DNA of 64,000 nucleotides from Candidatus Omnitrophota bacterium (lineage in GTDB: Bacteria; Omnitrophota; Gorgyraeia; Zapsychrales; Fredricksoniimonadaceae), in the NCBI GenBank assembly GCA_015233335.1, contig JADFXX010000001.1, positions 134,302 to 198,301 on the forward strand, in the 5' to 3' direction. Below the pieces are notes generated by a model that worked only from the letters and a program-made list of their open reading frames with translations, was not told where the DNA came from and did not search any database. The position numbers were made by a program, and so were the translations under genes. Of the stretch, positions 1-64,000 are shown piece by piece (position 1 is the stretch's first letter; every line of letters begins with the position of its first letter).

Positions 1-467
1 GAAGAATTCAGGTCCGTGTAGGTGCTGATATTATCAAAAACACGGATGATCTCATTTTCCACAAGACTGCGCTGGTTCTCCGGAATTTTCCGGGCCGCTT
101 CCTGCAATTGCTCGAGTTTCTGATAGCTTCCCTGCAATTGCTCCGGAGTATACCGCCGCTGAGGCTCAGGATCTATACCCAATGCCGCGGCAATATCCGG
201 ACTATTGATCAAGAAGATCTTGTCCTTAAGGGTGGCGCCGGGATTAAAGAAAAGCGATGCCAGCCAGCTTGCAGCCCCTTGCTTCCCATAATGGTCGTGG
301 CCTGAAAATCTCGTCAACATGCTCCTGGCAAAAGTATCTAAAGGTTTGAGCCTCCCGCCGTCAAGCACCGGAATATTCTGAAAATTCTTATAATTCCCAA
401 CCCCCGGCCCTGCCCAACTCGTACCTGAAAACAGCAAGCATAGAAACAGGATTAAAGATATTATCAC
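1..467 (-). CDS. Cytochrome c biogenesis protein CcsA/ResC-like, N-terminal part (continues beyond window start)
   Basis: Absent from the ORF track because no stop lies inside the window. My manual translation from GTG at 467 gives VIISLILFLCLLFSGTSWAGPG...IPVLDGGRLKPLDTFARSMLTRFSG, a signal-peptide-like start followed by a periplasmic N-domain as in long CcsA/ResC proteins. It sits directly downstream of a ResB-like gene. Start codon uncertain. Confidence 0.5.
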   Translation of the reverse strand, partial: MIISLILFLCLLFSGTSWAGPGVGNYKNFQNIPVLDGGRLKPLDTFARSMLTRFSGHDHYGKQGAASWLASLFFNPGATLKDKIFLINSPDIAAALGIDPEPQRRYTPEQLQGSYQKLEQLQEAARKIPENQRSLVENEIIRVFDNISTYTDLNS

Positions 468-492
468 CCTGTCATTACGAAAAGTCCCCATC

Positions 493-566
493 GTGTCATT
501 GCGAGGAGCGAAGCGACGAAGCAATCTCTTAAAAATGGAATTGCTTCGCTTTACTCGCAATGACAT
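493..566. repeat. Palindromic intergenic repeat, type A, full copy
   Basis: gtgtcattgcgaggagcgaagcgacgaagcaatctc ... gaattgcttcgctttactcgcaatgacat, between the resB-like and ccsA-like genes. An extra partial arm gtcattacga is at 471..480. Confidence 0.9.
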
Positions 567-580
567 TGACATGTTTATTT

Positions 581-1681
581 TCATACTCGGGCCTTTGCGA
601 TAAACGCTTGAATAAGATAATGCAACGCCAGTCCGAAGAAAACGACCAAACACCCTATATAAGGCAATATCCTTGCAAAATTTTTAACAACAGCCAAAGT
701 TGAATATTGCCTGCCCCCGTTATCAGCATCGTAAGATGCCTGATATAAAGTATAGTCCTTGTACCTCAAGGGATTATTCATGAAAATACGCGCCTGACGC
801 TCTGATGGGCCCATCGAAATCGTGACCGTACTTTCATAGCTTTTGGCCATCTGAGTGCCGGGATGAAACTCTGCTTTAAAATGGTCTAATCTGATTGTAA
901 ACGGCAAAGGATAATTTTTATGGCGCAGGACAAAATAATACGTCTTCCCGTCTATATTGACCGCAGTAGGCCCGGAATCGACTCCCGATAAAATTAAGGT
1001 ATGAGACTGATGGGCAAAGTTCAGATCAAAGATCCCTCCGGCAATGTTTTGATCACGTTCCTTCATTTGAGGCTGGGGCTTTAAAAGCGTTATCCCTGAA
1101 GCATTAAGGATATCGGACCTGTTTGGGACGCCTGGATCATTATAGGCATCGCTGTTTGAAAAGTACTTTTCAACCCTGATGCTAAAATCTTTGTTTTCAA
1201 AAGGAATATTTTGCCCTTCTTTAAAATCCTTAGCATCAAAAGCTGTCACCCGGCGGTCTTGGGACTGGTCCATCCAATAAGCCAATTCCCACTCCAAATA
1301 GGAAACAGAAACGTTCGTCGACTCTCCTTCTGCCAAGCGCAGGCTGGATTCCTGTGAGACATGGAACACCATAAATGCGGCCACAAAATATAGAAGAAGT
1401 CCGCAATGGGTGATAAAAAGCCCGGCGTTGGTCCATTGAGAGTATTTTTTAAAAGTCACAATGGTTGATGCGATCAAATTAATGAATAAAACCCAAAGGA
1501 CCAGTTGTGCGCCCGGGAAAGGGATAAATCCTGCGGCAAGAAAAAAGAAGGAATTAAAGAAACGCTCCTGTGCGGCATACAACCCCTGCCCAACCTGAGC
1601 GATCGTTCCCCAGAAGGTCAAAATAAAAAGCAAAAACAGGCAGACAACCGTGAGACGCGCCGAACTTAAAAATTTTATCAT
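581..1681 (-). CDS. Cytochrome c biogenesis protein ResB/Ccs1-like
   Basis: 366 aa. N-terminal TM helices (LTVVCLFLLFILTFWGTIAQ) and a C-terminal FMNNPLRYKDYTLYQASYD motif typical of the ResB family, followed by a final TM helix. Confidence 0.7.
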   Translation of the reverse strand: MIKFLSSARLTVVCLFLLFILTFWGTIAQVGQGLYAAQERFFNSFFFLAAGFIPFPGAQLVLWVLFINLIASTIVTFKKYSQWTNAGLFITHCGLLLYFVAAFMVFHVSQESSLRLAEGESTNVSVSYLEWELAYWMDQSQDRRVTAFDAKDFKEGQNIPFENKDFSIRVEKYFSNSDAYNDPGVPNRSDILNASGITLLKPQPQMKERDQNIAGGIFDLNFAHQSHTLILSGVDSGPTAVNIDGKTYYFVLRHKNYPLPFTIRLDHFKAEFHPGTQMAKSYESTVTISMGPSERQARIFMNNPLRYKDYTLYQASYDADNGGRQYSTLAVVKNFARILPYIGCLVVFFGLALHYLIQAFIAKARV

Positions 1682-2376
1682 TTCAATTTATTGACAAGTA
1701 TAGAGCTTATTAGTTTTAGGAAATTACCTTTATTTTGCTTCACAGAATCAATGGACCCCGTCATTTTAACGAAAACAGTAACAGCGTTCAGGGGGATAAC
1801 TGCGGCCATAATGCTTGGATCCGAAGACTTGGCCCCAGACTGCAACAATGAAAGATCAAAGGCCTCAACCGCGATACCATCCTTTGTTTTAAGCTCTTGT
1901 GCTGATTGCTTAAGCTGTTTGACTTGAGCAAAAGACGCCTCAAGACCGATCTGCCCCATCCAACGCGTCAAATTAGCTTCCAGACCGCCGGCAGGCCCTG
2001 TTAAGGCGATGATATAACAATCAATGGCCTTAGGATCCCCCGTCGTATGAAAAGTCGCCATACGCATATGGGAACCGGCCTCTTCCTTCCAGCCTACAGG
2101 ACAATCCCAATTTATCATTTTCTCTGATGCTGTCGCGGCCATAACACCCGCCATGGCAGTCATATTTAAACCGGCATGCGGGTCTGAAGGGTTCATAGCA
2201 GGCATGTTCATCCCTGTATGCGGATCCGCTTGAGAGGAATCAGCTTGGCGCGGTTCGATCTTAATTTCCGTGTATTGACGAACTTGCGGCTTCTGCTGGC
2301 AGCCGTAACCCAAGACAATCAAAATGCAAAGCATCCATACCATAAAAACCTTACCCTTACTCTCCTTTAATGACAT
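1678..2376 (-). CDS. Putative lipoprotein, unknown function
   Basis: 232 aa. Signal-like N-terminus ending LGYGC (lipobox-like). 4-nt overlap with the resB-like start suggests co-translation. Confidence 0.45.
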   Translation of the reverse strand: MSLKESKGKVFMVWMLCILIVLGYGCQQKPQVRQYTEIKIEPRQADSSQADPHTGMNMPAMNPSDPHAGLNMTAMAGVMAATASEKMINWDCPVGWKEEAGSHMRMATFHTTGDPKAIDCYIIALTGPAGGLEANLTRWMGQIGLEASFAQVKQLKQSAQELKTKDGIAVEAFDLSLLQSGAKSSDPSIMAAVIPLNAVTVFVKMTGSIDSVKQNKGNFLKLISSILVNKLK

Positions 2377-2439
2377 AACGGGTTACTATACCATTTTAAT
2401 CCGAAAATAAAATAAAAATATGCGAAGGGTATACGGAGT

Positions 2440-3153
2440 TTAGTGGGGCGAGAATTTCTTAAAAACCAGCTCTCCTATCATTTGGATCGTTTTAGCCGGT
2501 TTAAGCTTATCAACGTTAATGACCATATCATAAAGCAGAGGATCATCGATATCTTTTCCGAAATATTTCTTAACGTAATTCTTCCGGTCACGATCCTCTG
2601 TAAGGATAAATTCCTTGGCTTGAGGCTCAGTCATTTTATAGTATTCTTGAATATGCTCGAGGCGTTTTTCCCAGGGACTGATCAATCGTATATGGACCCC
2701 TCCGGGCAATTTAGCCGTAATAATGTTGGCCGCACGTCCAACCATGATGCAATAGCCCAACCGAGCCAGATGAAGGATGGTCTGTCCTGTTTTATGGACC
2801 AAGGAATTATGGGATGGGTGCAGTCCAAGTGTTTCTTCAACCAAATCTTGGATTTCAGAAACCGTAGTCTCTGATAAATAAGGAAGAACTGTTTCAGGCA
2901 AGTTATGTTCTTGGGCTATTGTCTTGATAAGCTCGCGATCAAATGCGGCCCAGATACATTTCGAACGTCTTTCATTTTTATTCAAATATTCGCATAGGGC
3001 TTTTGCGATCGTGAAACTATACGCGCCCGTCTGACGGGAGATGGTCACAAACGGATTCCCGGCACGCTTCTCCTTAGGCAGTCGGCTCTTTAAGGATTTA
3101 AGCTGGGAATTAATGTAAGAGTTATAATGATTCTCAAATACACTCATAAACAC
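2440..3153 (-). CDS. Cytidylate kinase-like family protein (AAA/Cytidylate_kin2-like)
   Basis: 237 aa. FVTISRQTGAYSFTIAKAL near the N-terminus and the overall length and pattern resemble the cytidylate-kinase-like family. Assigned by eye only. Confidence 0.5.
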   Translation of the reverse strand: MFMSVFENHYNSYINSQLKSLKSRLPKEKRAGNPFVTISRQTGAYSFTIAKALCEYLNKNERRSKCIWAAFDRELIKTIAQEHNLPETVLPYLSETTVSEIQDLVEETLGLHPSHNSLVHKTGQTILHLARLGYCIMVGRAANIITAKLPGGVHIRLISPWEKRLEHIQEYYKMTEPQAKEFILTEDRDRKNYVKKYFGKDIDDPLLYDMVINVDKLKPAKTIQMIGELVFKKFSPH

Positions 3154-3162
3154 TCCTCCCCT

Positions 3163-3265
3163 GTGTCATTGCGAGGAGCCCAAAGGGCGACCCCACCAGG
3201 TTGTAAGCAACCAAGCGGCGGGGCCAGTTGGCGAAGCAATCTCTTTTAAAAACGGGGTTGCTTTG
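3163..3265. repeat. Palindromic intergenic repeat, type A, copy with ~50-nt internal insertion and degenerate right arm
   Basis: gtgtcattgcgaggagc + insert + gcgaagcaatctc ... ggggttgctttgccc. Confidence 0.75.
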
Positions 3266-3267
3266 CC

Positions 3268-5328
3268 CTACTTAAGAACTATCCTCGCATCAACCGCATA
3301 AGAACCGCTTTGATTGCTAAGCAAAGGATTGATATCAATTTCCTTAACGTAAGGCGCCAGTTTTTGAACGGCGATCAAAGTCTTGACAATGGAGGGCTTA
3401 TCCGCGCTCATGCCGCGAAAACCTTCCAGGATCCTGCGGGCCTTTATCTCACCTATCAATCGTTCGGCCTCACCTTGATCAAAGGGCACCACCCGAAAAG
3501 CGACATCTTTAAGCGCTTCAACAAAAACCCCGCCTAGCCCAAACATCACGGCCGCCCCGAATTGAGGGTCGGTCGTGGTCCCAACGATACATTCAATGCC
3601 GGTGACCATTTGAATAAGATTAACACCCAGTAATTTTGCTTTCGGCTGTTTTTTCTTAATATTTTCCATCATCGCATTAAACTTATCCCTCAATTCATGT
3701 CCGTCACGAATATTCAAGACAACTCCACCGACGTCAGATTTATGCACAATATCGGGAGAGGCGATCTTCATTGCCAGAGGATAGATCTTTTTTTGGTCAG
3801 CGATACGGACCGCTTCATCAGCGTCTTGCACAAAAGCCCATGGCGGGGTGGGAACGCCGCAGAGCTCCATGACTGCGCGGGCCTCATGCTCCATCAATAT
3901 CTCTCTTCCCTCCTTGCGGACTGCATCAAAAATCTCATGGGCTTTTGCCGGAAGAGCTTCCACAACCGCCTGTGACCGGCCGCGCGCCTTAATGTCCCTC
4001 CACTTATAGACAGTTTTTAAAGCTGAGACCGAACCATCCACCAAACTGGAGGCAGGGATATGATGCGCGTTAAGATAGGTCAGAGCATCACGCGTGCGTT
4101 CGCCTCCGACCATGGAAACCACGACCGGTTTGTTGCGTCCGGCCGCCGTATAAAGCTCATCAATACATTTCGCGATATCCATAGGATCGGTCACCGCAGT
4201 TTCACAATAAAGCACAATCACCGATTTGACGCGCTCTTCAGCTAATGCAACTTTAAAAGACTGACGATACCCTTCGATACCGGCACCGCCCGTCACATCA
4301 ATTGGATTCTTAGTGCTTCCATAATCGGGCATGGTCGAACGGAATTTTTCCTCAAGCCATTGGGGATCATCTAAAATCTTAAGTCCCTGCGTTTCGCATT
4401 CGTCGGTCGTTGCGACTCCAATACCGCCTCCGTTCGTGATAATGAGGACATCATCACCTTTAGGGGAGGGCAAGGACAGCGCTCTTGCCCAGCTGAAGGC
4501 TTCGGTAAATGTCGAGGCGCGCATGATCCCCAGTTGATTAAATACAGCATCATAGATCTTATCCGAACCCGACAGGGAGCCTGTATGCGAGGCCGCTGCC
4601 TTAGCACCGCGGGCCGAACGCCCGACTTTCAAAATGACGGTCGGCTTTTCAATTTTGGTCTTAAGGAATTTGAAGCCATCCTTGATACCCTCCATGTAGA
4701 TAAGGATCACATCCACGTTCTTATCCTGATTAAAATAGTGGATCATGTCCTGTTCATCAACATCCGCCTTGTTACCGAGATTAACCAGCGCCGCAAGTCC
4801 GATCTTCTTCATCACCGTCCAGCCCATAAGGCCGATGCCCAATGCCCCGCTTTGGGTAATAAAAGCGATTTTGCCAGGATATATCTCTTTAGGACCGAAT
4901 GAAGCATTTAATTTAGCAGGGGCATACGCCAATCCAAAAATATTCGGGCCTAACAAAGCAATATTATGATCATCCGCGATCTGTCTTAACTGCTTTTCCT
5001 CTTCGATCTTGCCGACTTCACCAAACCCTGAGGTGATGATCGCAACGGCCTGGGCTTTACAACGCGCACATTCCTGCATCGCCCCCAAGACGAGCGATGC
5101 CGGGATAGCGATGATGACCATATCAACTCCGGGCGCCACATCACTCAGGGATTTATAAGCTTTATGGCCTAAGACCTCCGGCGCAGACGGGTGTACCGGA
5201 ATAATTTCTCCCTCATAACCGCCGTCGATAATATTTTTAAGGATCTGATGACCTATTTTTTTAGAATCCGGGGACGCCCCGATGACAGCTACGCGCTTAG
5301 GTTGAAAAAAAACACCGACATTTTTCAT
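3268..5328 (-). CDS. Acetyl-CoA synthetase (ADP-forming), fused alpha/beta (acetate--CoA ligase, NDP-forming)
   Basis: CoA-binding N-terminus (KRVAVIGASPDSKKIGHQILKN), succinyl-CoA-synthetase-like flavodoxin domains and a C-terminal ATP-grasp region. I prefer the ATG at 5328 (GAGAGG 6 nt upstream) over the track start at 5352, which lies inside a repeat element. Confidence 0.8.
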   Translation of the reverse strand: MKNVGVFFQPKRVAVIGASPDSKKIGHQILKNIIDGGYEGEIIPVHPSAPEVLGHKAYKSLSDVAPGVDMVIIAIPASLVLGAMQECARCKAQAVAIITSGFGEVGKIEEEKQLRQIADDHNIALLGPNIFGLAYAPAKLNASFGPKEIYPGKIAFITQSGALGIGLMGWTVMKKIGLAALVNLGNKADVDEQDMIHYFNQDKNVDVILIYMEGIKDGFKFLKTKIEKPTVILKVGRSARGAKAAASHTGSLSGSDKIYDAVFNQLGIMRASTFTEAFSWARALSLPSPKGDDVLIITNGGGIGVATTDECETQGLKILDDPQWLEEKFRSTMPDYGSTKNPIDVTGGAGIEGYRQSFKVALAEERVKSVIVLYCETAVTDPMDIAKCIDELYTAAGRNKPVVVSMVGGERTRDALTYLNAHHIPASSLVDGSVSALKTVYKWRDIKARGRSQAVVEALPAKAHEIFDAVRKEGREILMEHEARAVMELCGVPTPPWAFVQDADEAVRIADQKKIYPLAMKIASPDIVHKSDVGGVVLNIRDGHELRDKFNAMMENIKKKQPKAKLLGVNLIQMVTGIECIVGTTTDPQFGAAVMFGLGGVFVEALKDVAFRVVPFDQGEAERLIGEIKARRILEGFRGMSADKPSIVKTLIAVQKLAPYVKEIDINPLLSNQSGSYAVDARIVLK

Positions 5329-5373
5329 AATAGCCTCTCTGTATAACGTCATTGCGAAAACGGTTAAAACATC

Positions 5374-5465
5374 GTGTCATTGCGAGGAGCAAGGCGACGA
5401 AGCAATCTCTACAGAATTTGTTGTTCTTTCAGGGATTGCTTCCCCCTTCGGGCTCGCAAGGACAC
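5374..5465. repeat. Palindromic intergenic repeat, type A, full copy
   Basis: gtgtcattgcgaggagcaaggcgacgaagcaatctc ... gggattgcttccc..ctcgcaaggacac. An extra partial arm gtcattgcgaaaa is at 5348..5360. Confidence 0.9.
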
Positions 5466-5473
5466 TACCTTTA

Positions 5474-6475
5474 TTAAATTACACGGGAACTATAGCTTTG
5501 CAAAACTTTCATATAATTGGCCCGTTCAAAAGCCTCAGGATCAGAGCAGGATTTTTGGCTCATGCTTCCCTGCATCTGTGCAATCGATACATATTCATTA
5601 TTCTGCATCCATTCCTGCATGTCCTTTAAAATCGTGGCCGTACTGTCCACCCCGTCTTTAAAAAGCACGGAACAAAGCATGGTCACATCAGCCCCTGCCA
5701 TGATCATTTTAAGGGCATCTTGCGCGGTATGCACACCGCCTGTCGCGGCCAGAGAACATTTCAGGCGTCCATAAAGCAAAGCGATCCAGCGCATGGGAAG
5801 TCTCATGGCCTGCGGTGTACTCAAATGCAGGCTTGGCTTCACCTCGAGGTTTTCCAAGTCGATATCCGGCTGATAAAACCTGTTAAACAATACTAAGGCA
5901 TCCGCGCCTGCTTCGTCCACGCGCTTGGCCACATTCGCCATATTGTTAAAATACGGCCCAAGTTTCACAGCGACGGGAATACGAACGGATTTTTTGACAG
6001 ATTCAATGATGTCTAAATAAACCTTCTCGATCTCTTCCCCCGCCTGGTCCAAATCCGCGGGGATCAAATAAATATTTAATTCAATGGCATCAGCCCCTGC
6101 ATCCTGAATATGCTGAGCATACTTAGTCCACCCGCCCATAGAACAACCGTTTAAAGAGCCGATGACCGGAATACCGACGGCTTTTTTCATTTTGGCGATG
6201 TGGGCCAGATACTCTTCCGGGCCGACTAAAAAAAACTCGGGCTTAGGAAAATACGACAACGATTCGGCATAACTTTCCGTCCCGCGGGTCAAATGGTTCT
6301 CCAGAGAAAGGCTCTCTTGGATGATCTGTTCCTCGAATAAGGAGAAACAGACAATGGCGGATATCCCGCGATCTTCCATACGCCGGCAGGCATCAAGACT
6401 ATGCGCGATCGGCGATGCGGAGGCCACCAAAGGATTGCGTAATTTTAAACCCATATATTTCGTTGTGAGGTCCAT
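5474..6475 (-). CDS. Dihydroorotate dehydrogenase-like (DHOD/DHPD family) protein, PFOR-associated
   Basis: 333 aa TIM-barrel flavoprotein pattern (LRNPLVASASP...GADAIELN...ATGGV). Immediately downstream of the PFOR gene, a common pairing. Confidence 0.7.
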   Translation of the reverse strand: MDLTTKYMGLKLRNPLVASASPIAHSLDACRRMEDRGISAIVCFSLFEEQIIQESLSLENHLTRGTESYAESLSYFPKPEFFLVGPEEYLAHIAKMKKAVGIPVIGSLNGCSMGGWTKYAQHIQDAGADAIELNIYLIPADLDQAGEEIEKVYLDIIESVKKSVRIPVAVKLGPYFNNMANVAKRVDEAGADALVLFNRFYQPDIDLENLEVKPSLHLSTPQAMRLPMRWIALLYGRLKCSLAATGGVHTAQDALKMIMAGADVTMLCSVLFKDGVDSTATILKDMQEWMQNNEYVSIAQMQGSMSQKSCSDPEAFERANYMKVLQSYSSRVI

Positions 6476-6480
6476 AGGTT

Positions 6481-9400
6481 TTAAGTCCTTTCCGCAGCCA
6501 ATGTTTTATATAATTTCCAGCGTTCTTCAACATCATGCTGGGCCAAATCAAGCAAACGTTTGGCCTCTTCCGGGTTGCTTTTGACAAGCATCGTGAAACG
6601 GTTCTGACGATAAACAAATTCTTTCAGAGGGATGCTCGGTTCCGCTGAATCGATCTGCAACGGATTCTTGCCTTCTAAAATTAAAGAAGGATTATACCGG
6701 AATAAGGGCCAGTACCCTGCCATGACAGCAGTTTTCTGGTCTTGCAGACCGTTGATCATGTCGATCCCGTGAGCGATGCAATGACTGTATGCAATAATTA
6801 ACGACGGGCCATCATAACTTTCCGCTTCAAGGAAAGTACGCAAGGTATGCTCATCTTTCGCGCCCATAGCGACCATCCCCACATAAACATGGCCATAGGT
6901 CATCATCATGCGGGCCAGATCTTTCTTGCCCAAGGCTTTTCCTGCAGAAGCGAATTTAGCTACAGCGCCGCGCGGTGTTGATTTAGACGCCTGCCCTCCG
7001 GTATTGGAATAAACCTCAGTATCCAAAACCAGGATATTCACATTCCGTCCGGAAGAAAGAACATGGTCAAGCCCTCCAAAACCGATATCATAGGCCCATC
7101 CATCCCCGCCTATGATCCAGACGCTCTTTTTAACAAGCATGTCCGCGATGCTCAGCAGGTGCTGGGCATCAGGGGACTTGATCCCTTTTAATTTTTCTTT
7201 AAGCGCCGCCACACGATCGCGCTGGTCAAAGATATCAGATTCTTCCAACTGCTTGGCATGAACAATAGCATCGACCAAATCACTTCCGATCTCTCCTGCC
7301 AATTTAATACAGAGTTCTACAGCCTGTTCTTTTTGTTTATCCACGGCCAAACGCATACCAAGGCCAAACTCAGCATTGTCCTCAAAAAGGGAATTACACC
7401 ATGCCGGACCGCGGCCGTCCTTGTTCTTGGTATACGGCGTCGTCGGTAAATTCCCCCCATAAATGGAAGAACAGCCTGTTGCGTTACCAATGAGCATACG
7501 GTCGCCGAACAACTGGGTCGCAAGTTTAATATAAGGTGTTTCCCCGCAACCCGTACAGGCTCCGGAGAACTCAAAAAGAGGCTCTAAAACCTGTGATGAA
7601 CGGACCGCCGAGCGTTTAACCAGACGGCGGTTTATCTCGGGAAGATTAAGGAAGAAATCCCAATTCGCCTTCTCCTGTTCGCGGATGGGACGCTGGGGCG
7701 CCATGTTAATGGCTTTAAGTTTTGTTTCCGTCTTGTTCTTGACCGGACAAACATCAACACACAAAGCGCAGCCCGTGCAGTCTTCAGGGGCGACCTGCAG
7801 GGTATATTTCAATTCTTTCCACTGGATATCCCGCGCCTGTGTGGATTTAAATCCCGCCGGAGCGCCGTTTAAAAGCGGCGGCTCATAAACTTTAAAACGG
7901 ATGACCGCATGAGGACAAACCATCGAACATTTACCGCACTGAATACAGATGCTTTCATCCCACACCGGAATTTCCTGGGCAATATTGCGTTTTTCCCATT
8001 TGGCGGTCCCGGTCGGATACGTCCCATCGATCGGCAAACGGCTGACCGCAAGGCTGTCTCCCTGATAGGCCAACATAGGAGACAAAACGTCCTTGACGAA
8101 AGCTGGGGCCTGTTCGGCAACTGTACGGGAACGGGAATGACGGCTGGTCACCTGATGCGGATATTGAACCTCGTGCATATTAGCGATCGACTGGTCAACC
8201 GCGTTAAAGTTCATCGCCACGATATGTTCGCCTTTTTTACCGTAAGATTTTTGAATAAAATCCTTGATGGATTTAATGGCTTCTTCCCGGGGCAGTATGC
8301 CGGAAATAGCAAAGAAGCAGGTCTGCATGATGGTGTTGATGCGTCCGCCCATTTTGGCCTCCCGGGCCACTGTGTAGGCATCAATCACATAAAATTTCAA
8401 TTTTTTATCGATGATGCTCTTTTGGGCCTCCTGGGGAAGTTCGTCCCAGACCTTATCGTGGGCAAACGGAGCATTCAGCAAAAATACGCCCCCCTCCTGC
8501 ACTTTATCCAAAAGATCATATTTATCCAAAAAATCAAACTGATGGCAGCCGACAAAATTAGCCTGAGTGACTAAGAATGGCAGATGAATGGGTTTGGGGC
8601 CGAAACGCAAATGCGACACCGTTTGGGACCCGGATTTCTTAGAATCATACACAAAATAACCCTGAACAAAAAGATCGGTATTCTCACCGATGATCTTAAT
8701 CGTGTTTTTATTGGCTCCGACAGTGCCGTCTGCGCCCAACCCGTAAAAAATAGCTTTGACCCCATCGGCAGGTTCAATGATAAAGTTCGGGTCATAATCA
8801 AGGCTTAAGTGGCTGACATCATCATTAATACCTACGGAAAAATTATTTTTGGGGGCAGTTTTATTTAATTCGTCAAAAACACCCTTGACCATGGCCGGAG
8901 TAAATTCTTTGGATGATAGTCCATAGCGCCCTCCGATCAATTGAGGGGCCTTGCTAAAATGACCGCCGGACAAATTTCCGTAAAGGGCCGCAGCGACATC
9001 CAAATAGAGAGGTTCTCCGCCGCTGCCGGGTTCCTTGGTACGGTCTAAAACGGCAATGCTTGTAACTGTCCGAGGCAAAGCCTTGATCAAATGTTCGACA
9101 GAAAAAGGCCGATATAAACGGACTTTAAGGACTCCCACTTTTTGCCCCATAGCAAGCAGGCGATCAACAGTTTCCTGGGTCGTAGCCGCCCCTGAACCCA
9201 TGATCACAACGACCCTTTCGGCATCCGGATGCCCATGATAATCGAACAGATGATACTGACGTCCGGTCAGCTGGGCAAATTGATCCATGGTTTTTTGGAC
9301 AATCCCAGGACACCGTTCATAAAAAAGATTGCCCGTCTCACGGGCCTGAAAATAAACGTCGGGATTTTGAGTGATCCCGCGGATGACCGGATCATCCGGC

Positions 9401-10029
9401 GTCAATCCCCGCTTGCGATGGGCTAAAACAAGTTCCTCATCGATCATGGCACGGATCACTTCGTCCGAAACCTTTTGGATCTTGGTCACTTCATGGGATG
9501 TCCGAAACCCGTCAAAAAAATGGACAAAAGGAAGACGCGCCTGCAAAGTTGCCGCCTGTGCGATCAGGGCCAAATCCATCACCTCCTGCACCGTCGATGA
9601 GCACAGCATGGCAAATCCGGTCTGCCGCACGCTCATCACGTCGCTGTGGTCCCCGAAAATAGACAAAGCCTGGGTCGCTAAAGAACGCGCGGCCACATGA
9701 AAAACCACCGGACTTAATTCACCGGCAATTTTATACATATTGGGGATCATAAGCAGAAGACCTTGAGAGGCCGTAAATGTCGTCGTCAAGGCTCCCCGCT
9801 GCAAAGCGCCGTGCAAAGCGCCGACGGCACCGGCCTCACTTTGCATTTCCTGGACCAAGGGTGTTGTATTCCAGATATTCTTTTGATTATAACTCGCCCA
9901 TTCATCGGCAAGCTCGCCCATCCCGGACGAAGGAGTGATCGGATAAATGGCAATGACCTCATTGGTTTTAAAAGCAATATAGGCCGCCGCTTCATTACCA
10001 TCGATATTAACTACAGAAGAAGATTTCAT
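6481..10029 (-). CDS. nifJ: Pyruvate:ferredoxin (flavodoxin) oxidoreductase, single-polypeptide type
   Basis: 1182 aa. Two ferredoxin-type CxxCxxCxxxCP motifs (CIQCGKCSMVCP, CTGCALCVDVCP) and the TPP-binding GGDGWAYDIG motif. Unmistakable PFOR layout. Confidence 0.95.
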   Translation of the reverse strand: MKSSSVVNIDGNEAAAYIAFKTNEVIAIYPITPSSGMGELADEWASYNQKNIWNTTPLVQEMQSEAGAVGALHGALQRGALTTTFTASQGLLLMIPNMYKIAGELSPVVFHVAARSLATQALSIFGDHSDVMSVRQTGFAMLCSSTVQEVMDLALIAQAATLQARLPFVHFFDGFRTSHEVTKIQKVSDEVIRAMIDEELVLAHRKRGLTPDDPVIRGITQNPDVYFQARETGNLFYERCPGIVQKTMDQFAQLTGRQYHLFDYHGHPDAERVVVIMGSGAATTQETVDRLLAMGQKVGVLKVRLYRPFSVEHLIKALPRTVTSIAVLDRTKEPGSGGEPLYLDVAAALYGNLSGGHFSKAPQLIGGRYGLSSKEFTPAMVKGVFDELNKTAPKNNFSVGINDDVSHLSLDYDPNFIIEPADGVKAIFYGLGADGTVGANKNTIKIIGENTDLFVQGYFVYDSKKSGSQTVSHLRFGPKPIHLPFLVTQANFVGCHQFDFLDKYDLLDKVQEGGVFLLNAPFAHDKVWDELPQEAQKSIIDKKLKFYVIDAYTVAREAKMGGRINTIMQTCFFAISGILPREEAIKSIKDFIQKSYGKKGEHIVAMNFNAVDQSIANMHEVQYPHQVTSRHSRSRTVAEQAPAFVKDVLSPMLAYQGDSLAVSRLPIDGTYPTGTAKWEKRNIAQEIPVWDESICIQCGKCSMVCPHAVIRFKVYEPPLLNGAPAGFKSTQARDIQWKELKYTLQVAPEDCTGCALCVDVCPVKNKTETKLKAINMAPQRPIREQEKANWDFFLNLPEINRRLVKRSAVRSSQVLEPLFEFSGACTGCGETPYIKLATQLFGDRMLIGNATGCSSIYGGNLPTTPYTKNKDGRGPAWCNSLFEDNAEFGLGMRLAVDKQKEQAVELCIKLAGEIGSDLVDAIVHAKQLEESDIFDQRDRVAALKEKLKGIKSPDAQHLLSIADMLVKKSVWIIGGDGWAYDIGFGGLDHVLSSGRNVNILVLDTEVYSNTGGQASKSTPRGAVAKFASAGKALGKKDLARMMMTYGHVYVGMVAMGAKDEHTLRTFLEAESYDGPSLIIAYSHCIAHGIDMINGLQDQKTAVMAGYWPLFRYNPSLILEGKNPLQIDSAEPSIPLKEFVYRQNRFTMLVKSNPEEAKRLLDLAQHDVEERWKLYKTLAAERT

Positions 10030-10069
10030 TTTAATTCACCTCAAAAGTTAGGGGTTAGACACTGATGGT

Positions 10070-12544
10070 TTAGTTCTTGACAGGGACTTTCCAAATATCC
10101 TTGGCATATTCACGGATCGTGCGGTCACTGGAGAAAAAGCCGCTCTTGGATACATTAATGATGGACTTCTTGATCCACTCATCCCTATTTAAATACATGG
10201 TTGAAATCTGGTCCTGAATCTTACAATAACTCTCAAAATCAGCACAGACTAAATACGGGTCATACTGGGACAAAGACTCGATGATGGGTGAAAATATCCC
10301 CGGAGCCTGAGAACAGAAAAAATTGGCCCCGATCAGCCTAAAGATCTCCCGCAGGACGGCATTGCGCTCAATAAATTCTCTGGGGTTATACCCTCTATTT
10401 TTCAGGGCTTGGACCTCATGGGTTTTGAGCCCGAATATAAAGATATTCTCATCCCCCACGACCTGCGCCATTTCCACATTAGCGCCATCCAAAGTACCGA
10501 CCGTCAGGGCTCCGTTGACCATGAACTTCATGTTCCCTGTGCCCGACGCCTCAGTCCCGGCGGTTGAGATCTGCTCAGAGAGGTCGCTGGCCGGAAATAT
10601 CCTTTCCGCCAAAGAGACCCTGTAATTCTCCAAAAAAACCAGACGGATTTTGCTGCTAACATTTTTATCCTGATTGATGATATCCGCGATGCTGTTAAAG
10701 AACTTGATCGTCAGTTTAGCCATCGAGTAGGAAGGGGCCGCCTTGCCCGCGACGATAAAGGTACGCGGATAAATAAAGGCTTTGGGATTGTTCTTGATCT
10801 GCAAGTATTGAGAAATGATATAAAAAGCAAAAAGCATCTGGCGCTTATATTCATGGATACGTTTGACCTGTACATCGAACATGGATTCAGGATCGACACT
10901 GATATTCGTTGTGGACTTAATGATGGCGCTCAAAACATTCTTATTCTGTTTTTTGATCTCAAACCATTGATCGCGAAACGCCTGCTTGGACTTGAAGGTG
11001 TTTAACTTTTCGAGTTGGTCCATATCGGTCACCCATCCGTCGCCGATGGTCTTAGTGATCAAAGAAGACAGGCGAGGGTTCGATTTAAGAAGCCAGCGTC
11101 TTTGGGTGATCCCGTTCGTTTTATTATTGAATTTCTCGGGTGATAATTCATAAAAATCTTTGAACAAGCTCTTTTTCAAAAGGTCCGAGTGCAGGGCTGA
11201 AACACCATTAACAGAACAACTGCCGATGACCGCTAAAAAGGCCATTCTCACGCGTTTAGGAGAACCTTCCTCGATCAAGGACATGCGGCCCAACCGGTCA
11301 TTGTCCCCAGGATAACGCTGGGCCACTTCTTTCAGGAAGCGGGCGTTGATCTCATAGATGATCTGCATATGGCGGGGAAGAAGATTTTCAAACATATCCA
11401 CCGGCCAGCACTCTAAAGCCTCGGGCATGATGGTATGATTGGTATAGGCAAATACTTTTTGGGTAATCTCCCAAGCGTCTGGCCATTTTACGGAATATTC
11501 ATCGATCAACAGGCGCATAAGTTCGACGATCGCGATGGTCGGATGAGTGTCATTCAGTTGAATGACAACTTTCTTAGGCAGGTCTTTCAAATCCAAATTT
11601 TCCGATTTAAAACGTCTGATAATATCGGCGATGGCTGCCGCTGAAAAGAAATACTCCTGTTTCAAGCGCAGTTCCCGCCCCCTTGATATATTATCAGAAG
11701 GATATAAAACTTTAGAAATATTCTCGGAAAGGACTTTTTTATAGACGGCATGTTCATAGTCGCCGGATTTAAAATAATCAAAATCAAATTCTTCCGAACT
11801 GCGGGCTGACCAAAGCCGCAAGACATTAACGACATCATTTTTAAAACCGGCAACTGGAAGATCATACGGGACGGCCAGCACATTCTCCGTGCCGACCCAT
11901 CTCACCTGAAGCTGGCCATATTGGTCCTGATACATTTCGGTCCGGCCATAGAAACTGATCTTAACTGTATTCTCCGGACGGGCAAATTCCCAGGGATTGC
12001 CGTTGCGCAGCCAGTCATCGGGCAATTCCACCTGAAATCCGTCCTTTATTTTCTGATTGAAAATCCCGTAATCATAACGGATACCATACCCGTGTGCCGG
12101 AATGCCTAAGGTCGCCATAGAGTCAAGGAAACAGGCCGCAAGTCTCCCCAGACCGCCGTTGCCCAAACCCGCGTCCACTTCCTCATCACGCACCTTTTCA
12201 ATATCCAAGCCCAATTCTTCCAGCGCTTCCTTACACTGTTTTTCCACCCCTAAATTATAAATATTAGTCCCCATTAAGCGTCCGATTAAGAATTCCATCG
12301 ACAGATAATACACCCTGCGGACATTTTTCTTATGATAAGACTGCTGGGTCATGATCCAGCGCTCGATCAACCGGTCCCTGATAGCCAGAGAAAGCGCGAG
12401 ATAATTATCATACATGGTTGCGGTATATAGATCTTTAGAAAGAGCATATTGACGCTTGACCTGAAACGACAGCTTCATCGCCTCCTTGGACATTTCCTTC
12501 TTAGAAACGACCCATTCGCTCTTTTTATCAGATTGTGGGGGCAT
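10070..12544 (-). CDS. glgP: Glycogen/maltodextrin phosphorylase
   Basis: 824 aa. GNGGLGRLAACFLDS and the pyridoxal-phosphate region EASGTGNMKFMVNGALT are hallmark phosphorylase motifs. Confidence 0.95.
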   Translation of the reverse strand: MPPQSDKKSEWVVSKKEMSKEAMKLSFQVKRQYALSKDLYTATMYDNYLALSLAIRDRLIERWIMTQQSYHKKNVRRVYYLSMEFLIGRLMGTNIYNLGVEKQCKEALEELGLDIEKVRDEEVDAGLGNGGLGRLAACFLDSMATLGIPAHGYGIRYDYGIFNQKIKDGFQVELPDDWLRNGNPWEFARPENTVKISFYGRTEMYQDQYGQLQVRWVGTENVLAVPYDLPVAGFKNDVVNVLRLWSARSSEEFDFDYFKSGDYEHAVYKKVLSENISKVLYPSDNISRGRELRLKQEYFFSAAAIADIIRRFKSENLDLKDLPKKVVIQLNDTHPTIAIVELMRLLIDEYSVKWPDAWEITQKVFAYTNHTIMPEALECWPVDMFENLLPRHMQIIYEINARFLKEVAQRYPGDNDRLGRMSLIEEGSPKRVRMAFLAVIGSCSVNGVSALHSDLLKKSLFKDFYELSPEKFNNKTNGITQRRWLLKSNPRLSSLITKTIGDGWVTDMDQLEKLNTFKSKQAFRDQWFEIKKQNKNVLSAIIKSTTNISVDPESMFDVQVKRIHEYKRQMLFAFYIISQYLQIKNNPKAFIYPRTFIVAGKAAPSYSMAKLTIKFFNSIADIINQDKNVSSKIRLVFLENYRVSLAERIFPASDLSEQISTAGTEASGTGNMKFMVNGALTVGTLDGANVEMAQVVGDENIFIFGLKTHEVQALKNRGYNPREFIERNAVLREIFRLIGANFFCSQAPGIFSPIIESLSQYDPYLVCADFESYCKIQDQISTMYLNRDEWIKKSIINVSKSGFFSSDRTIREYAKDIWKVPVKN

Positions 12545-12563
12545 AAGTAACTCCTAAACCATC

Positions 12564-12640
12564 GTCATTCTGAGGCAAAGCCGAAGGATCTTAAGACATC
12601 TTCAGACATCTTAAGATCCTTCGCTTCGCTTAAGGATGAC
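12564..12640. repeat. Palindromic intergenic repeat, type B, full copy
   Basis: gtcattctgaggcaaagccgaaggatcttaag ... cttaagatccttcgcttcgcttaaggatgac, between glgP and hppA. Confidence 0.9.
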
Positions 12641-12642
12641 AT

Positions 12643-15057
12643 TTATTTTTTTTCACCTTCGCCTAGTATGCGCATACTGTAAAACGATTTGGTCAGGAAA
12701 AACAAGGCAATGCCGAAGAAGACCACAGCAAAGGCCGTGTCAAGGCCGCGGTTTAATTGAATGGCGATCTCAACGGCCAAAAGGCCGAACAGGGTCGTAA
12801 ATTTGATGATCGGGTTAATGGATACAGAAGACGTATCTTTGAAAGGGTCACCTACGGTATCTCCTACGACGGCCGCGGCATGGACTTCCGTGCCTTTTTC
12901 CCTATAGGTCACTTCCACCAGTTTCTTCGCGTTGTCCCATGAAGCACCGGCATTGGCCATAAAGATTGCTTGGTAAAGCCCAAAAAAGGCGATCGAGATC
13001 AGATAGCCTATAAAATAAAACGGCTCGATACAAGCAAAGGCCAGGGTGGTAAAGAATATTGTCAGGAAAATATTGATCATTCCCTTTTGGGCGAACATCG
13101 TACAGATCTCAACGACCCTTGTACTATCAGCGGTCGATGCTTTGCTCGCTCCCTCAAGCTTCATATGCTCCTTAATATATTCAACCGCGTGATAGGCCCC
13201 TGCCACAACAGCTTGAATAGAGGCTCCGGTAAACCAGTAAATGACCGCCCCGCCGCTTAACAGCCCTAGCAAGAAAGGCGGATAAAGGATGGATAACTGC
13301 TCCATTTGCGACGTCAGGCCATGGGTCAAGATCATAATGATGGAAAAGATCATTGTAGTCGCACCCACCACCGCTGTCCCGATCAAAACGGGTTTGGATG
13401 TTGCTTTAAAGGTGTTGCCTGCCCCATCATTGGCTTCCAAATAATTCTTGGCATTTTCAAAATCAGGGGTGAAGTTGAAATCTTTCTGGACCTCATTTTT
13501 AATATTAGGAAGTTGTTCGATCAAAGAAAGCTCATAGATCGATTGGGCATTGTCGGAAACCGGACCGTAAGAGTCAACGGCAATGGTGACAGGCCCCATC
13601 CCGAGGAAACCGAAAGCCACCAGACCAAACGCAAATACCGCTGGGGCGATCATAATAGCTGAGAGTCCAAACATACTTACAAAATAAGCCAGCGCCATGA
13701 GAACCACAATGACCAAACCCATCCAATAAGCGCTAAAATTACCCGCCACCAAACCGGCCAGAATATTCAATGAAGCCCCGCCCTTTTTGGAAGACTGATA
13801 AACGTTATTAACATAAACAGAATCCATGGACGTAAAAATCTTGACCGTCTCAGGAATAATGGCACCGGCCATTGTTCCGCAAGTGATGATGGACGCCAAC
13901 TTCCACCAGAATGTGCCGTCCCCTAAATGCGGGATCATCACATAGGAAGCTCCAAATGTCATAATGACGGAAATAATGGAAGTGATCCATACTAAGGATG
14001 TTAACGGATCTTCGAAATTCATCACTTTGACGTTGGCATAACGACGGGTCGCAAAATAGTCATTAATATAATACGAAAGTCCGCTCGAGATGACCATGAT
14101 CAAACGCATGGAGAAGATCCATACCAAAAGCAGCGCCTGATCAGCGGGATTTTTAACAGCCAGAAGGATAAACGAGATAAGAGCGACTCCCGTGACCCCA
14201 TAAGTCTCAAATCCGTCAGCAGTGGGGCCCACAGAATCGCCGGCATTGTCACCGACACAATCGGCAATAACGCCCGGATTACGAGCGTCATCTTCTTTGA
14301 CCTTGAAAACGATCTTCATCAAATCCGAACCGATATCAGCGATCTTGGTAAAAATACCGCCCGCGATCCTGAGAACCGAAGCGCCCAATGACTCACCTAT
14401 CGCGAAACCGATGAAACATGAGCCGGAATAGGAAGGGTTAATAAAAAGCAGGATACATAACATGACAAAAAGCTCAATACTGATCAAAAGCATCCCGATG
14501 CTCATTCCCGCTTGCAGGGGAATGGAATAAACAGGAAATGGCTTGCCGCCTAAACTCGCAAAGGCTGATCTGGAATTGGCCATGGTATTAATTCTCATAC
14601 CAAACCAAGCGACCCCATAACTGCCGGCAATACCTATTAAACTGCAAATAATAATGAGTGCGACTTTACCAAACTCTAAATGACGTAAAATGCCAAAATA
14701 TCCCACCATAACGACCCCAATGATCGCTTCAAGCATGAGAAGAAATTTACCTTGGGCGATCAAGTAGGCTTTGCAGGTTGTATAAATAAGTTCGGAAATA
14801 TCTCCCATGGACTTATGAACCGGCATTTTCTTAATTTTGCCGTATTGAACGACACCAAAAAAGGCGCCGAAAATACAGACGATGATTCCCAGCATTAGAG
14901 CTGTACGGCCGTTAAGATTAAAAAATAGCGGAACAGCTGACAGATCAGGCACCCTCAGATCAGCTTCACCGGCCCAAGATAAAGGTGTGCCGCAAAAAAC
15001 GGCTAACATCACTAAAAACCACCCGTATTTCTTTAAAATATTCCCTGTTCTGTCCAT
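12643..15057 (-). CDS. hppA: Membrane-bound ion-translocating pyrophosphatase
   Basis: 804 aa polytopic protein with GDNVGD (DCVGDNAGD), DTVGDPFKD and GGASWDNAKK-like (AGASWDNAKK) motifs. Confidence 0.95.
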   Translation of the reverse strand: MDRTGNILKKYGWFLVMLAVFCGTPLSWAGEADLRVPDLSAVPLFFNLNGRTALMLGIIVCIFGAFFGVVQYGKIKKMPVHKSMGDISELIYTTCKAYLIAQGKFLLMLEAIIGVVMVGYFGILRHLEFGKVALIIICSLIGIAGSYGVAWFGMRINTMANSRSAFASLGGKPFPVYSIPLQAGMSIGMLLISIELFVMLCILLFINPSYSGSCFIGFAIGESLGASVLRIAGGIFTKIADIGSDLMKIVFKVKEDDARNPGVIADCVGDNAGDSVGPTADGFETYGVTGVALISFILLAVKNPADQALLLVWIFSMRLIMVISSGLSYYINDYFATRRYANVKVMNFEDPLTSLVWITSIISVIMTFGASYVMIPHLGDGTFWWKLASIITCGTMAGAIIPETVKIFTSMDSVYVNNVYQSSKKGGASLNILAGLVAGNFSAYWMGLVIVVLMALAYFVSMFGLSAIMIAPAVFAFGLVAFGFLGMGPVTIAVDSYGPVSDNAQSIYELSLIEQLPNIKNEVQKDFNFTPDFENAKNYLEANDGAGNTFKATSKPVLIGTAVVGATTMIFSIIMILTHGLTSQMEQLSILYPPFLLGLLSGGAVIYWFTGASIQAVVAGAYHAVEYIKEHMKLEGASKASTADSTRVVEICTMFAQKGMINIFLTIFFTTLAFACIEPFYFIGYLISIAFFGLYQAIFMANAGASWDNAKKLVEVTYREKGTEVHAAAVVGDTVGDPFKDTSSVSINPIIKFTTLFGLLAVEIAIQLNRGLDTAFAVVFFGIALFFLTKSFYSMRILGEGEKK

Positions 15058-15108
15058 TTGAACTCCCTTCCTTAATATATGACATTACAATGACGTTTGG
15101 AAATTTTA

Positions 15109-15126
15109 ATAATAACTAGTTATTAT
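15109..15126. promoter_or_regulatory. Perfect 18-bp palindrome ATAATAACTAGTTATTAT (candidate operator)
   Basis: Base-by-base check shows perfect dyad symmetry. It overlaps the predicted -10 of the hppA promoter. Confidence 0.45.
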
Positions 15127-15150
15127 ACACAAATAAATACGTTTTATCTA
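15122..15150 (-). promoter_or_regulatory. Candidate sigma70-type promoter of hppA (TAGATA-17-TATAAT)
   Basis: On the minus strand: -35 TAGATA (15145..15150), a 17-nt spacer and a perfect -10 TATAAT (15122..15127), about 65 nt upstream of the hppA start. Confidence 0.4.
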
Positions 15151-15181
15151 ATATCTTTTATAAGTTTTTCTTATAGGTTGC

Positions 15182-15589
15182 CTACTTTACCCCATGTTCC
15201 AGGAAACATCCTGTGTACTTTTTATCCATCCCCCTGATATGTTCCTTCACCCAACTCCAGAGGAATTCTAATAAGTCCACAGTCACTTTGGCGTCCCCCT
15301 TGTCATATTTCTCGATAAACTCTGCAACCTTGATCTTAAAGTATTCATGCTCCTTGCGATGCTCTTCAAAACCCGGGAAGTTAAAGCCTTCCATATATTT
15401 CTCTTCTGTATTGAAATGATAAACAGTGTAATTAACTAATTCTCTTAAAATCTTTCCTATGCCATCCTCTTCAACAGGCCCCATGGTGGCAGACACAAGT
15501 ACATTTAAGAGACTTATAAGCTTTTTGTGTTGTTCATCGATCTCCTTGATCCCAACACTATAAGATTGGCTCCAACCCACAGCTTCCAT
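15182..15589 (-). CDS. Bacteriohemerythrin (hemerythrin-like metal-binding protein)
   Basis: 135 aa. IDEQHKKLI, HFNTEE, EHRKEH and WVKEHIRGMDKKY match the His/Glu/Asp diiron ligand pattern of bacteriohemerythrins. Confidence 0.85.
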   Translation of the reverse strand: MEAVGWSQSYSVGIKEIDEQHKKLISLLNVLVSATMGPVEEDGIGKILRELVNYTVYHFNTEEKYMEGFNFPGFEEHRKEHEYFKIKVAEFIEKYDKGDAKVTVDLLEFLWSWVKEHIRGMDKKYTGCFLEHGVK

Positions 15590-15608
15590 AAATACCTCCT
15601 GGTTTATG

Positions 15609-16271
15609 CTACTCCAGATCGATCATTTGAGTCTTCCCCACATAATCCGTACGCTTTAGCTGCTCTAAAGCCTGGATTTTTTTAAGAATGGCCATGACCT
15701 TGCCCAACTCATTCTTGACCTTCAACAATGACGCATGACGCTTATCCGTTTCCGGGATTTGAATCAAGAGCCCCTCAAGATAGGCGACCGCGGCCATCAA
15801 CGGCTGGTTCATGTTATGGTTATATGTCACCACCATGTTCTTAACTGTTTCAAGATTGGAGACTTGAAGTTGTTCTTCTTCAGCCCTTTTAATGCGCAGG
15901 TGAGCCTTGACCCGGGTCTTGACCTCTTCGGGTTTAATGGGCTTCACAATATAATCAGCCGCGCCTAAGGCAAAACATTTAGCCATATCTTCCGTGTGAT
16001 CCATGGCAGTAATAAACAGGATCGGGATAGACTTATATTTTTTATCGGCCTTCAGCCTTCGACAAACCTCAAAGCCATCAATCTGGGGCATGATAACATC
16101 AAGCAATATAATATCCGGGGCCCCGCGCTCAATAGATTCAAGCGCAGTAACACCGGAATCAGCTTCTGAAATACTATACCCCTCATCTGCCGCAATCAAA
16201 ACTGCCTTTAGGACCTCGCGGTTGGTCTTTTTGTCATCCACAATTAATATTTTTGAATTGAATTGATCCAT
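15609..16271 (-). CDS. Response regulator: receiver domain plus DHp-like C-terminal helix (no ATPase domain)
   Basis: REC motifs (ILIVDD, PDIILLDVIMP, ADYIVKP). The C-terminus TYNHNMNQPLMAAVAYLEGL resembles a HisKA H-box. I prefer ATG 16271 (GGGAGAAG upstream) to the GTG at 16289. Confidence 0.7.
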   Translation of the reverse strand: MDQFNSKILIVDDKKTNREVLKAVLIAADEGYSISEADSGVTALESIERGAPDIILLDVIMPQIDGFEVCRRLKADKKYKSIPILFITAMDHTEDMAKCFALGAADYIVKPIKPEEVKTRVKAHLRIKRAEEEQLQVSNLETVKNMVVTYNHNMNQPLMAAVAYLEGLLIQIPETDKRHASLLKVKNELGKVMAILKKIQALEQLKRTDYVGKTQMIDLE

Positions 16272-16273
16272 AA

Positions 16274-16813
16274 TTACTTCTTCTCCCACTTTTTGACAAT
16301 AGCGCTGATCTTTTCCTGCACCTTGGATTTGATCTCAATATCGCTCAGGATAGAATTAAGCAGTTCCTCATGTTCTTCAGCCATGCGCAGGATATCCATC
16401 TGCAGTTCCTTGTTTTGCTTTTCTAGGTTGAAACGTTCAATCGCATGTTTCAGGGGCAGCAGCACCTTGTCTTTATCCTCGATGGGTTTAAGGATATAAT
16501 CAAAGGCCCCTTCCCGTAAGGCGTCCTGACATGTTTCCATGGTTCCGAATCCCGTCAGGAAGATCAAAGGGATACGGCTTTCCTTGCTGTTAAGGTACCT
16601 GATGAGTTCAATCCCGCTTTTCCCGGGCATTTTAAGATCACAGATAATGGCTTCAATTTCTTTCTGTCTCCCGATGACCTTGATGGCATTATCAACACCA
16701 TCTGCCGTGTACGCCTCAAATCCCAGCGCCTCCAGAAGCTCCTTGAGAGACTCCCTGATGGCCTCTTCGTCGTCCACCAGCAACACACATCCTAGTTTTA
16801 TATTTTTAGCCAT
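16274..16813 (-). CDS. Response regulator, receiver domain with short coiled C-terminal tail
   Basis: VLLVDDEE, ICDLKMPGKSG and FDYILKP are receiver motifs. GGAGG RBS upstream of the ATG. Confidence 0.8.
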   Translation of the reverse strand: MAKNIKLGCVLLVDDEEAIRESLKELLEALGFEAYTADGVDNAIKVIGRQKEIEAIICDLKMPGKSGIELIRYLNSKESRIPLIFLTGFGTMETCQDALREGAFDYILKPIEDKDKVLLPLKHAIERFNLEKQNKELQMDILRMAEEHEELLNSILSDIEIKSKVQEKISAIVKKWEKK

Positions 16814-16830
16814 GGTTTCCTCCGGTAATT

Positions 16831-18003
16831 TTACAAAATCCCCAGCTCCTCTATAAGCGCTTTATGAAAGGCCGCATCGTTGTTCAAGTCTTTATCACGG
16901 TCCAATGCAAGCGCAAAATAAAAAAACTTCCTCTCATTTTTTAAAGACACAAACCCGATCGTTCCCTTATGGTTCCTTATGATGGTGGATGATACCGAAA
17001 GCCCGAGGCCAGTGCCCTTACCCGGCGCCTTGGTCGTAAAGAAAGGATCAAATAGGTTCTCCTCTGATCCGCTTTTGACCGCAATGCCATTATCAATAAT
17101 GCCGGCTAGGATAGCCGGAAAATCCTTCATTTTCCGAGCTAATACCCGTATCTGGCCGCCCTCCTGCTGATTAAACTTCTCATCAACCGCATCACGGGCA
17201 TTGACCAAAAAATTCACCACTACATCCTGGATCTGATACCGGTCTATGTAAAGCGCAGGAAGATTTTCTTCCAACTCCAAAATAACATTAATGTTATGGT
17301 CCTTAAACTGCTGTGTCAGAAGGAAGATCCCGTCACTAATAGGACGTTTGACATCCCCCTCGGCAAATCCGCCAATCCGTTGTCCGGAATACTCATGCAT
17401 CCGTTTAACGATGGTGCCCAGCCTGACAAACTGGTCCTTGATCTTGATCATCTTGTTCTTTAATATCAAATTTTGTGTAAACTCATCCTGCAGCAAAAGA
17501 CCCTCAATGTGGGATGAAATGGCCATCAAAGGCTGATTCATCTCATGGGCAACACCGGCGCTCAATTCCCCCATCGCGGTCAATTTTGCCGCCCTTAAAA
17601 GCTGCACCTCTTGGGTCTTTAACTGGCGGTATATTTTCTGGTTTTCCAAAGCTCTGCTGATATTCAGCAAAAGCGCATCAAAATTAACAGGTTTGATCAA
17701 ATAATCAGAGGCTCCTTTTTTCAAAGCGGAAATGGCACTTTTGATGTCCCCGTATCCGGTCAGGAGAATAACCTGGGTCTCAGGGCTCATATTTTTAATT
17801 TTTTCCAGCAATTCGAGGCCATCCATACCACCCGGCATACTAATATCGGAAATGATCACATCCGGTGTCTGCAGGTCAAAAATCTCCAAACCTTGTTCTG
17901 CGCTCTTAGCGACAAAGACCTCAAAATTTTTGGCCTCCAGAAGTGTTTGGATCTCAACACGCTGTATTTCTTGATCATCAACAACTAATATTTTTATTTT
18001 CAC
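16831..18003 (-). CDS. Hybrid sensor kinase: N-terminal receiver + HisKA + HATPase_c
   Basis: REC (ILVVDDQE, VIISDISMPG, SDYLIKP), H-box GVAHEMNQPL, N-box NFLVNARDA and G-box GKGTGLGLSV. No obvious sensory or TM domain. Confidence 0.85.
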   Translation of the reverse strand: MKIKILVVDDQEIQRVEIQTLLEAKNFEVFVAKSAEQGLEIFDLQTPDVIISDISMPGGMDGLELLEKIKNMSPETQVILLTGYGDIKSAISALKKGASDYLIKPVNFDALLLNISRALENQKIYRQLKTQEVQLLRAAKLTAMGELSAGVAHEMNQPLMAISSHIEGLLLQDEFTQNLILKNKMIKIKDQFVRLGTIVKRMHEYSGQRIGGFAEGDVKRPISDGIFLLTQQFKDHNINVILELEENLPALYIDRYQIQDVVVNFLVNARDAVDEKFNQQEGGQIRVLARKMKDFPAILAGIIDNGIAVKSGSEENLFDPFFTTKAPGKGTGLGLSVSSTIIRNHKGTIGFVSLKNERKFFYFALALDRDKDLNNDAAFHKALIEELGIL

Positions 18004-18020
18004 AAACAGTCCTTGGTTGT

Positions 18021-19514
18021 TCAGGATTTATCCGCGAATTCAACCTTTAACTTTTCATAAGCGGTTTTAAGCCCTGTTAACGCCTCTTTCATCTGATCAA
18101 TGTTCGCCTGTTGTCTGGCCCAATTGTTGATATCGGTTGCCGGTTCGGAAATCACAGTAAGCCTTAAATTAGCAAAGACTCCCTTGATTTGGTGAGAAGC
18201 CTGATCAATTGAGGTAAAATCATTACCTGCGATCGCCTTTTCTAAATTAGCGATATCCGCTTCTGCTTCCTTAATCGCTGAGCTGGCTATCCTTAAATAG
18301 ATCAGCACCGGAAGCTGTAAAGCTTTAGAATTTTGCTGGATCATTTCATCAAAAGAATTACCAGTTTTTTCTTGGCCCATGGACACCCCTTCTCTAACAT
18401 CTTCTTTTGAAGGTGGAGGATTAATCCCCCCCCCCGTTAAATTAGACGGATTTTTTTCAAGTTCAAAAATCTTGATCTGTAGATCCTTGATCTGGTTCTC
18501 ATACTTCTGGATCAACTGGTCCATGTGGATGGATTTACGGAATTCCTCAAACTCCTTGCCTTGGGCAAACTGCGCGATCGCCTCAACCGCCCCTTTAGTT
18601 TTTTCGTCCAGAAGCTCCAGCTTCATCTTGCCCTCCTGCAAACGCATTTTGATCGCATGCAGAGCTTTCTTTTCTTCATCCATCAGTTTTTCAATATGAT
18701 TCATTTCAACTTCTGAAACTTTAAGATGCTTCATACGCTCACCCTCGGCCGTCAAACGCTCAATCTCATCGGATAGACGCTTAATCTCATCTTCTTTACC
18801 GGCAAGTTCTTTTGAAACAGCTGATAAATTTTTGTTTTCTTGCTCCATGGTCACTAGCTGGGCCTTCAGGCTTGCGATCTCCTCTTTGCTCGCCGGGTCT
18901 TCTTTCGGGATCTGACTGATACGCGCAATCTCACTATTCAAACGCTCGATCTCAGATTTGCTTTCCTGCTCCAAGGTCGCCAGCCGGGCCTTCAGGCTTG
19001 CGATCTCCTCTTTGCTCGCCGGGTCTTCTTTCGGCAGCTGACTCAAGTGCTCGACCTCACCTTTAAGCCTCAACACCTCGGCAGTAAGCCCTCTGATTTC
19101 ACTTTCCTTAAGCGCAATTTCTTGGGCCGTTTGTGCCGAATTCTTGTGATCTTCCTCCATCACTGCCAGCTGAGATTTAAGCTTGGCGATCTCCTGGTCC
19201 TTTGTGGCAAACTCGCTTTCCTTTTCCTGAAGTTTTCTTTTAAGCCCCTCTGCCTCACTCGCCCGTGACTGAAGATCATTGTCTTTCCTGATGATCTCCT
19301 CTTTGGCCTGACTAAAATCAGACTGTAACTTGTCCGAGTCTGCTTTCATCCGCTCAAGCGACTTTTTGATCTCTGCCGGATTGCCATCCACCATTCCAAG
19401 CTGTAATTTCAATCTGCTGATCTCAATATTTGCCTCCGAATCTTGACGAAGAAGAAGAAAGGCCACCACAACAGCTGTCAGGACACACGCGCCTAAAAAA
19501 ATAATAATGATCAT
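18021..19514 (-). CDS. Membrane-anchored coiled-coil protein with C-terminal HPt (histidine phosphotransfer) domain
   Basis: 497 aa. One N-terminal TM helix, ~350 aa of heptad-rich E/K/L sequence with an internal 42-aa duplication, and a C-terminus containing the HPt signature SHQIKGVFANL. ATGA overlap with the upstream gene. Confidence 0.65.
   Translation of the reverse strand: MIIIIFLGACVLTAVVVAFLLLRQDSEANIEISRLKLQLGMVDGNPAEIKKSLERMKADSDKLQSDFSQAKEEIIRKDNDLQSRASEAEGLKRKLQEKESEFATKDQEIAKLKSQLAVMEEDHKNSAQTAQEIALKESEIRGLTAEVLRLKGEVEHLSQLPKEDPASKEEIASLKARLATLEQESKSEIERLNSEIARISQIPKEDPASKEEIASLKAQLVTMEQENKNLSAVSKELAGKEDEIKRLSDEIERLTAEGERMKHLKVSEVEMNHIEKLMDEEKKALHAIKMRLQEGKMKLELLDEKTKGAVEAIAQFAQGKEFEEFRKSIHMDQLIQKYENQIKDLQIKIFELEKNPSNLTGGGINPPPSKEDVREGVSMGQEKTGNSFDEMIQQNSKALQLPVLIYLRIASSAIKEAEADIANLEKAIAGNDFTSIDQASHQIKGVFANLRLTVISEPATDINNWARQQANIDQMKEALTGLKTAYEKLKVEFADKS
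18426..18435. repeat. Homopolymer C10 (G10 on coding strand) inside the coiled-coil/HPt CDS
   Basis: Counted directly. It encodes the GGG of ...NLTGGGINPPPS..., the linker between the coiled-coil and HPt parts. Confidence 0.9.
18860..19034. repeat. Tandem 126-bp (42-codon) duplication with 49-nt identical cores
   Basis: gggccttcaggcttgcgatctcctctttgctcgccgggtcttctttcgg occurs at 18860..18908 and 18986..19034. It encodes (Q)(L/I)PKEDPASKEEIASLKA(R/Q)L twice. Confidence 0.9.
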
Positions 19515-20098
19515 GCTTTATCTCCACCGGGCTTAGATTTTAACCCTTTAAGCCTGCGCAACTTTTCTAAGGTCGAATCAATGCCCTTAGACTCCTTCTC
19601 TTCGACTCCGATATCTCCCAGATTACTTTGCACATCTTCATGAACATAAAGTTTGGAAAGGTCTACTGACTCAAAACCCGCAGCTTCCTGGATCTCACGA
19701 AGCTTGTACTCACGGGCAGGTCCGCTCAAAGTTTTAAGGTCCTTGAGCATTCCCGCGATTTTATCAGAAAGTTTGTCTGAAACAGCATCCAGCGAGCCTT
19801 GCAGGATCGCCGCCATGTGCGTCTTGAATTCCTCGAGTGTCATCCCGGCGGCCGGCGCGGCAGATACCGGCGTCCCGGGTGCCGGCATAACCAACGGCGG
19901 GACAACCGGCGCAACCGGCGCCGATGTTTGGGGTTCTTTTAATCTGTTGGTGATACGAACCGTAACAACATCCAAAGACCCCAAGAATTGTCCCATCAGC
20001 AATTCAGTCTCCATAAGTTCCTGATCAAGGGCATACCGGGACTGCCGAAGCTGATCGATCCTTTGAACCAATGTGATATTCTTATCTTCTAAACTCAT
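19511..20098 (-). CDS. Hypothetical protein with central Pro/Ala/Val-rich segment
   Basis: 195 aa with ATGA overlaps at both ends (translational coupling with the actin-like gene upstream and the HPt gene downstream). No recognisable domain. Confidence 0.4.
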   Translation of the reverse strand: MSLEDKNITLVQRIDQLRQSRYALDQELMETELLMGQFLGSLDVVTVRITNRLKEPQTSAPVAPVVPPLVMPAPGTPVSAAPAAGMTLEEFKTHMAAILQGSLDAVSDKLSDKIAGMLKDLKTLSGPAREYKLREIQEAAGFESVDLSKLYVHEDVQSNLGDIGVEEKESKGIDSTLEKLRRLKGLKSKPGGDKA

Positions 20099-21522
20099 GT
20101 ATTCCCGCCGTTAATTGCGTTAAACAGGCATCCGCGCACAACGCTCGTAAAAGGCTCCTTGGCATGAAGGATATTCCCAAGGGTAAATCCAAATTTAGCA
20201 GATTTTACTTCTTCCTTAACGACATCAATAAAACCGGGCACCATGGACGACCCCCCGGCAAAAACAATATCAACAGGTTCTTTGAAATTGGGAGTGTCCT
20301 TACTTTTGCCGAAAACATGGGCCATATTCTCTATAAGATAATGGATATAATTACGGTAATAGATCGCAATCGCCTGCTCTTCGCGGTTGGCAGGTGTCTT
20401 GATGCTCATGCCGTGTTCTTTAATGGTCGATACACGGGTCGTAGGCACACCCAAAACGGTCGCGGCACTTTTATCAATCCAATCCCCGCCGCGAGTGATC
20501 GAAAACGACAGCACAGGGACAGACTTGAACGCCGCGCAAATATTGACCATGCCCGCACCGCAGGAGACCCCAATACCCGTAAAATCCTGGTCCTCCATCT
20601 CAGAAAGGACAACGGCATACCCCTCGTCGATAACCAAAGCCTTAAAACCGATATTCTTAAGGATCCCCTCAAAAACACCGCGGTGATAGATCGTATCCTG
20701 ATCGCGGTCAATAGGCTGGGCAGGGATAGAAAAACAGCAGACCTCACCATCTTCCCGGGGCTCCCATAAAATGTTCTTGACCAATAATTGAATGATGGGG
20801 ATAGACTCAGCTTCAGATGGGTTAAGGATCCCCATATTCATGGACCGCTGGGTCTCCCGCCCGAAGATATCCGCAAGCTCAAGCGCCATACTTCCTAAGA
20901 CATAAAGCTTATCTTGCAGGGCAACATATTTGATCTTAAGCTTGCCCAACAAATCCTTGGTCGATTGATCACAGCGCACAGAAAGAAAAGCGTTACGTTC
21001 ACTTTTGACAAAGACCCTCTTGCCTTCAACCTCACGGCTGGCCACGATATAGGCCGTTCCCAGATCCAGTCCGACACCGGTCCGGACCGCTGATTTCTTC
21101 CCGCGACTCGCCAAAGTCGGAAGCACAACAGTCGTTGTTTCCTCCTCTTCTGCGGCGGCCGGCTCCTCTAAAGTCTCCCCGATCTGTTCAACCGGCTCCT
21201 CTTCGGTCACATCAGCGACTCTTTCCTTGGGCAAAGGTTCTGGTTCAACACGTAGAAAAACAGGCGGCTTGACATTCTTTCCCTGTGCACGGGCACGGAT
21301 ATAGTCATTGATGGCGCGCAATTTGGCGCGCATTTCCTCAACGGGGACTTCCCGTTGAGAGGAATCTTTTTGCGGCTTATATTCTTCTTCGTCAGATAAC
21401 TGCGGTTTTCGACTCAGGCTGGAATAACTCTTGATCTTGTCATTTATCTTTAATAGTCGCTCTCTGATCTGCTGCAATTCACCTTCGACCACTGACTTGC
21501 CTCTTTCTTTGAGTGCGGCCAC
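20095..21522 (-). CDS. Actin-like ATPase (Mad28-like paralog 2) with ~150-aa acidic/coiled N-terminal extension
   Basis: The C-terminal ~320 aa align by eye with the neighbouring 329-aa protein (DLGTAYIV / DVGTMNLV, EDQDFTGIGVSCGAGMVNI / EDQDFTGIGISAGGGMFNI, FAGGSSMVPGF / CAGGSSMIGGF), which are actin-fold phosphate and adenosine motifs. GTG start without a clear RBS, so the start is uncertain. Confidence 0.7.
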   Translation of the reverse strand: MAALKERGKSVVEGELQQIRERLLKINDKIKSYSSLSRKPQLSDEEEYKPQKDSSQREVPVEEMRAKLRAINDYIRARAQGKNVKPPVFLRVEPEPLPKERVADVTEEEPVEQIGETLEEPAAAEEEETTTVVLPTLASRGKKSAVRTGVGLDLGTAYIVASREVEGKRVFVKSERNAFLSVRCDQSTKDLLGKLKIKYVALQDKLYVLGSMALELADIFGRETQRSMNMGILNPSEAESIPIIQLLVKNILWEPREDGEVCCFSIPAQPIDRDQDTIYHRGVFEGILKNIGFKALVIDEGYAVVLSEMEDQDFTGIGVSCGAGMVNICAAFKSVPVLSFSITRGGDWIDKSAATVLGVPTTRVSTIKEHGMSIKTPANREEQAIAIYYRNYIHYLIENMAHVFGKSKDTPNFKEPVDIVFAGGSSMVPGFIDVVKEEVKSAKFGFTLGNILHAKEPFTSVVRGCLFNAINGGNT

Positions 21523-21552
21523 ACTTTTTTCATATTTTCTTTCTGGTGGTGA

Positions 21553-22542
21553 CTATTCAACCTCGCTCAGGCCCGCCAAGAGGCAGCCTCTGGCTGTCGC
21601 ATATAACGGTTCGCTAGCCAACCTCACATCCTTGATAGGAATGGGGAATGACAGCTTCTTAAGTTCTTCTTTAAAGACATCAACAAATCCGCCGATCATG
21701 GATGACCCTCCGGCACAGACAATATTAATGGGTTCCGGGAACTGCGGCATTTGCTCGGCTTTTTCAAATTTATTTTTGATATTGACCAGTGTATAATTGA
21801 TCAAATTGCGGTAATAGATGCAAACCGCTTCTTCTTCGCGGTTGGCTGGTTTGTTGATATTGATCCCTTTTTCCTTAATAGCTGTGGCCCGGTTGACCTT
21901 GATCCCCAAGACCTGTGCCACATTCTTGTCGATCCAGTCACCGGCACGGCTCGTCGCGAAGCTGATGGCCGGGATCGTCTTATAACAAACACAGATATTG
22001 AACATCCCCCCGCCCGCAGAGATGCCGATACCGGTAAAATCCTGGTCTTCCAATTCTGCAAAAACCACCGCGTGCCCTTCATTCATAGGCTTGCCGACAT
22101 AACCCAAATTCTTAAGCGCGCCTGAAATAACGCTTGAGTGATAAACGATATTGAAGTTCGCATCAATAGGATCAGCCGGAACAGAATAATAAACAAGCTG
22201 GTTCTTTTCTTCGGGTTTTCCGAGAACAGCATCGATCAAAAGGCCAAAAATAGGTACAGCATCCGCCTCACCAGGGCTCATGACACCATCCTGCATAGGC
22301 CGGCGCACGGTTTTATTCATAATGTTGGCCAGCTCAAAAGCAGAATCTCCCAAAATATAAACCTTGTTGCCAAGTTCCGCATACTGGACCTTCTGTTTTT
22401 TCAGCATGCTCTTTGTAAATGAATTGGCATCGATATCCAAAAAGGTGTGGCGCATCAATTTAAGCTTGATTTTGCCATCCGCACCCTGCTCAGATCCAAC
22501 CAGGTTCATTGTCCCAACGTCTAACCCTTTGACTTTTCCCAT
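21553..22542 (-). CDS. Actin-like ATPase (Mad28-like paralog 1; ParM/MamK-superfamily)
   Basis: 329 aa. Phosphate-1 GLDVGTMN, phosphate-2 GIGISAGGGM and adenosine CAGGSSMIGG motifs of the actin/Hsp70 fold. Confidence 0.75.
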   Translation of the reverse strand: MGKVKGLDVGTMNLVGSEQGADGKIKLKLMRHTFLDIDANSFTKSMLKKQKVQYAELGNKVYILGDSAFELANIMNKTVRRPMQDGVMSPGEADAVPIFGLLIDAVLGKPEEKNQLVYYSVPADPIDANFNIVYHSSVISGALKNLGYVGKPMNEGHAVVFAELEDQDFTGIGISAGGGMFNICVCYKTIPAISFATSRAGDWIDKNVAQVLGIKVNRATAIKEKGININKPANREEEAVCIYYRNLINYTLVNIKNKFEKAEQMPQFPEPINIVCAGGSSMIGGFVDVFKEELKKLSFPIPIKDVRLASEPLYATARGCLLAGLSEVE

Positions 22543-22554
22543 ACAAAAAACTCC

Positions 22555-23370
22555 TTATTTATGTTTAGCTTTATAATAATGTTCGCGTGCACGGGCACGG
22601 GTATCAGCAAGCATGAGACGGATCTCGTCAAGGCTCCCTTTGCTGTTTTCCAGTTCCCGAATAGCCTGATCCCTTTCGGAAATCACAGAGCCTAGCTCGG
22701 ATTCCGCTGATTCGAGTTTCGCGGCAACAGAGTCCTTTTCATCCTCAAGAAGCGAGACCTGATGGTGCAGGCTCTGGATAGTTTTGTTGGCACTGGAAAG
22801 TTCCAACTCAATTTGTTCGATACGCGTGTCCCTGGCTTCGCATTCTTTTTCAAGGGAGGCGATCTTGTTGTTCCGGTCCTTGATAACAGCTTCACGGGCT
22901 TCCAGCTCTTCTTCAACGGATTTCATTTTACCGACAGACTCTAGCCGTTCATTTTCAAGGAACTCCAGTTCCGAATTAAGTTCTTCCTGAGACACCAGAA
23001 GACCTTTCATCTCTTTAAGTTTGGCCTCCGCGATCGCCGCTTTTTCTTCAGACTTCTGGACGCGCTCTTTAAGCTGCTGGATATCCTTTTCCTGGGCATC
23101 CTTAAGGCTGAAAGAAGCATCAAGCTGTTTTTCCAGATCAGCGATGATTTCAAAAACACTGACCTTCTCCTCTTCGGGAGACATGATATATTTGGTAGAA
23201 TCCTTGATCTGCCTGACCGCAGAACGGATGGCCGCCTTTGGTTCAACAGATGCTGTGCCTGGTCTTTGGGTTGCCGGCTTTAAAGTGGATTGCAGAAGCG
23301 GGTTATCTATGAGCTTACTTCTCCTTGAATCCATGCCCCTACTTACTGGTTGCTTTTCTTGTTTTTCCAT
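22555..23370 (-). CDS. Coiled-coil protein (SMC/intermediate-filament-like heptads)
   Basis: 271 aa, E/K/L-rich, predicted long coiled coil. AAGGAG RBS. The start overlaps the ParA gene end by 32 nt. Confidence 0.5.
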   Translation of the reverse strand: MEKQEKQPVSRGMDSRRSKLIDNPLLQSTLKPATQRPGTASVEPKAAIRSAVRQIKDSTKYIMSPEEEKVSVFEIIADLEKQLDASFSLKDAQEKDIQQLKERVQKSEEKAAIAEAKLKEMKGLLVSQEELNSELEFLENERLESVGKMKSVEEELEAREAVIKDRNNKIASLEKECEARDTRIEQIELELSSANKTIQSLHHQVSLLEDEKDSVAAKLESAESELGSVISERDQAIRELENSKGSLDEIRLMLADTRARAREHYYKAKHK

Positions 23371-24106
23371 CCATAATCTCCTTTGCTAATTGACGGTAAG
23401 CCTCCGCCCCTTTGGAAGTCTTATCATACTTATAGATAGGAAGGTGGGCATTATGGGCCTCTTCTATCTTGATATTCTCTGGGATCACAACCTTAAAGAC
23501 CTTCTTGCCGAAATAATTCCTGATCGCGTCACGCGCTTCGTTCGTCACCACACGCTCGCGGTAACGGGTGATCACAACGCCGGAAATCTCTATATCAGCG
23601 CCAAGGCCGGAGCGGACATTCTCAACGATCTCCTCCAAAAGCTTGATCCCCTTCAGAGAGAAGAATTCAGGACAAATGGGCACGACCAATTCATGACAGG
23701 CGGTCAAAGCGTTGACAGTAAGGAGCCCTAAAGACGGCGGAGCATCCACGATCATATAATCATATTTTAGTTTCTGGGTATAATGATACAGCACCTTTTC
23801 ACGGCCTATATGCTCGTTGATCCGAAGAGTGGCTCCTGAAAGCTCAATATCGCTTGGCACCACATCAATGCCAAAAGCGTCGGAATGCTGGATAACGGTA
23901 CGGATATCCATCTTATCGACGATAACATTATAAATATTGAACTCAAAACGCTGGTTCCCGAAAATAGCCGCCGTTGATGAATATTGGGGGTCCATATCGA
24001 TCAAAATAACCTTTTTACCAGCCCTAGCCAGTTCAGCAGCCAAATTCAAGGATGTCGTGGTCTTGGCAACGCCGCCTTTTTGATTAGCAATACATATCCT
24101 TCTCAT
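23339..24106 (-). CDS. ParA/Soj/MinD-family P-loop ATPase
   Basis: Deviant Walker A NQKGGVAKTTTSLNLA, followed by LIDMDPQ and IVDAPPSLG. Classic ParA layout. Confidence 0.9.
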   Translation of the reverse strand: MRRICIANQKGGVAKTTTSLNLAAELARAGKKVILIDMDPQYSSTAAIFGNQRFEFNIYNVIVDKMDIRTVIQHSDAFGIDVVPSDIELSGATLRINEHIGREKVLYHYTQKLKYDYMIVDAPPSLGLLTVNALTACHELVVPICPEFFSLKGIKLLEEIVENVRSGLGADIEISGVVITRYRERVVTNEARDAIRNYFGKKVFKVVIPENIKIEEAHNAHLPIYKYDKTSKGAEAYRQLAKEIMDGKTRKATSK

Positions 24107-24110
24107 AAAA

Positions 24111-24377
24111 TCACTCTTTCTTTCCCACGTCCAACAAAGCAGTTGCGTCGCTGAACAATGCGCCGATCTGATAGCAGGCCTTATTCAAAAACCCCTTGCG
24201 CGAAGATTTCTTAGGACGACTTTCGATCACCGGACTGTTTTCCAATTTCGTGACCGGAGATGTCATAACCTCGGCAAACCCTTTTTGTAATGCACGGACT
24301 CTCTTGATCCGGGTAGCAGTCTTTTTAAGATGAATGGGTGGTGTTCCCTTTTTCTTGGTCTTTTTAGTTTGCGGCAA
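24111..24377 (-). CDS. Small basic hypothetical protein
   Basis: 88 aa with a K/R-rich N-terminus. TTG start preceded by AAGGAG at 5 nt. Confidence 0.4.
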   Translation of the reverse strand: MPQTKKTKKKGTPPIHLKKTATRIKRVRALQKGFAEVMTSPVTKLENSPVIESRPKKSSRKGFLNKACYQIGALFSDATALLDVGKKE

Positions 24378-24395
24378 AGGGACTCCTTTTTTTAA

Positions 24396-24584
24396 TTAGC
24401 CTTTTGCGTAGCCTTCGTAAAATGATTCCTTGGCATCGGAGAGTATCGAGTTCAACTTATCGCCGGCACCGTCGATTGACCCCTTGACCTTTTTGATCAG
24501 ATCAGGATTCTTTTTCTCCAGTATCTTGTAACCAACAACCCCGACAAAGACAACGGCCACAGCCGCTAATAATCCTTTTACCAT
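24396..24584 (-). CDS. Small membrane-anchored protein, YtxH-like
   Basis: 62 aa. An N-terminal TM helix (LLAAVAVVFVGVVGY) followed by an amphipathic helix. Starts 3 nt after the HEAT-protein stop. Confidence 0.45.
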   Translation of the reverse strand: MVKGLLAAVAVVFVGVVGYKILEKKNPDLIKKVKGSIDGAGDKLNSILSDAKESFYEGYAKG

Positions 24585-24586
24585 AA

Positions 24587-25597
24587 TTACCCCCTGTTTA
24601 ATTGAAGTTTAAATTTAGTCTGATTCTCACGCCACCAAAATCTCCAAGCTTCAATAGCATCATCCTTATCTGTCTTAGAGGAACGGGCTTTGAACCCAAA
24701 ATCCTCACCGGTTATCTTCTTTAACGATACCGCAGCCGTTGACTGGACATCATGGTCCGTATCTGCCAGAAGGGTAATTAATCCTGAAATAGCTTGCGCC
24801 ACTTTAAGAGCACCCGTGATCTGAGCTGCTGCCTTGCGGACACCGGGGTCTGGATCATGCAGTGCCGCAACGGCATGCAGCGAGCATCGCTCACTGAAGC
24901 TCCAGCAAAGGCAGTTTAAGACCTGTCTTCTGACCTCATGGTCACGATCTTTCAAAGCAGAAGCTAAAATATTAAACCCTTCATCGTCATGATACTTGGA
25001 GATGGCCCGCAGTGCCGCCAAACGGATCCCCGTATCCTGATGGCCGATAAAATTCTTGAACACCTCTTTTGTAGTAGCGCCGTCTTCGCTGACAGAGGCC
25101 AAGGCATTTAACAACTCGATGATCTGCAGGGTGTCCTGTTCACGGGAAAGCAGCTCTTCAAGCATCGCGACCGCGGTAGGTCTGGAAAGTTTTTTGATCT
25201 GTCGCAAGGCCTGAATCCGTACGGCCCGGCTGGGTGATTGGATATCTCTGAAATATATTTCTACCTCAACCTCTTCGGTCTTATTGGCAAAAGCCACATT
25301 CTTTAATCCGGCTTGGCGGACAGGAAGAGCCTTCTCAAGAGCCGGCTCGGGCTTTTTCTTTTCGACCACAGGTAGTGATACCACAGGCTCAATACGAGAA
25401 ACCGGCAAAACCGCAGGGGCCACGACCGCAGCCGGAGCTGGGGTCACAGCGACGGTTTGCGCGACCGCCTTTACCACAGCAGGTGTCCGCCTGCCAAAAG
25501 CCAAAAGATAACTAAACTCCTTTTCAACACTTTTGACCGCAACACCCAAAAAATGCGCCAAATCGTTCTGCACACCTGTAGTACTTTTTGTTTGCAT
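24587..25597 (-). CDS. HEAT-repeat protein (Mad23/25/26-like scaffold candidate), module 1
   Basis: 336 aa. The C-terminal half carries repeated PBS-lyase/HEAT units (DTGIRLAALRAI, DRDHEVRRQVLNCL, DPDPGVRKAAAQIT, DTDHDVQSTAAVSL). Confidence 0.7.
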   Translation of the reverse strand: MQTKSTTGVQNDLAHFLGVAVKSVEKEFSYLLAFGRRTPAVVKAVAQTVAVTPAPAAVVAPAVLPVSRIEPVVSLPVVEKKKPEPALEKALPVRQAGLKNVAFANKTEEVEVEIYFRDIQSPSRAVRIQALRQIKKLSRPTAVAMLEELLSREQDTLQIIELLNALASVSEDGATTKEVFKNFIGHQDTGIRLAALRAISKYHDDEGFNILASALKDRDHEVRRQVLNCLCWSFSERCSLHAVAALHDPDPGVRKAAAQITGALKVAQAISGLITLLADTDHDVQSTAAVSLKKITGEDFGFKARSSKTDKDDAIEAWRFWWRENQTKFKLQLNRG

Positions 25598-25647
25598 AAA
25601 ATATACCCGTGGAATAAATGTTATTCCGAATACTAATTTGCTTTTTT

Positions 25648-25675
25648 ATTATAAAGTCAATGAGACAAAAAGCAA
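25648..25675 (-). promoter_or_regulatory. Candidate sigma70-type promoter (TTGCTT-16-TATAAT) upstream of HEAT module 1
   Basis: On the minus strand: -35 TTGCTT (25670..25675), a 16-nt spacer and -10 TATAAT (25648..25653), about 50 nt upstream of the ATG at 25597. Confidence 0.35.
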
Positions 25676-25706
25676 GAAATTATAAAAAATAAATAAAATT
25701 GATCAC

Positions 25707-25741
25707 TGTCATTGCGAGGAGCAAAGCGACGAAGCAATCTC
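25707..25741. repeat. Palindromic intergenic repeat, type A, left arm only
   Basis: tgtcattgcgaggagcaaagcgacgaagcaatctc with no matching right arm. Confidence 0.8.
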
Positions 25742-25758
25742 AATCTAAAAAACTCATT

Positions 25759-25947
25759 TCATAGGGATTGCCTCAATTCGCCCGCAAGAGCAGTCTTCTT
25801 TTTTTCCACATAATCAATAAGCCCCATGACACGCTCAACCTCCAGCTCCAAATCCTTGCTGTGGCCCGCATATTGAAATTTGATCCTATTGCCCCGGTGC
25901 CAAAGGTAAAATTGCCGGCCCAAGGCCTGATAACAACGCTTGTCCAT
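25759..25947 (-). CDS. Small hypothetical protein
   Basis: 62 aa. ATG preceded by AAGGAG. No recognisable motif. Confidence 0.3.
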   Translation of the reverse strand: MDKRCYQALGRQFYLWHRGNRIKFQYAGHSKDLELEVERVMGLIDYVEKKKTALAGELRQSL

Positions 25948-25965
25948 AAACGGCTCTCCTTGCGA

Positions 25966-26292
25966 TCAGCCAAGCAATAATTTAAAGCCCCGTTTTACGG
26001 CGGCGGCCGCTTTGCCGGCGCTATAGGCGCCGACAGCGACAAAGTCCCCTAACTCCACCCCTTTAAGATCAGACCTGATCTGCCGGCTGACACCCTTGAA
26101 CATCGCAACCGTTTCATCCGTGATCTTTTGGGTTTTATGGCCCTGTTGATCCTTATTCTCATCCAAAATAATTTCCGCGACACGCTCGGCGCCCCGCGAT
26201 ACGTTCTGACGAACGCCGGCCATGGATTTTTTAATGATCGCGGCCTTCTGCCTGACCTCTTTTTTCGCTTTAACTTTCAGTGCTTTTACCAT
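25966..26292 (-). CDS. Small basic protein partnered with HEAT module 2
   Basis: I prefer the internal ATG (MVKALKVKAKKE...) at 26292, one nt after the upstream stop. The longer track ORF (to 26457) would overlap the HEAT gene by 164 nt. Composition resembles the 144-aa protein at 27928..28362. Confidence 0.45.
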   Translation of the reverse strand: MVKALKVKAKKEVRQKAAIIKKSMAGVRQNVSRGAERVAEIILDENKDQQGHKTQKITDETVAMFKGVSRQIRSDLKGVELGDFVAVGAYSAGKAAAAVKRGFKLLLG

Positions 26293-26293
26293 A

Positions 26294-27928
26294 TTATTTC
26301 CTGCCTTTTTTCTCTGCAGGCCGCACTTGTGCCCTCTTGGCGGCGGCTGACGTCTGAAGGTCTCGCAATAATCGGGGCTTAATATAGCTTTCTTTGGCCA
26401 ATGCCTTCCAAACCCTGGCCTGACGCTTGCGCTCGGGCAAAGTGGCTGAATAATCATACCCCTGATCTGTCCCGGTCAGGCTGATTAAAGCCTCGATCGT
26501 TTCCTTGCACACCTTAATATTTGAAGATTCCAGTTTAGGGACCAAGGTCACGAAGGCAAAATGATTACCCATAAGCCCAAGTTTGCGGATCGCAACCCGC
26601 GCAACCCCTTCATCAATATCAGCGGACAGACGTGCGATGGCCGAAGCCTCCGGGTCACCTGCCCTATGATCGAGATGATTGACAATAAACCGGCGGATAT
26701 GCGGATCAGGGTCCCTGATAGCTGATACGATGACATGCTTAGCTTCATCAGAACCAAGCTTAACTAACCCCATCATTCCCTGCAATCTGAGAGATGAATC
26801 TTCATCATTAATAAAACGCCGATAAAGATCGACCAAGGTAGGATAATCCAAAACGCTCAGAAGCGATAACAGCTTCCTCTGAAAAAAGATATCCGCTTCA
26901 CGGGTCAACTCATAAAGCAGAGGGACCGCTCTTTTAGGGGCATTGCGAAAGATCGTATGCAAAACCGCCAGCTTATCTTCATCAGAAGTGCTTTCACTTG
27001 AAAGCTTGCGTCCGGCAGTCTCGAGCAGCCCATAGTCGGCCGCGGCTTCATCTGTTTCAACGCTCGGGCTTTCCATAAAATCTTCCTGTTCGGAAGATAA
27101 GGACTCCTCCTCTTGTGTCGATTCTAGGGTCTCTTCTTGCGGCTCATCTTGACTGACAATCTCTTCTTGCGGCTCATCTTGGGGATATTCCGGAACAGAC
27201 GCCGCAGGAGGCAGGCGGTCTTTGAGACTTGGGCCTTCGACACGGGCCTGCTCAAGGTCTTTTTCGTAAACCGTGTTAATGTTCTTAAAAAGAACTACCA
27301 CCTCATCAATAAGGTCATCCACGCGTTTGGTCGTCTGATTGACTTCCTGCTCAAGTTTTTCCAGAAAAGACTTTTCAGCCTTCCACATGGCAACCTCAGG
27401 ATTATCAGCAAAGAATTTCTTTTTCGTTTCCATAATAAGTTTGATCTCCTCCCGCTTCTTGGCCATCAAAAGAATAAGCTTCTGGATCTTTTCATCCAAA
27501 GCAGCCTGATAGGCCGCGGTCCTCTCACCGGTCGTATGCAAAAGACCGGCAGACAGACAGTCGTTCAAATCTTTCTGGACATCAAGGATCCTGTTTTCCG
27601 CCACACGCAAAGCAACGTTCATCTGAGTGTACGGCTCGATCTGCCCCCGCCGGGAAATTTCGGGCGGCCGTGCTTCTTGGGGTTTTTCCTCTTTGACGGG
27701 AGCTTGTCCCTGAACCTTTTTCTCTTTCCTGTCAAAGATCTTCTCTTGGACTACATCCCTGATGAGCCTCTTGGCTGAAACCATTAAGGCCGGATCTTCA
27801 GGATCAAAATAATAAGCAATGGAGCCGGCCTGAATATTCTCATACAAGAGCCTGCCCAATGTGATGAACAAAGAATCAGTTTGGGTACCGCACTCGTTTA
27901 GAAGTTCGCGTTTATTCTTAGTCGGCAT
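26294..27928 (-). CDS. HEAT-repeat protein with N-terminal coiled-coil/acidic region, module 2
   Basis: 544 aa. C-terminal HEAT units (DEDSSLRLQGMMGL, DPDPHIRRFIVNHL, DIDEGVARVAIRKL). The N-terminus is paralogous to the 357-aa protein (LFITLGRLLYENIQAGSIAYYFDPED vs LVFLFGEQIHQLYKSQDINFIFSPEG). Confidence 0.7.
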   Translation of the reverse strand: MPTKNKRELLNECGTQTDSLFITLGRLLYENIQAGSIAYYFDPEDPALMVSAKRLIRDVVQEKIFDRKEKKVQGQAPVKEEKPQEARPPEISRRGQIEPYTQMNVALRVAENRILDVQKDLNDCLSAGLLHTTGERTAAYQAALDEKIQKLILLMAKKREEIKLIMETKKKFFADNPEVAMWKAEKSFLEKLEQEVNQTTKRVDDLIDEVVVLFKNINTVYEKDLEQARVEGPSLKDRLPPAASVPEYPQDEPQEEIVSQDEPQEETLESTQEEESLSSEQEDFMESPSVETDEAAADYGLLETAGRKLSSESTSDEDKLAVLHTIFRNAPKRAVPLLYELTREADIFFQRKLLSLLSVLDYPTLVDLYRRFINDEDSSLRLQGMMGLVKLGSDEAKHVIVSAIRDPDPHIRRFIVNHLDHRAGDPEASAIARLSADIDEGVARVAIRKLGLMGNHFAFVTLVPKLESSNIKVCKETIEALISLTGTDQGYDYSATLPERKRQARVWKALAKESYIKPRLLRDLQTSAAAKRAQVRPAEKKGRK

Positions 27929-28362
27929 TATATTTCCGCAACATCCTTGGTGGCCTTTTCGATCTCTTTTTCAAGATCAGGATCGGCTGATACTTTTTTG
28001 ACGGCTTTCTTGGCGCCACCTTTACGGGCCACAGTCTTCTTTTTAGGCAAAACCACAGCTTGGGCGACTTTAGGCTTGCTCTGCACGTGGCCTTCGCTAA
28101 CCGAATCCATTCCTGCCCTAAATGACTGTCTTATCTCCCGAGTACTTTTCTCAACTGTTTTGGTAACTTGGTCCAACACCACCTCGGCCTTCTCACCGAA
28201 ACTGTCACAAATATCCTGGGTCGCAACCACCACACTTTTAAGCGGTTTCTTTTCAGCGACCCGTCCCAACTCCACGACCTTTTTACACAGAAAACCTGTC
28301 TTGTAAGAAATGGCCTTTAAAAGCCCTTGAAGCTCACTGTTCTTATTTTTTTCTTTGACCAT
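27928..28362 (-). CDS. Small basic protein partnered with HEAT module 3
   Basis: 144 aa. Overlaps the upstream gene by 20 nt and the downstream gene by 1 nt (TAATG), implying translational coupling. Confidence 0.45.
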   Translation of the reverse strand: MVKEKNKNSELQGLLKAISYKTGFLCKKVVELGRVAEKKPLKSVVVATQDICDSFGEKAEVVLDQVTKTVEKSTREIRQSFRAGMDSVSEGHVQSKPKVAQAVVLPKKKTVARKGGAKKAVKKVSADPDLEKEIEKATKDVAEI

Positions 28363-29416
28363 AAGTTTTATTCCTTTTTCTTTCCGGCATAAGTTTCTCT
28401 AATGCCTTCTCAGCCGCTTTTTTAACATCTTCTTCTTTATCAGATAACAAGTTCTTGACCGCCCTCAGGGCCCCTTCAGGCTTGACGATAGAAAGCATCT
28501 CAAGCAGGCTGATACGGACAAAGGAGCTTGGGTCTTCCCACGCCCTTATCGCCTTACTGACCCCTTCCTTACCATAATATATTCCCAAATAGGTCACAGC
28601 AAGCCCTCGAATATGCTGGTCATTGTCCTGAAGAAGGCTTTCGAGGATCTCGCCGTTCCTTGGGCTCACATGACTGCCGAGGCCCTTGATCGCCGCAGTC
28701 CTGACCTTGATGTCAGGATCATTCATGCCCAGCTCAAAGAACCCAGCAGAATCGCCCTCCTTCATACGGGAAATACTCTTCATAACAGCCATGCGAACAA
28801 GAGCGCTCTCATCCTTCATAGCAAATTCGTAGACCTGGCGCAAGACCTCAACCGGAGTTATATGCGCGATTTGCCCGAGGGCAACCTCGCGTTCGCGGAC
28901 AGAACCCATTGAGAACTGCTTAATGTTGCGTTCAAAAAGCCTTCTGTCCGCATCAGAGGTGAACACGGCCGTATCAAGAAGCCGGGTTAAAGTGTCATCA
29001 AGCCTGACTTTTTCTTGGGCAAAAGGAGCGCTTATTGAATTTTCTTCTTCAACAATTTTCTTGACCTCTGATTCAACAACGCTGATCTGCTCCCCGGTCT
29101 GCGACTCTTCGGCCTCTTGCTGTAAGCCCTCTTCCTCATCAAGGGTTGCCTTATCTTCTTGTGCGGCTTCCTCTTGGAGCCAAGCCTCGTCCTCAAGTTC
29201 ATCTTCTTCTAATCCGTCCTCTTGAAGATCGGAAATTCTCTCATCAAGATAGTCCAAAAGCCTTATAAGCCGATCGATCTCCTTTTCTTTAAGACGACCT
29301 TCAGGTGAAAAAATAAAATTTATATCTTGAGATTTATAAAGCTGGTGAATCTGCTCACCAAACAAAAAAACCAGCTTCCTGTGCTTATCTTTAAGTTCCT
29401 GCAGTTGAGGCTCCAT
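28343..29416 (-). CDS. HEAT-repeat protein with acidic coiled N-terminal region, module 3
   Basis: 357 aa. HEAT units (DESALVRMAVMKSI, DPDIKVRTAAIKGL, DNDQHIRGLAVTYL, DPSSFVRISLLEML, DKEEDVKKAAEKAL). Confidence 0.7.
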   Translation of the reverse strand: MEPQLQELKDKHRKLVFLFGEQIHQLYKSQDINFIFSPEGRLKEKEIDRLIRLLDYLDERISDLQEDGLEEDELEDEAWLQEEAAQEDKATLDEEEGLQQEAEESQTGEQISVVESEVKKIVEEENSISAPFAQEKVRLDDTLTRLLDTAVFTSDADRRLFERNIKQFSMGSVREREVALGQIAHITPVEVLRQVYEFAMKDESALVRMAVMKSISRMKEGDSAGFFELGMNDPDIKVRTAAIKGLGSHVSPRNGEILESLLQDNDQHIRGLAVTYLGIYYGKEGVSKAIRAWEDPSSFVRISLLEMLSIVKPEGALRAVKNLLSDKEEDVKKAAEKALEKLMPERKRNKTYGQRKK

Positions 29417-29489
29417 CCAATCTCTCCTAACTGAACCCTGACGCTTTGACGTTACCGTCAGTCAGGGGCCTTTTACAAACATTGACCTA

Positions 29490-29507
29490 AAAGATAATAT
29501 TATCTTT
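29490..29507. promoter_or_regulatory. Perfect 18-bp palindrome AAAGATAATATTATCTTT (Fur-box-like GATAAT/ATTATC core), candidate metalloregulator operator
   Basis: Dyad symmetry checked base by base. It lies in the 124-nt gap between the DtxR-family gene stop (29541) and the first HEAT gene start (29416), overlapping possible -10 hexamers. Confidence 0.5.
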
Positions 29508-29540
29508 GGGCCTAACAAATTTCCAGAACTATTTTGGCCG

Positions 29541-30293
29541 TCAGCTTTTAAAAAAATGCCCTAAAAACCCTTTTAATCTTCCGAAGCCCTCTTTCTTATC
29601 GGCCGCCTTATGATGGAGAGTCTCCCCCGCTTCTTCAAAATTCTTCCAGACCGAAATATTCTTGACGACATCCGCATCAAGGGCAATGCTGGCCCCTTCA
29701 CATTCAATGACATAGGTCGGATAATTCTGATGAAGCTTGACGAATACACCGGGCCGAATGCACAGCCCGTCAAGCTTATGGATCTGCTGATCGCTTTTGC
29801 AATTGATATAGGCGATCCGGGCCGATTCCCCAAGCTTAAGATCAGCGAGGGGAATAATAAAACTGGAAGCGCTCTTGATGGCCTGCAGGCAACACTCGCC
29901 TTCCGGTATGGGCATGCCATGGGGGCATTCTTTAGGATGCCCCAAAAGAGTACAGATGCCGTTAACAAGCTCAAGCGAAACCGTATGTTCAAATTCGCAG
30001 GCGATAGACTCAAGGTCACCGCCGCCTAAAACATCGGCTACAAGCCGCTCTGCGAGCCTATGCGCCCTGATCAATTGCCGGGCGCGGTCTTCGCCTTCAG
30101 GGGTGAGTTTAATGGTCGCAGTCTTCGGGTCCCACTCAAGAAGCCCTCGCAGGGAAAGCTCTTCAATGATCTTGGCATCAAAAGAACGCTTCATGGCCTT
30201 CTTAAGAAAATCGATCGAAGTCTCTTTTTGCTCCTTCATATACCAGAGCTGTTCGATATGTTCGTCCTGTTCCTCATTTCTTTCTATAGCCAT
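29541..30293 (-). CDS. DtxR/IdeR/MntR-family metal-dependent transcriptional regulator with C-terminal FeoA/SH3-like domain
   Basis: 250 aa. A winged-helix region, then RAHRLAERLVADVLG and ECPHGMPIP (the DtxR metal-site region), then a C-terminal FeoA-like LKLGESARIAYI...IRPGVFVKL. Confidence 0.85.
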   Translation of the reverse strand: MAIERNEEQDEHIEQLWYMKEQKETSIDFLKKAMKRSFDAKIIEELSLRGLLEWDPKTATIKLTPEGEDRARQLIRAHRLAERLVADVLGGGDLESIACEFEHTVSLELVNGICTLLGHPKECPHGMPIPEGECCLQAIKSASSFIIPLADLKLGESARIAYINCKSDQQIHKLDGLCIRPGVFVKLHQNYPTYVIECEGASIALDADVVKNISVWKNFEEAGETLHHKAADKKEGFGRLKGFLGHFFKS

Positions 30294-31141
30294 ACACGCT
30301 CCATCACTTTCCCTGTCCCCAAACTCAAAACAGCAAACAGCATCAAAGCCAGCATCGAAGGCGAAGAGGAAATCTTCATTCTAAATGTCCCTAAAAACGC
30401 CATGGCCTCATTCCATATCGACGAACCCCGGGAAGTAGCCATAGGCAAGGCATCAATTTCACTCAGCCACGACTTCCACTGGGCATTTTCTAAAACGCTT
30501 AAGATCTCTACATGTTGGGGGCGCTCAAATTGGGCCACCCGGACCTTCCATCCGTCTGTCAAAAGAAGCTCATCAGACATCTCCAAATGATCTTCTGTCA
30601 GTCCTCGAACAAAAATTCTGCTTTCATAATCTGAGACCAGCATGGACTTGTCTTTAAGTATCACGCTGAAAGCTGTGCCCCTGACACCGGCAATCGCAAC
30701 CGGTGTACGCACCTTGAAGGTCGAGCCTTTCTCAAGACCGTCTAATTTAAGCTTGATCTCGCCGCGGTCCATAAAGAGTGTCGTATTCTTGCGGATCCTG
30801 TCGCTTTCAAAGAATACCCGGGAATCAGCGCCGACTCTCATGATATCTTTATAAGCATCGTCATAAGCGATCTCAACAAAAGAACCCTTGCCTGTCGTGA
30901 TCTTATCCCGCGCATTGAGCACAGTACCCAAACTCGGCACGAGTGTTTCTCCTGCGCGTTCAACAATGACACTGCCTTCAAGACGCACGATACGCGCGCG
31001 GTCAGGCGTTTCACTGGTCAAAAAATTGACCGCCAAAAGAACCGCTAAAAGCGCCCCGCCGGCCATTAAAGCATGCGAAGCATTGGAAGTGTAACGCGAA
31101 ATAAAATTAAAGACAATTTGTTTTTCGGCTTTCCAGCTCAT
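30284..31141 (-). CDS. FecR-domain membrane protein
   Basis: 285 aa. An N-terminal TM helix followed by a FecR-like beta-rich domain (RLEGSVIVERAGE...GADSRVFFES...VRTPVAIAGVRGTAFSV). No ECF sigma factor gene is adjacent. Confidence 0.65.
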   Translation of the reverse strand: MSWKAEKQIVFNFISRYTSNASHALMAGGALLAVLLAVNFLTSETPDRARIVRLEGSVIVERAGETLVPSLGTVLNARDKITTGKGSFVEIAYDDAYKDIMRVGADSRVFFESDRIRKNTTLFMDRGEIKLKLDGLEKGSTFKVRTPVAIAGVRGTAFSVILKDKSMLVSDYESRIFVRGLTEDHLEMSDELLLTDGWKVRVAQFERPQHVEILSVLENAQWKSWLSEIDALPMATSRGSSIWNEAMAFLGTFRMKISSSPSMLALMLFAVLSLGTGKVMERVWL

Positions 31142-31156
31142 TCGACCTCTGCCCTG

Positions 31157-33073
31157 TTAGCGACCGATCATAAAAACCAGTGCCCAATTAAGCGCTCCCG
31201 CCAATATAAATGATGAAATAAAAATCATCGCAGTCATCGCGATTGCGGTCTTCAATCCCATTTCCCTTGCGATCGCAGTGACATTCGCCACACAAGGAAA
31301 AGAGATGGTTGTCACAACTACAGCCACGATCGATTGAATATAGTTTAATGCCCCCGCGTTGACCATCTTAAGAATGAGGCCCGCAGCGGCTTCACGCCGT
31401 GCAAACGCCAGTAGAAATACATCGACAATGTCCCGTGGCAATCCCATCCATCCGACAATGAGAGGTGTTAACATCTGCTTGATCAAATTAAGCAATCCGG
31501 TTTTCTCAAAAACAAAAAGACCGGCCGCTGATAACAAAAAGATCGGTAAAGCTTCCTGAAGAAAATCAGTCACACGATGATAAGTCTTTCGAAAGACAGC
31601 TTTCATGCTGGGAAAACGCATAGGAGGAATGACCTGAATAAAAGAGCTTGCCTCTTTGGTCTTAATGATCTTGTTAAGGAACATCCCTGCTCCCATTTCA
31701 CAAAATCCCAGCATCGCAAAAACGATCAGAAATGCGCTGATCCCCACCTTAGCCAGAATGGCCATGGAAATGCCCAGTTGCGCGGAACAAGGAATTGCAA
31801 AAGCGATCAGGAAAACGGCGATGAACTTCTCTTTTGGGACCGTCAGGCTCCGGGCACTCAAAGTCGCCATAGTTTTACAGCCGAATCCCAATACCAGCGA
31901 AGTGACTGCATTGCCCGGAATCCCGATCTTAGCAAATACCCTCTTGGAAAATACCGTAAAATTCGTTATATACCCGCTGTCCTCAAAACAACCAAAGATA
32001 AAAAAGAACACCGAAAGGATAGGAAGCACTGTGCCTATGGCATTAAAAAGTCCCAACGTCAAGATTCCGTAATCACCGATCAAAAGGTCCTTCCAAAACG
32101 GGGGCAGCGGGAATGATGATATCAAACCGGTCACGGGAAAAACAAGCAAAAGATCAAGAAATTTATCAAGCGCACCGGAAATATAGACAACGCTCAGATA
32201 AACGACGGCCATAAAAACCAAAAAGATCGGGATCCCCCAAAAAGGGTCCCGGCTGGCCCGGGTAAAATGATAGGAAAACCCCTGATACGTCATCTTTTGT
32301 TTACGGATGACCAAGCTCGCAATATGGTCGACCCAGCGGCTGCGCCTGTCAATAAAAACCTGCCGGATATTCCCCTTTAACTGCCGTCGTATCTTGTTGG
32401 TCTCAAGATGGATGAGGGCGGCTCTTGGAGCTCCATACTTTTTTTCAAGAAACTTCTCCACAAAAGGGTCAGTCAAAAGGAGAAGGCTTGCGATCTTGTA
32501 TTTGAATTCCAAATCAAAAGGCAATTCAGATGCCAATTCAATAATCGACTGCTCGATGGCCGCGCCATACTTAAGGTCCAGAGCGCCTTTACGTGCATGA
32601 CCAATGGCATCCTTGATCTCCTCTTTTCCCAACCCTCGCGAAGCTATCGATTCGACCACCGCGACGCCCAGCATCCCCTCAAGCGCCTCTGAATCGATCC
32701 AAACCCCTTTGCGCGTCGCTTCATCCATGGAATTAAGGACAATGACCATCGGAGTCTCTAATTCCAAAAGTTCAGCGGTCAACAGCAAGGATTGCTTGTA
32801 TTGGCTGGCATCAATGCATTGAACAATAATATCCGGCGCTTCGGCTAAGATCATGTCGCGCACCGCGATCTCTTCTTCAGAATGGATATAAAGACAATGC
32901 AGGCCGGGTGTATCGATGATTTCGTAATGCTTGTTGTTGATTGTTGTGACCGACCGTCTCATTTCAACGGTCGTGCCCGGATAATTCGCTACAATATTGT
33001 ATTCGCCGGTGAGATTATTGAAGATCTGTGTTTTGCCCGTGTTAGGGATCCCAATGAGTGCGACTTTTTTCAT
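31157..33073 (-). CDS. feoB: Ferrous iron transporter FeoB (copy 1, inside the magnetosome region)
   Basis: G-domain VALIGIPNTGKTQIFNNLTG...DTPG followed by a polytopic gate region. I prefer the ATG at 33073 (MKKVALIG) to the track TTG at 33151, which overlaps the upstream gene. Confidence 0.9.
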   Translation of the reverse strand: MKKVALIGIPNTGKTQIFNNLTGEYNIVANYPGTTVEMRRSVTTINNKHYEIIDTPGLHCLYIHSEEEIAVRDMILAEAPDIIVQCIDASQYKQSLLLTAELLELETPMVIVLNSMDEATRKGVWIDSEALEGMLGVAVVESIASRGLGKEEIKDAIGHARKGALDLKYGAAIEQSIIELASELPFDLEFKYKIASLLLLTDPFVEKFLEKKYGAPRAALIHLETNKIRRQLKGNIRQVFIDRRSRWVDHIASLVIRKQKMTYQGFSYHFTRASRDPFWGIPIFLVFMAVVYLSVVYISGALDKFLDLLLVFPVTGLISSFPLPPFWKDLLIGDYGILTLGLFNAIGTVLPILSVFFFIFGCFEDSGYITNFTVFSKRVFAKIGIPGNAVTSLVLGFGCKTMATLSARSLTVPKEKFIAVFLIAFAIPCSAQLGISMAILAKVGISAFLIVFAMLGFCEMGAGMFLNKIIKTKEASSFIQVIPPMRFPSMKAVFRKTYHRVTDFLQEALPIFLLSAAGLFVFEKTGLLNLIKQMLTPLIVGWMGLPRDIVDVFLLAFARREAAAGLILKMVNAGALNYIQSIVAVVVTTISFPCVANVTAIAREMGLKTAIAMTAMIFISSFILAGALNWALVFMIGR

Positions 33074-33128
33074 CCTCTTCACTTCAGGGACATTCAGGAT
33101 GCGGTTGGGCTTACTTTCCACAGGACTC

Positions 33129-33884
33129 CTAACGGGCTTTATGTTCCCCAAACAAATTCTTTAAAAACTGCATTTCGCCGATGGGCTTATCCTTTTCTTT
33201 TTCTATAGGCTCTTCTTCATCAATAATTTTCGCCTTGATCGCCTGGTTGACTTCAGCTGTTATGTTTTCTCCCTGTGTTGTAAAAGAGACCGGTTCTTCT
33301 ACAGTCGCCTTAGTTTCAACCGCCGCCGCTGAAGCAAAATATTTTTTTGTTTTGTCAACGCCGACCCCGCGCAAATGGAAGGTGATCTTAAAATTCTTCC
33401 ACTCAAAAACGCGGTCGAGTTCAGCCTTAAGCACTTGCTCGATCTCATTTAACTCTTCATAAATGGAGGAAACGCCGTCAAGGCCGATCGCAACGAGGAT
33501 CTCAATATTATCCCCAGGGCCGTGTTCAAATTCAATGCCCACGTCAGACGCGCAGGGGCTTTGTTCGATGATCTGAAGGATAAAACTCCTGATCGCCTTC
33601 TCCGGGATACTCAAAGGCTTACCGTCTTTTTCTACGTTGATCACATGAGGGGCAGGTCTTGTCCTTGCAGAAAAGATCAATAAAATAAACCCTAAAACAA
33701 CAAAGAAGGCCCCCACCCCTAAAACAGTCGTCAGAGATCTGGGAGTTGCCAGTAAATTATTGTAAAACTCCATAAGCTTGTCAGAAGGCAGACGCCCCAA
33801 ACCCACAGCCACAAGCACAAGCCCCTCCAGCATGCATAAGCCGGCGGCAATCATCATGAACACCTTGATAAAAAATGATTTCAT
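33129..33884 (-). CDS. Membrane protein with Asp23/AmaP-like domain
   Basis: 251 aa. Two N-terminal TM helices followed by a region resembling alkaline-shock Asp23/AmaP proteins (LSIPEKAIRSFILQIIEQSP...IEILVAIGL). Assigned by eye, weak. Confidence 0.4.
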   Translation of the reverse strand: MKSFFIKVFMMIAAGLCMLEGLVLVAVGLGRLPSDKLMEFYNNLLATPRSLTTVLGVGAFFVVLGFILLIFSARTRPAPHVINVEKDGKPLSIPEKAIRSFILQIIEQSPCASDVGIEFEHGPGDNIEILVAIGLDGVSSIYEELNEIEQVLKAELDRVFEWKNFKITFHLRGVGVDKTKKYFASAAAVETKATVEEPVSFTTQGENITAEVNQAIKAKIIDEEEPIEKEKDKPIGEMQFLKNLFGEHKAR

Positions 33885-33933
33885 TTTAACACCTGTCTCC
33901 TCTAATTAAATATCCTTGCGAGCGTTGTCCCTC

Positions 33934-34021
33934 GTGTCATTGCGAGCGAAGCGAAGCAATCTCAACAAAATTTATTATTCATTCAGAGATTGCTTCGTCG
34001 CTTCGCCCCTCGCAATGGCAC
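33934..34021. repeat. Palindromic intergenic repeat, type A, full copy
   Basis: gtgtcattgcgagcgaagcgaagcaatctc ... gagattgcttcgtcgcttcgcccctcgcaatggcac. Confidence 0.9.
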
Positions 34022-34033
34022 TTTATTAAATAT

Positions 34034-34375
34034 TTACAAATTATACAACAGGTCCCGGCAGGAAGGAGGGGTCTTTAATTTCCCTTGCCTGCTCTCGACC
34101 CTGTCTTCAATGACCTTGGCCATTTTTTTAAGATCTTCTTTACTCTGCCCGGTATCCCCGCGCCCCAGTTTGATCTGAGCTCCCAATGCCATGATCCTGG
34201 CCATCTCCGAAAAAGTCATCGCCCCACAAAGCTGATCGATATCCTCTTTGAGAACAGTATCAACGTCAAGACAGCTCAACTCTCGTGCCAATGGCGAGTC
34301 CTGATCCAGTTGCCTGATCCCCTCGCGTACGGAATTATTCAAAAAAGATGCCATCTGCTGTTTAAGATTTAACAT
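34034..34375 (-). CDS. Hypothetical protein
   Basis: 113 aa. Tightly follows the PDZ gene (8-nt gap). No recognisable domain. Confidence 0.35.
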   Translation of the reverse strand: MLNLKQQMASFLNNSVREGIRQLDQDSPLARELSCLDVDTVLKEDIDQLCGAMTFSEMARIMALGAQIKLGRGDTGQSKEDLKKMAKVIEDRVESRQGKLKTPPSCRDLLYNL

Positions 34376-34383
34376 TTCCCCGA

Positions 34384-34938
34384 CTAACGCTTGATCGGTA
34401 AAAACCCTTCCATCTCGCCTTCACCGATAAAAATAACACCCTTCTTCTTACGAATGCCCCTCATATAGGTGATCTTTGCGTCCTTTTCCGGAGGAGCCTT
34501 GGTTAAAAGGTCCTGAAACTGTTCTAAGCTGGTAATCTCTTGTGTATTAAAAGTCAGAAGAATATCCCCTTGCTTAAGCCCAGCCTTCTCTGCCCACGAA
34601 TTACCCATAACACCCGTAATCTTGACCTTGCCTCCACCCACCTGGATCGCCTCAACACCCATGATCTTGATAAGTACCGGAGCATCCTGGCCGGCCATGA
34701 TCGGCGGTGCTCCCGGCATCGCAACTTGCTGTAAGCCGCCCTGATTGGCATAATACCCCTGCCCTTGGCCGCTGCCGGGGACGGGACAATATGCGGTTTG
34801 CTTAAACATATCCGCTGTCCTGATCTCATGCAACGTATCTTGGGCGGTATCCTGTACAACATTATCAAAACATAGCGCAATAATGATCATGGCAAGAAAA
34901 CCCACTGCACAAAGCGTGATAATAAGTTCTTTCTTCAT
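34384..34938 (-). CDS. Membrane-anchored single-PDZ protein
   Basis: 184 aa. An N-terminal TM helix and a PDZ core (GNSWAEKAGLKQGDILLTFNTQEITSLEQFQDLL). Confidence 0.65.
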   Translation of the reverse strand: MKKELIITLCAVGFLAMIIIALCFDNVVQDTAQDTLHEIRTADMFKQTAYCPVPGSGQGQGYYANQGGLQQVAMPGAPPIMAGQDAPVLIKIMGVEAIQVGGGKVKITGVMGNSWAEKAGLKQGDILLTFNTQEITSLEQFQDLLTKAPPEKDAKITYMRGIRKKKGVIFIGEGEMEGFLPIKR

Positions 34939-34960
34939 AGAGATTCCTTTATAAATTTGC

Positions 34961-35027
34961 CGTCATTCTGAGGACAAGCCGAAGAATCAAAAGGCCCCTT
35001 AAGATCCTTCGCTAAAGCTCAAAATGA
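34961..35027. repeat. Palindromic intergenic repeat, type B, full (degenerate) copy
   Basis: gtcattctgaggacaagccgaagaatc ... cttaagatccttcgctaaagctcaaaatgac, between the TauE and PDZ genes. Confidence 0.8.
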
Positions 35028-35047
35028 CAAATAACTATAATGGCCAA

Positions 35048-36091
35048 TTACACAAAAAATAGTTTGATCGCGAGTATCACCAGTATCACCACAAAAAGAT
35101 ACAACGTTATTTTCGTATTAAGCTTGGGCGCAATGCGTGCGCCAGCCTGCGCGCCAACGATAACTCCGACGCCCATCCACAAAGCCTCGGCATAACAAAC
35201 ATTGCCCAAAAATACGTGCGGTAAAAGTGCGATCGCGCAAGTTAAAAGCGTTACAAAGTGGCTCGTTGCGGTGGCTACGTGCGACGGATATCTTAAGAGA
35301 AAAATCAAGATCGGCACCTGGAACACGCCGCCGCCGATTCCCAGAAACCCGCATAAAAATCCCAGCAAAAGATTCATTGAAATACCAAGCTTATCATTGG
35401 AGTAATAATCGTATTTAACGCCGAAACTGTCCGTGAATTTCACCCGGCGGTGTCCTGCAGCCTTGGATTCCTTAAGCAAGACTTGTTCCTGCTCTTCTGT
35501 CTTGTCCACCCTCCCCACGCTCATGATGGTGTATACGGCCAGGAAGATCAGGAAAACACCAAAGACCTCATTAAAAAACGTCATGTTGATCAAATGATGC
35601 GTAAAACTAGATATCAAAGCCCCCGGCATGGCCGCCAGCGTGAATTGGATCCCGCCTTTGAAGTCGATCCTTTTTTGCATGGCATATCCGACACAGCCCG
35701 AGCCTGCGTTTAAAAAAACAATAAACAGGGATGTGGCAACCAAAAGTTCATTCTCCCAGCCATAGAAAAACACCAAAAGCGGGAGTATGATAGGGCCCCC
35801 GCCGATACCGACGATCGTCCCATAACATCCGATGATAAGACCGGTCACAAGCAACAGCCAAGCCGGCTGATCAGGAATAACCGCAGGGCCTTGTGGCGCC
35901 GTCATTGCCTGCGGAAGTGCAGCCAGCAATGAAGGCCCCGTGTTAAATCCCAGCTGTAATGACTGCGGATTTGTAGTCGATGTTTTCGAAGGGAAGAACA
36001 TCGCGGCAAAAACTACGAGCACGATCAGGATAACAAGCCCTATCCTGACATAGCCCGTCCAATTATAAACGGTTTCTTTTTTATCAAACAT
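35048..36091 (-). CDS. TauE/SafE-family permease (equivalent of the MamO C-terminal domain)
   Basis: 347 aa polytopic protein with two TauE-type halves carrying GIGGGPIILPLL and GIGGGVFQVPIL motifs. Confidence 0.75.
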   Translation of the reverse strand: MFDKKETVYNWTGYVRIGLVILIVLVVFAAMFFPSKTSTTNPQSLQLGFNTGPSLLAALPQAMTAPQGPAVIPDQPAWLLLVTGLIIGCYGTIVGIGGGPIILPLLVFFYGWENELLVATSLFIVFLNAGSGCVGYAMQKRIDFKGGIQFTLAAMPGALISSFTHHLINMTFFNEVFGVFLIFLAVYTIMSVGRVDKTEEQEQVLLKESKAAGHRRVKFTDSFGVKYDYYSNDKLGISMNLLLGFLCGFLGIGGGVFQVPILIFLLRYPSHVATATSHFVTLLTCAIALLPHVFLGNVCYAEALWMGVGVIVGAQAGARIAPKLNTKITLYLFVVILVILAIKLFFV

Positions 36092-36111
36092 TGATTATCC
36101 TTATTCTTTCA

Positions 36112-36146
36112 GTGTCATTGCGAGCCCCGAAGGGCGAAGCAATCTC
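36112..36146. repeat. Palindromic intergenic repeat, type A, left arm only
   Basis: gtgtcattgcgagccccgaagggcgaagcaatctc, between the PDZ-permease and TauE genes. Confidence 0.8.
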
Positions 36147-36154
36147 TACAAAAT

Positions 36155-37957
36155 TTATGGAAGCATGCTTAAAAATATTATATACACGGTCCCGATTGCC
36201 AAGACCATGATCGCGGCCGGAAAGCCCCGGCGGCTGTAGCTAGCGAAAGTCAGCCCTTCCTTTTTTTTAGGGTCCATCCCCAGCTCTTCGACAAGGGTCT
36301 GTGAAATAATTCCCGCGGAAGCCCCTGAAATGCACGCACAGGCTCCGGCGATCGATCCGATATTCAAAGCCCACCACACCACATCCGTAAAGTCAGCAAA
36401 TCCAGATGAAATGACAACAGGGACTAGAAACGCTGTGGCCGGCCCGGAATTCAAAAGAGCCGTCAAGACAGTCGTCATCAACATCAAAAAAATGGGATAC
36501 AGGATCTTGTTACCCATCGCCATGCTCAAAAGCATATCGGAGATGACCTTCAAAAGCCCGGCATACAGCGCCCCTCCCACGATCAGGAAAAGCGCTATAA
36601 AAAATAATATATCCATCAGGCTGATCTTTTTGATCACCTCTTTGGCCTTGTGGTTCTCGATAGCTAAAAGTAAAAACCCCCCGCCCAATGCGATCGGCGC
36701 CAGATGGACCCTGAACAACGGCAATATAATGAAAGCGACCAAGACGCATCCCAAAATAAAAAGCACTTTTTTGATGCGCGGCCAATCCATATGCATTCCG
36801 CCAAGTTCTTTTTCAACCTTCATCAAAAAAGCTTTATGAAGCTTGAGGGACCTGATCTTGTCCTTATGGCGCAATTCGAAATACCACAAATACCATAGAA
36901 AGACAGCCAAATAGATACAGCAAATCGGCCCCATCACGATCAAAAAGTCAAGAAAGGTCAGACCCGCGCTCGAGGCCATCAGCATGTTCGAAAAATCACC
37001 GATCGGCGTGATATTCCCTCCGATCACAGAAGAAATGATTTCGGCAACGACGACCCCGACAGCATCAAAATCCATGCCGCGAGCCGCATAAATTGTAATA
37101 GGAATGATGATCAAAATAACGGAAATATTGTTAACGAAGGCAGAGGCGACAAAGGTCAGTACGCATAAAGATAGGATCACCTTGACCGTATCAGCCTTGA
37201 GTGCAACAATGACCCTTTTAGCGACATATTCAAAAACACGCAGGTCTTCTAAAAATATGGCAAAAATACTCATCCCGATAAAAATGAAGATCGGGCTCAT
37301 GCGGATCGCGTCAAAAGCCTCGGATTGATTGTAAAAACCAAAAGCCGTACCCGCAACCAGCATCAGAACAGCGCCAAGCGTAACGCATACCGTCCTGTTG
37401 AAAAGATTAAGGAAAAGCATGGTGAATGTGACCGCAATGATGACTAAAACTACCAGAATATCCCGGCCGCTTCCCTGCAGAATATCCATCCCCGCGTTGA
37501 CAGGGATAGTCTCACTCATATTAAGGGTCCTGCCTTGACGAGAAATGACAAAGGTGATCTTGTCCCCCGGCTTACTCTGCGACATCAGATACGCCATGTG
37601 ATTAGCGGACTGAACATCCGTACCGTTACATTTCAGGATAACATCACCGCGGCGAATATCAAAAAGACGGCGGGAAGAACCTGAGGGAACATTGTTGACC
37701 AATACGCCGGCCACCTGAGAAAGATTGAAATCCCGGGCAATGATAGGATTGACAGTGATGCCTTCAAATTCAATGGCATTAGTACCTGCAGACTGGGCCA
37801 AACGCGGTGAGCCGCGCTGGGGCATATTCCTGCTGTCCATAAAAAGGGCGACTAACACCACGATGACAACCAGGGCGATCGCGGCCTCCATGAACGGAAA
37901 ATTCTTAAACCGCGTCAACTTCTCTTCATCGATAGATCTGCGGATATCTAAAGCCAT
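36155..37957 (-). CDS. PDZ-fused ArsB/NhaD (CitMHS) superfamily permease, MamN-like candidate
   Basis: 600 aa. A TM helix, a PDZ domain (AGVLVNNVPSGS...RGDVILKCNGTDVQSANHMAYLM...GDKITFVISRQG), then an ion-transporter body with SAFVNNISVILIIIPITI and GGNITPIGDFSNMLMAS motifs. Confidence 0.7.
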   Translation of the reverse strand: MALDIRRSIDEEKLTRFKNFPFMEAAIALVVIVVLVALFMDSRNMPQRGSPRLAQSAGTNAIEFEGITVNPIIARDFNLSQVAGVLVNNVPSGSSRRLFDIRRGDVILKCNGTDVQSANHMAYLMSQSKPGDKITFVISRQGRTLNMSETIPVNAGMDILQGSGRDILVVLVIIAVTFTMLFLNLFNRTVCVTLGAVLMLVAGTAFGFYNQSEAFDAIRMSPIFIFIGMSIFAIFLEDLRVFEYVAKRVIVALKADTVKVILSLCVLTFVASAFVNNISVILIIIPITIYAARGMDFDAVGVVVAEIISSVIGGNITPIGDFSNMLMASSAGLTFLDFLIVMGPICCIYLAVFLWYLWYFELRHKDKIRSLKLHKAFLMKVEKELGGMHMDWPRIKKVLFILGCVLVAFIILPLFRVHLAPIALGGGFLLLAIENHKAKEVIKKISLMDILFFIALFLIVGGALYAGLLKVISDMLLSMAMGNKILYPIFLMLMTTVLTALLNSGPATAFLVPVVISSGFADFTDVVWWALNIGSIAGACACISGASAGIISQTLVEELGMDPKKKEGLTFASYSRRGFPAAIMVLAIGTVYIIFLSMLP

Positions 37958-37997
37958 TATCTATTTCCTCTCAGTAAGTTTCCTTGCTAATTTCTTA

Positions 37998-38091
37998 GTG
38001 TCATTGCGAGCCCCGAAGGGGCGAAGCAATCTCTACAAAATTAGATATTCTTTCAGGGATTGCTTCGTCGCTTCGCTCCTCGCAAGGACAC
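37998..38091. repeat. Palindromic intergenic repeat, type A, full copy
   Basis: gtgtcattgcgagccccgaaggggcgaagcaatctc ... gggattgcttcgtcgcttcgctcctcgcaaggacac, between the mamQ-like and PDZ-permease genes. Confidence 0.9.
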
Positions 38092-38103
38092 AACGAAATT
38101 ACA

Positions 38104-38928
38104 TCACTTCGTTTTTGTCATCGCGGCCCCTGCGTTATTGACAACAGGTTCGTCAATTGAAGGAGCCGTTAAAACAGCATCATCCCTTTTGGGCCTTATA
38201 TATTCTATAGAGTCGGGATTACCTGTCACGCGATACGGTATGATATTGCCTTTAGTGACATCATCATCCACCTGCGCGTAATGGAACATCCTCTCTTTAT
38301 ATCCAAATACCCAGGCATAAAGACAACCCGGAAAGCTGCGCACAGCGGCATGAAAAACGCTGGCGGCCTTGTTATATTCCATACGGCTTGCGGCAATACG
38401 GTCTTCAGAGACGATCAGGGCATCCATCAATTTCTGAAAATTCTGACTTAACTTAAGGTCCGGATACGCTTCAGCAACGGCCATAAACTTGGAAATAGCG
38501 TCCTCCATATTGCCGGCACCTCCGGCCTTGCTCAAATCAAGCAGCCCGCCTTTCTTGAGCGTCTCAACAAGTTCTTCTGCCTTACCCACATTCTCGGCAC
38601 GCTTATCGGCCATATACTCGTACATCGATCTCTCATGCTCTGCGTAAGCTACGACCATCCGGGCGAGATTGACAGCAAGGTTCCGTTTTCTTTGTTGCTG
38701 CACTTCGATCTGATGCTGCTCCATTTCGGTAAACCGGGAAAGACCGACGAATTTGTTAAAATAATAAATACTGCCCGCAATCATAACAACAGCCAAGGCA
38801 AGCCCCAAAAAAAGGTATTTATGATCCAGCTTGTTTAGGTCGATCTTAGTCCACCATTGATTTTTTACAGGTCTTAGCTCTTCAAAATCACTGGGAAAAA
38901 GCCTTTTGACCGTGTCTGATATTCTCAT
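38104..38928 (-). CDS. mamQ: LemA-family protein, MamQ-like
   Basis: 274 aa. An N-terminal TM helix and a LemA-type helical domain (QQQRKRNLAVNLARMVVAYAEHERSMYEY...AYPDLKLSQNFQKLMDAL). Adjacent to the TPR and CDF genes. Confidence 0.75.
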   Translation of the reverse strand: MRISDTVKRLFPSDFEELRPVKNQWWTKIDLNKLDHKYLFLGLALAVVMIAGSIYYFNKFVGLSRFTEMEQHQIEVQQQRKRNLAVNLARMVVAYAEHERSMYEYMADKRAENVGKAEELVETLKKGGLLDLSKAGGAGNMEDAISKFMAVAEAYPDLKLSQNFQKLMDALIVSEDRIAASRMEYNKAASVFHAAVRSFPGCLYAWVFGYKERMFHYAQVDDDVTKGNIIPYRVTGNPDSIEYIRPKRDDAVLTAPSIDEPVVNNAGAAMTKTK

Positions 38929-39766
38929 GTTTTTTTACCCCCCCCCCCCGCTTCTGAACTTTTTCGACATCCATAGCTTTCTTGAAGCAGACGATGGCGT
39001 CCTTATGATTACCTGATGTTTCATAAACAAATCCCAAAGCCTGATAATACACCGCCTGACGAGGTTCAAGATCAATGGCTTTTTTGTAATATTTCTTGGC
39101 CTCTTCGATCGATCCGGTCTTCTCCGAGCAGGTGCCCAAATGATAATAAATATCTGCTTCATCCGGATGGATATCACTGGCCTTTTTAAGAAAAGTCATA
39201 GCCTCCGGATACTCCTCTATAGACAAAAGACAATCCCCTAGCTCGGTAATAATATTAGGGTCATCTTTTTCCAGCTTGTCTGCTTTTCTTAAATATTCGA
39301 TAGCTTCCTTAAATTCCTCCAAGTTCTTATGGCACATAGCGATCATATAAAGGATGTTGGCATCCTTATCATTTCCTTCCTCAATATAGGAAAGAAATGA
39401 ATCCCTGGCTTTTTCGTAATCCCCTTTATCAAAAAATTTAAAACCCTGTTCCTTGTTATAATTGATCTTGGCTTCAGGCGGTGCCACAAATACGCTTTCG
39501 TAAGCTTTTGAAAGACCGTTCAAAATACGCTCAGCCGCTGAAACAGATGCGAATGCGGCAACCTTCAGCTTCTCCTGGATCTGAGGCACGGTTTTCTGCT
39601 CTTTCTTCACTGTTTTGGATTTAAGATGCCTTTTGACCGCAGGCTTGACTTCCTCATCCGAGCCGGCATCTTCACCCGTAATAACCTCATGAGCGACTTG
39701 ATCAGCGTCAAACACGCTCTTCTTTTCTTCGATATCTTCCCTTTTATGCTTCTTCAATTCTTCCAT
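38888..39766 (-). CDS. mamA: TPR-repeat protein, MamA-like
   Basis: 292 aa. About 5 TPR units in the C-terminal 190 aa (YEKARDSFLSYIE, EFKEAIEYLRKA, YPEAMTFLKKA, IEEAKKYYKKAIDLEP, HKDAIVCFKKAM). The 3' end as written depends on a G12 tract (see findings). Confidence 0.75.
   Translation of the reverse strand: MEELKKHKREDIEEKKSVFDADQVAHEVITGEDAGSDEEVKPAVKRHLKSKTVKKEQKTVPQIQEKLKVAAFASVSAAERILNGLSKAYESVFVAPPEAKINYNKEQGFKFFDKGDYEKARDSFLSYIEEGNDKDANILYMIAMCHKNLEEFKEAIEYLRKADKLEKDDPNIITELGDCLLSIEEYPEAMTFLKKASDIHPDEADIYYHLGTCSEKTGSIEEAKKYYKKAIDLEPRQAVYYQALGFVYETSGNHKDAIVCFKKAMDVEKVQKRGGGVKKHENIRHGQKAFSQ
38938..38949. repeat. Homopolymer C12 (G12 on coding strand) followed by T7 (A7) at the mamA-like/mamQ-like junction
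   Basis: Counted directly. It encodes RGGGV near the end of the TPR protein, 10 nt upstream of the mamQ-like ATG. Confidence 0.9.
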
Positions 39767-39804
39767 ACTTCCTCCGATTTAACTGTCATCCTGAAAATTT
39801 AACT

Positions 39805-39868
39805 GTCATTCTGAGCGAAGCGAAGAATCATAAGATATCTTAAAATCCTTCGCTTCGCTCAGAATGAC
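39805..39868. repeat. Palindromic intergenic repeat, type B, full copy (overlaps the mamB-like stop)
   Basis: gtcattctgagcgaagcgaagaatc ... aatccttcgcttcgctcagaatgac. A partial extra arm gtcatcctgaa is at 39785..39795. The right arm supplies the last codons and the TGA of the CDF gene. Confidence 0.9.
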
Positions 39869-40758
39869 ACCAATTTCTTTGCTACAAGATTCTCCTTACA
39901 CGTAAATGAAATCGTCACATCCTTGATCTGCACAAAACGGCGCATCAGGGCGGCGCGCACTTCACGGCATATGGCATGCCCATCCTTGACCGTCCATTTA
40001 GGATCAATGATGATCTCCATATCGATCCAGGCCTGCTGGCCGACCCTGCGGGCATGGATATAATTGATGCCCCTGACTTCCTTATATTTGAGCGCTTCTT
40101 TCTCAATAAGTTTTTCCCTGTCACCCGGCAGCGTTTCGTCAATAAGATTCCTGAACGCCTGAATCCCTAATGTAATCGCTGAACGCATGATCATAAGCCC
40201 GACAAAGATGGCGGCTAGCGCATCAAGGATCGGAAAACCGATATTCGCCGCAAAGACACCGACCAAAACCGCAATGCTTGATAGCATATCAGAACGGTTT
40301 TCCTGCGCATTGGCGACCATGGCCGGAGAGTTCAATTTCTTCCCTGCGCAAAAACCATAGGATGACAAAATAAAATTAGCGATGATCGCAACTAACGCGG
40401 CAAAAAAGGCCGCCATATGCGGCGGATGAATTACACCGCTTGTGATCACCACAATCGCATCTACCAAAATCATTACAGAAATAAAAAAAAGCAATACATA
40501 AGCAAAAACAGCTCCAAGAAATTCCGACTTCCCCAAACCCCAAGGATATTTCTTATCATCCTTGTGGCGGGATAGTGCGACCGTGATAATGACCATGATG
40601 GTCGTGACCACGTCGGTTCCTGAATGGATGCCGTCCGCGACCAAACCTTTAGATTTGGCAATATGCCCGACATAGATCTGAAAGATGGCCAGCGTCAAAT
40701 TTCCCAGGAGCACAACCCAAGGGACTATCTTGCCGCATCTAACGCATTTTTCTTGCAT
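39859..40758 (-). CDS. mamB: Cation diffusion facilitator, MamB-like
   Basis: 299 aa. N-terminal CVRCGKIVPWVV (compare MamB CxxC + W), TM2 ADGIHSGTDV (HxxxD), TM5 NAQENRSDMLSS (compare MamB NAWDNRSDAISS) and a C-terminal cytoplasmic domain. Confidence 0.8.
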   Translation of the reverse strand: MQEKCVRCGKIVPWVVLLGNLTLAIFQIYVGHIAKSKGLVADGIHSGTDVVTTIMVIITVALSRHKDDKKYPWGLGKSEFLGAVFAYVLLFFISVMILVDAIVVITSGVIHPPHMAAFFAALVAIIANFILSSYGFCAGKKLNSPAMVANAQENRSDMLSSIAVLVGVFAANIGFPILDALAAIFVGLMIMRSAITLGIQAFRNLIDETLPGDREKLIEKEALKYKEVRGINYIHARRVGQQAWIDMEIIIDPKWTVKDGHAICREVRAALMRRFVQIKDVTISFTCKENLVAKKLVSF

Positions 40759-40778
40759 AATCTCTGACCTGTTCTAAT

Positions 40779-40846
40779 GTCATCCTAAGCCCGAAGGGTG
40801 AAGGATCTTAAGATATCTTAAGATTCTTTGCTTCGCTCAAAATGAC
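40779..40846. repeat. Palindromic intergenic repeat, type B, full copy
   Basis: gtcatcctaagcccgaagggtgaaggatcttaag ... cttaagattctttgcttcgctcaaaatgac, between the two CDF genes. Confidence 0.9.
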
Positions 40847-40856
40847 AAAAAACTCT

Positions 40857-41756
40857 TTAATTCTCTGCCGGAACGACCTGAATTGCGATGTTACCGATAT
40901 ATTTGTCTTCACTGCGTAAAAACGCCCTGACCGATTGATTGATCGCCTTGGCCTCAAGGACGCTGATATTCGGGTCCATCTGCATGGTAATATCAAGGAC
41001 GATCTTTCGTCCTGTCTGGCGCGCCCGGACTTTATTGACATGCTTAATGCCTTTAACCGAAAGGATCCTGTTTTTGACCGTCTCCAGATAATTTTCCGGA
41101 AGATTCGTATCCATGATCCCCTTAAGGCCGTCTTTAAGGATGCCGAAACTGCCGTGAAGAACATGCGCGCATTCCAAAATGGCGATCGCAGGGTCAACCC
41201 AGTGCAGTCCAAAGCGCGTTAAAATAACACCGACGGCAACCAAAATAGACGAAACAACGTCGATCTTGTTATGCTCCGCATGCGCTTTGAGTGACGGGCT
41301 GTTTAGCTCAACACCGGCACAATGAGAAAATTTATAAAGCAGGCCGCTGATAATGGCGCTTAGGATCGCCACGAAAAAAACGACCGTGTGCTGGACAATA
41401 AGGACTTTTTTCGCAATGACAATGAACGAACTTAAGATGAGCGCGACCGTACCTAAGATCATCAAGGCACTCATTCCGACCTGGGCAATGAACTCGATCT
41501 TTCCGTAACCGTAAGGATATTTTCCGTCTGCCGGTTTCTTTGAATACTTGACGCCCAGAATAACAACAATAGAGGAGCCGACGTCGCTTAAATTACAAAG
41601 ACCGCTGCCGATCAGAGCACGGCTGCGTCCCAAAAACCCTACAAAAAGCTTAAAAGCCGCGAGAAATACGTTAGCCAAGATCCCCCAGAGGATCGTCTTG
41701 CGGGCACAGGATTCGCATTTCTTGGGATCTTTATGTTTCTCAAGCCTCATCTTCAA
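40857..41756 (-). CDS. mamM: Cation diffusion facilitator, MamM-like (variant transport site)
   Basis: 299 aa. N-terminal CESCARKTILWG, TM2 GSGLCNLSDV (CxxxD instead of D/HxxxD; MamM has YxxxD) and TM5 HAEHNKIDVVSS (HxxxD). Confidence 0.7.
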   Translation of the reverse strand: MKMRLEKHKDPKKCESCARKTILWGILANVFLAAFKLFVGFLGRSRALIGSGLCNLSDVGSSIVVILGVKYSKKPADGKYPYGYGKIEFIAQVGMSALMILGTVALILSSFIVIAKKVLIVQHTVVFFVAILSAIISGLLYKFSHCAGVELNSPSLKAHAEHNKIDVVSSILVAVGVILTRFGLHWVDPAIAILECAHVLHGSFGILKDGLKGIMDTNLPENYLETVKNRILSVKGIKHVNKVRARQTGRKIVLDITMQMDPNISVLEAKAINQSVRAFLRSEDKYIGNIAIQVVPAEN

Positions 41757-42015
41757 ACAACTCCTGGCCCTCTTCCGTCGATTCAGCCAATTTACGTCTC
41801 TGCTTTAACTTCGCGCCAAAATGGGTCATGAGCCAAAACATGTTCGATATGCCCAGCAAGTAAGAGATCGCTATGATATAAATCAGCCCGCATTGCCGGT
41901 TCTTGATGAGCGGCAGCCATATCCGTACAGGATCGGAATTCTCAAAAATAAAAAATCCCAGCAAGATAATTGCTAAAAGCCCTGCAATGATTTTTATGAC
42001 TGTCTTGACCTTCAT
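41740..42015 (-). CDS. Small membrane protein, LapA/DUF1049-like
   Basis: 91 aa with two TM helices and an acidic C-terminal tail. Overlaps the mamM-like start by 17 nt. Confidence 0.45.
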   Translation of the reverse strand: MKVKTVIKIIAGLLAIILLGFFIFENSDPVRIWLPLIKNRQCGLIYIIAISYLLGISNMFWLMTHFGAKLKQRRKLAESTEEGQELFEDEA

Positions 42016-42029
42016 CGGATTTCCTTAGA

Positions 42030-43217
42030 TCAAAATGCCGTTCCCGATAATTTTTTCAAAATAACATGGCAGTTGTTACACCGTCCGCGGTCCTCATGAG
42101 GCGCGACCGCTCCCTTTACGATAGGAGGAGGAGAAGGCAAAATGTCCCCTGCATCCGTCGGAAGCTGACCGCCGGTGATCATAATGATGTGACATGAAGT
42201 ACAAGGCTGATTCCGGCTTCGATGCGGGCTCAACGCGCCGGGTGTAATGGGCTGAGCCGCCTCATTTTGCGAAAAGCCCAAGGTCCTGACCGATGAGAAC
42301 GTAAATTCGATCAGCTGGCCGCGTCTTGATACTAAAACCTGCGCCTTATGCCTGTTCTTAACACGTCTGGTGGCCTCAGTGAATGCCAAAAGATCAGGAG
42401 TGGCAAAGCCATCAACGGCCACGACCATATCCCCTGCCAATATTCCGGATTCAGCAGACTCAAGGGCTATCTCATCCACCAAAAGACCCTTGGTGTCCGG
42501 AGGGATCCCATACTCTTTGGACAATTCCGGTGTAGTCGGTATAAGCTCCATCCCCAGCCAATGGCCTTCAACTAATTCTTTCAGGGCCGCACCCTGTTCT
42601 TTGGGTGTCGGAAGGATCACTTGAGGAGCATTCGAAGGGGCGGCATTTGAAGGAGCAATAGCCCCCGCTTCTGCAGTTTCCGCAGGCGAACGGTTTGCAA
42701 ACGCCGCAGGCATCATCGCCTGAGGCTGACCGGCAGTTCGGGTGGTATCTGCCATAGTCCCCGTCTTGGGACCGACATTGAGCATTTTTTTAATCTTATC
42801 ATGCAACCCTAACTTGTTCTCCATGGTGATATAAAGCGGCTGGCCGTTGCGAAGAAGATCCAGAAGAAATCCCGGCTCCTGACTGACTGCCCTCGCGACT
42901 CTGAGAAAATCCCCTAAAACATATATCTTCTGATTATTGATTGCTTTAATAAGATCGCCGCTGCGAACACCGGCCTTATATGCCTCACCCTCGCACCAGT
43001 TGACCACAACTCCCTGCTCATCCTTGGGGATACCAAATTCCATTCTCATCGCAGGTGTCACATTAGAAACCGACATACCGCCCCATTCCGCATCACCTGC
43101 GCCTATATGCATGAGTGCAGCAATAAAGAAGAGGGCAAGCCCCACCAGAACGGCGATGAGTAAAAACTTCATCCGTCTTTGCTGTCGCATTTCTTTAAGT
43201 TCAAGTTCAATAGCCAT
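42030..43217 (-). CDS. mamP: Double-PDZ, double-magnetochrome protein (MamP-like / MamE C-terminal-like)
   Basis: 395 aa. A TM anchor, two PDZ domains (AGVRSGDLIKAINNQKI; SGILAGDMVVAVDGFAT) and two magnetochrome motifs, SPHRSRNQPCTSCH (CTSCH at 42189..42203) and APHEDRGRCNNCH (CNNCH at 42066..42080). Confidence 0.8.
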   Translation of the reverse strand: MAIELELKEMRQQRRMKFLLIAVLVGLALFFIAALMHIGAGDAEWGGMSVSNVTPAMRMEFGIPKDEQGVVVNWCEGEAYKAGVRSGDLIKAINNQKIYVLGDFLRVARAVSQEPGFLLDLLRNGQPLYITMENKLGLHDKIKKMLNVGPKTGTMADTTRTAGQPQAMMPAAFANRSPAETAEAGAIAPSNAAPSNAPQVILPTPKEQGAALKELVEGHWLGMELIPTTPELSKEYGIPPDTKGLLVDEIALESAESGILAGDMVVAVDGFATPDLLAFTEATRRVKNRHKAQVLVSRRGQLIEFTFSSVRTLGFSQNEAAQPITPGALSPHRSRNQPCTSCHIIMITGGQLPTDAGDILPSPPPIVKGAVAPHEDRGRCNNCHVILKKLSGTAF

Positions 43218-43226
43218 ACGGTTTTT

Positions 43227-43490
43227 TTATTTCCCTAATTTTTCAGCGTCAATATTAAAACGTTCGATCGCGGTATTACACTCCTTGCAGACCCACAGGT
43301 CACGCTTGGCTCCCAGCATATACAAACCGATCAGGATCAGGGGAATCCCCAGAACCATGCCGATCCAAAAAAGGACGGCGATAATACCAAAGATGATAAA
43401 AAACCCGGCGACCTTGCGGTTGTAGCGAGGCCCTGAATACTGCTGCATTTCACCGTTGCAATGTGTACAAATAATAGGCTTACCTGCCAT
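43227..43490 (-). CDS. Small membrane protein with split zinc-ribbon (CxxC...CxxC)
   Basis: 87 aa. CTHCNGEM at the N-terminus, two TM helices, and CKECNTAI at the C-terminus. Confidence 0.45.
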   Translation of the reverse strand: MAGKPIICTHCNGEMQQYSGPRYNRKVAGFFIIFGIIAVLFWIGMVLGIPLILIGLYMLGAKRDLWVCKECNTAIERFNIDAEKLGK

Positions 43491-43506
43491 AAATTACCCC
43501 TCCCTG

Positions 43507-44775
43507 TTATTTCCCCGCACCAATGACGATTCGTGCAGAATTTGGATTCTGCGCCGCTACATTCTGCATTTGATTATTCTGCATTTGATTCGCTTGCATT
43601 GTAGAATCCAATATCTGATGACAATTGGAACATACTCCCCTATATGCATGCGGCATCATGGCATCCCGACTGATCGGCGGAGCCTGCGTTACCGGTTGCG
43701 TCATAGCCACCTGATTACCATAATTCCCGTTACCATAGAATCCATTTTGATACTGCGGTGCCATCTGGTTATATTGCTGTGCAACAGGCTGCATAGTATT
43801 CGGCTGCTGATAATAATTCGGCTGTTGATAATAGTTAGGCTGCTGATTATAATTCGGCGGCTGATAATAATTGGGCTGCTGATTATAGTTAGGCTGCTGG
43901 TACATCCCCCCCTGTCCCTGCATGGCTCCAGCTTGCATTCCGTTAGGCGGCAGCGGGCAATACGGATTATTCCCCATGCCCATACCCATCCCTACAGCCT
44001 GCCCCTGCATATATTGCCCGCCTTGACCAAAGGCTGCTTGAGTATTGTCAAAAGCTGGTTGTTGCATTTGATAATTTTGATTATATTGCTGTGCAACAGG
44101 CTGCATTCTATTAGGGATCGGACAATACGGATTGTTTCCCATGCCCATTCCTTGCCCCTGCATAAATTGTCTTCCCTGACCAAATGCAACTTGCGTGTTG
44201 TCAACAAAACCTTGGGGTGTTTGTGCCGGGACATTCGCTTGGGGTACCGATGCATTCATCGGCTGCGGTGATGCTGATATTCTTGCCTGACGATAAAGCT
44301 TAACGACCTTCTGCGCCCGGCCCTGATAGCCGCCGAACACCCTGATACCGAATTGCATCAAAACATTATAACTTTGGGGGTCAATGTTGCCCACGATCAC
44401 AGCTTCTTCCCCTTTACTCGCAACCAAATAAATGAGCTGACTGCTGGCATCAGGGCCGCGATAAGGATTCTTGACAGCTTCAACAAGTTTCCCTGAAAGA
44501 GGATTGACCACCAGAAAATAACGCGCTTCGTTGAGTGTCGCAGATACATTGGAAGCCAAAGATTGACCGTCGGTTGCGATCACGATCATCCCGCAGGCAG
44601 GATTGCCCTGCATGGCACTTTTGCCTTCGGGTGAAAACAAAGCATAAAGGCCGACGATCAAAACCACCAGGATCGCGCCAAAAATGAAGAAGGTGTTCAG
44701 GTCGGCATTCTTAAATTTCGCCATGAACTCTTCAAAAGTTTTATCAAAGCTTTTCGCTAACGGCTTCTTGACCAT
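43507..44775 (-). CDS. Membrane-anchored NifX/NifB-C-like domain + Q/N/P/Y/G/M-rich repeats + single C-terminal magnetochrome
   Basis: 422 aa. A TM helix, a NifX-like region (IVIATDGQSL...ARYFLVVNP...EAVIVGNIDPQSYNVLMQFGIRVFGG), a low-complexity region with an internal duplication and hexapeptide repeats, and a C-terminal MPHAYRGVCSNCH (CSNCH at 43618..43632). Confidence 0.6.
   Translation of the reverse strand: MVKKPLAKSFDKTFEEFMAKFKNADLNTFFIFGAILVVLIVGLYALFSPEGKSAMQGNPACGMIVIATDGQSLASNVSATLNEARYFLVVNPLSGKLVEAVKNPYRGPDASSQLIYLVASKGEEAVIVGNIDPQSYNVLMQFGIRVFGGYQGRAQKVVKLYRQARISASPQPMNASVPQANVPAQTPQGFVDNTQVAFGQGRQFMQGQGMGMGNNPYCPIPNRMQPVAQQYNQNYQMQQPAFDNTQAAFGQGGQYMQGQAVGMGMGMGNNPYCPLPPNGMQAGAMQGQGGMYQQPNYNQQPNYYQPPNYNQQPNYYQQPNYYQQPNTMQPVAQQYNQMAPQYQNGFYGNGNYGNQVAMTQPVTQAPPISRDAMMPHAYRGVCSNCHQILDSTMQANQMQNNQMQNVAAQNPNSARIVIGAGK
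43801..43905. repeat. Coding 18-nt tandem repeat, ~5.5 copies (hexapeptide NY[NY]Q[QP]P)
   Basis: cggctgctgataataatt / cggctgttgataatagtt / aggctgctgattataatt / cggcggctgataataatt / gggctgctgattatagtt / aggctgctgg..., read directly from the sequence. Confidence 0.85.
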
Positions 44776-44792
44776 AAAATACCCCCATCTTT

Positions 44793-45401
44793 TTATCTAA
44801 AAATCGGCCCGTACTGCACTGCTTGGCCCACGGCCGGAGAACCCATCTGCCAGCTTCCCTTATTCGGGCCCATGAGAGGACCATACTGATACTCAAAGGG
44901 AATGGTCATATAAAAAGTATTCCCATCCCGATAAATTTCAAGCAAAATACCTTCACGATATTGGACCTTATTGACCACATTAATAAAATCGTGAGTGCTC
45001 CTGACATTCTTGCGGCTGACCGAAAGGATCACATCCCCGGTCTTGACACCGTATTTCTGGGCCAATTCTTTCCCCTCATCAATGACGAACATCCCTTTAA
45101 TGTTGCCGGGGATCTTAAAATCTTTTCTGATATTCCTTGAAACGGGTGCGACCTCCATGCCGATCCAAATCATGCTGTCACCCTTTTCAATGACCACTCC
45201 CCTTTGGACAGCCCTTGGCTCCCGGCCTTCCGGAAATATTTCCAACGATTGCAAAAACCAGCAAAATAAAATGATCGCACCAATCCCAAGCCCGACAAAC
45301 AATACCGGCTGCTTGTTCCAAAAATCCTTGATTTTTACCTTGATCTTTTCAAAGTCCTTGAAATTCTCAAAATTTAGCGTTGACGCGGTTTTTTTCTTCA
45401 T
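44793..45401 (-). CDS. Membrane-anchored single-PDZ protein
   Basis: 202 aa. A TM helix and a PDZ core (IKGMFVIDEGKELAQKYGVKTGDVILSVSRKNVRSTHDFINVV). 4-nt overlap with the protease gene. Confidence 0.6.
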   Translation of the reverse strand: MKKKTASTLNFENFKDFEKIKVKIKDFWNKQPVLFVGLGIGAIILFCWFLQSLEIFPEGREPRAVQRGVVIEKGDSMIWIGMEVAPVSRNIRKDFKIPGNIKGMFVIDEGKELAQKYGVKTGDVILSVSRKNVRSTHDFINVVNKVQYREGILLEIYRDGNTFYMTIPFEYQYGPLMGPNKGSWQMGSPAVGQAVQYGPIFR

Positions 45402-46789
45402 TGTAGCCTCACGAGGATCTCGTCTTCTTTTCCGTTCCTCAAGATCCGTACATTAACGTTTTCACCGGCTCTGAAATTCTGCACGACTTTAGGAATTTCA
45501 TCCTTGTCAGTAATGAGCACCCCGGCGACAGAAAGAACAACATCCCCGCGCTGGATGCCTGCGTTTTCAGCCGGCGAACCGTGGACAACCCTGTTGACCA
45601 AAACACCCTGCGTATCCCTTAACCCAAATTGTTTGGCAATAATAGAATCCATAGGCATGACTTCAAGTCCGAAACGGATAGGAACCGGAGATCTTTTGAT
45701 GTTAGGCAGATCAAACTGTTGGGCCGCCAGCAACCCTTTTTGATCGACTGGGAAGGAATAGTTCTTGCCCAAATTCCTGGATAAAAAATCTTTACAGTCG
45801 TTGATGGGAATGGCAAAACCCGTTCCGCTGAAAACCCCTGTAGGCGCATAGATCGCAGTGTTCATCCCGATCACTTCGCCCTTTAGATTGACAAGAGGGC
45901 CTCCGGAGGAACCGCGGTTGATGGCGGTATCCGTCTGAAAAAGGTTCCCGTACTGGACCCCTTCAATCGCGATGGATTTGCGTATACCGCTGATGATACC
46001 GCTCGTGACCGTCTGCTCAATACCGAACGGACTGCCAACCGCCACCACATAATCACCGATCTGTGAAAAGCTTGAATCGCCGATGGCCGCTTCTGGAAAG
46101 GGACCGTCAGCTCTGAGTTTCAGGATAGCCATGTCCATCTTAGGATCCTGTGCCACCACATCCGCAAATATATCACGGGGCGGTTGACCAAAGACCGTGA
46201 CCACAATGTCTGTCGCTTCAGCAATCACATGATAATTCGTCAGTACAAATCCGCGTTCATCAACAACAATGCCGGCGCCGATATTTTCAAAACCTTTATT
46301 CTCGATAAATTTATCAATAGCCCCGCTAAAAGGAGGAACAAACTGCAAGTTCTGAGCATTTGGATTCGAACGTCCGACTGGTGTGCGCACTACATGCCGG
46401 GCATGCACATCACACACAGAAGGAATAATGGCATTAACAGCATATTTCAGTGAATCCTGAAAACCGCCATTATTGACTTGATTGGCCACAAGCTGCATAT
46501 TCCCGTATGGCGTGGCTTTAGTTATAGCCGCGCGGACATAGTTGCTGTCGGTGGGTAGCGTGGTCATCGCGGCAGGCATCACGCCCCCGGGAAAGGACGG
46601 CTCACCGGGAATCGGAAGCTTGACCTTGGGGGCTTCCACTTCTTTGACCCCCTGTAAGATGTCTTCACGCTTCATGACAACCCAGAAGACCGACATGACC
46701 GATAAAGCGACCAGCCCCATGATCCATGGACCTATCGGCTGGTGACAAAATCCGTCTTCAACTTCTTCCGGTTCTTTTTCTTGCGGCAT
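45398..46789 (-). CDS. mamE: Trypsin-like HtrA/DegP serine protease with TM anchor and one PDZ, MamE-like (N-terminal-type, no magnetochrome)
   Basis: 463 aa. Catalytic His (TNYHVI), Asp (DMAILKL) and Ser (GSSGGPLVN), with a C-terminal PDZ (GSPAENAGIQRGDVVLSVAG). No CxxCH motif. Confidence 0.85.
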   Translation of the reverse strand: MPQEKEPEEVEDGFCHQPIGPWIMGLVALSVMSVFWVVMKREDILQGVKEVEAPKVKLPIPGEPSFPGGVMPAAMTTLPTDSNYVRAAITKATPYGNMQLVANQVNNGGFQDSLKYAVNAIIPSVCDVHARHVVRTPVGRSNPNAQNLQFVPPFSGAIDKFIENKGFENIGAGIVVDERGFVLTNYHVIAEATDIVVTVFGQPPRDIFADVVAQDPKMDMAILKLRADGPFPEAAIGDSSFSQIGDYVVAVGSPFGIEQTVTSGIISGIRKSIAIEGVQYGNLFQTDTAINRGSSGGPLVNLKGEVIGMNTAIYAPTGVFSGTGFAIPINDCKDFLSRNLGKNYSFPVDQKGLLAAQQFDLPNIKRSPVPIRFGLEVMPMDSIIAKQFGLRDTQGVLVNRVVHGSPAENAGIQRGDVVLSVAGVLITDKDEIPKVVQNFRAGENVNVRILRNGKEDEILVRLQ

Positions 46790-46813
46790 ATCAACTCCAA
46801 AAATTATCTCTGA

Positions 46814-47038
46814 TCAAAATACTAATTTCTCATCTGTCCCGCCGGTCGCGGCCCGAGGATTAGGAAAAGCGGCCTGAACGGCAGCGGGAGTTGGTACGGC
46901 CCCCTTAACACTCCTGCGATGCCAATGTCTTCCCTTGGATTCGAAAAAAATAGCGCTCGCGATAATCACACAAACTGCGAGGATAACCAGATATCCAAAC
47001 CAAGGGCTGAAACATTGCTCTTTCTTACGGCCGATCAT
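46814..47038 (-). CDS. Small membrane protein, unknown
   Basis: 74 aa with a single TM helix (WFGYLVILAVCVIIASAIFF). Lies between the mamI-like and mamE-like genes. Confidence 0.35.
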   Translation of the reverse strand: MIGRKKEQCFSPWFGYLVILAVCVIIASAIFFESKGRHWHRRSVKGAVPTPAAVQAAFPNPRAATGGTDEKLVF

Positions 47039-47064
47039 AACGCCTCACAGAAGCTTAAAAAAAT

Positions 47065-47235
47065 TTACTTCTTATCCTTTAAAAATTTCAAACCGGTATT
47101 GACAGCGATCAATCCGCCTATAAAAAGCACGAGCGGCAATCCACCACGCAAAAAATCGCCGAAATTATCCCACCATCCGATGATCCCGACAAGCCCTAAT
47201 AAAGCTGCGATACCACCTCCGATAATATGCACCAT
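47065..47235 (-). CDS. mamI: MamI-like small two-TM magnetosome membrane protein
   Basis: Below the ORF-track cutoff. My manual translation is MVHIIGGGIAALLGLVGIIGWWDNFGDFLRGGLPLVLFIGGLIAVNTGLKFLKDKK (56 aa), with a GGAG RBS. The WW..F.FLRG..P..L..GL.A pattern matches my memory of MamI (..TAWWWSVTEFLRGAVPVALLI.GLVAL..). Confidence 0.65.
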   Translation of the reverse strand: MVHIIGGGIAALLGLVGIIGWWDNFGDFLRGGLPLVLFIGGLIAVNTGLKFLKDKK

Positions 47236-47298
47236 TTCACCTTCTCCTTTTGTTGTTGATCGAACCTCTTTTGATTGATTCGTTTAATACTACAAGCT

Positions 47299-47661
47299 TC
47301 ATGTCAGGATATGTGAAACCTTATCCTTGAGAGAAGCAATATATTGTCCTGACACATAGGCGCTTCTTTTAAAAATACGGGAAATATTTGCCTTCTGAGC
47401 CGCTAGACTGGAAGCTGCAAAAACAGTTCTTTGCAAAACCTTGGGCTTAACTGTATGAAAACCGGCTTTGGTTTCAATGACATGGCCGATGTTTTTTTCT
47501 TGCTTAAGGAGGGATGTAATGCAACTTTCTGGGATTCTATGGTGCCCGCCAAAGGTTGAGGCGGCTTTGATCTTGCCTTGTTTGATCCAATTAAGAATAG
47601 TAAAACGAGTAACGTGAAGGGCTTTCGCAGCTTGTGATGTTGTGAAATATTGAGGGGGCAT
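47299..47661 (-). CDS. Excisionase/MerR-type helix-turn-helix DNA-binding protein
   Basis: 120 aa. YFTTSQAAKALHVTRFTILNWIKQGKIKAASTFGGHHRIP matches the excisionase-family HTH. The C-terminal 70 aa are unknown. Confidence 0.6.
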   Translation of the reverse strand: MPPQYFTTSQAAKALHVTRFTILNWIKQGKIKAASTFGGHHRIPESCITSLLKQEKNIGHVIETKAGFHTVKPKVLQRTVFAASSLAAQKANISRIFKRSAYVSGQYIASLKDKVSHILT

Positions 47662-47712
47662 GTAGATTTATATAAAGGCCAAGTAATTATAATTCTAAAA
47701 AAATAACTGCCA

Positions 47713-47742
47713 AGTATATCAACCAATATCGACCTGTGTCAA
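47713..47742 (-). promoter_or_regulatory. Candidate sigma70-type promoter (TTGACA-18-TATACT) for the HTH gene and possibly the mam operon
   Basis: On the minus strand: -35 TTGACA (47737..47742), an 18-nt spacer and -10 TATACT (47713..47718), about 50 nt upstream of the ATG at 47661. Confidence 0.45.
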
Positions 47743-47774
47743 GAAATTATTATTAGGAGATTTAGTGAAAAATA

Positions 47775-47792
47775 ATTGTTGAAATTGTTGAA
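47775..47792. repeat. Tandem 9-mer direct repeat attgttgaa x2 (minus strand TTCAACAAT x2), copy 1
   Basis: Read directly. Lies downstream of apbE and about 33 nt upstream of the -35 above. A near-identical 18-mer is at 48775..48792. Confidence 0.8.
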
Positions 47793-47819
47793 AAAACTCC
47801 GGCGAGGAACCCTGTATCA

Positions 47820-48770
47820 TTATTTATTTAGAAACCTATCTGTTTGATATTGAATGATTTTTCCATTATTGTTTTCAATGACCAGGGCTTCAACATTTTT
47901 CAAAGAACGGATAAGATCCAGACCCTTGACGCCACCCATAACACACAGCGCGGTTGACAGCTCGTTAGCTGCCTGTGTAGTGGAAGCTATGACAGTAGCG
48001 CTGGCCGCCCCCTTTTGCGGATAACCGGTCCTGGGATCTATAATATGAGCATACCTCTCTGTGCCTATGGTAGAAAACTTCTCATAACTGCCCGAGGTGG
48101 AAATACCGCAGTCCTTAAGCTCGATATCCCTGACTATTTTGGCCTTGTCAAACGGGTCTTGAATGCCAATGATCCAAGGGATCTCCCCCCTATTTTTACC
48201 GCGGCAAAATATCTCCCCGCCGCCATCTACCATGAAATGCCTGATCTGATGAGAATCAAGGATTAGAGCCACCTCATCACAAAAATATCCTGACGCCGGA
48301 GAACCCAAATCCACCATCATGCCTTTTTTCATAAAAAAGACTAAATTAGGCTCTACAAGTACGATATGTTGATAGCCAACCTTGTTCCTCACACTTTCCA
48401 AGGTCTCTTTGGAAGGAAGCTGCCCCTCACGAGCCGCGTTTTTCCACAATTCCACCAGAGGATAAATCGTAACATCATACGCCCCTGCAGTTAACCTTGA
48501 ATATTCAAGTGCATGTTTCAGAAGCTTAAAAACATCTTCCCCAACACCAACGCCTTGATGTCCCACTCCGTTAAGCCAGCGGATACTGCCTTCAAGCGGT
48601 TCGCCATACACGTTCATATATGTTTGGATACGCTCAGCCACCTTCCAGCATGACTTAGCTATACTGCCGAAATCAATAACAGCATCATAGAAACAATGGA
48701 TCCAGACAGAAGTACCAAAATAGGGCCTGACCTCATAATATTCTTTGAGACCTTGCGGGTGTTTTTTCAT
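47820..48770 (-). CDS. apbE: FAD:protein FMN transferase ApbE
   Basis: 316 aa. GAYDVTIYPLVELW, VDLGSPASGY, GISTSGSYEKF and HIIDPRTGYP are ApbE family motifs. Confidence 0.9.
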   Translation of the reverse strand: MKKHPQGLKEYYEVRPYFGTSVWIHCFYDAVIDFGSIAKSCWKVAERIQTYMNVYGEPLEGSIRWLNGVGHQGVGVGEDVFKLLKHALEYSRLTAGAYDVTIYPLVELWKNAAREGQLPSKETLESVRNKVGYQHIVLVEPNLVFFMKKGMMVDLGSPASGYFCDEVALILDSHQIRHFMVDGGGEIFCRGKNRGEIPWIIGIQDPFDKAKIVRDIELKDCGISTSGSYEKFSTIGTERYAHIIDPRTGYPQKGAASATVIASTTQAANELSTALCVMGGVKGLDLIRSLKNVEALVIENNNGKIIQYQTDRFLNK

Positions 48771-48774
48771 TTAA

Positions 48775-48792
48775 ATTGTTGAAATCGTTGAA
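48775..48792. repeat. Tandem 9-mer direct repeat attgttgaa/atcgttgaa, copy 2
   Basis: 17/18 identical to 47775..47792. Lies in the 30-nt gap between the channel-like gene and the apbE start. Confidence 0.8.
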
Positions 48793-48800
48793 TTGATTCT

Positions 48801-49538
48801 TTAATACCTCAAATACTTGCGGCAAAGGCCGGTCAAATAAAGCGGAATGGTAAAAATACCGATAAAAGCTTCGATGACGGCAAAGACCTTGTTGAATCCC
48901 ACAGGGGTCATATTGATGGTCCAAACCTTGGTATAGGCGGTGAAACTAAAATAAGCAGCTTGAAGAAAACCCAGTTTGATGGCAGCATTGTCTTTAATAA
49001 AACCCCCTTGAGTGTAAAATAACGCAAATATAAGGATCAGTACAAAGCTAAAAAGAACGATCCGGTGAGGACGTTCGCCATAGCCCCACAAAAGACAGCC
49101 AATGGTCGCGGTGATCAGGGGAAAAAATTGCCCGCCTGTCTTTTTAAAATTAAAATGCAACAGGCCCTGTAACAAAAACCTGCGATGGGCCTCCTTGGAC
49201 TTAAAAAAACATTCTGACAGGGAATTGTTATCATTATCTCTTTCATAGGCAATCGCGGCATATTTGAAAAGCGTGGAAGCATATTCAAGGTCCCCTGCTG
49301 TTTGGGCCTCCTGCGCCGCTTCCTCATAAAGGAAAGCTACACGGTGAAATGTCTTTTCTCCCAGTATCAGTGCCCGGCTGCTGGCTGAAGCGGCCAGACA
49401 AATTGCGGCCCGGTCATGTTTATCCTGGCGTTGGTAACCTTTGGCCGCCTGAAAATACAGCTCCGCGGCCTCCTGATAATTTTCCTGTTCCAGAAGTTCA
49501 TGCGCCTGCTGTTCCGTTGACTTTTTCTCCTGGCTCAC
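48801..49538 (-). CDS. TPR-like N-terminal domain fused to a two-TM ion-channel-like domain
   Basis: 245 aa. WGYGERPHRIV, a TM helix, a pore-like AAYFSFTAYTKV and a second TM helix resemble the Ion_trans_2 family, but the selectivity filter is not canonical (no TVGYG). Confidence 0.5.
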   Translation of the reverse strand: MSQEKKSTEQQAHELLEQENYQEAAELYFQAAKGYQRQDKHDRAAICLAASASSRALILGEKTFHRVAFLYEEAAQEAQTAGDLEYASTLFKYAAIAYERDNDNNSLSECFFKSKEAHRRFLLQGLLHFNFKKTGGQFFPLITATIGCLLWGYGERPHRIVLFSFVLILIFALFYTQGGFIKDNAAIKLGFLQAAYFSFTAYTKVWTINMTPVGFNKVFAVIEAFIGIFTIPLYLTGLCRKYLRY

Positions 49539-49870
49539 TTCAAAAACTCCAAAGCATCTTCATGGCTGTCAAATATATTAAACAGCTTATGGACTTTCGT
49601 GATCTCAAATACGGAAATGATCTTTTTGTTCACATGGCAGAGACACATCCGGCCATTGACTTTAGCAAAACTCTGGACTATCTCCAGAAGCAGGGAAATC
49701 CCTGAACTGTCTACAAAGGGGACCTTGTCAAAATCGACAATGACCCGGGATTTCTTCTCTTTTAATACCTTTTTAAAAGCCTCACGAACACGGGAAACAT
49801 TATCCATGTTAAGCTCGCCGTTTAATAATACGAGCGTAATATCATGTATTTTTTCAAACTTGATGTTCAC
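49535..49870 (-). CDS. STAS-domain anti-sigma-factor antagonist (SpoIIAA/RsbV-like), copy 2
   Basis: 111 aa with the conserved phosphorylatable-serine context FVDSSGISLL. About 55% identical by eye to the STAS protein at 52622..52957. Confidence 0.85.
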   Translation of the reverse strand: MNIKFEKIHDITLVLLNGELNMDNVSRVREAFKKVLKEKKSRVIVDFDKVPFVDSSGISLLLEIVQSFAKVNGRMCLCHVNKKIISVFEITKVHKLFNIFDSHEDALEFLK

Positions 49871-49874
49871 TGTT

Positions 49875-50291
49875 TTACTCCTGTCTTAAGGCCTTGACCA
49901 TTTTTATGGTACGGCCTTTATTTAAGAACCGGACATGATCCATGGAATGCAAGATCAGATACACCCCGCGGCCGTGAAGCTTCCCTATATTATCTTCCGT
50001 GGTTGGATTCGGGATCTTGTTAAAATCAAAACCTTGTCCTTGATCCGATATCTCCATGGTTATTTCCTTTGTGCTGACCTTAACAAGAACATGGACCGTC
50101 AAATCACTTTTTTCTTTGTTTCCATGCTTAACAGCATTGACCACAGCTTCATGAAGACATAATTTAAGGTCAAAGAGCGTATCCTCATCTATTTGTATAT
50201 CCCTCAACTTTTTGACAACCGAAGCTACAAACGCAGGCACCATATGCAAGCGTGAAGGGATTTTTTCATCAACAATCGCATTTAAGGACAT
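49875..50291 (-). CDS. Anti-sigma regulatory factor, Ser/Thr kinase (RsbW/SpoIIAB-like HATPase_c)
   Basis: 138 aa. N-box HEAVVNAVKHGN and G-boxes DQGQGF and GRGVYLI. Confidence 0.8.
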   Translation of the reverse strand: MSLNAIVDEKIPSRLHMVPAFVASVVKKLRDIQIDEDTLFDLKLCLHEAVVNAVKHGNKEKSDLTVHVLVKVSTKEITMEISDQGQGFDFNKIPNPTTEDNIGKLHGRGVYLILHSMDHVRFLNKGRTIKMVKALRQE

Positions 50292-50292
50292 A

Positions 50293-50925
50293 TTATTTTT
50301 CCTTCGCGCGGAACAAGAGTTTCCAAGGATTTTTCTTCAGGTCATAAGACATCTCTTCCAAATTAGCTGAAGTGCCCTCTAAATGCAGAGACATAACGTT
50401 AAAATTAGCCAGAATATCATCAATATTCTTTTCATTCTTCTTCAGACGCTCATCAATGTCGCTTGCGATCTCATTGGCTTTGCCGAGCAGCACATGACCG
50501 TCACTCATGATCTGATTAAAATCGACCGGTGACTGCCCCAGGATCACGGCTCCCCCTTCAAGAAAAGCCCCGTGAGGGTCCCCGGCTGTCAGGGCGATAT
50601 ACTTCTCACCCATAAATCCAAGATTTTTGATCATGGCCCGAGCGCCTTCCTTGATCCTGGCACTTTTGTTAAGCCACAAGGTCAGCTCCATAAGAGTCTC
50701 ATCTGATTCATATTTGATCTGAATATCTTCAACTACACCAATCTCAAGTCCGTTGAGCATGACCGGCGAATTCCGGCTTACTCCATCAATATCATTAAAA
50801 AAAGTTTTGATGCGATAGCCGTCTTTTTTGAGGGTAAAGTTCCCGCACTTGATGGTAAGCCCCATCAAAATGATGATCCCCAAAATCACCATTAAACCAA
50901 TCTTTGTCTCATTGTTAAGCTGCAT
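50293..50925 (-). CDS. mlaD: MlaD-like MCE-domain protein (ABC lipid transport, periplasmic component)
   Basis: 210 aa. An N-terminal TM helix and an MCE core (FNDIDGVSRNSPVMLNGLEIGVVEDI). Confidence 0.75.
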   Translation of the reverse strand: MQLNNETKIGLMVILGIIILMGLTIKCGNFTLKKDGYRIKTFFNDIDGVSRNSPVMLNGLEIGVVEDIQIKYESDETLMELTLWLNKSARIKEGARAMIKNLGFMGEKYIALTAGDPHGAFLEGGAVILGQSPVDFNQIMSDGHVLLGKANEIASDIDERLKKNEKNIDDILANFNVMSLHLEGTSANLEEMSYDLKKNPWKLLFRAKEK

Positions 50926-50973
50926 ATTTATTCCTTATTAATTATGTTTAAATGACTTGCCTCTTTAGCCATG

Positions 50974-51053
50974 GTGTCATTGCGAGCCCCGTAAGGGGCG
51001 AAGCAATCTTTTTAAAAGATTGCCACGTCGCCTTCGGCTCCTCGCAATGACAC
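50974..51053. repeat. Palindromic intergenic repeat, type A, full copy
   Basis: gtgtcattgcgagccccgtaaggggcgaagcaatct ... agattgccacgtcgccttcggctcctcgcaatgacac, between mlaF and mlaD. Confidence 0.9.
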
Positions 51054-51055
51054 AT

Positions 51056-51823
51056 TTACGACACTTGGATCGGCCCCTCAATATCCCCGCGGATAAATTG
51101 CTGGACAATGGGGTTATCCGAATCTTTGATCTCTTGCGCCGTTCCTACCTGTAAAAGCCGTCCCTGATAAAGCATGGCCACACGGTCAGCGATACGAAAG
51201 ACGCTTTCCATATTATGCGTCACCACAATCGATGTGATCGCAAGTTTTCTAGTCAAATCCACGATCAATCGGTCCACAACCGCGCATACCACCGGATCAA
51301 GGCCGGCGGTGGGCTCATCATAGAAAACGATTTGGGGGTCCATCGCCAAAGCCCGGGCCAACCCTGCACGTTTTCGCATGCCGCCCGAAAGCTCACTGGG
51401 CATAAATTTCTCAAATCCGCCAAGACCCACCAGATTTAATTTTGTCTGCGCCATGATACTGATGATCCGAGGATCCAGTTTCGTGTGCTCCTTAATCGGC
51501 AGACAGACGTTTTCTTCTACATTTAAAAAGTCCAAAAGTGCGGCGGATTGAAAACTCATCCCGAAACACCTGCGGATCTTTTCTAATTCATCGCCTTTGA
51601 CAGCACTCATATCACGATTGTTAAAAAAAACCTGACCGCGGGTCGGCTTGACCCCGCCCGCCATAATCCTTAACATCGTGCTCTTGCCGCAGCCGGAACC
51701 TCCCAGAATAACAAATATCTCGCCGCGCGCCACATCAAAAGAAACCTTATCTAATACCTGACGGCCGTTATAAATTTTTTCTATTTGGCGTACTGAAAGA
51801 ATAATGTCGGGTTGATCGGCCAT
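51056..51823 (-). CDS. mlaF: MlaF-like ABC transporter ATP-binding protein
   Basis: Walker A GGSGCGKST, signature LSGGMRKRAGLARA and Walker B IVFYDEPTAGLD. Confidence 0.9.
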   Translation of the reverse strand: MADQPDIILSVRQIEKIYNGRQVLDKVSFDVARGEIFVILGGSGCGKSTMLRIMAGGVKPTRGQVFFNNRDMSAVKGDELEKIRRCFGMSFQSAALLDFLNVEENVCLPIKEHTKLDPRIISIMAQTKLNLVGLGGFEKFMPSELSGGMRKRAGLARALAMDPQIVFYDEPTAGLDPVVCAVVDRLIVDLTRKLAITSIVVTHNMESVFRIADRVAMLYQGRLLQVGTAQEIKDSDNPIVQQFIRGDIEGPIQVS

Positions 51824-51824
51824 A

Positions 51825-52625
51825 TCACATCTTTACAAAAAAGTAGATCCCTGTCACCACACAATCGGCCAGGATGATCAGAATGAAACTTGTAACCACA
51901 CTAATAGTCGTTGACCGCCCGACCCCCACCGCCCCGCCATCTGTTTTTAACCCCTGATAAACCCCGACCATGGTAATAATGACGGCAAAGATCAAACTCT
52001 TAGAGAGGCCGGTATAAATATCCTTGATGGTCAAGAATTTAAAAGCCGTCTGAATGTAAAGTCCGGCATTGATCTTTAAATTATAAACGCCGATCATATA
52101 ACCGCCCAGCATTCCTGAGGCATCGCCCCAGACGGTCAAAATCGGCAGCATGAACAACAACCCTAAAAATTTAGGAACGACTAAATAACGCAAAGGATTG
52201 ATCCCCATGGTATCAAGCGCTTCGATCTGCTCATTGACCTTCATGGATCCGATCTCCGCGGTGATCGAGGCCCCCACCCGGCCGGCTATGACCAAGGCGG
52301 TCAAAACCGGACCCAACTCACGGCAAAGTGAGATGGTCACAAGGCTTGCGACATAAATCGTACCGCCCATTTTGCTTAACTGATGGGCAGATTGCATGGC
52401 CAGAACAACACCGGTAAAAAAAGTGACAAAAAAAACGATCCGCACGGAATCGTAGCCCATAAAAACCATTTGCGAAAAAAATGCTTTAGAATCGATGGGC
52501 TTAGATTTAAAAGGACCGACCATTATCCAGTAAAGTGTTTCCAATAAAAGGCTTATGCCTTCTTGGGCCACCTGACAGCCTCTTAACACAGAAGCACCGA
52601 TCTCTTCAACCTTATTGGACTTCAC
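51825..52625 (-). CDS. mlaE: MlaE-like ABC transporter permease
   Basis: 266 aa. The pattern (ARELGPVLTALVIAGRVGASITAEIGSMKVNEQIEAL) is diagnostic of MlaE/Ttg2B. Confidence 0.9.
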   Translation of the reverse strand: MKSNKVEEIGASVLRGCQVAQEGISLLLETLYWIMVGPFKSKPIDSKAFFSQMVFMGYDSVRIVFFVTFFTGVVLAMQSAHQLSKMGGTIYVASLVTISLCRELGPVLTALVIAGRVGASITAEIGSMKVNEQIEALDTMGINPLRYLVVPKFLGLLFMLPILTVWGDASGMLGGYMIGVYNLKINAGLYIQTAFKFLTIKDIYTGLSKSLIFAVIITMVGVYQGLKTDGGAVGVGRSTTISVVTSFILIILADCVVTGIYFFVKM

Positions 52626-52957
52626 TGAAAACTCCTCAACGCTTCTTCACGACTTGCCACCATACTAAACAGTTTATGGACACGGGTGACTTCGAATACT
52701 CCGATAATCCTTTTATTGACTCCGCTTAAACACATCCGCCCGTTTATTTTTTCCAAATTCTGAAACATTTCGATCAAGGTCGCGATCCCGGAGCTATCAA
52801 TAAAAGACACCTTTTCAAGGTCTACCAAAACCTTCTTATTATTTTCTTTTAAGATCTTCTTAAAATTCTCACGCAACACATTGGAATTATCCATGTTAAG
52901 ATCACCCTCCAATGTTACAAGAGCAACATCATTAATCTTCTCAAGCCTCACAACCAT
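52622..52957 (-). CDS. STAS-domain protein (anti-sigma antagonist / MlaB-like), copy 1
   Basis: 111 aa with FIDSSGIATL. 4-nt overlap with the mlaE start. Confidence 0.85.
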   Translation of the reverse strand: MVVRLEKINDVALVTLEGDLNMDNSNVLRENFKKILKENNKKVLVDLEKVSFIDSSGIATLIEMFQNLEKINGRMCLSGVNKRIIGVFEVTRVHKLFSMVASREEALRSFQ

Positions 52958-52969
52958 TTGTTCGTCCTT

Positions 52970-54844
52970 TTAAGAAACCTTAATAACGACTAAGGTAATG
53001 TCATCCTGCTGCTTGCGCTTGCCTAAAAACTTCATCACGTCTTTAATGATCTCGTCGCGCAAATCCAACGCCGGCAAATCTCTATGCATCTGAACAAACG
53101 CCTTCAGGCGCTCAATGCCGTACATTTCATTTTTTATGTTAGCGGCCTCGGTTATGCCGTCCGTATAATAAATAAAAACATCTCCGGAGTCAAATTTTAT
53201 CTGCCGCCCGGAATAGGCGCTCTTCATCATGCCCAAAGGAAAGCCTTCGTCCACATCTAGAACAATGGCTTTCCCCTCACGCCCCAAATACAACACCGGA
53301 AGATGACCGCCATTAGCATAAGACATAACCCGCCGTTTCAAATCGAATATAGAATAATATATCGTAACAAAACGGTTCGATGCGGTCTCCCGCACGATCT
53401 TTTCATTGAGCTCATACAAGGTCTGGCTTGGGGTGTTCTGCGGCTTGGCAAAAAACTTGAAAGAGCTGACCGCCATGGTCATAAAAAGGCTTGCTGATAT
53501 CCCTTTGCCCGCGACATCTCCGATCATGACCCCAAGCTGATCTTGATCAAACTTGAGTACATCATAAAGATCCCCGCCCACCTCGCGGGCAGTCAACATG
53601 GTGGCCGCCATATCAAACCCTTTGACTTCAGGTAAACTTGCGGGTATAAAACTTTCTTGGATCTGCTGGGCGATCGAAAATTCGTTTTCCAAAATGATCC
53701 GTTCCTTAAAATGAAGAATGGATTTGTACAGAGTGCATAAAAGATACAAAAGCCCCATGATCACGAGCGGATAAAAAATATCGATCCATATTCCAAACTT
53801 ATTAAAAAGCATCACGCTAATAACCGCAAAAATAGCCGCAATTTCAAAGAGAAATCCAAAGGCCTGCAAAGGCGCCGCTTTTAGTGAAGCCCCAATGATA
53901 AGCGCCCCTAAAATAATAAAAATGCAGAGATTTATTCTTCTTGACGCCCTGGAAATAAATTTGTGATGCAGGATAGAATTAATGACATCTGCATGGATAC
54001 CGATCGAGGGATACAAGCCTTCCAAAGGGCTGGGATGCAGATCTGTGGTTCCGTCAGCCGTATAACCGACCAGGCAGATCTTTGAGCGAAAAACATTAAG
54101 ATCCACAACAGGCCTTGTCCCGACGCTTTGAGCCTCCCATGAGCCCAGCACATCCCCGAAAGAATAATGCTGATACGCACTGGTCCATGGACCGGCAAAG
54201 TTAACGATCACATCCGAGTTTTCATCCAAAGGAATCCCCTCGCGGTCTAGATCTTTTTGCAAATAATCACCTGCGACCAATAATGCCATGGCAGGATAGT
54301 GCCGGCCCCCGTACTGCACATGTAACGGAACCCTTCGGAATTTTCCATCGGCATCGGGAATGACATTGATATATCCTGTGCCTTTGGCGATACCTGCTAA
54401 TTCCGGAAGATCTTGGGTGGAATACCGCAGTGCCCGCGTGACACCTTGGGACTTTCGCTCATCTAATTCAAAGACATAAGGCAAATAAACATTCCCTGCC
54501 GCACGCATGGCATCCTGCAAATCTTTGTCCCCGTGGGCGGGCTCACTAAAGAAAATATCAAAAACAACAGCCTTAGCGCCGGCATGACTCAAAGCATCAA
54601 TAAGCTTGGCATGATAGCCGCGGTGAAAAGGGAAGGTCCCGATTTTTTGGATGGTGGCATTATCGATCTCAATGATCGCAACTTTGTCAGTCGTGGATAT
54701 AGGTCCGCGCAGACGGAATCTTAGATCTAAAGCATCCAGTTCATTTTTTTCAAAAACTTGATACCAAGAGCCGTACAATAAAAGAACGGCAGTCACAAGT
54801 AAAGCTGAAACAGCGGCTATTTTCTTAAGGATTATCTTGGACAT
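52970..54844 (-). CDS. CHASE2 sensor - transmembrane - PP2C/SpoIIE serine phosphatase
   Basis: 624 aa. The N-terminal periplasmic CHASE2 pattern (RFRLRGP...VAIIEID...[15 protein letters not shown]...VVFDIFF), three TM helices, and a SpoIIE domain ([31 protein letters not shown]). Confidence 0.8.
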
Positions 54845-55892
54845 ATTCCGAATAGGTAACGTCTTTTAAGCTTACGTAGACTTCATCCTGCTTCTTAATC
54901 TTTAAGCGTTTAAGTTCTTCCTGAGTGATCTCAACCAAAATCAGCTCACCGGACTCAGTCTTCAAATTAACCTTCACGATCGTCCCCGCGGGATTAACGT
55001 ATTCAACAACAGCCTTGAGTGCTGAACCCGTAAAAACCTTGGAAAGCTGGAACTGGTTCGGGCGCACATAAAGCTTAGCGGACTGCGGATGGTCAACAGA
55101 CAAGCCCGGCACCTCCAGAGCTGTATTCCCTATCACGGCTTTGCCTTCTTCAAGCCGACAGTGGAAAAAATTGACGTTTCCTAAAAAACTTAAAACAAAA
55201 GAATTGACCGGATTATGAAAAACATCCTCGGGGGTGCCGACTTGGACCAACTTGCCGCGGTTCATGACCACGATACGGTCCGCGACTTCCAGCGCCTCTT
55301 CCTGATCATGGGTTACAAAAATAGTAGTAATATGAAACTCATCATGAAAGCGCCTAAGCCATGCGCGCAGTTCTTTTCTCACATGGGCATCCAGCGATCC
55401 AAATGGTTCGTCCAACAGCAGGACTTTAGGCCTCACGGCAAGCGCACGGGCCAGCGCTATTCTCTGTCTCTGCCCGCCGGAAAGCTGCCAGGGATAGCGC
55501 TCAGATACCCATTCCAGCTGGATCAAATGCAGCAATTCCATGACCTTAGCGCGGATCTCCTCACGCGAGGGCCTTATATTACGGGGCAGGACATTAAGCC
55601 CAAAGGCAATATTATCAAAGACTGTCATATGCCGAAAAAGGGCGTAGTGCTGAAACACAAACCCGACCCCGCGCTCGCGGGTCTTCTGGTCCTGAGCGTC
55701 ACGTCCGCTGAAAAGCACTTGCCCCTCATCAAAAGCATCAAGACCGGCAACGACACGTAATAATGTCGTCTTCCCAGAACCCGAAGGCCCCAATAGCGCT
55801 ATCAATTCCCCATTCTCAATCTTAAGGCTCACATCATCCAAAGCCTTAAAACTGCCGAATTTTTTGTTAACATGCTTTAATTCTATACTCAT
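54825..55892 (-). CDS. cysA: CysA-like sulfate/molybdate-type ABC ATP-binding protein (no cognate permease in window)
   Basis: 355 aa, collinear by eye with E. coli CysA ([84 protein letters not shown]). Confidence 0.8.
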
Positions 55893-55981
55893 AATTTGTC
55901 TCTTCTTGGCGCACGCTAGTCAAAAATTCAATTGTACTCGAATTGAAACAAGTGTCCAGCTAAAAGCAATCCCCTGCCAAT

Positions 55982-56017
55982 AAAAAACCCCTAAGACATA
56001 TTCAATGTGCTTAGGGG
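55982..56017 (-). terminator. Rho-independent terminator after the mamK-locus small genes
   Basis: An 8-bp GC-rich stem (cccctaag / cttagggg) with a 14-nt loop, followed on the minus strand by T6. It starts 25 nt downstream of the stop at 56042. Confidence 0.6.
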
Positions 56018-56041
56018 TCAATAATCTTCTATACTTTAAAT

Positions 56042-56200
56042 CTATTTCGCAACAAGGTCATTGATGGCTTTTTCTTTATTCTCATCAACCGAAGTTTTGC
56101 TGCAGCATGAGCCCTTTTTACCGAACAATTTGGTAAGCATAGCACCTGCCGCCATGGATAATAAAATAACCCCTGCTGTTGACAATGAAATCGGTTCCAT
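56042..56200 (-). CDS. Small single-TM protein with CC motif
   Basis: Manual translation MEPISLSTAGVILLSMAAGAMLTKLFGKKGSCCSKTSVDENKEKAINDLVAK (52 aa). GGAGG RBS. Below the ORF-track cutoff. Confidence 0.4.
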   Translation of the reverse strand: MEPISLSTAGVILLSMAAGAMLTKLFGKKGSCCSKTSVDENKEKAINDLVAK

Positions 56201-56218
56201 ATTCTTATCCTCCCTATT

Positions 56219-56395
56219 TTAAGCCTTCTCTGTACGCCCCAGCAAATAATAAAGAACGATACCTGCTACAGGCAATGCGAAGACCAGAACGCCCCACAAC
56301 GCCTTCTTAACAACTGATAAACTCCCTTTGAGAATATCAAACAGCGCTATGATCACGATAAAAAGATAAAGCAAACATCCTAATGGGATTTCCAT
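56219..56395 (-). CDS. Small membrane protein, PLD-nuclease N-terminal (PLDc_N)-like
   Basis: Manual translation MEIPLGCLLYLFIVIIALFDILKGSLSVVKKALWGVLVFALPVAGIVLYYLLGRTEKA (58 aa). AGGAG RBS. The W..LV..LP..G...Y.L.GR pattern is typical of the family. Confidence 0.5.
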   Translation of the reverse strand: MEIPLGCLLYLFIVIIALFDILKGSLSVVKKALWGVLVFALPVAGIVLYYLLGRTEKA

Positions 56396-56433
56396 AATTG
56401 AGATCTCCTTTCTTAGGTATTATCCTGCCCATC

Positions 56434-57498
56434 TTAAGCCAATATCTGCCAGAAATGCTTAGGCATACGTTTGGCCATCTTAAGCGCGCCATTGGCTCCG
56501 CCAAAAACCGGCTCTTCCACACGTCTGACCCTTCCTCCGCCTAATTCTCTCATGCCTTCTTCGACTAATTTGGGCAAGCCGATCATCTGGCTTCCGCCGC
56601 CGGCCAAGATAACGTTATGACGCAGGTCTTCCTGAAACTCAGGATCATAAGAAGCGATCAACTCCGCGATGGAATCAATAATCGGAGGAACAATGCTCCG
56701 GCAGGCCGCACGCAGTTCATTGGTAATATCGACCTCAACAGGACGGCCCTTGACCGGAAATTTGGCCGTGATCTTGTCCGCGCTGTCTGCAACAAAACCA
56801 TGCTTTTCTTTAAGGGATTTGATCATGTTGATAGTAAACTGGACATCGGGGTGTTTGGCCTTGATCCCTTTAGCAAACTGTTCGTCCACATAATCTCCGG
56901 CTTTATCAAACGTGATCTGGTCCTCATCCTCAGGCAGGGTGCCGTGCAGACGGCAAAGGTCCACGGTACCGGCCCCTATGTCAATAATAAGGGCACGGTC
57001 TAAAATCCCCAAACCATACGCCACAGAAAAAGGTTCCGAGCAGATCATGACCGCATTAAGAATTCCACGGGATGCGTCCACCAGGATTTTCTTGCTGGCA
57101 ATGCTGGCACGGGCCGGTGCGCCGATGACCCCATACACATGCTGGCCGGATTTGGGACGGGCCAAATGAAGCAGGTGCTTGACCAATAACTGGGCCGCCT
57201 TTAAATTGATATTGTCCCCGGTCTTTGTTTCCTGAATAACACCGCGGGCCAAGGGCCTGACAAGCTCCACGGAAAGCCTGTGCTTGAGCGCCGCATCACC
57301 GAACAAAGGCTCATTGCCCAACAACTCTTCGGCAATATTATCTTTAGGAAAACCCACAAATGAGGGAACAACTTCGCGCACCCCGTTACTAGCCGCTATG
57401 ACTGAAGAAGATGTCCCTAAATCTATGCCTACAAAAAGGGCTTCGGTCTCGGAGGAAAAAGAGTCTTGTTTCTTGATGATTTCTTTCTTCTTGGACAT
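56434..57498 (-). CDS. mamK: MamK-like actin-family filament protein
   Basis: 354 aa from ATG 57498 (AGGAG RBS). The longer track ORF runs into a repeat element. GIDLGTSSSVIA, MICSEPFSVAYGLG, IIDIGAGTVDLCRL and LAGGGSQMIGL are collinear with MamK as I remember it. Confidence 0.85.
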   Translation of the reverse strand: MSKKKEIIKKQDSFSSETEALFVGIDLGTSSSVIAASNGVREVVPSFVGFPKDNIAEELLGNEPLFGDAALKHRLSVELVRPLARGVIQETKTGDNINLKAAQLLVKHLLHLARPKSGQHVYGVIGAPARASIASKKILVDASRGILNAVMICSEPFSVAYGLGILDRALIIDIGAGTVDLCRLHGTLPEDEDQITFDKAGDYVDEQFAKGIKAKHPDVQFTINMIKSLKEKHGFVADSADKITAKFPVKGRPVEVDITNELRAACRSIVPPIIDSIAELIASYDPEFQEDLRHNVILAGGGSQMIGLPKLVEEGMRELGGGRVRRVEEPVFGGANGALKMAKRMPKHFWQILA

Positions 57499-57520
57499 TA
57501 AAAATCTCCTTACGAATTGT

Positions 57521-57614
57521 GTGTCATTGCGAACCCCAACGGGGTGAAGCAATCTTTACAAAATTGGCTGTTCTATCAAAGATTGCTTCGTCGCTTCGCT
57601 CCTCGCAATAACAC
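57521..57614. repeat. Palindromic intergenic repeat, type A, full copy
   Basis: gtgtcattgcgaaccccaacggggtgaagcaatct ... agattgcttcgtcgcttcgctcctcgcaataacac, immediately upstream of mamK-like. Confidence 0.9.
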
Positions 57615-57625
57615 TGTTGGAACGA

Positions 57626-58060
57626 TTATGCTAATTTAACAAGTTCCGGTTTCTGAAGAACAATGTTCTGTTTAAGGATGGTCGCTAAAATGTTCTTTTC
57701 ATCTTTGCTAAAATGTTCATCACTCTCAACCGAGCCGATGGCCCCTGCCATGGTCTGGGCGTTTAAATGGCCGCTTAGCTGCAATTCGGCAATCTTTTCC
57801 TGAAGGACACGGATGGCTTCGGACATGGCTTTAAGCCGCCGGTCATATTCCTGCAGAGTCATCTCATGTTGTTCGGGATTTAATTGAGCTGTCTTTTCAG
57901 AAACGATCTTGTAGATTTCATCTTTAGGAAGAAGGCTTGCAGAGACCTTTGATCCGGTCCTGCGGGTGACATCCCATAATCCTGAAATGCCGCGCTTAGC
58001 ACTCCCGGCAAACTTGCCCAGGGTCCAGGCTACGTTCAGATGGGATTCTTGGGATGCCAT
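57626..58060 (-). CDS. Hypothetical protein upstream of mamK-like
   Basis: 144 aa with a central coiled segment (RRLKAMSEAIRVLQEKIAELQ). No recognisable domain. Confidence 0.4.
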   Translation of the reverse strand: MASQESHLNVAWTLGKFAGSAKRGISGLWDVTRRTGSKVSASLLPKDEIYKIVSEKTAQLNPEQHEMTLQEYDRRLKAMSEAIRVLQEKIAELQLSGHLNAQTMAGAIGSVESDEHFSKDEKNILATILKQNIVLQKPELVKLA

Positions 58061-58066
58061 AAAAGA

Positions 58067-58207
58067 TTACTGGTCCAATTCCTTTTTAGGTGATTTCTTC
58101 TTTCGAAGGGATTTTATTCTTTGAAACAACACTCCGGCCCCGTAAGACACTTTCTTCAAAATATTCTTAGGCCTGCTTACCTTAATTTTCTTCTTTGCTT
58201 TTGACAT
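58067..58207 (-). CDS. Small highly basic protein (possible)
   Basis: Manual translation MSKAKKKIKVSRPKNILKKVSYGAGVLFQRIKSLRKKKSPKKELDQ (46 aa). It ends 6 nt before the next ATG. Coding status uncertain. Confidence 0.3.
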   Translation of the reverse strand: MSKAKKKIKVSRPKNILKKVSYGAGVLFQRIKSLRKKKSPKKELDQ

Positions 58208-58252
58208 TAGGGTGAGTTTATATCACCCCCCCCGAAGTCAAGCAAAAAAATT

Positions 58253-59206
58253 CTAGCTGGCGCCGACAAACCAGCCGACAAAAAAAACAAGAAGGCCTCC
58301 GACCACAACCTGAAAGGCCGCGGCAAGGAAAGGCGTATCCATATATTTCCATCGGATGCATGAAATAGCGCCCAACTCTATGATAACAACTGCAATCGCG
58401 ATCGTTAACGCTGCATGAAAATCACGAAGAAAAAAAGGTACAGTATGGCCTAAACCGCCAAGCGTCGTCATGATCCCGCAAATGACGCCGCGCAGCCACG
58501 GAGAACCGCGTCCGCTGAGCTTCCCGTCGTCAGAAAGCGCCTCGGCAAACCCCATGCTGATCCCTGCACCGACGGAAGCCGCAAGTCCCACTTTAAGAGT
58601 TTCTAAAGTATTGCTCGTCGCAAATGCCGCGGCGAAAATAGGCGCCAAGGTTGAGACCGAACCGTCCATCAATCCTGCCAAGCCCGGCTGAATAAAGCGC
58701 AGGACAAAAAGGCGGCGTTGAGCGTTGCTTTCTTCCATCAGGCCGCCGTCTGCCATCTTCTCCTGAGTTATTTGGGAAGCGCTGCTCGCGTGTTGTTGTT
58801 CTTCCTGCGCCAAGTCTCCCAAAAGTTTGCGCATCGAGGCATCATTGGTCCGTTGGGCAGCGACTTCATAAAACCGGCGCGCTTCCAACTCCATGGACGC
58901 GGCTTCCTCCCGCGCTTTATCGGGACGCACCGTATGCATAAACCAAAAAGGGCGCCGCGTGACAAAGCCCTTCACATCCTGCCGGCGAATAAGAGGAATA
59001 TGTTCGCCAAAACGTTTTTGATAAAGACTGATCAGGCGGCTGCGGTGCCCGGACTCTTCCTTGGACATCCGCACAAAAAGATCGGCTGTCACCGGAAAAT
59101 CCTTGCGCAGGGCTTCGGCAAAGTCCCGATAAATATGCCCGTCTTCTTCTTCGGCGCTGATGGCAAGGGCAAGCACTTGCGCTTCAGTTAAATCATGAAA
59201 ATACAT
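58253..59206 (-). CDS. mbfA: Ferritin-like (erythrin) domain fused to VIT1/CCC1 iron transporter (MbfA-like)
   Basis: 317 aa. An N-terminal diiron four-helix pattern (EEEDGH...EESGH...ELEARRFY...EEQQH) and a C-terminal VIT1 membrane domain ([20 protein letters not shown]...[13 protein letters not shown]). Confidence 0.85.
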
Positions 59207-59242
59207 ATTAAAAAATCCTTTCTTGGTTTACCCCAAGGAAGC

Positions 59243-59270
59243 ATTGTATCAAAATTAAGAATACTTTCAA
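59243..59270 (-). promoter_or_regulatory. Candidate sigma70-type promoter of the mbfA-like gene (TTGAAA-16-TACAAT)
   Basis: On the minus strand: -35 TTGAAA (59265..59270), a 16-nt spacer and -10 TACAAT (59243..59248), about 36 nt upstream of the ATG at 59206. Confidence 0.4.
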
Positions 59271-59274
59271 GTTT

Positions 59275-60459
59275 CTAAAAATGAACATCTGTTCTTAACA
59301 TAAAAACGGTGGCATTTTTAATATTAGGATATCCCCCGGGTTTTTGAACATATTGAATATCCGGCTGCAAATGAATGCTGGGATTAATTTGGATTTGGTA
59401 TGTCCATTCATAGGTTGTTTCCCCGCTTCCCTGCCCTGTCGTTGATCGCAACTTACTGCTAATGGCGACATGAGTTAAGGCCACTCCCATCACGTCACTG
59501 GGGCGATAAGGAATAAGCCCCGCATAGTTAAGCCCCGCTCCGATGGAATCTTGGACAATATTACGATCATCAGGAGCGAGACCTTCTAAAAAAAACACAC
59601 TAAGGCCCTGGGCATCATTAGCTTGAAATACCCTCTGGTCGATCAATGCGTACCCCCCATAATTATTTTCATATCCCCCCGCGTCATTACTGTTATACCA
59701 AAAACCTGTCTTAATTGTTCCTGCCAATCCTCCTTGTAACAAAACCTTATAATGATATTGTCCTTCTTCAATGCTTAAAAGCCCCTCCCCATTGCCGAAG
59801 TGAGTACTGTGGGCATTAACATCGCTGTTAAGCGTCTTGCCCTGAAAAAAACCCGCCAGAAAATCCAAACTTTCATTAGGGGAATATTTAAGTCTCACGG
59901 CCGGGGCCGGCTCGGGATAAACCGCATCACTGCTATTGTTGATAAACATTGAGGGGATCAGGTTAAAAGAACTGTTGATATAAAGATTGCCGGAATCGCT
60001 GACTAAGAATTCTGAATTTAAATCAATAATCCCGAGTTTAACAGAAAGCTTGCCATCTAAAATACTTTGCTGAAACCAACCCTCATAAATACGTGTTGAG
60101 CGGGTAGCTTCAATGTCGCTTACAGTTTGCAAATCACCGACCATGCGCTCTGCGGTGGGCTTCAATCCCCCGTGGGCATTTAATATATCAACATGAAGAA
60201 GGCCTCCTTTGAAAAGCCCGCTTTTTTCCAAATCAAGCTCGCTTACCAAATCAAATTTCCCAAGCCAGGTGTCCCTATGGACAATGCCGCCGTCAACAAC
60301 ACTTACATAATCTTCTATAAGACGTCCATCAAAGCTAAAACCATGAGCCGCCCATGCCGCCCGCTCTATTGGAAAAAGCAGGCCTCCGTCTGCCCGGGCA
60401 CTAAGGGATCCCCATAAAAGGACACAAGCCCCTATTAGTGCTGATCGGAAATTATTTAT
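59275..60459 (-). CDS. OprB-family (carbohydrate-selective-type) outer-membrane porin
   Basis: The track ORF (TTG at 60249) lacks a signal peptide. The same frame stays open upstream and encodes (I)NNFRSALIGACVLLWGSLSARA/DGG, a textbook signal peptide beginning at an ATA codon (60457..60459). The beta-barrel body ends in a terminal F. The start codon is unresolved. Confidence 0.65.
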   Translation of the reverse strand: MNNFRSALIGACVLLWGSLSARADGGLLFPIERAAWAAHGFSFDGRLIEDYVSVVDGGIVHRDTWLGKFDLVSELDLEKSGLFKGGLLHVDILNAHGGLKPTAERMVGDLQTVSDIEATRSTRIYEGWFQQSILDGKLSVKLGIIDLNSEFLVSDSGNLYINSSFNLIPSMFINNSSDAVYPEPAPAVRLKYSPNESLDFLAGFFQGKTLNSDVNAHSTHFGNGEGLLSIEEGQYHYKVLLQGGLAGTIKTGFWYNSNDAGGYENNYGGYALIDQRVFQANDAQGLSVFFLEGLAPDDRNIVQDSIGAGLNYAGLIPYRPSDVMGVALTHVAISSKLRSTTGQGSGETTYEWTYQIQINPSIHLQPDIQYVQKPGGYPNIKNATVFMLRTDVHF

Positions 60460-60595
60460 GACAGCCTCCGGAAGAGCATCCTGAAGGATGTGAGTCGCAC
60501 TGGCAGATCTCGCCTTCTCGAATAGACTTTTTCAGAAAATTTACAAAAAAATTAAGTGCGAAGACACCCACTGCGGCTATAACAATGACTTCCAT
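60452..60595 (-). CDS. FeoB-associated Cys-rich small membrane protein
   Basis: Manual translation MEVIVIAAVGVFALNFFVNFLKKSIREGEICQCDSHPSGCSSGGCHK (47 aa). It starts 2 nt after the feoB stop. A TM helix plus a Cys-rich tail is typical of the FeoB_associated family. Confidence 0.6.
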   Translation of the reverse strand: MEVIVIAAVGVFALNFFVNFLKKSIREGEICQCDSHPSGCSSGGCHK

Positions 60596-60596
60596 T

Positions 60597-62693
60597 TTAA
60601 GCTCCTAATCCGAGGTATGATCCTCCTTGATAGATGATAAATGCCACGATCCAGGCAAGAGTTAAACTGTAACTGACAGCGAACAAGGTCCATTTGAGAG
60701 ACCCTAGTTCCCGGTACATGGCTCCCAATGCCCCCAGGCACGGAATATAGATCAAAGTAAAAAACATAAAAGCTAACGCACTTAACGGCTTCATGTTCTT
60801 TTTAACAGCTTCTTTTAAGCCGGCGCTTTTTTCATTCGCATCAGCACCGGTTTGATAGAGCACGCCAAAAGTGGAGACCACGATTTCCTTGGCCGCAACG
60901 CCGGTGATAAGGGCGATGCCGCCTCGCCAGTCAAACCCTAAAGGCTTTATCGCAGGCTCGATAAATTTACCCATCTGACCGGCATAACTTTTAGATAATC
61001 TCTCAGTGTTATCCTGTATAGCGACATTGCGCGGGAACGCGGAAATAAACCATATGACGATCGAAGCCGCCAGGATGATCCCTCCCACCTTCTGCAAAAA
61101 GATCGATCCTTTTTCCCACATATGGATGATCACACTTTTGAGCATAGGCAAACGGTACGGGGGAAGTTCCATGACAAAAGGCGCTGCCCCGCCTTTAAAC
61201 AATGTCTTCCTAAAAATCTGGCCGATCAAAATTGCCAAGACGATACCTGTCAGATAAACGGCAAAAATAACATTGCCTGCGTATTTTCCGAAAAAGACCC
61301 CCGCTAAAAGCACATACACAGGAAGACGGGCCGAGCAGCTGACCAAGGGATTAATCAAAATCGTAATCATCCGGTCTGTTTTGTTCTCCAAGGTACGGGT
61401 CGCCATAATTCCGGGGACGTTACAGCCAAAGGCCATGATCATGGGAATAAACGATTTTCCGTGGAGCCCCAAGGTATGCATGATGCGGTCCATGATAAAC
61501 GCCGCACGGGCCAGATATCCCGTGTCTTCAAAAAAAGAAATAAAAAGAAAAAGAAGCATGATATTGGGTAAAAATGCCAATACTCCGCCCACCCCGCCGA
61601 TCATACCATCAACCACCAGCTCCCTTAATAGACCCGCTGGCATGATCCCATTAACAAAATGACTGATGATCCCCACGAAAGAATTGATCCAATTCTGGGG
61701 ATACGCTCCCAAGGTATAGGTCGCCTGAAACATAATCCAGAGCAAGCCCAACAGGATAGGGATTCCCAAAATACGATTGGTCATAACACGATCGATTTTA
61801 TCCGATATGCTGAGTTGTCCCGTATTCAAATGACTGTAGGCCTCAAGCAAAAGCCCCTTAATAAACCCGTAACGTCGGTCAGCGATAATAATTTCACAAT
61901 CATCGCTAAAATGCCCCTCGATATGTTTCCGGCTTGAATCCGCTTGTTTCAAAATATTTTCTTTATTGGCCGAAGTGGCGCTGATCTCTTTAACGATCTC
62001 ATTGTCCCCCTCGAGGAGTTTGACCGAAAGCCAGCGTGTCGATAAGCGCCCATCCGCCAGTGAGCTGTCTTTTCTGATCTCGGCCTGTATCTTTTTGATT
62101 TCTTCTTCCACCTCATTACCGTAACTGATATGCAGATGACGCACGATCGGTTCCTTATTCTCAAAAATATTAACAACTTCCTGCAATAATTCTTTCATCC
62201 CGTGCCCACGGGAACCGACGGTCGGTACGACAGGCATGCCTAAAAGCTCTCCCAGTTTTTTACGGTCAATTTTAATGCCTTTATGCTCGGCCTCATCATT
62301 CATATTCAGGGCAATGACCGCACGGGCACCCAATTCAATGAGCTGGGTCGTCAGATAAAGATTGCGGTCTAAGTTAGTCGAATCAACGATATTAATGACT
62401 ACATCAGGTTCCCGCAGGATAAAGTCCCTAGCTACGATCTCTTCAATGGAATATGCCGTCAGGCTGTATGTTCCGGGAAGATCCACCACCTTGATCTGAT
62501 ATCCCTCGAAATTGACGATCCCTTCTTTTGATTCAACAGTGACCCCTGCATAATTTCCCACATGCTGACGACTTCCGGTTAAAGCGTTAAAAATACTGGT
62601 CTTTCCCGCATTGGGATTTCCGCAAAGACCGACGATGATCGTTTTCTTTTCCTGTGAAACGTTTTTATCCACAAGGGGCTGGCCTTGACTCAT
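60597..62693 (-). CDS. feoB: Ferrous iron transporter FeoB (copy 2)
   Basis: 698 aa. G-domain GLCGNPNAGKTSIFNALTG...DLPG...NMND and a C-terminal gate/permease region. ATGA overlap with feoA. Confidence 0.95.
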   Translation of the reverse strand: MSQGQPLVDKNVSQEKKTIIVGLCGNPNAGKTSIFNALTGSRQHVGNYAGVTVESKEGIVNFEGYQIKVVDLPGTYSLTAYSIEEIVARDFILREPDVVINIVDSTNLDRNLYLTTQLIELGARAVIALNMNDEAEHKGIKIDRKKLGELLGMPVVPTVGSRGHGMKELLQEVVNIFENKEPIVRHLHISYGNEVEEEIKKIQAEIRKDSSLADGRLSTRWLSVKLLEGDNEIVKEISATSANKENILKQADSSRKHIEGHFSDDCEIIIADRRYGFIKGLLLEAYSHLNTGQLSISDKIDRVMTNRILGIPILLGLLWIMFQATYTLGAYPQNWINSFVGIISHFVNGIMPAGLLRELVVDGMIGGVGGVLAFLPNIMLLFLFISFFEDTGYLARAAFIMDRIMHTLGLHGKSFIPMIMAFGCNVPGIMATRTLENKTDRMITILINPLVSCSARLPVYVLLAGVFFGKYAGNVIFAVYLTGIVLAILIGQIFRKTLFKGGAAPFVMELPPYRLPMLKSVIIHMWEKGSIFLQKVGGIILAASIVIWFISAFPRNVAIQDNTERLSKSYAGQMGKFIEPAIKPLGFDWRGGIALITGVAAKEIVVSTFGVLYQTGADANEKSAGLKEAVKKNMKPLSALAFMFFTLIYIPCLGALGAMYRELGSLKWTLFAVSYSLTLAWIVAFIIYQGGSYLGLGA

Positions 62694-62929
62694 GACCCTT
62701 CTCCTGTTTTAAACATGTCAATATGAATATGCAGGGCCATCCGCCTGTCTAAGGCGAGCCTGCTATTATCGAGCTTGATAATAAGACTGTTTCCAAATGA
62801 CTGCTGGACAATCTCAATGCCTTTTCCCAGCGAAAAGCCGAGTTGAGCGAGGTATCTCCTCATGCCCAAATCACCGGTCAATTCTCTGATCTTTCCCTTC
62901 TCTCCTATAGCTAACATGGTCAGAGGCAT
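62690..62929 (-). CDS. feoA: FeoA (SH3-like) protein, second of tandem pair
   Basis: 79 aa. LAIGEKGKIREL...RRYLAQLGFSLGKGIEIVQ...LDNSRLALDRRMA. Confidence 0.85.
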   Translation of the reverse strand: MPLTMLAIGEKGKIRELTGDLGMRRYLAQLGFSLGKGIEIVQQSFGNSLIIKLDNSRLALDRRMALHIHIDMFKTGEGS

Positions 62930-63171
62930 TATTCGATTACCTCCCTATAAACATGCACATCTTTGGCCTCTTGGCGCCTTAAGGACAAGTGATAGCCTTT
63001 AAGGACGAGTTCCATAGGATCACCCAGCGGTGCCACCTTTTGAACATAAATTTCAGTTCCCTTCACAAAGCCCATTTCAAGCAGTCGTTTTTTGATCGCC
63101 CTGTCACCTGTGACCTTAAACACCTTGCAATTCCCTTTAACGGCCAGTTCGCTTAAAACCGTAGTTTCCAT
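62929..63171 (-). CDS. feoA: FeoA (SH3-like) protein, first of tandem pair
   Basis: 80 aa. KVFKVTGDRAIKKRLLEMGFVKGTEIYVQKVAPLGDPMELVLKGYHLSLRRQEA. Confidence 0.85.
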   Translation of the reverse strand: METTVLSELAVKGNCKVFKVTGDRAIKKRLLEMGFVKGTEIYVQKVAPLGDPMELVLKGYHLSLRRQEAKDVHVYREVIE

Positions 63172-63195
63172 GACACGCCCCCCTTACTCATCAAC

Positions 63196-63215
63196 ATATG
63201 AACACATATTCATAT
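63196..63215. promoter_or_regulatory. ArsR/SmtB-type operator candidate (ATATGAA-N6-TTCATAT) upstream of feoA
   Basis: atatgaacacatattcatat, an inverted repeat about 25 nt upstream of the feoA ATG. A near-identical site is at 63586..63605. Confidence 0.55.
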
Positions 63216-63231
63216 ACTATCCAAAAAATTT

Positions 63232-63570
63232 TTATTCCATAACGTGACGGAAACATTCTTTCAACAGAAAGTTAATATGAATATCATCCAGCGAATAATA
63301 CGTCACTTGTCCCTCTTTTCGGGACCGGACTAATTTCATGTCCCGAAGGACCCTTAATTGATGGGAGACTGCCGACTGGCTGATGTTTAAAAGTGCCGCG
63401 ATTTCCCCCACGCATAACACCTTTTTAGAAAGGGCAAAAACGATTTTGGAGCGAGTCAGGTCCCCCAACGCCTTGAAGGTGGCCGCCAGGTCGTTCATGA
63501 TCTTATCCGATTTCATTAATTTCCTGACGTCGGCGACCCTGTCCTCGTTAATGCAAAAAGCCTTATTCAT
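63232..63570 (-). CDS. ArsR/SmtB-family metalloregulator with alpha5-type metal site
   Basis: 112 aa. Winged HTH LGDLTRSKIVFAL...VGEIAALLNISQSAVSHQLRVLRDMKLV, and a C-terminal DDIHINFLLKECFRHVME that fits DxHx10Hx2E (the alpha5 site of SmtB/CzrA-type sensors). Confidence 0.9.
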   Translation of the reverse strand: MNKAFCINEDRVADVRKLMKSDKIMNDLAATFKALGDLTRSKIVFALSKKVLCVGEIAALLNISQSAVSHQLRVLRDMKLVRSRKEGQVTYYSLDDIHINFLLKECFRHVME

Positions 63571-63585
63571 AAATCATCCTTTATC

Positions 63586-63605
63586 ATATGAACATATACT
63601 CATAT
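63586..63605. promoter_or_regulatory. ArsR/SmtB-type operator candidate (ATATGA-N8-TCATAT) upstream of the arsR-family gene
   Basis: atatgaacatatactcatat, about 15 nt upstream of the regulator ATG. It shares 20 of 22 positions with the extended site 1 (catatgaaca.ata.tcatata). Confidence 0.55.
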
Positions 63606-63651
63606 ATAACCATACCACGGATTATCCTTTTGTCAAATACCTGGGGTGGGT

Positions 63652-64000
63652 TTATTTTCTTTCGCTCAATGCTTTTTGGACCACTTCGTGGATCTCCCCT
63701 TGAGCAAAGGGTTTATACAAATAATAGGTCCTGCCGCCCGCTGCCACAAACTGCTGTTCCTTAACAATATTGTCCCGGTCAAAAGAGCCGGTCATAAAAA
63801 TAGCGACAGTATCCGGGCATATTTTCATAAGCTGCCGGCAAGTTTCGACCCCGTCCATGCCGGGCATGGTCTTATCGATAAAGACCAGATCATATTTTTT
63901 GTTCCGGACCGCTTCAAGGGCCTTTTCCCCTCCTAATACACAATCCACATGAAAGCCCTTTTCTTTGAGCTCCCTGTCAAAAACAATGCCGATAATCTCT
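63652..64000 (-). CDS. Response regulator receiver domain protein (N-terminus beyond window end)
   Basis: YDLVFIDKTMPGMDGVETCRQL...AIFMTGS...YLYKPF are receiver motifs. The frame stays open to position 64000 (EIIGIVFDRELKEKGFHVDCVLGG...). Confidence 0.75.
   Translation of the reverse strand, partial: EIIGIVFDRELKEKGFHVDCVLGGEKALEAVRNKKYDLVFIDKTMPGMDGVETCRQLMKICPDTVAIFMTGSFDRDNIVKEQQFVAAGGRTYYLYKPFAQGEIHEVVQKALSERK

Follow-up and report, generated by a model that had tools for sequence, protein, structure and literature searches.

Magnetosome gene clusters of the Omnitrophica type were first described by Lin et al. 2018, and in 2020 a total of 20 genomes of magnetotactic Omnitrophota were reported (Lin et al. 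2020). The metagenome-assembled genomes (MAGs) of the latter study were derived from magnetically enriched cells and include nDJH2_bin18 (GTDB: p__Omnitrophota; c__koll11; o__UBA10015; f__GCA-002753745; completeness 61%), which was published therein as a magnetotactic bacterium and stems from site DJH2 in China, an acidic peat of pH 4.9. As regards individual components of related systems, mad17 and mad30 are homologues of feoB and feoA, respectively, Mad23 contains HEAT repeats, and Desulfovibrio magneticus RS-1 requires tauE and possesses FmpB, a protein combining NifX and magnetochrome domains.

Here, we analysed a 64-kb stretch of DNA (the window; all positions refer to it), in which the segment 34034-47235 is a genuine magnetosome gene cluster (Table 1). 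Every element listed by the original prediction was recovered where it had been placed, always on the minus strand: the segment forms a co-directional run of 16 genes with intergenic spacings of -41 to +146 nt, the cluster genes are free of frameshifts and stop codons, and the core genes are single-copy within the window. At the protein level, eight of ten tested proteins as well as the MamP-like protein (MBF0503615, 100% identical) exactly match GenBank entries within MBF0503608-MBF0503621, all of which reside on one 212,303-bp contig of a 'Candidatus Omnitrophica bacterium'; the matches include the MamI-like protein (MBF0503621), the MamE-type protease (MBF0503619) and the MamB-like transporter (MBF0503612). 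With a probability of roughly 0.93, the segment represents the mamAB-like core of a magnetite-type cluster, whose host is the uncultured magnetotactic Omnitrophota MAG nDJH2_bin18 from the acidic peat of Dajiu Lake. Because this host genome was already published in 2020 as magnetotactic, the cluster is an ordinary and already known member of the type described in 2018.

Table 1. Features of the magnetosome gene cluster and its flanks in the window
Feature	Position	Strand	Basis or remark
Tandem 9-bp direct repeat TTCAACAAT-TTCAACAAT	47775..47792	-	candidate operator, 32 nt upstream of promoter
Sigma-70-type promoter candidate	47713..47742	-	TTGACA, 18-nt spacer, TG-extended TATACT
120-aa HTH_17/excisionase/BldC-type winged-helix protein, weakly MamR-like	47299..47661	-	first gene of run; dN/dS 0.17
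MamI-like, 56 aa, two TM segments	47065..47235	-	NCBIfam MamI; dN/dS 0.04
74-aa single-TM protein	46814..47038	-	same position in 16 loci; dN/dS 0.125
MamE-type HtrA protease, 463 aa	45398..46789	-	one N-terminal TM, Trypsin_2, one PDZ
202-aa TM-anchored single-PDZ protein	44793..45401	-	Pfam PDZ_2; position conserved
422-aa NifX-magnetochrome protein	43507..44775	-	TM anchor, NifX/NifB-like domain, Q/N/G/P-rich linker, one magnetochrome
87-aa membrane protein, CxxC...TM...CxxC (split zinc ribbon)	43227..43490	-	dN/dS 0.065
MamP-like, TM anchor, two PDZ, two magnetochromes	42030..43217	-	Pfam MCR 60.4 bits
91-aa two-TM LapA-domain-like protein	41740..42015	-	weak Pfam LapA_dom match; conserved ahead of mamM; dN/dS 0.07
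MamM-like CDF, 299 aa	40857..41756	-	C14xxC17; C54xxxD58 / H162xxxD166
MamB-like CDF, 299 aa	39859..40758	-	C5xxC8; H45xxxD49 / E153xxxD157
MamA-like TPR protein	38888..39766	-	Pfam TPR
MamQ-like LemA protein, one TM	38104..38928	-	Pfam LemA
PDZ-MamN-like permease	36155..37957	-	TM, PDZ, CitMHS/ArsB-type transporter
Stand-alone TauE/SafE permease (MamO C-terminal equivalent)	35048..36091	-	Pfam TauE 210.7 bits
184-aa TM-anchored single-PDZ protein	34384..34938	-	position conserved
113-aa soluble protein (orf113)	34034..34375	-	kept in L002, L005, L013, L018, L034; dN/dS 0.17
AmaP-like membrane anchor protein	33129..33884	-	NCBIfam AmaP 50.4 bits; kept between orf113 and feoB
Cluster-linked FeoB (Mad17-type role)	31157..33151	-	TIGR00437 335.7 bits, cut-off 315.65; position conserved
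FecR-domain membrane protein	30284..31141	-	Pfam FecR; kept in L034
DtxR-type metal-binding domain fused to FeoA (Mad30-type role)	29541..30293	-	Pfam Fe_dep_repr_C, FeoA; kept in L030, L034, L026
Three HEAT-repeat proteins (28343-29416, 26294-27928, 24587-25597) and small ORFs (27928-28362, 25966-26457)	24587..29416	-	Pfam HEAT_2; kept in L027, L029
ParA/MinD-type ATPase	23339..24106	-	Pfam AAA_31/CbiA; same position in L027 (90% identity) and L029 (76%)
271-aa coiled-coil protein, Mad25/26-like by architecture	22555..23370	-	weak SMC/tropomyosin-type matches; directly upstream of actin gene, kept in L027-L034
Two Mad28-type actin-like proteins: 21553-22542 (329 aa), 20095-21522 (475 aa)	20095..22542	-	Pfam Volactin 263.6, 277.6 bits; NCBIfam MamK merely 35, 26 bits
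MamK, true MamK-family actin	56434..57552	-	NCBIfam MamK subfamily 436.4 bits, cut-off 400

The three magnetochrome-type motifs that had been noticed in the sequence are located at 42189-42203 and 42066-42080 in the 395-aa MamP-like protein and at 43618-43632 in the 422-aa protein. Translated in all six frames, the 64 kb contain only eight CxxCH motifs, and the PH-x5-6 prefix precedes only these three, all of which pass the Pfam magnetochrome model PF18509 (gathering cut-off 30.4 bits), with 60.4 bits over two stretches in the former and 34.4 bits in the latter protein. MamP is the best match of the 395-aa protein both in NCBIfam (206.8 bits) and in the PDB (4JJ0, E 8e-40), and the magnetochrome domain is present throughout its MamP-family homologues. 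The 422-aa protein additionally matches Pfam Nitro_FeMo-Co (31.0 bits) and has 58 homologues, almost all from Omnitrophota.

MamI, MamP, MamM, MamB, MamA, MamQ and MamN are the top-scoring NCBIfam models for their respective genes, albeit with scores below the equivalog cut-offs for all but MamK; these cut-offs appear to be tuned to the well-studied Proteobacteria. The predicted MamI-like two-TM protein indeed contains two hydrophobic segments and the sequence GIIGWWDNFGDFLRGGLPLVLFIGGLIAV, and its sole NCBIfam match is MamI (E 3.7e-11; 42.7 bits, cut-off 80), as is MamQ (111.6 bits) for the LemA protein. The best models for the MamM- and MamB-like cation diffusion facilitators (CDFs) score 240.4 bits (generic CDF, 176; FieF, 112) and 229.8 bits, respectively, the latter protein matching FieF/YiiP and the MamM C-terminal domain in the PDB. 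Both ORFs carry the N-terminal CxxC claimed for them, but the real length of the MamM-like protein is uncertain because its ORF begins with TTG and its exact sequence is absent from the protein collection. For the TPR protein, MamA (133.5 bits) is followed by a family scoring 65.7 bits. The presence of a PDZ-permease was confirmed, while its supposedly unfamiliar architecture is most readily interpreted as a fusion of PDZ and MamN rather than an unknown permease, as MamN is its best NCBIfam model (234.8 bits, residues 168-596). Roughly 50 proteins are homologous to it over the full length, and only one of them does not carry the label Omnitrophota; beyond these, scores fall from 428 to 162 bits.

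The layout is of the anticipated deep-branching type, in keeping with an Omnitrophota host. The trypsin/PDZ protease has an intact triad (H187, D219 and S295 align with the catalytic positions of DegP), lacks CxxCH and magnetochrome motifs and scores higher with the generic DegP/HtrA model (288.9 bits) than with MamE (249.7 bits); a separate PDZ protein carries magnetochromes. TauE stands alone and matches NCBIfam MamO at profile positions 373-648 (29.5 bits); Pfam confirmed its domain as well as those of the TPR, LemA and PDZ-CitMHS proteins. The protease-like half of MamO is absent from the cluster, and none of the cluster ORFs has a MamL family match. NCBIfam MamP matches the PDZ of the 202-aa protein (40.8 bits), whereas the 74-aa and 113-aa proteins have no family match.

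The run continues past 34034, the lower boundary originally drawn. The functional cluster is larger than 34034-47235 and comprises downstream genes for FeoB, FeoA/DtxR, HEAT-repeat proteins, a ParA-like ATPase and two Mad28-type actins, down to about 19.5 kb. On the other side, mamK lies outside the segment, separated from mamI by some 9 kb in the upstream direction, and the genes in between have no obvious magnetosome role. The order HTH-mamI-orf74-mamE-PDZ-NifX/MCR-orf87-mamP-lapA-mamM-mamB-mamA-mamQ-PDZ/mamN-tauE-PDZ-orf113-amaP-feoB is identical in at least ten other Omnitrophota genomes, including L002, L010, L012, L013, L014, L017 and L018 among the related loci, and the feoA-HEAT-ParA-Mad28 part is kept in L027, L029 and L034. 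Even the architectures that had been regarded as unrecognised, namely the NifX-magnetochrome protein, the PDZ-permease, the TM-PDZ proteins and the 87-aa zinc-ribbon membrane protein, recur at their respective places in numerous further Omnitrophota clusters; the 87-aa gene also adjoins mamP in Hydrogenedentota and Sumerlaeia loci. Strong purifying selection acts on all 18 tested genes, small ORFs included (dN/dS versus L002 0.04-0.17; dS about 0.9-1.7).

Upstream of the HTH gene, the tandem repeat reads in phase TTTTTCAAC AATTTCAAC AATT... and is an exact match; allowing up to three mismatches yields only two matches in the 64 kb versus 0.17 expected. The repeat block is invariant in an alignment with L001-L003 and likewise precedes the HTH gene in 15 related loci. 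The promoter candidate matches 11 of 12 consensus positions, its -35 and -10 elements do not vary among four genomes at a coding dS of about 1, and L004, L008 and L012 also have an equivalent promoter after the repeat. Transcription from 47742-47713 probably starts one long minus-strand unit, HTH-mamI-...-tauE-...-feoB-feoA/dtxR. The HTH gene precedes mamI in 16 loci, and its product matches Pfam HTH_17 (43.1 bits) and the NCBIfam models excisionase (39.7 bits, cut-off 28.8), BldC (31.1 bits) and MamR (22.1 bits; E 1.4e-4), with BldC (6AMK) as top PDB match. Possibly, this MamR/BldC-like gene, the first of the operon and preceded by tandem AATTTCAAC repeats and a conserved sigma-70-type promoter, provides a new lead.

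HtrA, CDF, TPR, LemA, TauE and PDZ proteins belong to widespread families, and most Mam models score under their curated cut-offs, which might suggest a generic envelope-stress and metal-efflux neighbourhood unlinked to magnetosomes. The likelihood of this is next to nil: three magnetochrome domains exceed the Pfam threshold, homologues in the MamP family carry this domain throughout, MamP is the top PDB match, MamI and MamQ are the sole NCBIfam matches of their genes and MamK surpasses its curated cut-off, so that the magnetochrome, MamI and MamK results rule it out. It is likewise very unlikely that the cluster is intact in sequence yet silent or vestigial in a host that forms no magnetosomes. 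The phenotype of nDJH2_bin18 is a predicted one, related clusters occur in bulk metagenomes obtained without magnetic enrichment (L012, L013, L017, L027-L047), and a silent cluster reported in a non-magnetotactic phototroph (PMC9938234) would offer a parallel. However, the uninterrupted genes, the purifying selection across 18 of 18 tested genes relative to a genome at dS ~1, the conserved promoter blocks and the origin of nDJH2_bin18 from magnetically collected cells all argue against this reading.

With regard to the mineral, we provisionally assign the cluster to the magnetite type because Lin et al. 2020 list only nS315_bin20 and nS315_bin24 as Omnitrophota with greigite-type genes. These two genomes lend some plausibility to a greigite-type or mixed-mineral cluster, but nDJH2_bin18 is not among them, deep-branching magnetotactic bacteria including Omnitrophota are described as makers of tooth-shaped magnetite, and the window holds one copy per core gene, which renders this option scarcely probable. 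Finally, the original prediction considered an undescribed cluster variant. GenBank indeed names the proteins generically ('hypothetical', 'PDZ domain-containing', 'cation transporter'), and a literature search found no text naming the Omnitrophota PDZ-MamN fusion, the NifX-magnetochrome protein or the HTH gene. Yet, the sequence was deposited and used in the 2020 paper, the type was described in 2018, and the genomes GWC2_45_7 and MBPbin6, analysed in that year, share gene content and order; therefore, the proposal is unsupported. It is hardly credible overall, since it has been disproved for the entire cluster and survives only for single unannotated components.

By analogy with homologous Mam/Mad proteins studied in Magnetospirillum and D. 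magneticus RS-1, the magnetite-type cluster could operate as follows. MamI, MamQ and MamB would invaginate the magnetosome membrane, the MamM/MamB pair would move Fe2+ into the lumen, and the linked FeoB/FeoA may supply iron to the cytoplasm. The lumen-facing c-type haem proteins, i.e. MamP and the NifX-magnetochrome protein, may adjust the Fe2+/Fe3+ ratio for magnetite. The MamE-type protease, assisted by four accessory PDZ-bearing proteins, would sort and process magnetosome proteins, PDZ-MamN and TauE may handle protons or anions, and MamA would coat the vesicle. Chain organisation may involve MamK (56.4 kb), both Mad28-type actins, the ParA-like ATPase and the downstream HEAT and coiled-coil proteins. 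The HEAT-repeat proteins are Mad23-like by domain content, the 202-aa PDZ protein resembles FmpA/MamE-Cter in domain content, and the 422-aa NifX-magnetochrome protein has domains similar to those of FmpB from RS-1, arranged in reverse order.

The magnetosome-type run at 34034–47235 comprises 16 ORFs, all on the minus strand and separated by intergenic gaps of −41 to +146 nt. ORF calls and Pfam scans recovered every element that the original prediction had named in this interval, i.e. a MamI-like protein, a MamE-type protease, magnetochrome proteins (PH-x5-6-CxxCH c-type haem motifs), a MamM/MamB-like pair of cation diffusion facilitators (CDFs), MamA- and MamQ-like proteins, a PDZ-permease and a TauE protein. 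One N-terminal TM anchor each is present in the protease and the PDZ-permease, in the two magnetochrome proteins and in the pair of small proteins with a PDZ domain.

Genes of the core magnetosome gene cluster in the order of the minus strand (window positions)
Feature	Position	Strand	Remarks
MamI-like, two TM segments	47065–47235	-	56 aa
Single-TM ORF (orf74)	46814–47038	-	74 aa; sixteenth ORF of the run
MamE-type protease, TM anchor + Trypsin_2 + PDZ	45398–46789	-	463 aa
TM-PDZ protein	44793–45401	-	202 aa
NifX-magnetochrome protein: TM, NifX-like domain, Q/N-rich linker, one magnetochrome	43507–44775	-	422 aa
CxxC-TM-CxxC protein (zinc-ribbon, orf87)	43227–43490	-	87 aa
MamP-like: TM, two PDZ, two magnetochromes	42030–43217	-	395 aa
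LapA-like protein	41740–42015	-	91 aa
MamM-like CDF, N-terminal CxxC	40857–41756	-	299-aa ORF
MamB-like CDF, N-terminal CxxC	39859–40758	-	299-aa ORF
MamA-like TPR protein	38888–39766	-	292 aa
MamQ-like LemA protein	38104–38928	-	274 aa
PDZ-MamN-like permease: PDZ + CitMHS	36155–37957	-	600 aa
Stand-alone TauE	35048–36091	-	347 aa
TM-PDZ protein	34384–34938	-	184 aa
Soluble protein (orf113)	34034–34375	-	113 aa

Comparison with NCBIfam models yielded MamI as the sole match of the first protein (E 3.7e-11, residues 1–53; 42.7 bits as compared to an equivalog cut-off of 80) and MamQ as the sole match of the LemA protein (111.6 bits, below the equivalog cut-off). MamM (240.4 bits) and MamB (229.8 bits) were the best models for the first and second CDF, respectively, in each case above the generic CDF and FieF models and below the cut-off of 350. 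MamA was the best model for the TPR protein, reaching 133.5 bits as compared to 65.7 bits for the next family, again below the equivalog cut-off. MamN fitted the transporter part of the PDZ-permease best (234.8 bits), its 437-position profile aligning to residues 168–596 only; judged from this match, the PDZ-permease is MamN-like. The TauE protein scored 210.7 bits with Pfam TauE and matched the MamO profile at positions 373–648 only, that is its C-terminal half. No fused MamO consisting of a degenerate protease and TauE was found in the cluster, and the stand-alone TauE corresponds to the 'mamO-Cter' state of deep-branching clusters. The protease had been described as carrying an intact catalytic triad and no magnetochrome. 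Indeed, residues H187, D219 and S295 align with the triad of DegP, and a six-frame scan of the 64 kb detected no CxxCH in its sequence. The generic DegP/HtrA model (288.9 bits) outscored MamE (249.7 bits) in this case, and the designation MamE-type is based on the place of the gene in the cluster.

All Mam scores except that of MamK stay below the equivalog cut-offs, which could be held against Mam identity. We rejected this reading: Mam models are the top or only matches, the magnetochromes and MamK exceed their cut-offs, and the synteny is specific for magnetosome gene clusters (MGCs). The assignment as a core MGC is thereby retained. The low scores, together with the preference of the protease for HtrA over MamE, would fit a divergent deep-branching cluster and are no proof on their own. 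The MamP-like protein and eight further window proteins are identical to GenBank entries within MBF0503608–MBF0503621 (locus tags HQL14_008xx), all encoded on a single contig. These entries bear generic names, and a gene-by-gene annotation is now supplied. The MamM-like and NifX-magnetochrome ORFs lack an exact entry in the protein collection, probably because the annotated starts differ.

The haem motifs are not chance occurrences, since the 64 kb contain only eight CxxCH motifs in six frames and the PH-x5-6 prefix is confined to the three that had been singled out. These three motifs proved real by Pfam PF18509 as well (60.4 bits for the MamP-like and 34.4 bits for the NifX-magnetochrome protein; gathering score 30.4). 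NCBIfam MamP was the top match of the MamP-like protein (206.8 bits), and its alignment to MamP 4JJ0, the top PDB match (E 8e-40, residues 214–388), spans a PDZ domain and both magnetochromes. When the same sequence was searched against proteins, one GenBank entry was 100% identical, and dozens of homologues from Omnitrophota came next with identities of 49–84%. The NifX-magnetochrome protein, which by its domain content is to be regarded as FmpB-like, has 58 homologues, nearly all of them from Omnitrophota, a distribution like that of the PDZ-MamN fusion. Literature searches that combined magnetochrome with the dinitrogenase iron-molybdenum cofactor gave no result. The linker of this protein (residues ~170–360) contains QQPNYY-type repeats encoded by an 18-bp tandem repeat (5.7 copies, 43798–43899), which also give rise to a 271-aa shadow ORF on the plus strand (43456–44271). 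More distant members of the protein family possess one to three CPxCNW...CPNCG zinc ribbons in the linker, whereas these modules are lost in the window MAG and in L002, the related locus of MAG nDJH13_bin20; in the window, only the remnants NPYCPIP and NPYCPLP are left. A ResB-like protein of cytochrome c biogenesis (system II), encoded far away from the cluster at the window's end (581–1681, minus strand), is relevant to the maturation of c-type magnetochromes.

Scanning GTDB species representatives, which do not include the genome of the window, with the MamP-like protein revealed 26 loci, the best match being 84%. Most of them (L001–L018) come from Omnitrophota MAGs and are collinear, whereas loci L019–L026 from Hydrogenedentota, Sumerlaeia and unclassified genomes differ in order and content. 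The conserved order, traced by tblastn with the window proteins, reads: 245-aa gene, ApbE, HTH gene, mamI, orf74, mamE, PDZ, NifX/magnetochrome, orf87, mamP, lapA-like, mamM, mamB, mamA, mamQ, PDZ/mamN, tauE, PDZ, orf113, amaP, feoB. It is strictly kept in seven loci (L002, L010, L012, L013, L014, L017 and L018), and shorter contigs agree as far as they extend. L013 (CAZASA010000011.1), deposited as Planctomycetales, and the entries P0053 and P0252 show the full Omnitrophota gene order under the labels 'Planctomycetales' or 'Patescibacteria group', which are probably taxonomic mislabels or binning errors. Amino-acid identities between the window and L002 amount to 65–93%, and dN/dS is 0.04–0.17 in all 18 cluster genes, small ORFs included (dS ~0.9–1.7), which argues for function and against decay of the cluster. 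About 50 full-length homologues of the PDZ-MamN fusion were found, all but one labelled Omnitrophota and including GWC2_45_7, a genome analysed in 2018; beyond these, scores fall from 428 to 162 bits. The PDZ-MamN fusion is a component found across the lineage, as is the lumen-facing NifX-magnetochrome protein. Our searches turned up no published description of either protein in Omnitrophota, and the literature found says nothing either way on mamN in this phylum.

Some relatives carry additional genes. In one Omnitrophota sub-lineage, represented by L008 (nDJH6_bin5), ~10 kb (11167–21048) are inserted between mamP and lapA-like/mamM, comprising a complete siroheme-route haem biosynthesis set: SirC-like, GluTR, PBG deaminase, SUMT-UroS, two radical-SAM/SPASM enzymes, ALAD, two NirD/L-like decarboxylase subunits and GSA aminotransferase. 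Haem-supply genes are thus located inside a magnetosome cluster, adjoining a magnetochrome gene. A gap after mamP likewise occurs in L007, L009 and L015, which probably contain the same insertion; it is absent from the window. L008 also harbours genes for a FixC-like flavoprotein and a FixX-like ferredoxin (3294–4921) between the HTH gene and mamI, where gaps of 1.6–2 kb are also seen in L004, L006, L007, L009 and L015. In the window, mamA and mamQ overlap by 41 nt owing to a run of G12 followed by T and A7 (38929–38948) within the mamA 3' end, directly before the mamQ ATG, whereas a spacer of ~70 nt separates both genes in L002. This homopolymer could be a hotspot for slippage or assembly errors. 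A genomic-island signature was not found in the window: GC content is flat (0.44–0.50), no tRNA genes or integrase were seen, and the 'excisionase-family' match is the HTH gene. Rfam returned no match in the window either.

The functional cluster exceeds the interval 34034–47235, which covers the core only. Directly upstream of the cluster, the minus strand at 47820–54844 encodes a partner-switching set (CHASE2-SpoIIE phosphatase, RsbW-like kinase and two STAS proteins), a 245-aa membrane protein with TPR and channel-like parts, and ApbE. The partner-switching set, the 245-aa gene and ApbE hold their place in loci down to ~45% identity (L010, L012, L013, L018), and MlaD/E/F genes are inserted among these genes in the window and its nearest relatives. 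On the 3' side, the core is followed on the same strand by genes for an AmaP-like anchor, FeoB, a FecR-domain protein and a DtxR-domain/FeoA fusion, in that order, and then by genes for three proteins with HEAT repeats, for a ParA/MinD ATPase and for a coiled-coil protein. Two actin-like proteins (20095–22542, minus strand), the second with a 150-aa N-terminal extension, conclude this part. The part from feoA to the actin genes is kept in the metagenome contigs L027, L029 and L034.

We considered whether the downstream actins represent MamK and rejected this assignment, since they score 264 and 278 bits with Pfam Volactin (PF25216) and 35 and 26 bits with MamK. They rather look like Mad28-type paralogues, and on sequence grounds the true MamK is the protein encoded ~9 kb upstream of mamI, outside the core, at 56434–57552 (minus strand; NCBIfam 436.4 bits, cut-off 400). 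Its neighbours (57626–62693) are a 144-aa ORF, the iron exporter MbfA (482 bits, cut-off 450), an OprB porin, a second, canonical FeoB (660 bits) and an ArsR regulator, and together with mamK they may constitute a second iron/magnetosome module of the cluster. The related loci were viewed with 10-kb flanks, which are too short to reach mamK. Downstream of the Mad28 genes, a signalling module (15609–19514, minus strand) encodes a coiled-coil Hpt protein, a hybrid response regulator-histidine kinase, two response regulators and then hemerythrin. These genes recur in L027, L033 and L034; in the latter two, an actin gene flanks them on either side, which suggests that they are tied to the cluster and are not mere chance neighbours.

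The HTH gene (47299–47661, minus strand; 120 aa) starts the presumed operon in all Omnitrophota clusters examined and lies upstream of mamI in 16 Omnitrophota loci. Of all promoter-like matches within 16 kb, the two with the best fit are located in front of it, in the gap to ApbE. Alignment of this gap with L001–L003 revealed three invariant blocks, namely the tandem repeat TTCAACAATTTCAACAAT, a TTGACA box and a TG-extended TATACT; across Omnitrophota clusters the promoter candidate reads TTGACA-N16-18-TATAMT. The repeat occurs twice in the window on the minus strand (47775–47792 and 48775–48792; chance expectation 0.17), the latter copy ending 4 nt ahead of the ApbE ATG. Read in phase, it consists of two to four head-to-tail 9-bp units with the consensus AWTTTYAAC, and tandem AATTTCAAC units are located upstream of the HTH gene. 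Omnitrophota loci have the repeat at both positions (HTH and ApbE), and it is absent from the other-phylum loci L019–L026 and from the Mad28-region contigs. The repeat and the candidate sigma-70-type promoter (47713–47742), together spanning 47713–47792, are kept in L001–L015, that is in clusters with a coding dS of at least 1.

The HTH protein belongs to the HTH_17/excisionase type, like Magnetospirillum MamR, with which it gives a weak match (E 1.4e-4). It scores 31.1 bits with NCBIfam BldC (cut-off 77), and in the PDB it comes closest to the BldC structures 6AMK and 6AMA (E 7e-4). BldC binds head-to-tail 9-bp direct repeats of the type AATTxxxx(C) (PMC5859096), with which the unit AWTTTYAAC agrees. 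The BldC contact residues T27, W31, K33, H46 and R48 correspond to T21, W25, K27, H40 and R42, and the wing residues for the AT-rich minor groove are kept, whereas the base-reading Arg30 of BldC is replaced by an invariant Asn. As compared to BldC, the protein has an additional 65-aa tail, and its C-terminal segment is conserved (AQKANIxRxxKRGAFxSGKYIASIK). A single-sequence AlphaFold model was unusable (mean pLDDT 39). It is conceivable, if on the whole doubtful, that the HTH protein binds the repeats and thereby provides a dedicated regulatory or architectural circuit for the magnetosome genes. If true, magnetosome proteins of the MamR class would thereby gain a function in a lineage that branches deeply.

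The loci themselves provide the gene content, the topology, the motifs and the evidence of conservation and selection, and the following roles are taken from studies of homologues. MamI, MamQ and MamB may drive membrane invagination, while MamM/MamB and FeoB/FeoA would deliver iron. MamP is an Fe(II) oxidase that enables magnetite growth (PMC11648623), and by homology the MamP-like protein may act likewise, with the NifX-magnetochrome protein as a putative second redox component similar to FmpB. MamE and the PDZ proteins would exert proteolytic control, the MamN-like protein and TauE could mediate proton or anion flux, and MamA may form a coat. The chain would be organised by MamK, Mad28 and the HEAT and coiled-coil proteins. 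The mineral formed is probably magnetite in the shape of teeth or bullets; nDJH2_bin18, the host MAG, is not among the carriers of greigite genes in Lin et al. 2020.

The host MAG is described in Lin et al. 2020 (Microbiome 8:152), whose Supplementary Table 2 lists it with a completeness of 61.5%, a contamination of 1.1%, a size of 1.85 Mb and a GC content of 44.1%, under the GTDB lineage Omnitrophota; koll11; UBA10015; GCA-002753745. The GenBank organism name 'Candidatus Omnitrophica bacterium' and the GTDB string agree on an Omnitrophota host. The MAGs of Lin et al. 2020 were assembled from magnetically enriched cells, which speaks indirectly for a magnetotactic host. Site DJH2 at Dajiu Lake (China) consists of acidic peat with a pH of 4.9. 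The host had thus been read correctly as to its kind, i.e. as a member of a deep-branching lineage. The layout had likewise been recognised as deep-branching; yet the architectures that appeared unfamiliar are standard members of this cluster type, given that the order is conserved across Omnitrophota loci. The proposal of an undescribed MGC variant does not hold. Lin et al. 2018 had reported similar cluster content and order as common to four Omnitrophica genomes and distinct from other phyla, and the MAG was published in 2020 as magnetotactic Omnitrophota, i.e. the cluster is already known. Deep-branching magnetosome clusters are informative on the origin of magnetic biomineralisation and its timing and are a gene resource for engineered magnetic nanoparticles, a picture to which the window cluster therefore adds nothing. 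While it is known as a whole, its control region may not be, leaving operon regulation and the unannotated lineage-specific components as a modest, testable lead.

In Magnetospirillum, MamE carries magnetochromes and MamO is a protease-TauE fusion, with which the coordinates of the NCBIfam profile are consistent. The window shares homologues of MamI, E, K, M, N, O (TauE half), P, A, Q and B with the mamAB operon, in addition to the weakly MamR-like HTH protein, and lacks family matches to MamH, J, L, S and T in the cluster; mamH, F, S and T are Pseudomonadota-specific. However, its protease is devoid of CxxCH, TauE stands alone and the MamR-like match is weak, so that the cluster is not of the Magnetospirillum type; moreover, Magnetospirillum MamN has no PDZ domain, in contrast to the MamN-like permease of the window. 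MamP of the magnetotactic ovoid strain MO-1 (PDB 4JJ0/4JJ3) has a PDZ domain and two magnetochromes in common with the MamP-like protein, which differs by an additional N-terminal PDZ domain (residues ~44–133) and a long Ala/Pro-rich linker. With the Nitrospirota (Ca. Magnetobacterium, Ca. Magnetomonas), the window shares the deep-branching layout of mamO-Cter (TauE), mamI, E, A, B, Q, M, P and mad23–26, the Nitrospirota-type cluster itself being defined by man1–6. The window gave no indication of these genes in the Pfam and NCBIfam comparisons.

A split layout is likewise found in Desulfovibrio (Solidesulfovibrio) magneticus RS-1 (Desulfobacterota), which has a MamE without magnetochromes, separate PDZ/magnetochrome proteins (FmpA and FmpB) and a stand-alone TauE on which magnetite formation depends. 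RS-1 FmpB combines a magnetochrome with NifX/NifB as does the NifX-magnetochrome protein, but in reversed domain order: NifX is N-terminal in the window protein, which has no PDZ domain, and C-terminal in FmpB. The feoB and feoA genes of the cluster are homologues of mad17 and mad30 of RS-1, where chain organisation is brought about by Mad23 with its HEAT repeats, the coiled-coil proteins Mad25/26 and the actin-like Mad28. The window differs from RS-1 in its PDZ-MamN fusion and in gene order, and no family matches to Mad1, Mad2 or Mad6 were obtained for window proteins. In comparison with the Omnitrophota-type clusters of Lin et al. 2018 (Cal1bin1, MBPbin6, GWC2_45_7, GWA2_45_18) and Lin et al. 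2020 (20 MAGs, e.g. nDJH13_bin20), the window has the same genes in the same order from the HTH gene through to feoB, and the NifX-magnetochrome protein, PDZ-MamN, the TM-PDZ proteins and the zinc-ribbon protein of 87 aa are among them. At the level of the cluster there is no difference, the window itself belonging to one of the MAGs of 2020.

Follow-up and report, generated by a model that had tools for sequence, protein, structure and literature searches.

The gene at 43507-44775 is a real gene of the magnetosome gene cluster (MGC) of an uncultured Omnitrophota magnetotactic bacterium, and its product belongs to an unnamed, widespread family of MGC proteins. It consists of one N-terminal transmembrane (TM) helix, a NifX-like domain, a low-complexity (LC) region and a single C-terminal magnetochrome (MCR), and it is a reshuffled relative of the FmpB/MamP-like protein rather than a wholly new kind of protein. 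An earlier note on the window (the whole stretch of 64,000 nucleotides that was analysed) had called the same four domains, and all four calls hold. It had also described the architecture as unrecognised, but about 60 proteins in the databases already share the TM-NifX-variable-MCR layout together with the position of the gene.

The coding sequence is an unbroken ATG-to-stop ORF on the minus strand (422 aa plus stop; ORF list and translation). The stop codon of the upstream PDZ gene lies at 44793-44795, which leaves an intergenic gap of 17 nt. The closest orthologue (P0001, from the Ca. Omnitrophica MAG GCA_015233675.1) is 70% identical over the full length, and dN/dS against it was 0.04-0.16 in every segment. 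The gene is a single intact ORF under purifying selection. A split ORF or a frameshift, which the earlier note had considered for the C-terminal CxxCH, was rejected because the ORF is continuous, orthologues begin and end alike and align colinearly from Met1 through to the final residue, and purifying selection acts throughout. The features of the gene and of its neighbours are collected in Table 1.

The N-terminal segment closes with D25-L-N27, of which the family alignment shows D25 and N27 without exception and L26 almost always. Apart from residues 29-48, no 19-residue window in the whole protein exceeded 1.6 on the Kyte-Doolittle scale. This sole hydrophobic segment and the AlphaFold helix over residues 26-46 agree with the one N-terminal TM helix of the earlier note. 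The NPACG motif stands directly before the first strand of the NifX-like domain, and its Cys61 is the only cysteine in the N-terminal half of the protein. Nearly every member of the family carries the motif. A lipoprotein signal with cleavage between NPAC and G was rejected, since position -3 lacks a Leu and the cysteine is 13 residues past the hydrophobic core. Because there is a single TM helix, the N-terminus is K-rich and c-type haem maturation has to take place outside the cytoplasm, both the haem and the NifX-like domain are likely to face the magnetosome lumen or periplasm, which is the topology that the earlier note had proposed. Thus we infer that the protein is bitopic in the magnetosome membrane, N-in/C-out, with everything after the TM helix lumenal.

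The NifX-like domain matched Pfam PF02579 over residues 75-162 with 31.0 bits, above the cutoff of 26.3. In phmmer searches of PDB sequences it matched MTH1175 (E 2e-8) and TM1290 (E 6e-7), and MTH1175 reached E 1.5e-11 when the family profile was the query. The AlphaFold model of the domain had a pLDDT of 84 (core 90+). The top 11 Foldseek matches were all of the NifX fold, with query-normalised TM-scores of 0.58-0.70, and the matches included TM1290, TM1816, ORP, NifX and NafY (entries 1rdu, 1o13, 2yx6 and 2wfb); the nitrogenase carriers among them were 9ian_F (NifX, E 5e-5) and 1p90 (NafY, E 2e-4). The fold suggested in the earlier note is therefore borne out by Pfam, AlphaFold and Foldseek alike. 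No second NifX domain was found by a scan of the proteins of the whole window.

The canonical motifs of the fold, HFG/RFGR, the GAG loop and GPNA, are replaced in this family by (S/T)L.EARYF, NPYRG and G.ID.QSY, whereas standalone relatives including MTH1175 keep RFGR, GAGIQ and GPNA. In NafY, a histidine of the HFG/RFGR region is implicated in FeMo-co binding. Since all three motifs are replaced, the general statement of the earlier note that Fe-S or cofactor precursors are the ligands of NifX-like domains is not directly transferable to this protein, and iron or cluster binding by the domain is a guess. Among 46 sequences, C61, N103-P104-Y105, K121 and E123-E124 are invariant and G122 is nearly so.

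The magnetochrome matched PF18509 with 34.4 bits (gathering cutoff 30.4), and PPISRDAMMPHAYRGVCSNCH aligns residue for residue with both MCR1 and MCR2 of the MamP crystal structure 4JJ0. The predicted haem site has the CxxCH, an upstream P-H distal histidine and an R/W-G ahead of the first cysteine; P366, H376, G380, C382, C385 and H386 do not vary among the 46 family sequences. The motif is predicted to be one bis-His c-type haem site. There is only one CxxCH in the protein (CSNCH), in place of the usual tandem pair, and in this respect the single C-terminal magnetochrome of the earlier note is correct. Magnetochromes are usually paired, and MamP acts as a dimer with four haems. A lone MCR may behave differently from paired ones. 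The NCBIfam equivalogs were matched along the MCR stretch alone and far below their cutoffs (MamP 23.4 against 300, MamT 23.1 against 200, MamX 13.9 against 400). The tail that follows contains a 15-nt repeat (NQMQN, 43561-43600, TRF) and the conserved terminal motif SARIVIGAGK; across the family, tails carry either 'AR[IV].IG.GK' or '.C[IV][IL][RK]'. The full-length AlphaFold model (pTM 0.37) showed no confident contact of the MCR or tail with the NifX-like domain.

The LC region is near-uncharged, with 2 Asp, 0 Glu, 2 Arg and 0 Lys in residues 169-360, and its composition is Q43 N25 G24 P23 Y18 M16 (35% Q+N, 12.5% Gly, 12% Tyr+Phe, with GMGMG runs). All of it had a pLDDT below 50 in the full-length AlphaFold model. 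Its best 80-aa window is 44% Q+N; among 132 stop-to-stop frames of at least 100 aa, taken from all six frames of the 64-kb window, the median was 10.6% and the next-best 21%. The two tandem units each read DNTQ.AFGQG.Q[FY]MQGQ..GMGNNPYCP[IL]P and contain a lone cysteine (C218 and C273), and both NNPYCP[IL]P and MQPVAQQYNQ are found twice in the region. Translated, the 18-nt repeat gives five hexapeptides of the form NY[NY]Q[QP]P (residues 296-325), of which the closest orthologue has fewer copies. The low-complexity stretch, the duplication of about 50 aa and the 18-nt repeat had all been seen in the earlier note, whose limits for the repeat (43801-43905) were essentially right. The LC region is the least conserved and most indel-rich part of the protein (70% identity with indels to the closest orthologue, against 88% for the NifX-like domain), and its dN/dS was 0.11, with frame and composition kept between the two genomes. 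In orthologues such as P0002 and P0003, the same 'TQ.AFG.G.Q' leader stands ahead of the four-Cys ribbon modules.

The gene is inside an MGC, with mam genes on both sides, which is the magnetosome setting that had been proposed from the letters. The gene order is mamI (47065-47235), mamE, the PDZ-only gene, the TM-NifX-LC-MCR gene, the 87-aa gene and mamP, followed by a 91-aa gene, two CDF transporters (MamM/B), TPR (MamA) and LemA (MamQ), and then by PDZ-CitMHS, TauE, FeoB, FeoA/DtxR and HEAT proteins. The gene has the same orientation as mamE/PDZ and mamP and sits close between them in a tight operon. The PDZ-only gene holds the same position in the Omnitrophota loci L001-L003, and its product is a possible trans partner; the 87-aa protein is 92% identical to the syntenic gene of L001. 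A scan of the whole window for other haem-motif (CxxCH) proteins gave MamP only, and no nif genes were seen among the annotated ORFs at about 22.5-52.9 kb of the window. Nineteen genes of the stretch (MGC and flanks) were compared with a related MAG, and their identities were 69-93%. The position of the gene is also kept in a distant Omnitrophota metagenome and in a Planctomycetes MAG, and another lineage keeps a TM-NifX-ribbon-MCR protein at the same position.

Table 1. Features of the TM-NifX-LC-MCR gene and of neighbouring genes, with positions in the window
Feature	Residues	Position	Strand	Basis or remark
Complete CDS of the TM-NifX-LC-MCR protein		43507..44775	-	ORF list, translation; orthologue match
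Shine-Dalgarno-like GGGGG run, 7 nt 5' of the ATG		44782..44786	-	direct sequence reading
N-terminal segment, inferred cytoplasmic	1-28	44692..44775	-	6 K; predicted helix 10-22
Lone TM helix / signal anchor (FFIFGAILVVLIVGLYALFS)	29-48	44632..44691	-	Kyte-Doolittle 2.84; AlphaFold helix 26-46
N-P-A-C-G motif	58-62	44590..44604	-	invariant in 46 sequences
NifX/NifB-C/MTH1175-type alpha/beta domain (IPR003731, PF02579)	63-168	44272..44589	-	Pfam, phmmer, AlphaFold, Foldseek
Disordered, near-uncharged Q/N/G/P/Y/M-rich region (192 aa)	169-360	43696..44271	-	composition, pLDDT
Two tandem ~55-aa units	191-242 / 243-297	43885..44205	-	local self-alignment, BLOSUM62 score 157
18-nt tandem repeat x5.7		43798-43899	-	TRF score 141, 83% matches
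Single magnetochrome (MCR), PPI..MPH..YRG.CSNCH	366-389	43609..43680	-	Pfam PF18509
CxxCH (CSNCH)	382-386	43618-43632	-	direct sequence
C-terminal tail	393-422	43510..43599	-	TRF; family tail motifs
TM + PDZ-only protein, 202 aa, upstream		44793..45401	-	Pfam PDZ_2; NCBIfam MamP PDZ region E 2e-10
MamE-like trypsin + PDZ protease, 463 aa, no CxxCH		45398..46789	-	profile matches
87-aa CxxC - 2 TM - CxxC (LITAF-like) protein, between the NifX gene and mamP		43227..43490	-	ORF list, domain match
MamP, 2 PDZ + 2 MCR		42030..43217	-	domain matches

Database searches found 58 homologues, and the proteins that share the layout and the gene position are nearly all from Omnitrophota. The family is characterized by DLN-TM, NPACG, the NifX core, a variable middle, and a C-terminal MCR with tail, with a locus between mamE/PDZ and mamP; the protein has all of these, and synteny was seen in loci L001-L003 and L005. 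It differs from the family solely by the absence of four-Cys ribbon modules, which replace the LC region in 49 of the 56 members counted by regex. Since these ribbons fill the same position in most members, the LC region is likely to be an exchangeable spacer. Most members have one CxxCH, some have two and one has four, while P0031, P0052, P0054 and P0059-63 have none. Thus, the haem is not part of the invariant core of the family. Current automatic annotations read 'magnetochrome domain-containing protein' or 'NifX family protein', and NCBIfam gave no Mad, Man or Mam family name. In the literature that was searched, to which Kolinko 2016 (the first Omnitrophus MGC paper) did not belong, no paper named the family, and FmpB and FmpA were the sole candidates; Mad9 is given there as a redox protein.

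We consider it somewhat probable that the protein acts from the lumenal side in iron redox chemistry and iron handling, filling the role of FmpB, with the order of the domains reversed and the PDZ domain coming from a neighboring gene. By analogy with MamP, the magnetochrome haem would oxidise Fe(II) or otherwise adjust the ratio of Fe(II) to Fe(III) that growing crystals need. Iron or polynuclear iron/iron-sulfur species might be held by the NifX-like domain next to the membrane, or by a partner that it docks, and the domain might thereby deliver or take up the substrate of the haem. The flexible spacer of about 190 aa would let the haem extend away from the membrane. The protein would then be the Omnitrophota counterpart of the Desulfobacterota FmpB, with the PDZ domain supplied by the separate upstream gene.

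Another role, which we regard as improbable, is mainly that of a structural adaptor or protease substrate. In that case the NifX-like domain would serve for dimerisation or docking, the tail would bind a PDZ domain of MamE, MamP or the PDZ-only protein, and the haem would do no more than pass electrons to MamP. Three PDZ-containing proteins flank the protein, the C-terminal tail motif is conserved family-wide, PDZ and NifX are fused elsewhere (FmpA/FmpB types, and P0099 with TM-NifX-ribbon-PDZ), and a linker so long and disordered would be readily open to a protease; in Magnetospirillum, MamE processes MamP. However, a tail that ends in Lys or Arg is atypical as a class I or II PDZ ligand, and the conserved polar and acidic core residues N103, Y105, K121, E123 and E124 suggest a ligand site, not an interface alone.

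It is likewise unlikely that the NifX-like domain and the disordered tail together scaffold an Fe or Fe-S mineral precursor in the magnetosome, with the haem as an accessory. The model for such a role is IssA of Pyrococcus furiosus, a NifX-family protein that templates thioferrate (Fe-S) nanoparticles and consists of an IPR003731 globular domain with a disordered Gly/aromatic tail; MTH1175, the best sequence match with a solved structure, is in the IssA clade (PMC5524996). The nearest relatives outside the family include standalone domains with FGMGRGMGRG-type tails, and the standalone cytoplasmic NifX-like proteins reached an hhalign score of 162 at 37% identity, against 144 for FmpB domain 2; per-domain scores give no separation of FmpA/B-type from standalone cytoplasmic NifX domains. 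The GMGMG runs and the 12% of aromatic residues in the LC region, the members that lack a haem altogether, and the clustering of Omnitrophota Mam proteins with greigite-type MGCs (PMC7449369) are also consistent with a scaffold. Against it, the RFGR, GAGIQ and GPNA motifs of the standalone relatives, MTH1175 included, are all replaced in the family, and the IssA tail is cationic with a pI of 10.7 (PMC5524996), whereas the tail here has 2 Arg, no Lys and 35% Q+N. Most orthologues have Cys4 ribbons in place of the tail. Moreover, IssA is cytoplasmic while this protein is exported, and the likeness to IssA was drawn from its published description.

A broader conjecture, to which we give quite a low probability, is that the NifX folds in the magnetosome lumen, in this family as in FmpA and FmpB, descend from IssA-type scaffolds, and that deep-branching magnetotactic bacteria stage or nucleate a polynuclear Fe or Fe-S precursor on a tethered NifX platform while the attached haem sets the redox state. 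If true, archaeal thioferrate storage particles would be linked in mechanism and evolution to magnetosome biomineralisation, possibly of the greigite type. The literature search found no paper linking IssA-type scaffolds with magnetosome NifX domains.

That the LC region is the functional heart of the protein, touching the growing crystal or forming a gel- or amyloid-like lumenal matrix that shapes the mineral, is very unlikely: its Q+N content is extreme for this genome region, its frame and composition are kept in two genomes under a low dN/dS, and NYYQQP-type repeats resemble yeast prion oligopeptide repeats, but just 2 of its 192 residues are acidic, whereas the segments of Mms6-type proteins that bind iron or magnetite are acidic, and the most indel-rich part of the protein gives way to four-Cys ribbons in most members. 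The hint in the earlier note of a crystal-interacting LC region is not supported, on the same grounds.

Of the modules that recur in deep-branching MGCs, NifX-like domains are the least understood, and the genetics of RS-1 ties the loss of those of FmpA and FmpB to abnormal number, size and shape of crystals. The Omnitrophota family is a natural minimal version with a single NifX-like domain and a single haem but without PDZ. Since the pocket motifs are remodelled and a few residues are invariant, the protein is a cleaner construct for asking what the NifX-like domain binds. MGCs shuffle a small toolkit (NifX, PDZ, MCR and Cys4 ribbons) in varied orders across phyla. This shuffling matters for the annotation and comparison of MGCs from uncultured lineages, in which this conserved gene still lacks a name.

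Our preferred reading, a lumenal iron-redox and iron-handling factor, takes FmpB as its closest known system. FmpB (DMR_41100, MamP-like) of Desulfovibrio magneticus RS-1, which is also annotated as MamT, has a magnetochrome, PDZ and NifX/NifB; it was described in 2015 (PMC4287615) and followed up in 2025 (PMC12748827), so that a NifX-like/magnetochrome fusion, of which the earlier note was not aware, had already been described. Early magnetosomes are enriched in FmpA and FmpB, and alleles predicted to lose their Fe-Mo (NifX) domains lead to fewer, smaller and misshapen crystals (PMC12748827, PMC4287615). Both FmpB and our protein are MGC-encoded near mamE and PDZ genes, are exported or lumenal, and carry a magnetochrome and a NifX-like domain in one polypeptide. 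FmpB-type proteins have a signal peptide, 2 MCR, PDZ and 2 NifX in that order (database examples P0067, P0073 and P0074), whereas our protein has the reversed order of TM anchor, 1 NifX, the disordered region and 1 MCR, with no PDZ match. FmpB-type proteins appear among the nearest relatives of the NifX-like domain: BLASTP gave 30% identity (E 4e-17) to their second NifX domain and 38-46% to the MCR, and the hhalign probability was 99.7%. The loss of the RFGR, GAG and GPNA motifs is common to the family and the FmpB-type NifX domain 2. In an NJ tree, the family was sister to FmpB domain 2 and all MGC domains grouped together, with deep-node bootstrap values of 15 or less. Neither orthology with FmpB nor a magnetosome-specific NifX clade thus has bootstrap support, and the profile-profile scores lean slightly towards the standalone cytoplasmic proteins.

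FmpA (MamE-Cter, DMR_41090), also of RS-1, is likewise a TM-anchored MGC protein with one or more NifX-like ('Fe-Mo') domains, and its truncation alleles, predicted to be without the NifX-like domain, result in misshapen crystals (PMC12748827). It differs in having PDZ domains, 2-3 NifX domains, no magnetochrome and a much greater length (database examples P0070, P0072 and P0076). MamP, whose gene is the second one downstream in the operon, is a lumenal magnetochrome haem protein, and both MCRs of its structure align to the MCR here; it differs in having PDZ and two MCRs and no NifX-like domain. According to PMC11648623, the MamP magnetochrome catalyses Fe(II) oxidation, which enables crystal growth.

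Standalone proteins of the MTH1175/TM1290/IssA type have the same fold and give the best sequence matches among solved structures, and many of the standalone relatives are IssA-like, with a globular domain and a Gly-rich disordered tail. They differ in being cytoplasmic, in keeping RFGR/GAG/GPNA, in having cationic rather than Q/N-rich tails, and in lacking a TM helix and a haem. The nitrogenase cofactor carriers NifX, NafY and the NifB C-terminal domain share the fold and the name of the Pfam family with our protein, but they were undetectable by sequence, and their HFG histidine region is (S/T)L.EA here. The setting also differs: the domain is encoded in an MGC and stands behind a signal-anchor TM helix, and is neither in a nif context nor cytoplasmic.

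The 422-aa target protein, with the layout TM helix, NifX-like domain (PF02579), low-complexity region and magnetochrome (MCR, PF18509), is encoded by a single reading frame (ATG, 422 codons, stop) that lies 17 nt from the upstream gene. Its dN/dS against P0001, the best database match, is low throughout (0.04-0.16), with 0.11 for the low-complexity part; these values are approximate because dS is near saturation. On sequence grounds, the gene is real, constrained and expressed as one product. One hydrophobic segment was found in the whole protein (residues 29-48, Kyte-Doolittle 2.84); it is a helix in the AlphaFold model and follows a Lys-rich N-terminus of 28 residues. The attachment of c-type haem is extracytoplasmic, and the protein has one N-terminal anchor; therefore, the C-terminal 374 residues are expected to face the magnetosome lumen or the periplasm. 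Thus the parts listed in the earlier note were all found, and its lumen-facing topology was borne out by the single anchor and the site of haem attachment.

The magnetochrome scored 34.4 against a Pfam cutoff of 30.4, and the stretch PPISRDAMMPHAYRGVCSNCH can be aligned to each of the two magnetochromes in the crystal structure of MamP (4JJ0). In the whole window, magnetochromes were found in the target and MamP only. We looked for a magnetochrome or CxxCH in the MamE-like protease of the window and found none, and therefore the whole predicted haem complement of the cluster is MamP (two) and the target (one). In a distant Omnitrophota magnetosome gene cluster (MGC; L002, 10900-17311, JGI 3300041085), a cytochrome c assembly gene directly follows mamP, and several genes for haem biosynthesis come next in a row (GlutR, PBG deaminase, HEM4/TP_methylase, radical SAM/SPASM, ALAD); there seems to be a physical link between that cluster and the supply of haem.

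The target gene lies inside an MGC whose genes are all on the reverse strand and read downstream from about 47.2 kb (table). At its start, the PDZ-only gene shares 4 nt with the mamE reading frame, and its position is conserved in Omnitrophota loci. The 87-aa gene, always between the target-family gene and mamP, is a small conserved gene of MGCs that has no name; its identity to the counterpart in the related MAG is 92%. The PDZ-transporter fusion is 89% identical in the related MAG, and the HEAT-repeat genes are probably Mad23-like chain-organisation genes.

Features of the target gene and its neighbourhood in the window
Feature	Position	Strand	Remarks
HTH regulator, ApbE, STAS/anti-sigma genes, Mla-type transporter	upstream of cluster		
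119-aa ORF	46919-47278	+	probably spurious; overlaps MamI-like and 74-aa ORFs
MamI-like 56-aa ORF and 74-aa TM ORF	46814-47235	-	upstream of mamE; match called genes of L001 (locus of P0001)
MamE-like protease	45398-46789	-	trypsin + PDZ
202-aa PDZ-only protein	44793-45401	-	TM + PDZ; directly upstream of target gene
Shine-Dalgarno-like GGGGG run	7 nt 5' of target ATG	-	
Target gene	43507-44775	-	
N58-P-A-C-G62	44590-44604		one Cys
Region without four-cysteine ribbons	43696-44271		
Cys218	44122-44124		lone Cys-Pro
Cys273	43957-43959		lone Cys-Pro
18-nt tandem repeat	43798-43899		5.7 copies; TRF score 141
15-nt tandem repeat	43561-43600		2-2.5 copies; codes NQMQN repeats of C-terminal tail
C-terminal SARIVIGAGK	43510-43539		
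87-aa CxxC-2TM-CxxC protein	43227-43490	-	weak LITAF-like zinc-ribbon matches
MamP	after 87-aa gene	-	2 PDZ + 2 MCR
91-aa protein, two CDF transporters (MamM/MamB), TPR protein (MamA), LemA protein (MamQ)	after MamP		
PDZ-CitMHS fusion	36155-37957	-	CitMHS/ArsB-type transporter, 600 aa
TauE/SafE permease	35048-36091	-	MamO-Cter-like; after PDZ-CitMHS
PDZ protein, FeoB, FecR, FeoA/DtxR, three HEAT-repeat proteins, ParA-like ATPase	further downstream of TauE		
The HEAT-repeat proteins of the row above (336, 544, 357 aa), with small ORFs lacking annotation	24587-29416	-	downstream of FeoB/FecR/FeoA-DtxR

When 5.8 billion proteins were searched with the target by a word index, 58 matches were obtained. 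Nearly all are from Candidatus Omnitrophica/Omnitrophota MAGs, with the automatic names 'magnetochrome domain-containing protein' or 'NifB/NifX family' protein, so the architecture, which had been called unrecognised, was already present in databases. P0001 (MAG GCA_015233675.1) is 70% identical to the target, and 19 genes at its locus are in the same order as in the window, with 69-93% amino-acid identity; the window is therefore from a genome of a related Omnitrophota member. Aligned residues are 88% identical in the NifX region, whereas the figure for the low-complexity region, where there are also indels, is 70%; P0001 has a shorter hexapeptide array than the window. The gene order mamI, small gene, mamE, (PDZ-only), target family, small gene, mamP is also seen at three other loci: a distant Omnitrophota metagenome, a further lineage whose member is TM-NifX-ribbon-MCR, and a Planctomycetes MAG with a version without haem. 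The MGC locus L005 (JGI 3300028917) encodes, besides its TM-NifX-ribbon-MCR gene, an extra 187-aa NifX-like protein between mamI and mamE (4676-5239). The target belongs to a conserved MGC family that is centred on Omnitrophota and has no name.

Family-invariant residues are D25 and N27 before the TM helix (L26 is nearly invariant), N58-P-A-C-G62 directly before the domain, N103-P-Y105, K121, E123-E124, G148-G149 and Y161 in the domain (G122 and R162 are nearly invariant), and P366, H376, G380, C382, C385 and H386 in the magnetochrome. The single Cys of NPACG could be a ligand or form an intermolecular disulfide; NPACG was rejected as a lipobox. The family C-termini come in two flavours, '.AR[IV].IG.GK', as in the target, and 'G..C[IV][IL][RK]', which the outlying relatives P0078 and P0094 also have; P0099 ends in a related '..TPIVR'. 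The conserved C-terminus might serve as a PDZ ligand or as a docking strand.

The middle of these proteins is modular. Four-cysteine ribbon modules (F.CP.CNW...FP.CPNCG) were counted by regex in 49 of the 56 family members, with one to six in each. These lie between the NifX-like domain and the magnetochrome, are predicted to be lumenal and have a CPxCG knuckle as in rubredoxins/zinc ribbons (for example, residues ~255-300 and ~345-385 of P0002; homologues P0002-P0056). The ribbons are absent from the low-complexity region of the target, from P0001 and from a few other members, which have only two CP-type units set in Q/N-rich sequence. Each CP-type unit of the target opens with the leader 'TQ.AFG.G.Q', and the same leader precedes the ribbons in P0002 and P0003. 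Within its family, the target is a variant without Cys4 ribbons, with recently expanded Q/N/Y repeats instead. The lone Cys-Pro residues are both inside NNPYCP[IL]P, and the motif N..[YF]CP[ILM]P was found again in many family members. Such motifs look like haem-regulatory Cys-Pro motifs.

Residues 169-360 (Q43 N25 G24 P23 Y18 M16) are predicted to be disordered. With 44% Q/N in their best 80-residue window, where the median is 10.6%, they are the only clear Q/N outlier in a set of 132 reading frames (stop-to-stop, all six frames of the whole window, at least 100 aa). A duplication of ~55 aa (local score 157) and the paired copies of NNPYCP[IL]P and MQPVAQQYNQ were confirmed. The region had been likened to crystal-interacting magnetosome proteins, a comparison that does not fit its near lack of charge (2 Asp and 2 Arg among 192 residues, and neither Glu nor Lys); it behaves as an exchangeable tether, not an acidic crystal-binding segment.

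The NifX-like domain, the only one in the window, matched PF02579 over residues 75-162 (31.0 bits, cutoff 26.3). Among solved-structure sequences, the target matched MTH1175 (E 2e-8), then TM1290, PH0822 and TM1816, and the family profile (best E 1.5e-11) added Desulfovibrio orange protein. The AlphaFold model of residues 50-180 (43 homologues) has a mean pLDDT of 84, with 90+ in the core, and its first 11 Foldseek matches are all NifX-fold, including TM1290, TM1816, PH0822, ORP, NifX in the NifEN complex, NafY and MJ0327; structure prediction, proposed earlier as a check, thus supports the fold. Standalone NifX-like proteins including MTH1175 retain RFGR..YF, the GAG(I/V)Q loop and GN.GPNA. 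In the target family these are replaced by (S/T)L.EARYF, by NPYRG with no GAG loop, and by G.ID.QSY. Among the replaced positions is the HFG histidine region on which nitrogenase cofactor carriers (NafY) rely. The NifX-like fold thus has a remodelled pocket, and it should not be taken for granted that FeMo-co or NifB-co binds there.

With this domain as the query, an exhaustive HMMER search covering 1.84 billion cluster representatives gave 346 relatives, and after the target family came two groups with overlapping per-domain scores. One comprises MGC proteins of the FmpB type (P0067, P0073, P0074: 2-3 MCR, PDZ, 2 NifX) and the FmpA type (P0070, P0072, P0076 from Desulfamplus: 2 PDZ, then 2-3 NifX), and the other standalone cytoplasmic proteins in which the domain is followed by an FGMGRGMGRG-type Gly/Met/Arg tail. 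In Pyrococcus furiosus, Vaccaro et al. 2017 showed the assembly of thioferrate Fe-S nanoparticles by IssA, which consists of an IPR003731 (NifX-family) domain and a disordered Gly/aromatic/cationic tail, and they assigned MTH1175 to the IssA clade (PMC5524996). MTH1175 is the best solved-structure match of the target, tail-bearing standalone proteins are among its closest relatives, and the target itself is a domain with a Gly/aromatic-rich disordered tail. However, this tail, compared with IssA by published description, is rich in Q/N and has no charge, the target family lacks the signature motifs of the standalone group, and the target is exported; an IssA-type Fe-S scaffold is therefore improbable. 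In the literature searched, no IssA-magnetosome connection was found.

Neither group stood out as clearly closer to the target family. By profile-profile comparison, the target family matched FmpB domain 2 with a probability of 99.7% (score 144) and the standalone group with 99.8% (score 162). In the neighbour-joining tree, the target family with P0071 (bootstrap 86) is sister to NifX domain 2 of the FmpB type, and all cluster-encoded domains are on one side, with deep-node bootstraps of 15 or less. The motifs appear more telling than scores or tree: the three motifs replaced in the target family are also lost in FmpB domain 2 (e.g. TNLSNARYLIV, GNVSPTTI).

A NifX-like/magnetochrome fusion, of which the earlier note was not aware, had in fact been described by Rahn-Lee et al. 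2015 in Desulfovibrio magneticus RS-1: FmpB (DMR_41100, earlier MamT or MamP-like) has an N-terminal magnetochrome, a PDZ and a C-terminal NifX/NifB domain (PMC4287615). Alleles predicted to remove the NifX domains of FmpA/FmpB give fewer, smaller, misshapen crystals that also miss their normal cell position (PMC12748827). By analogy with these alleles, the NifX-like domain of the target may contribute to crystal number, size and shape. Its family-specific Cys, Tyr and Glu are proposed to bind iron, either as such or as a polynuclear iron(-sulfur) species. By analogy with MamP (PMC11648623), the most likely role of the haem is to oxidise Fe(II) or to buffer the ratio of Fe(II) to Fe(III). The PDZ that is part of FmpB itself may here be provided in trans by the upstream PDZ-only gene, which fits the NifX-PDZ fusions elsewhere (FmpA/B types and P0099, TM-NifX-ribbon-PDZ). 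The PDZ of this gene has only generic similarity (24% identity) to those of the fusions, and the gene product is possibly a split-off counterpart of the FmpA/FmpB PDZ. The target is a domain-reshuffled variant of the FmpB/MamP-like kind.
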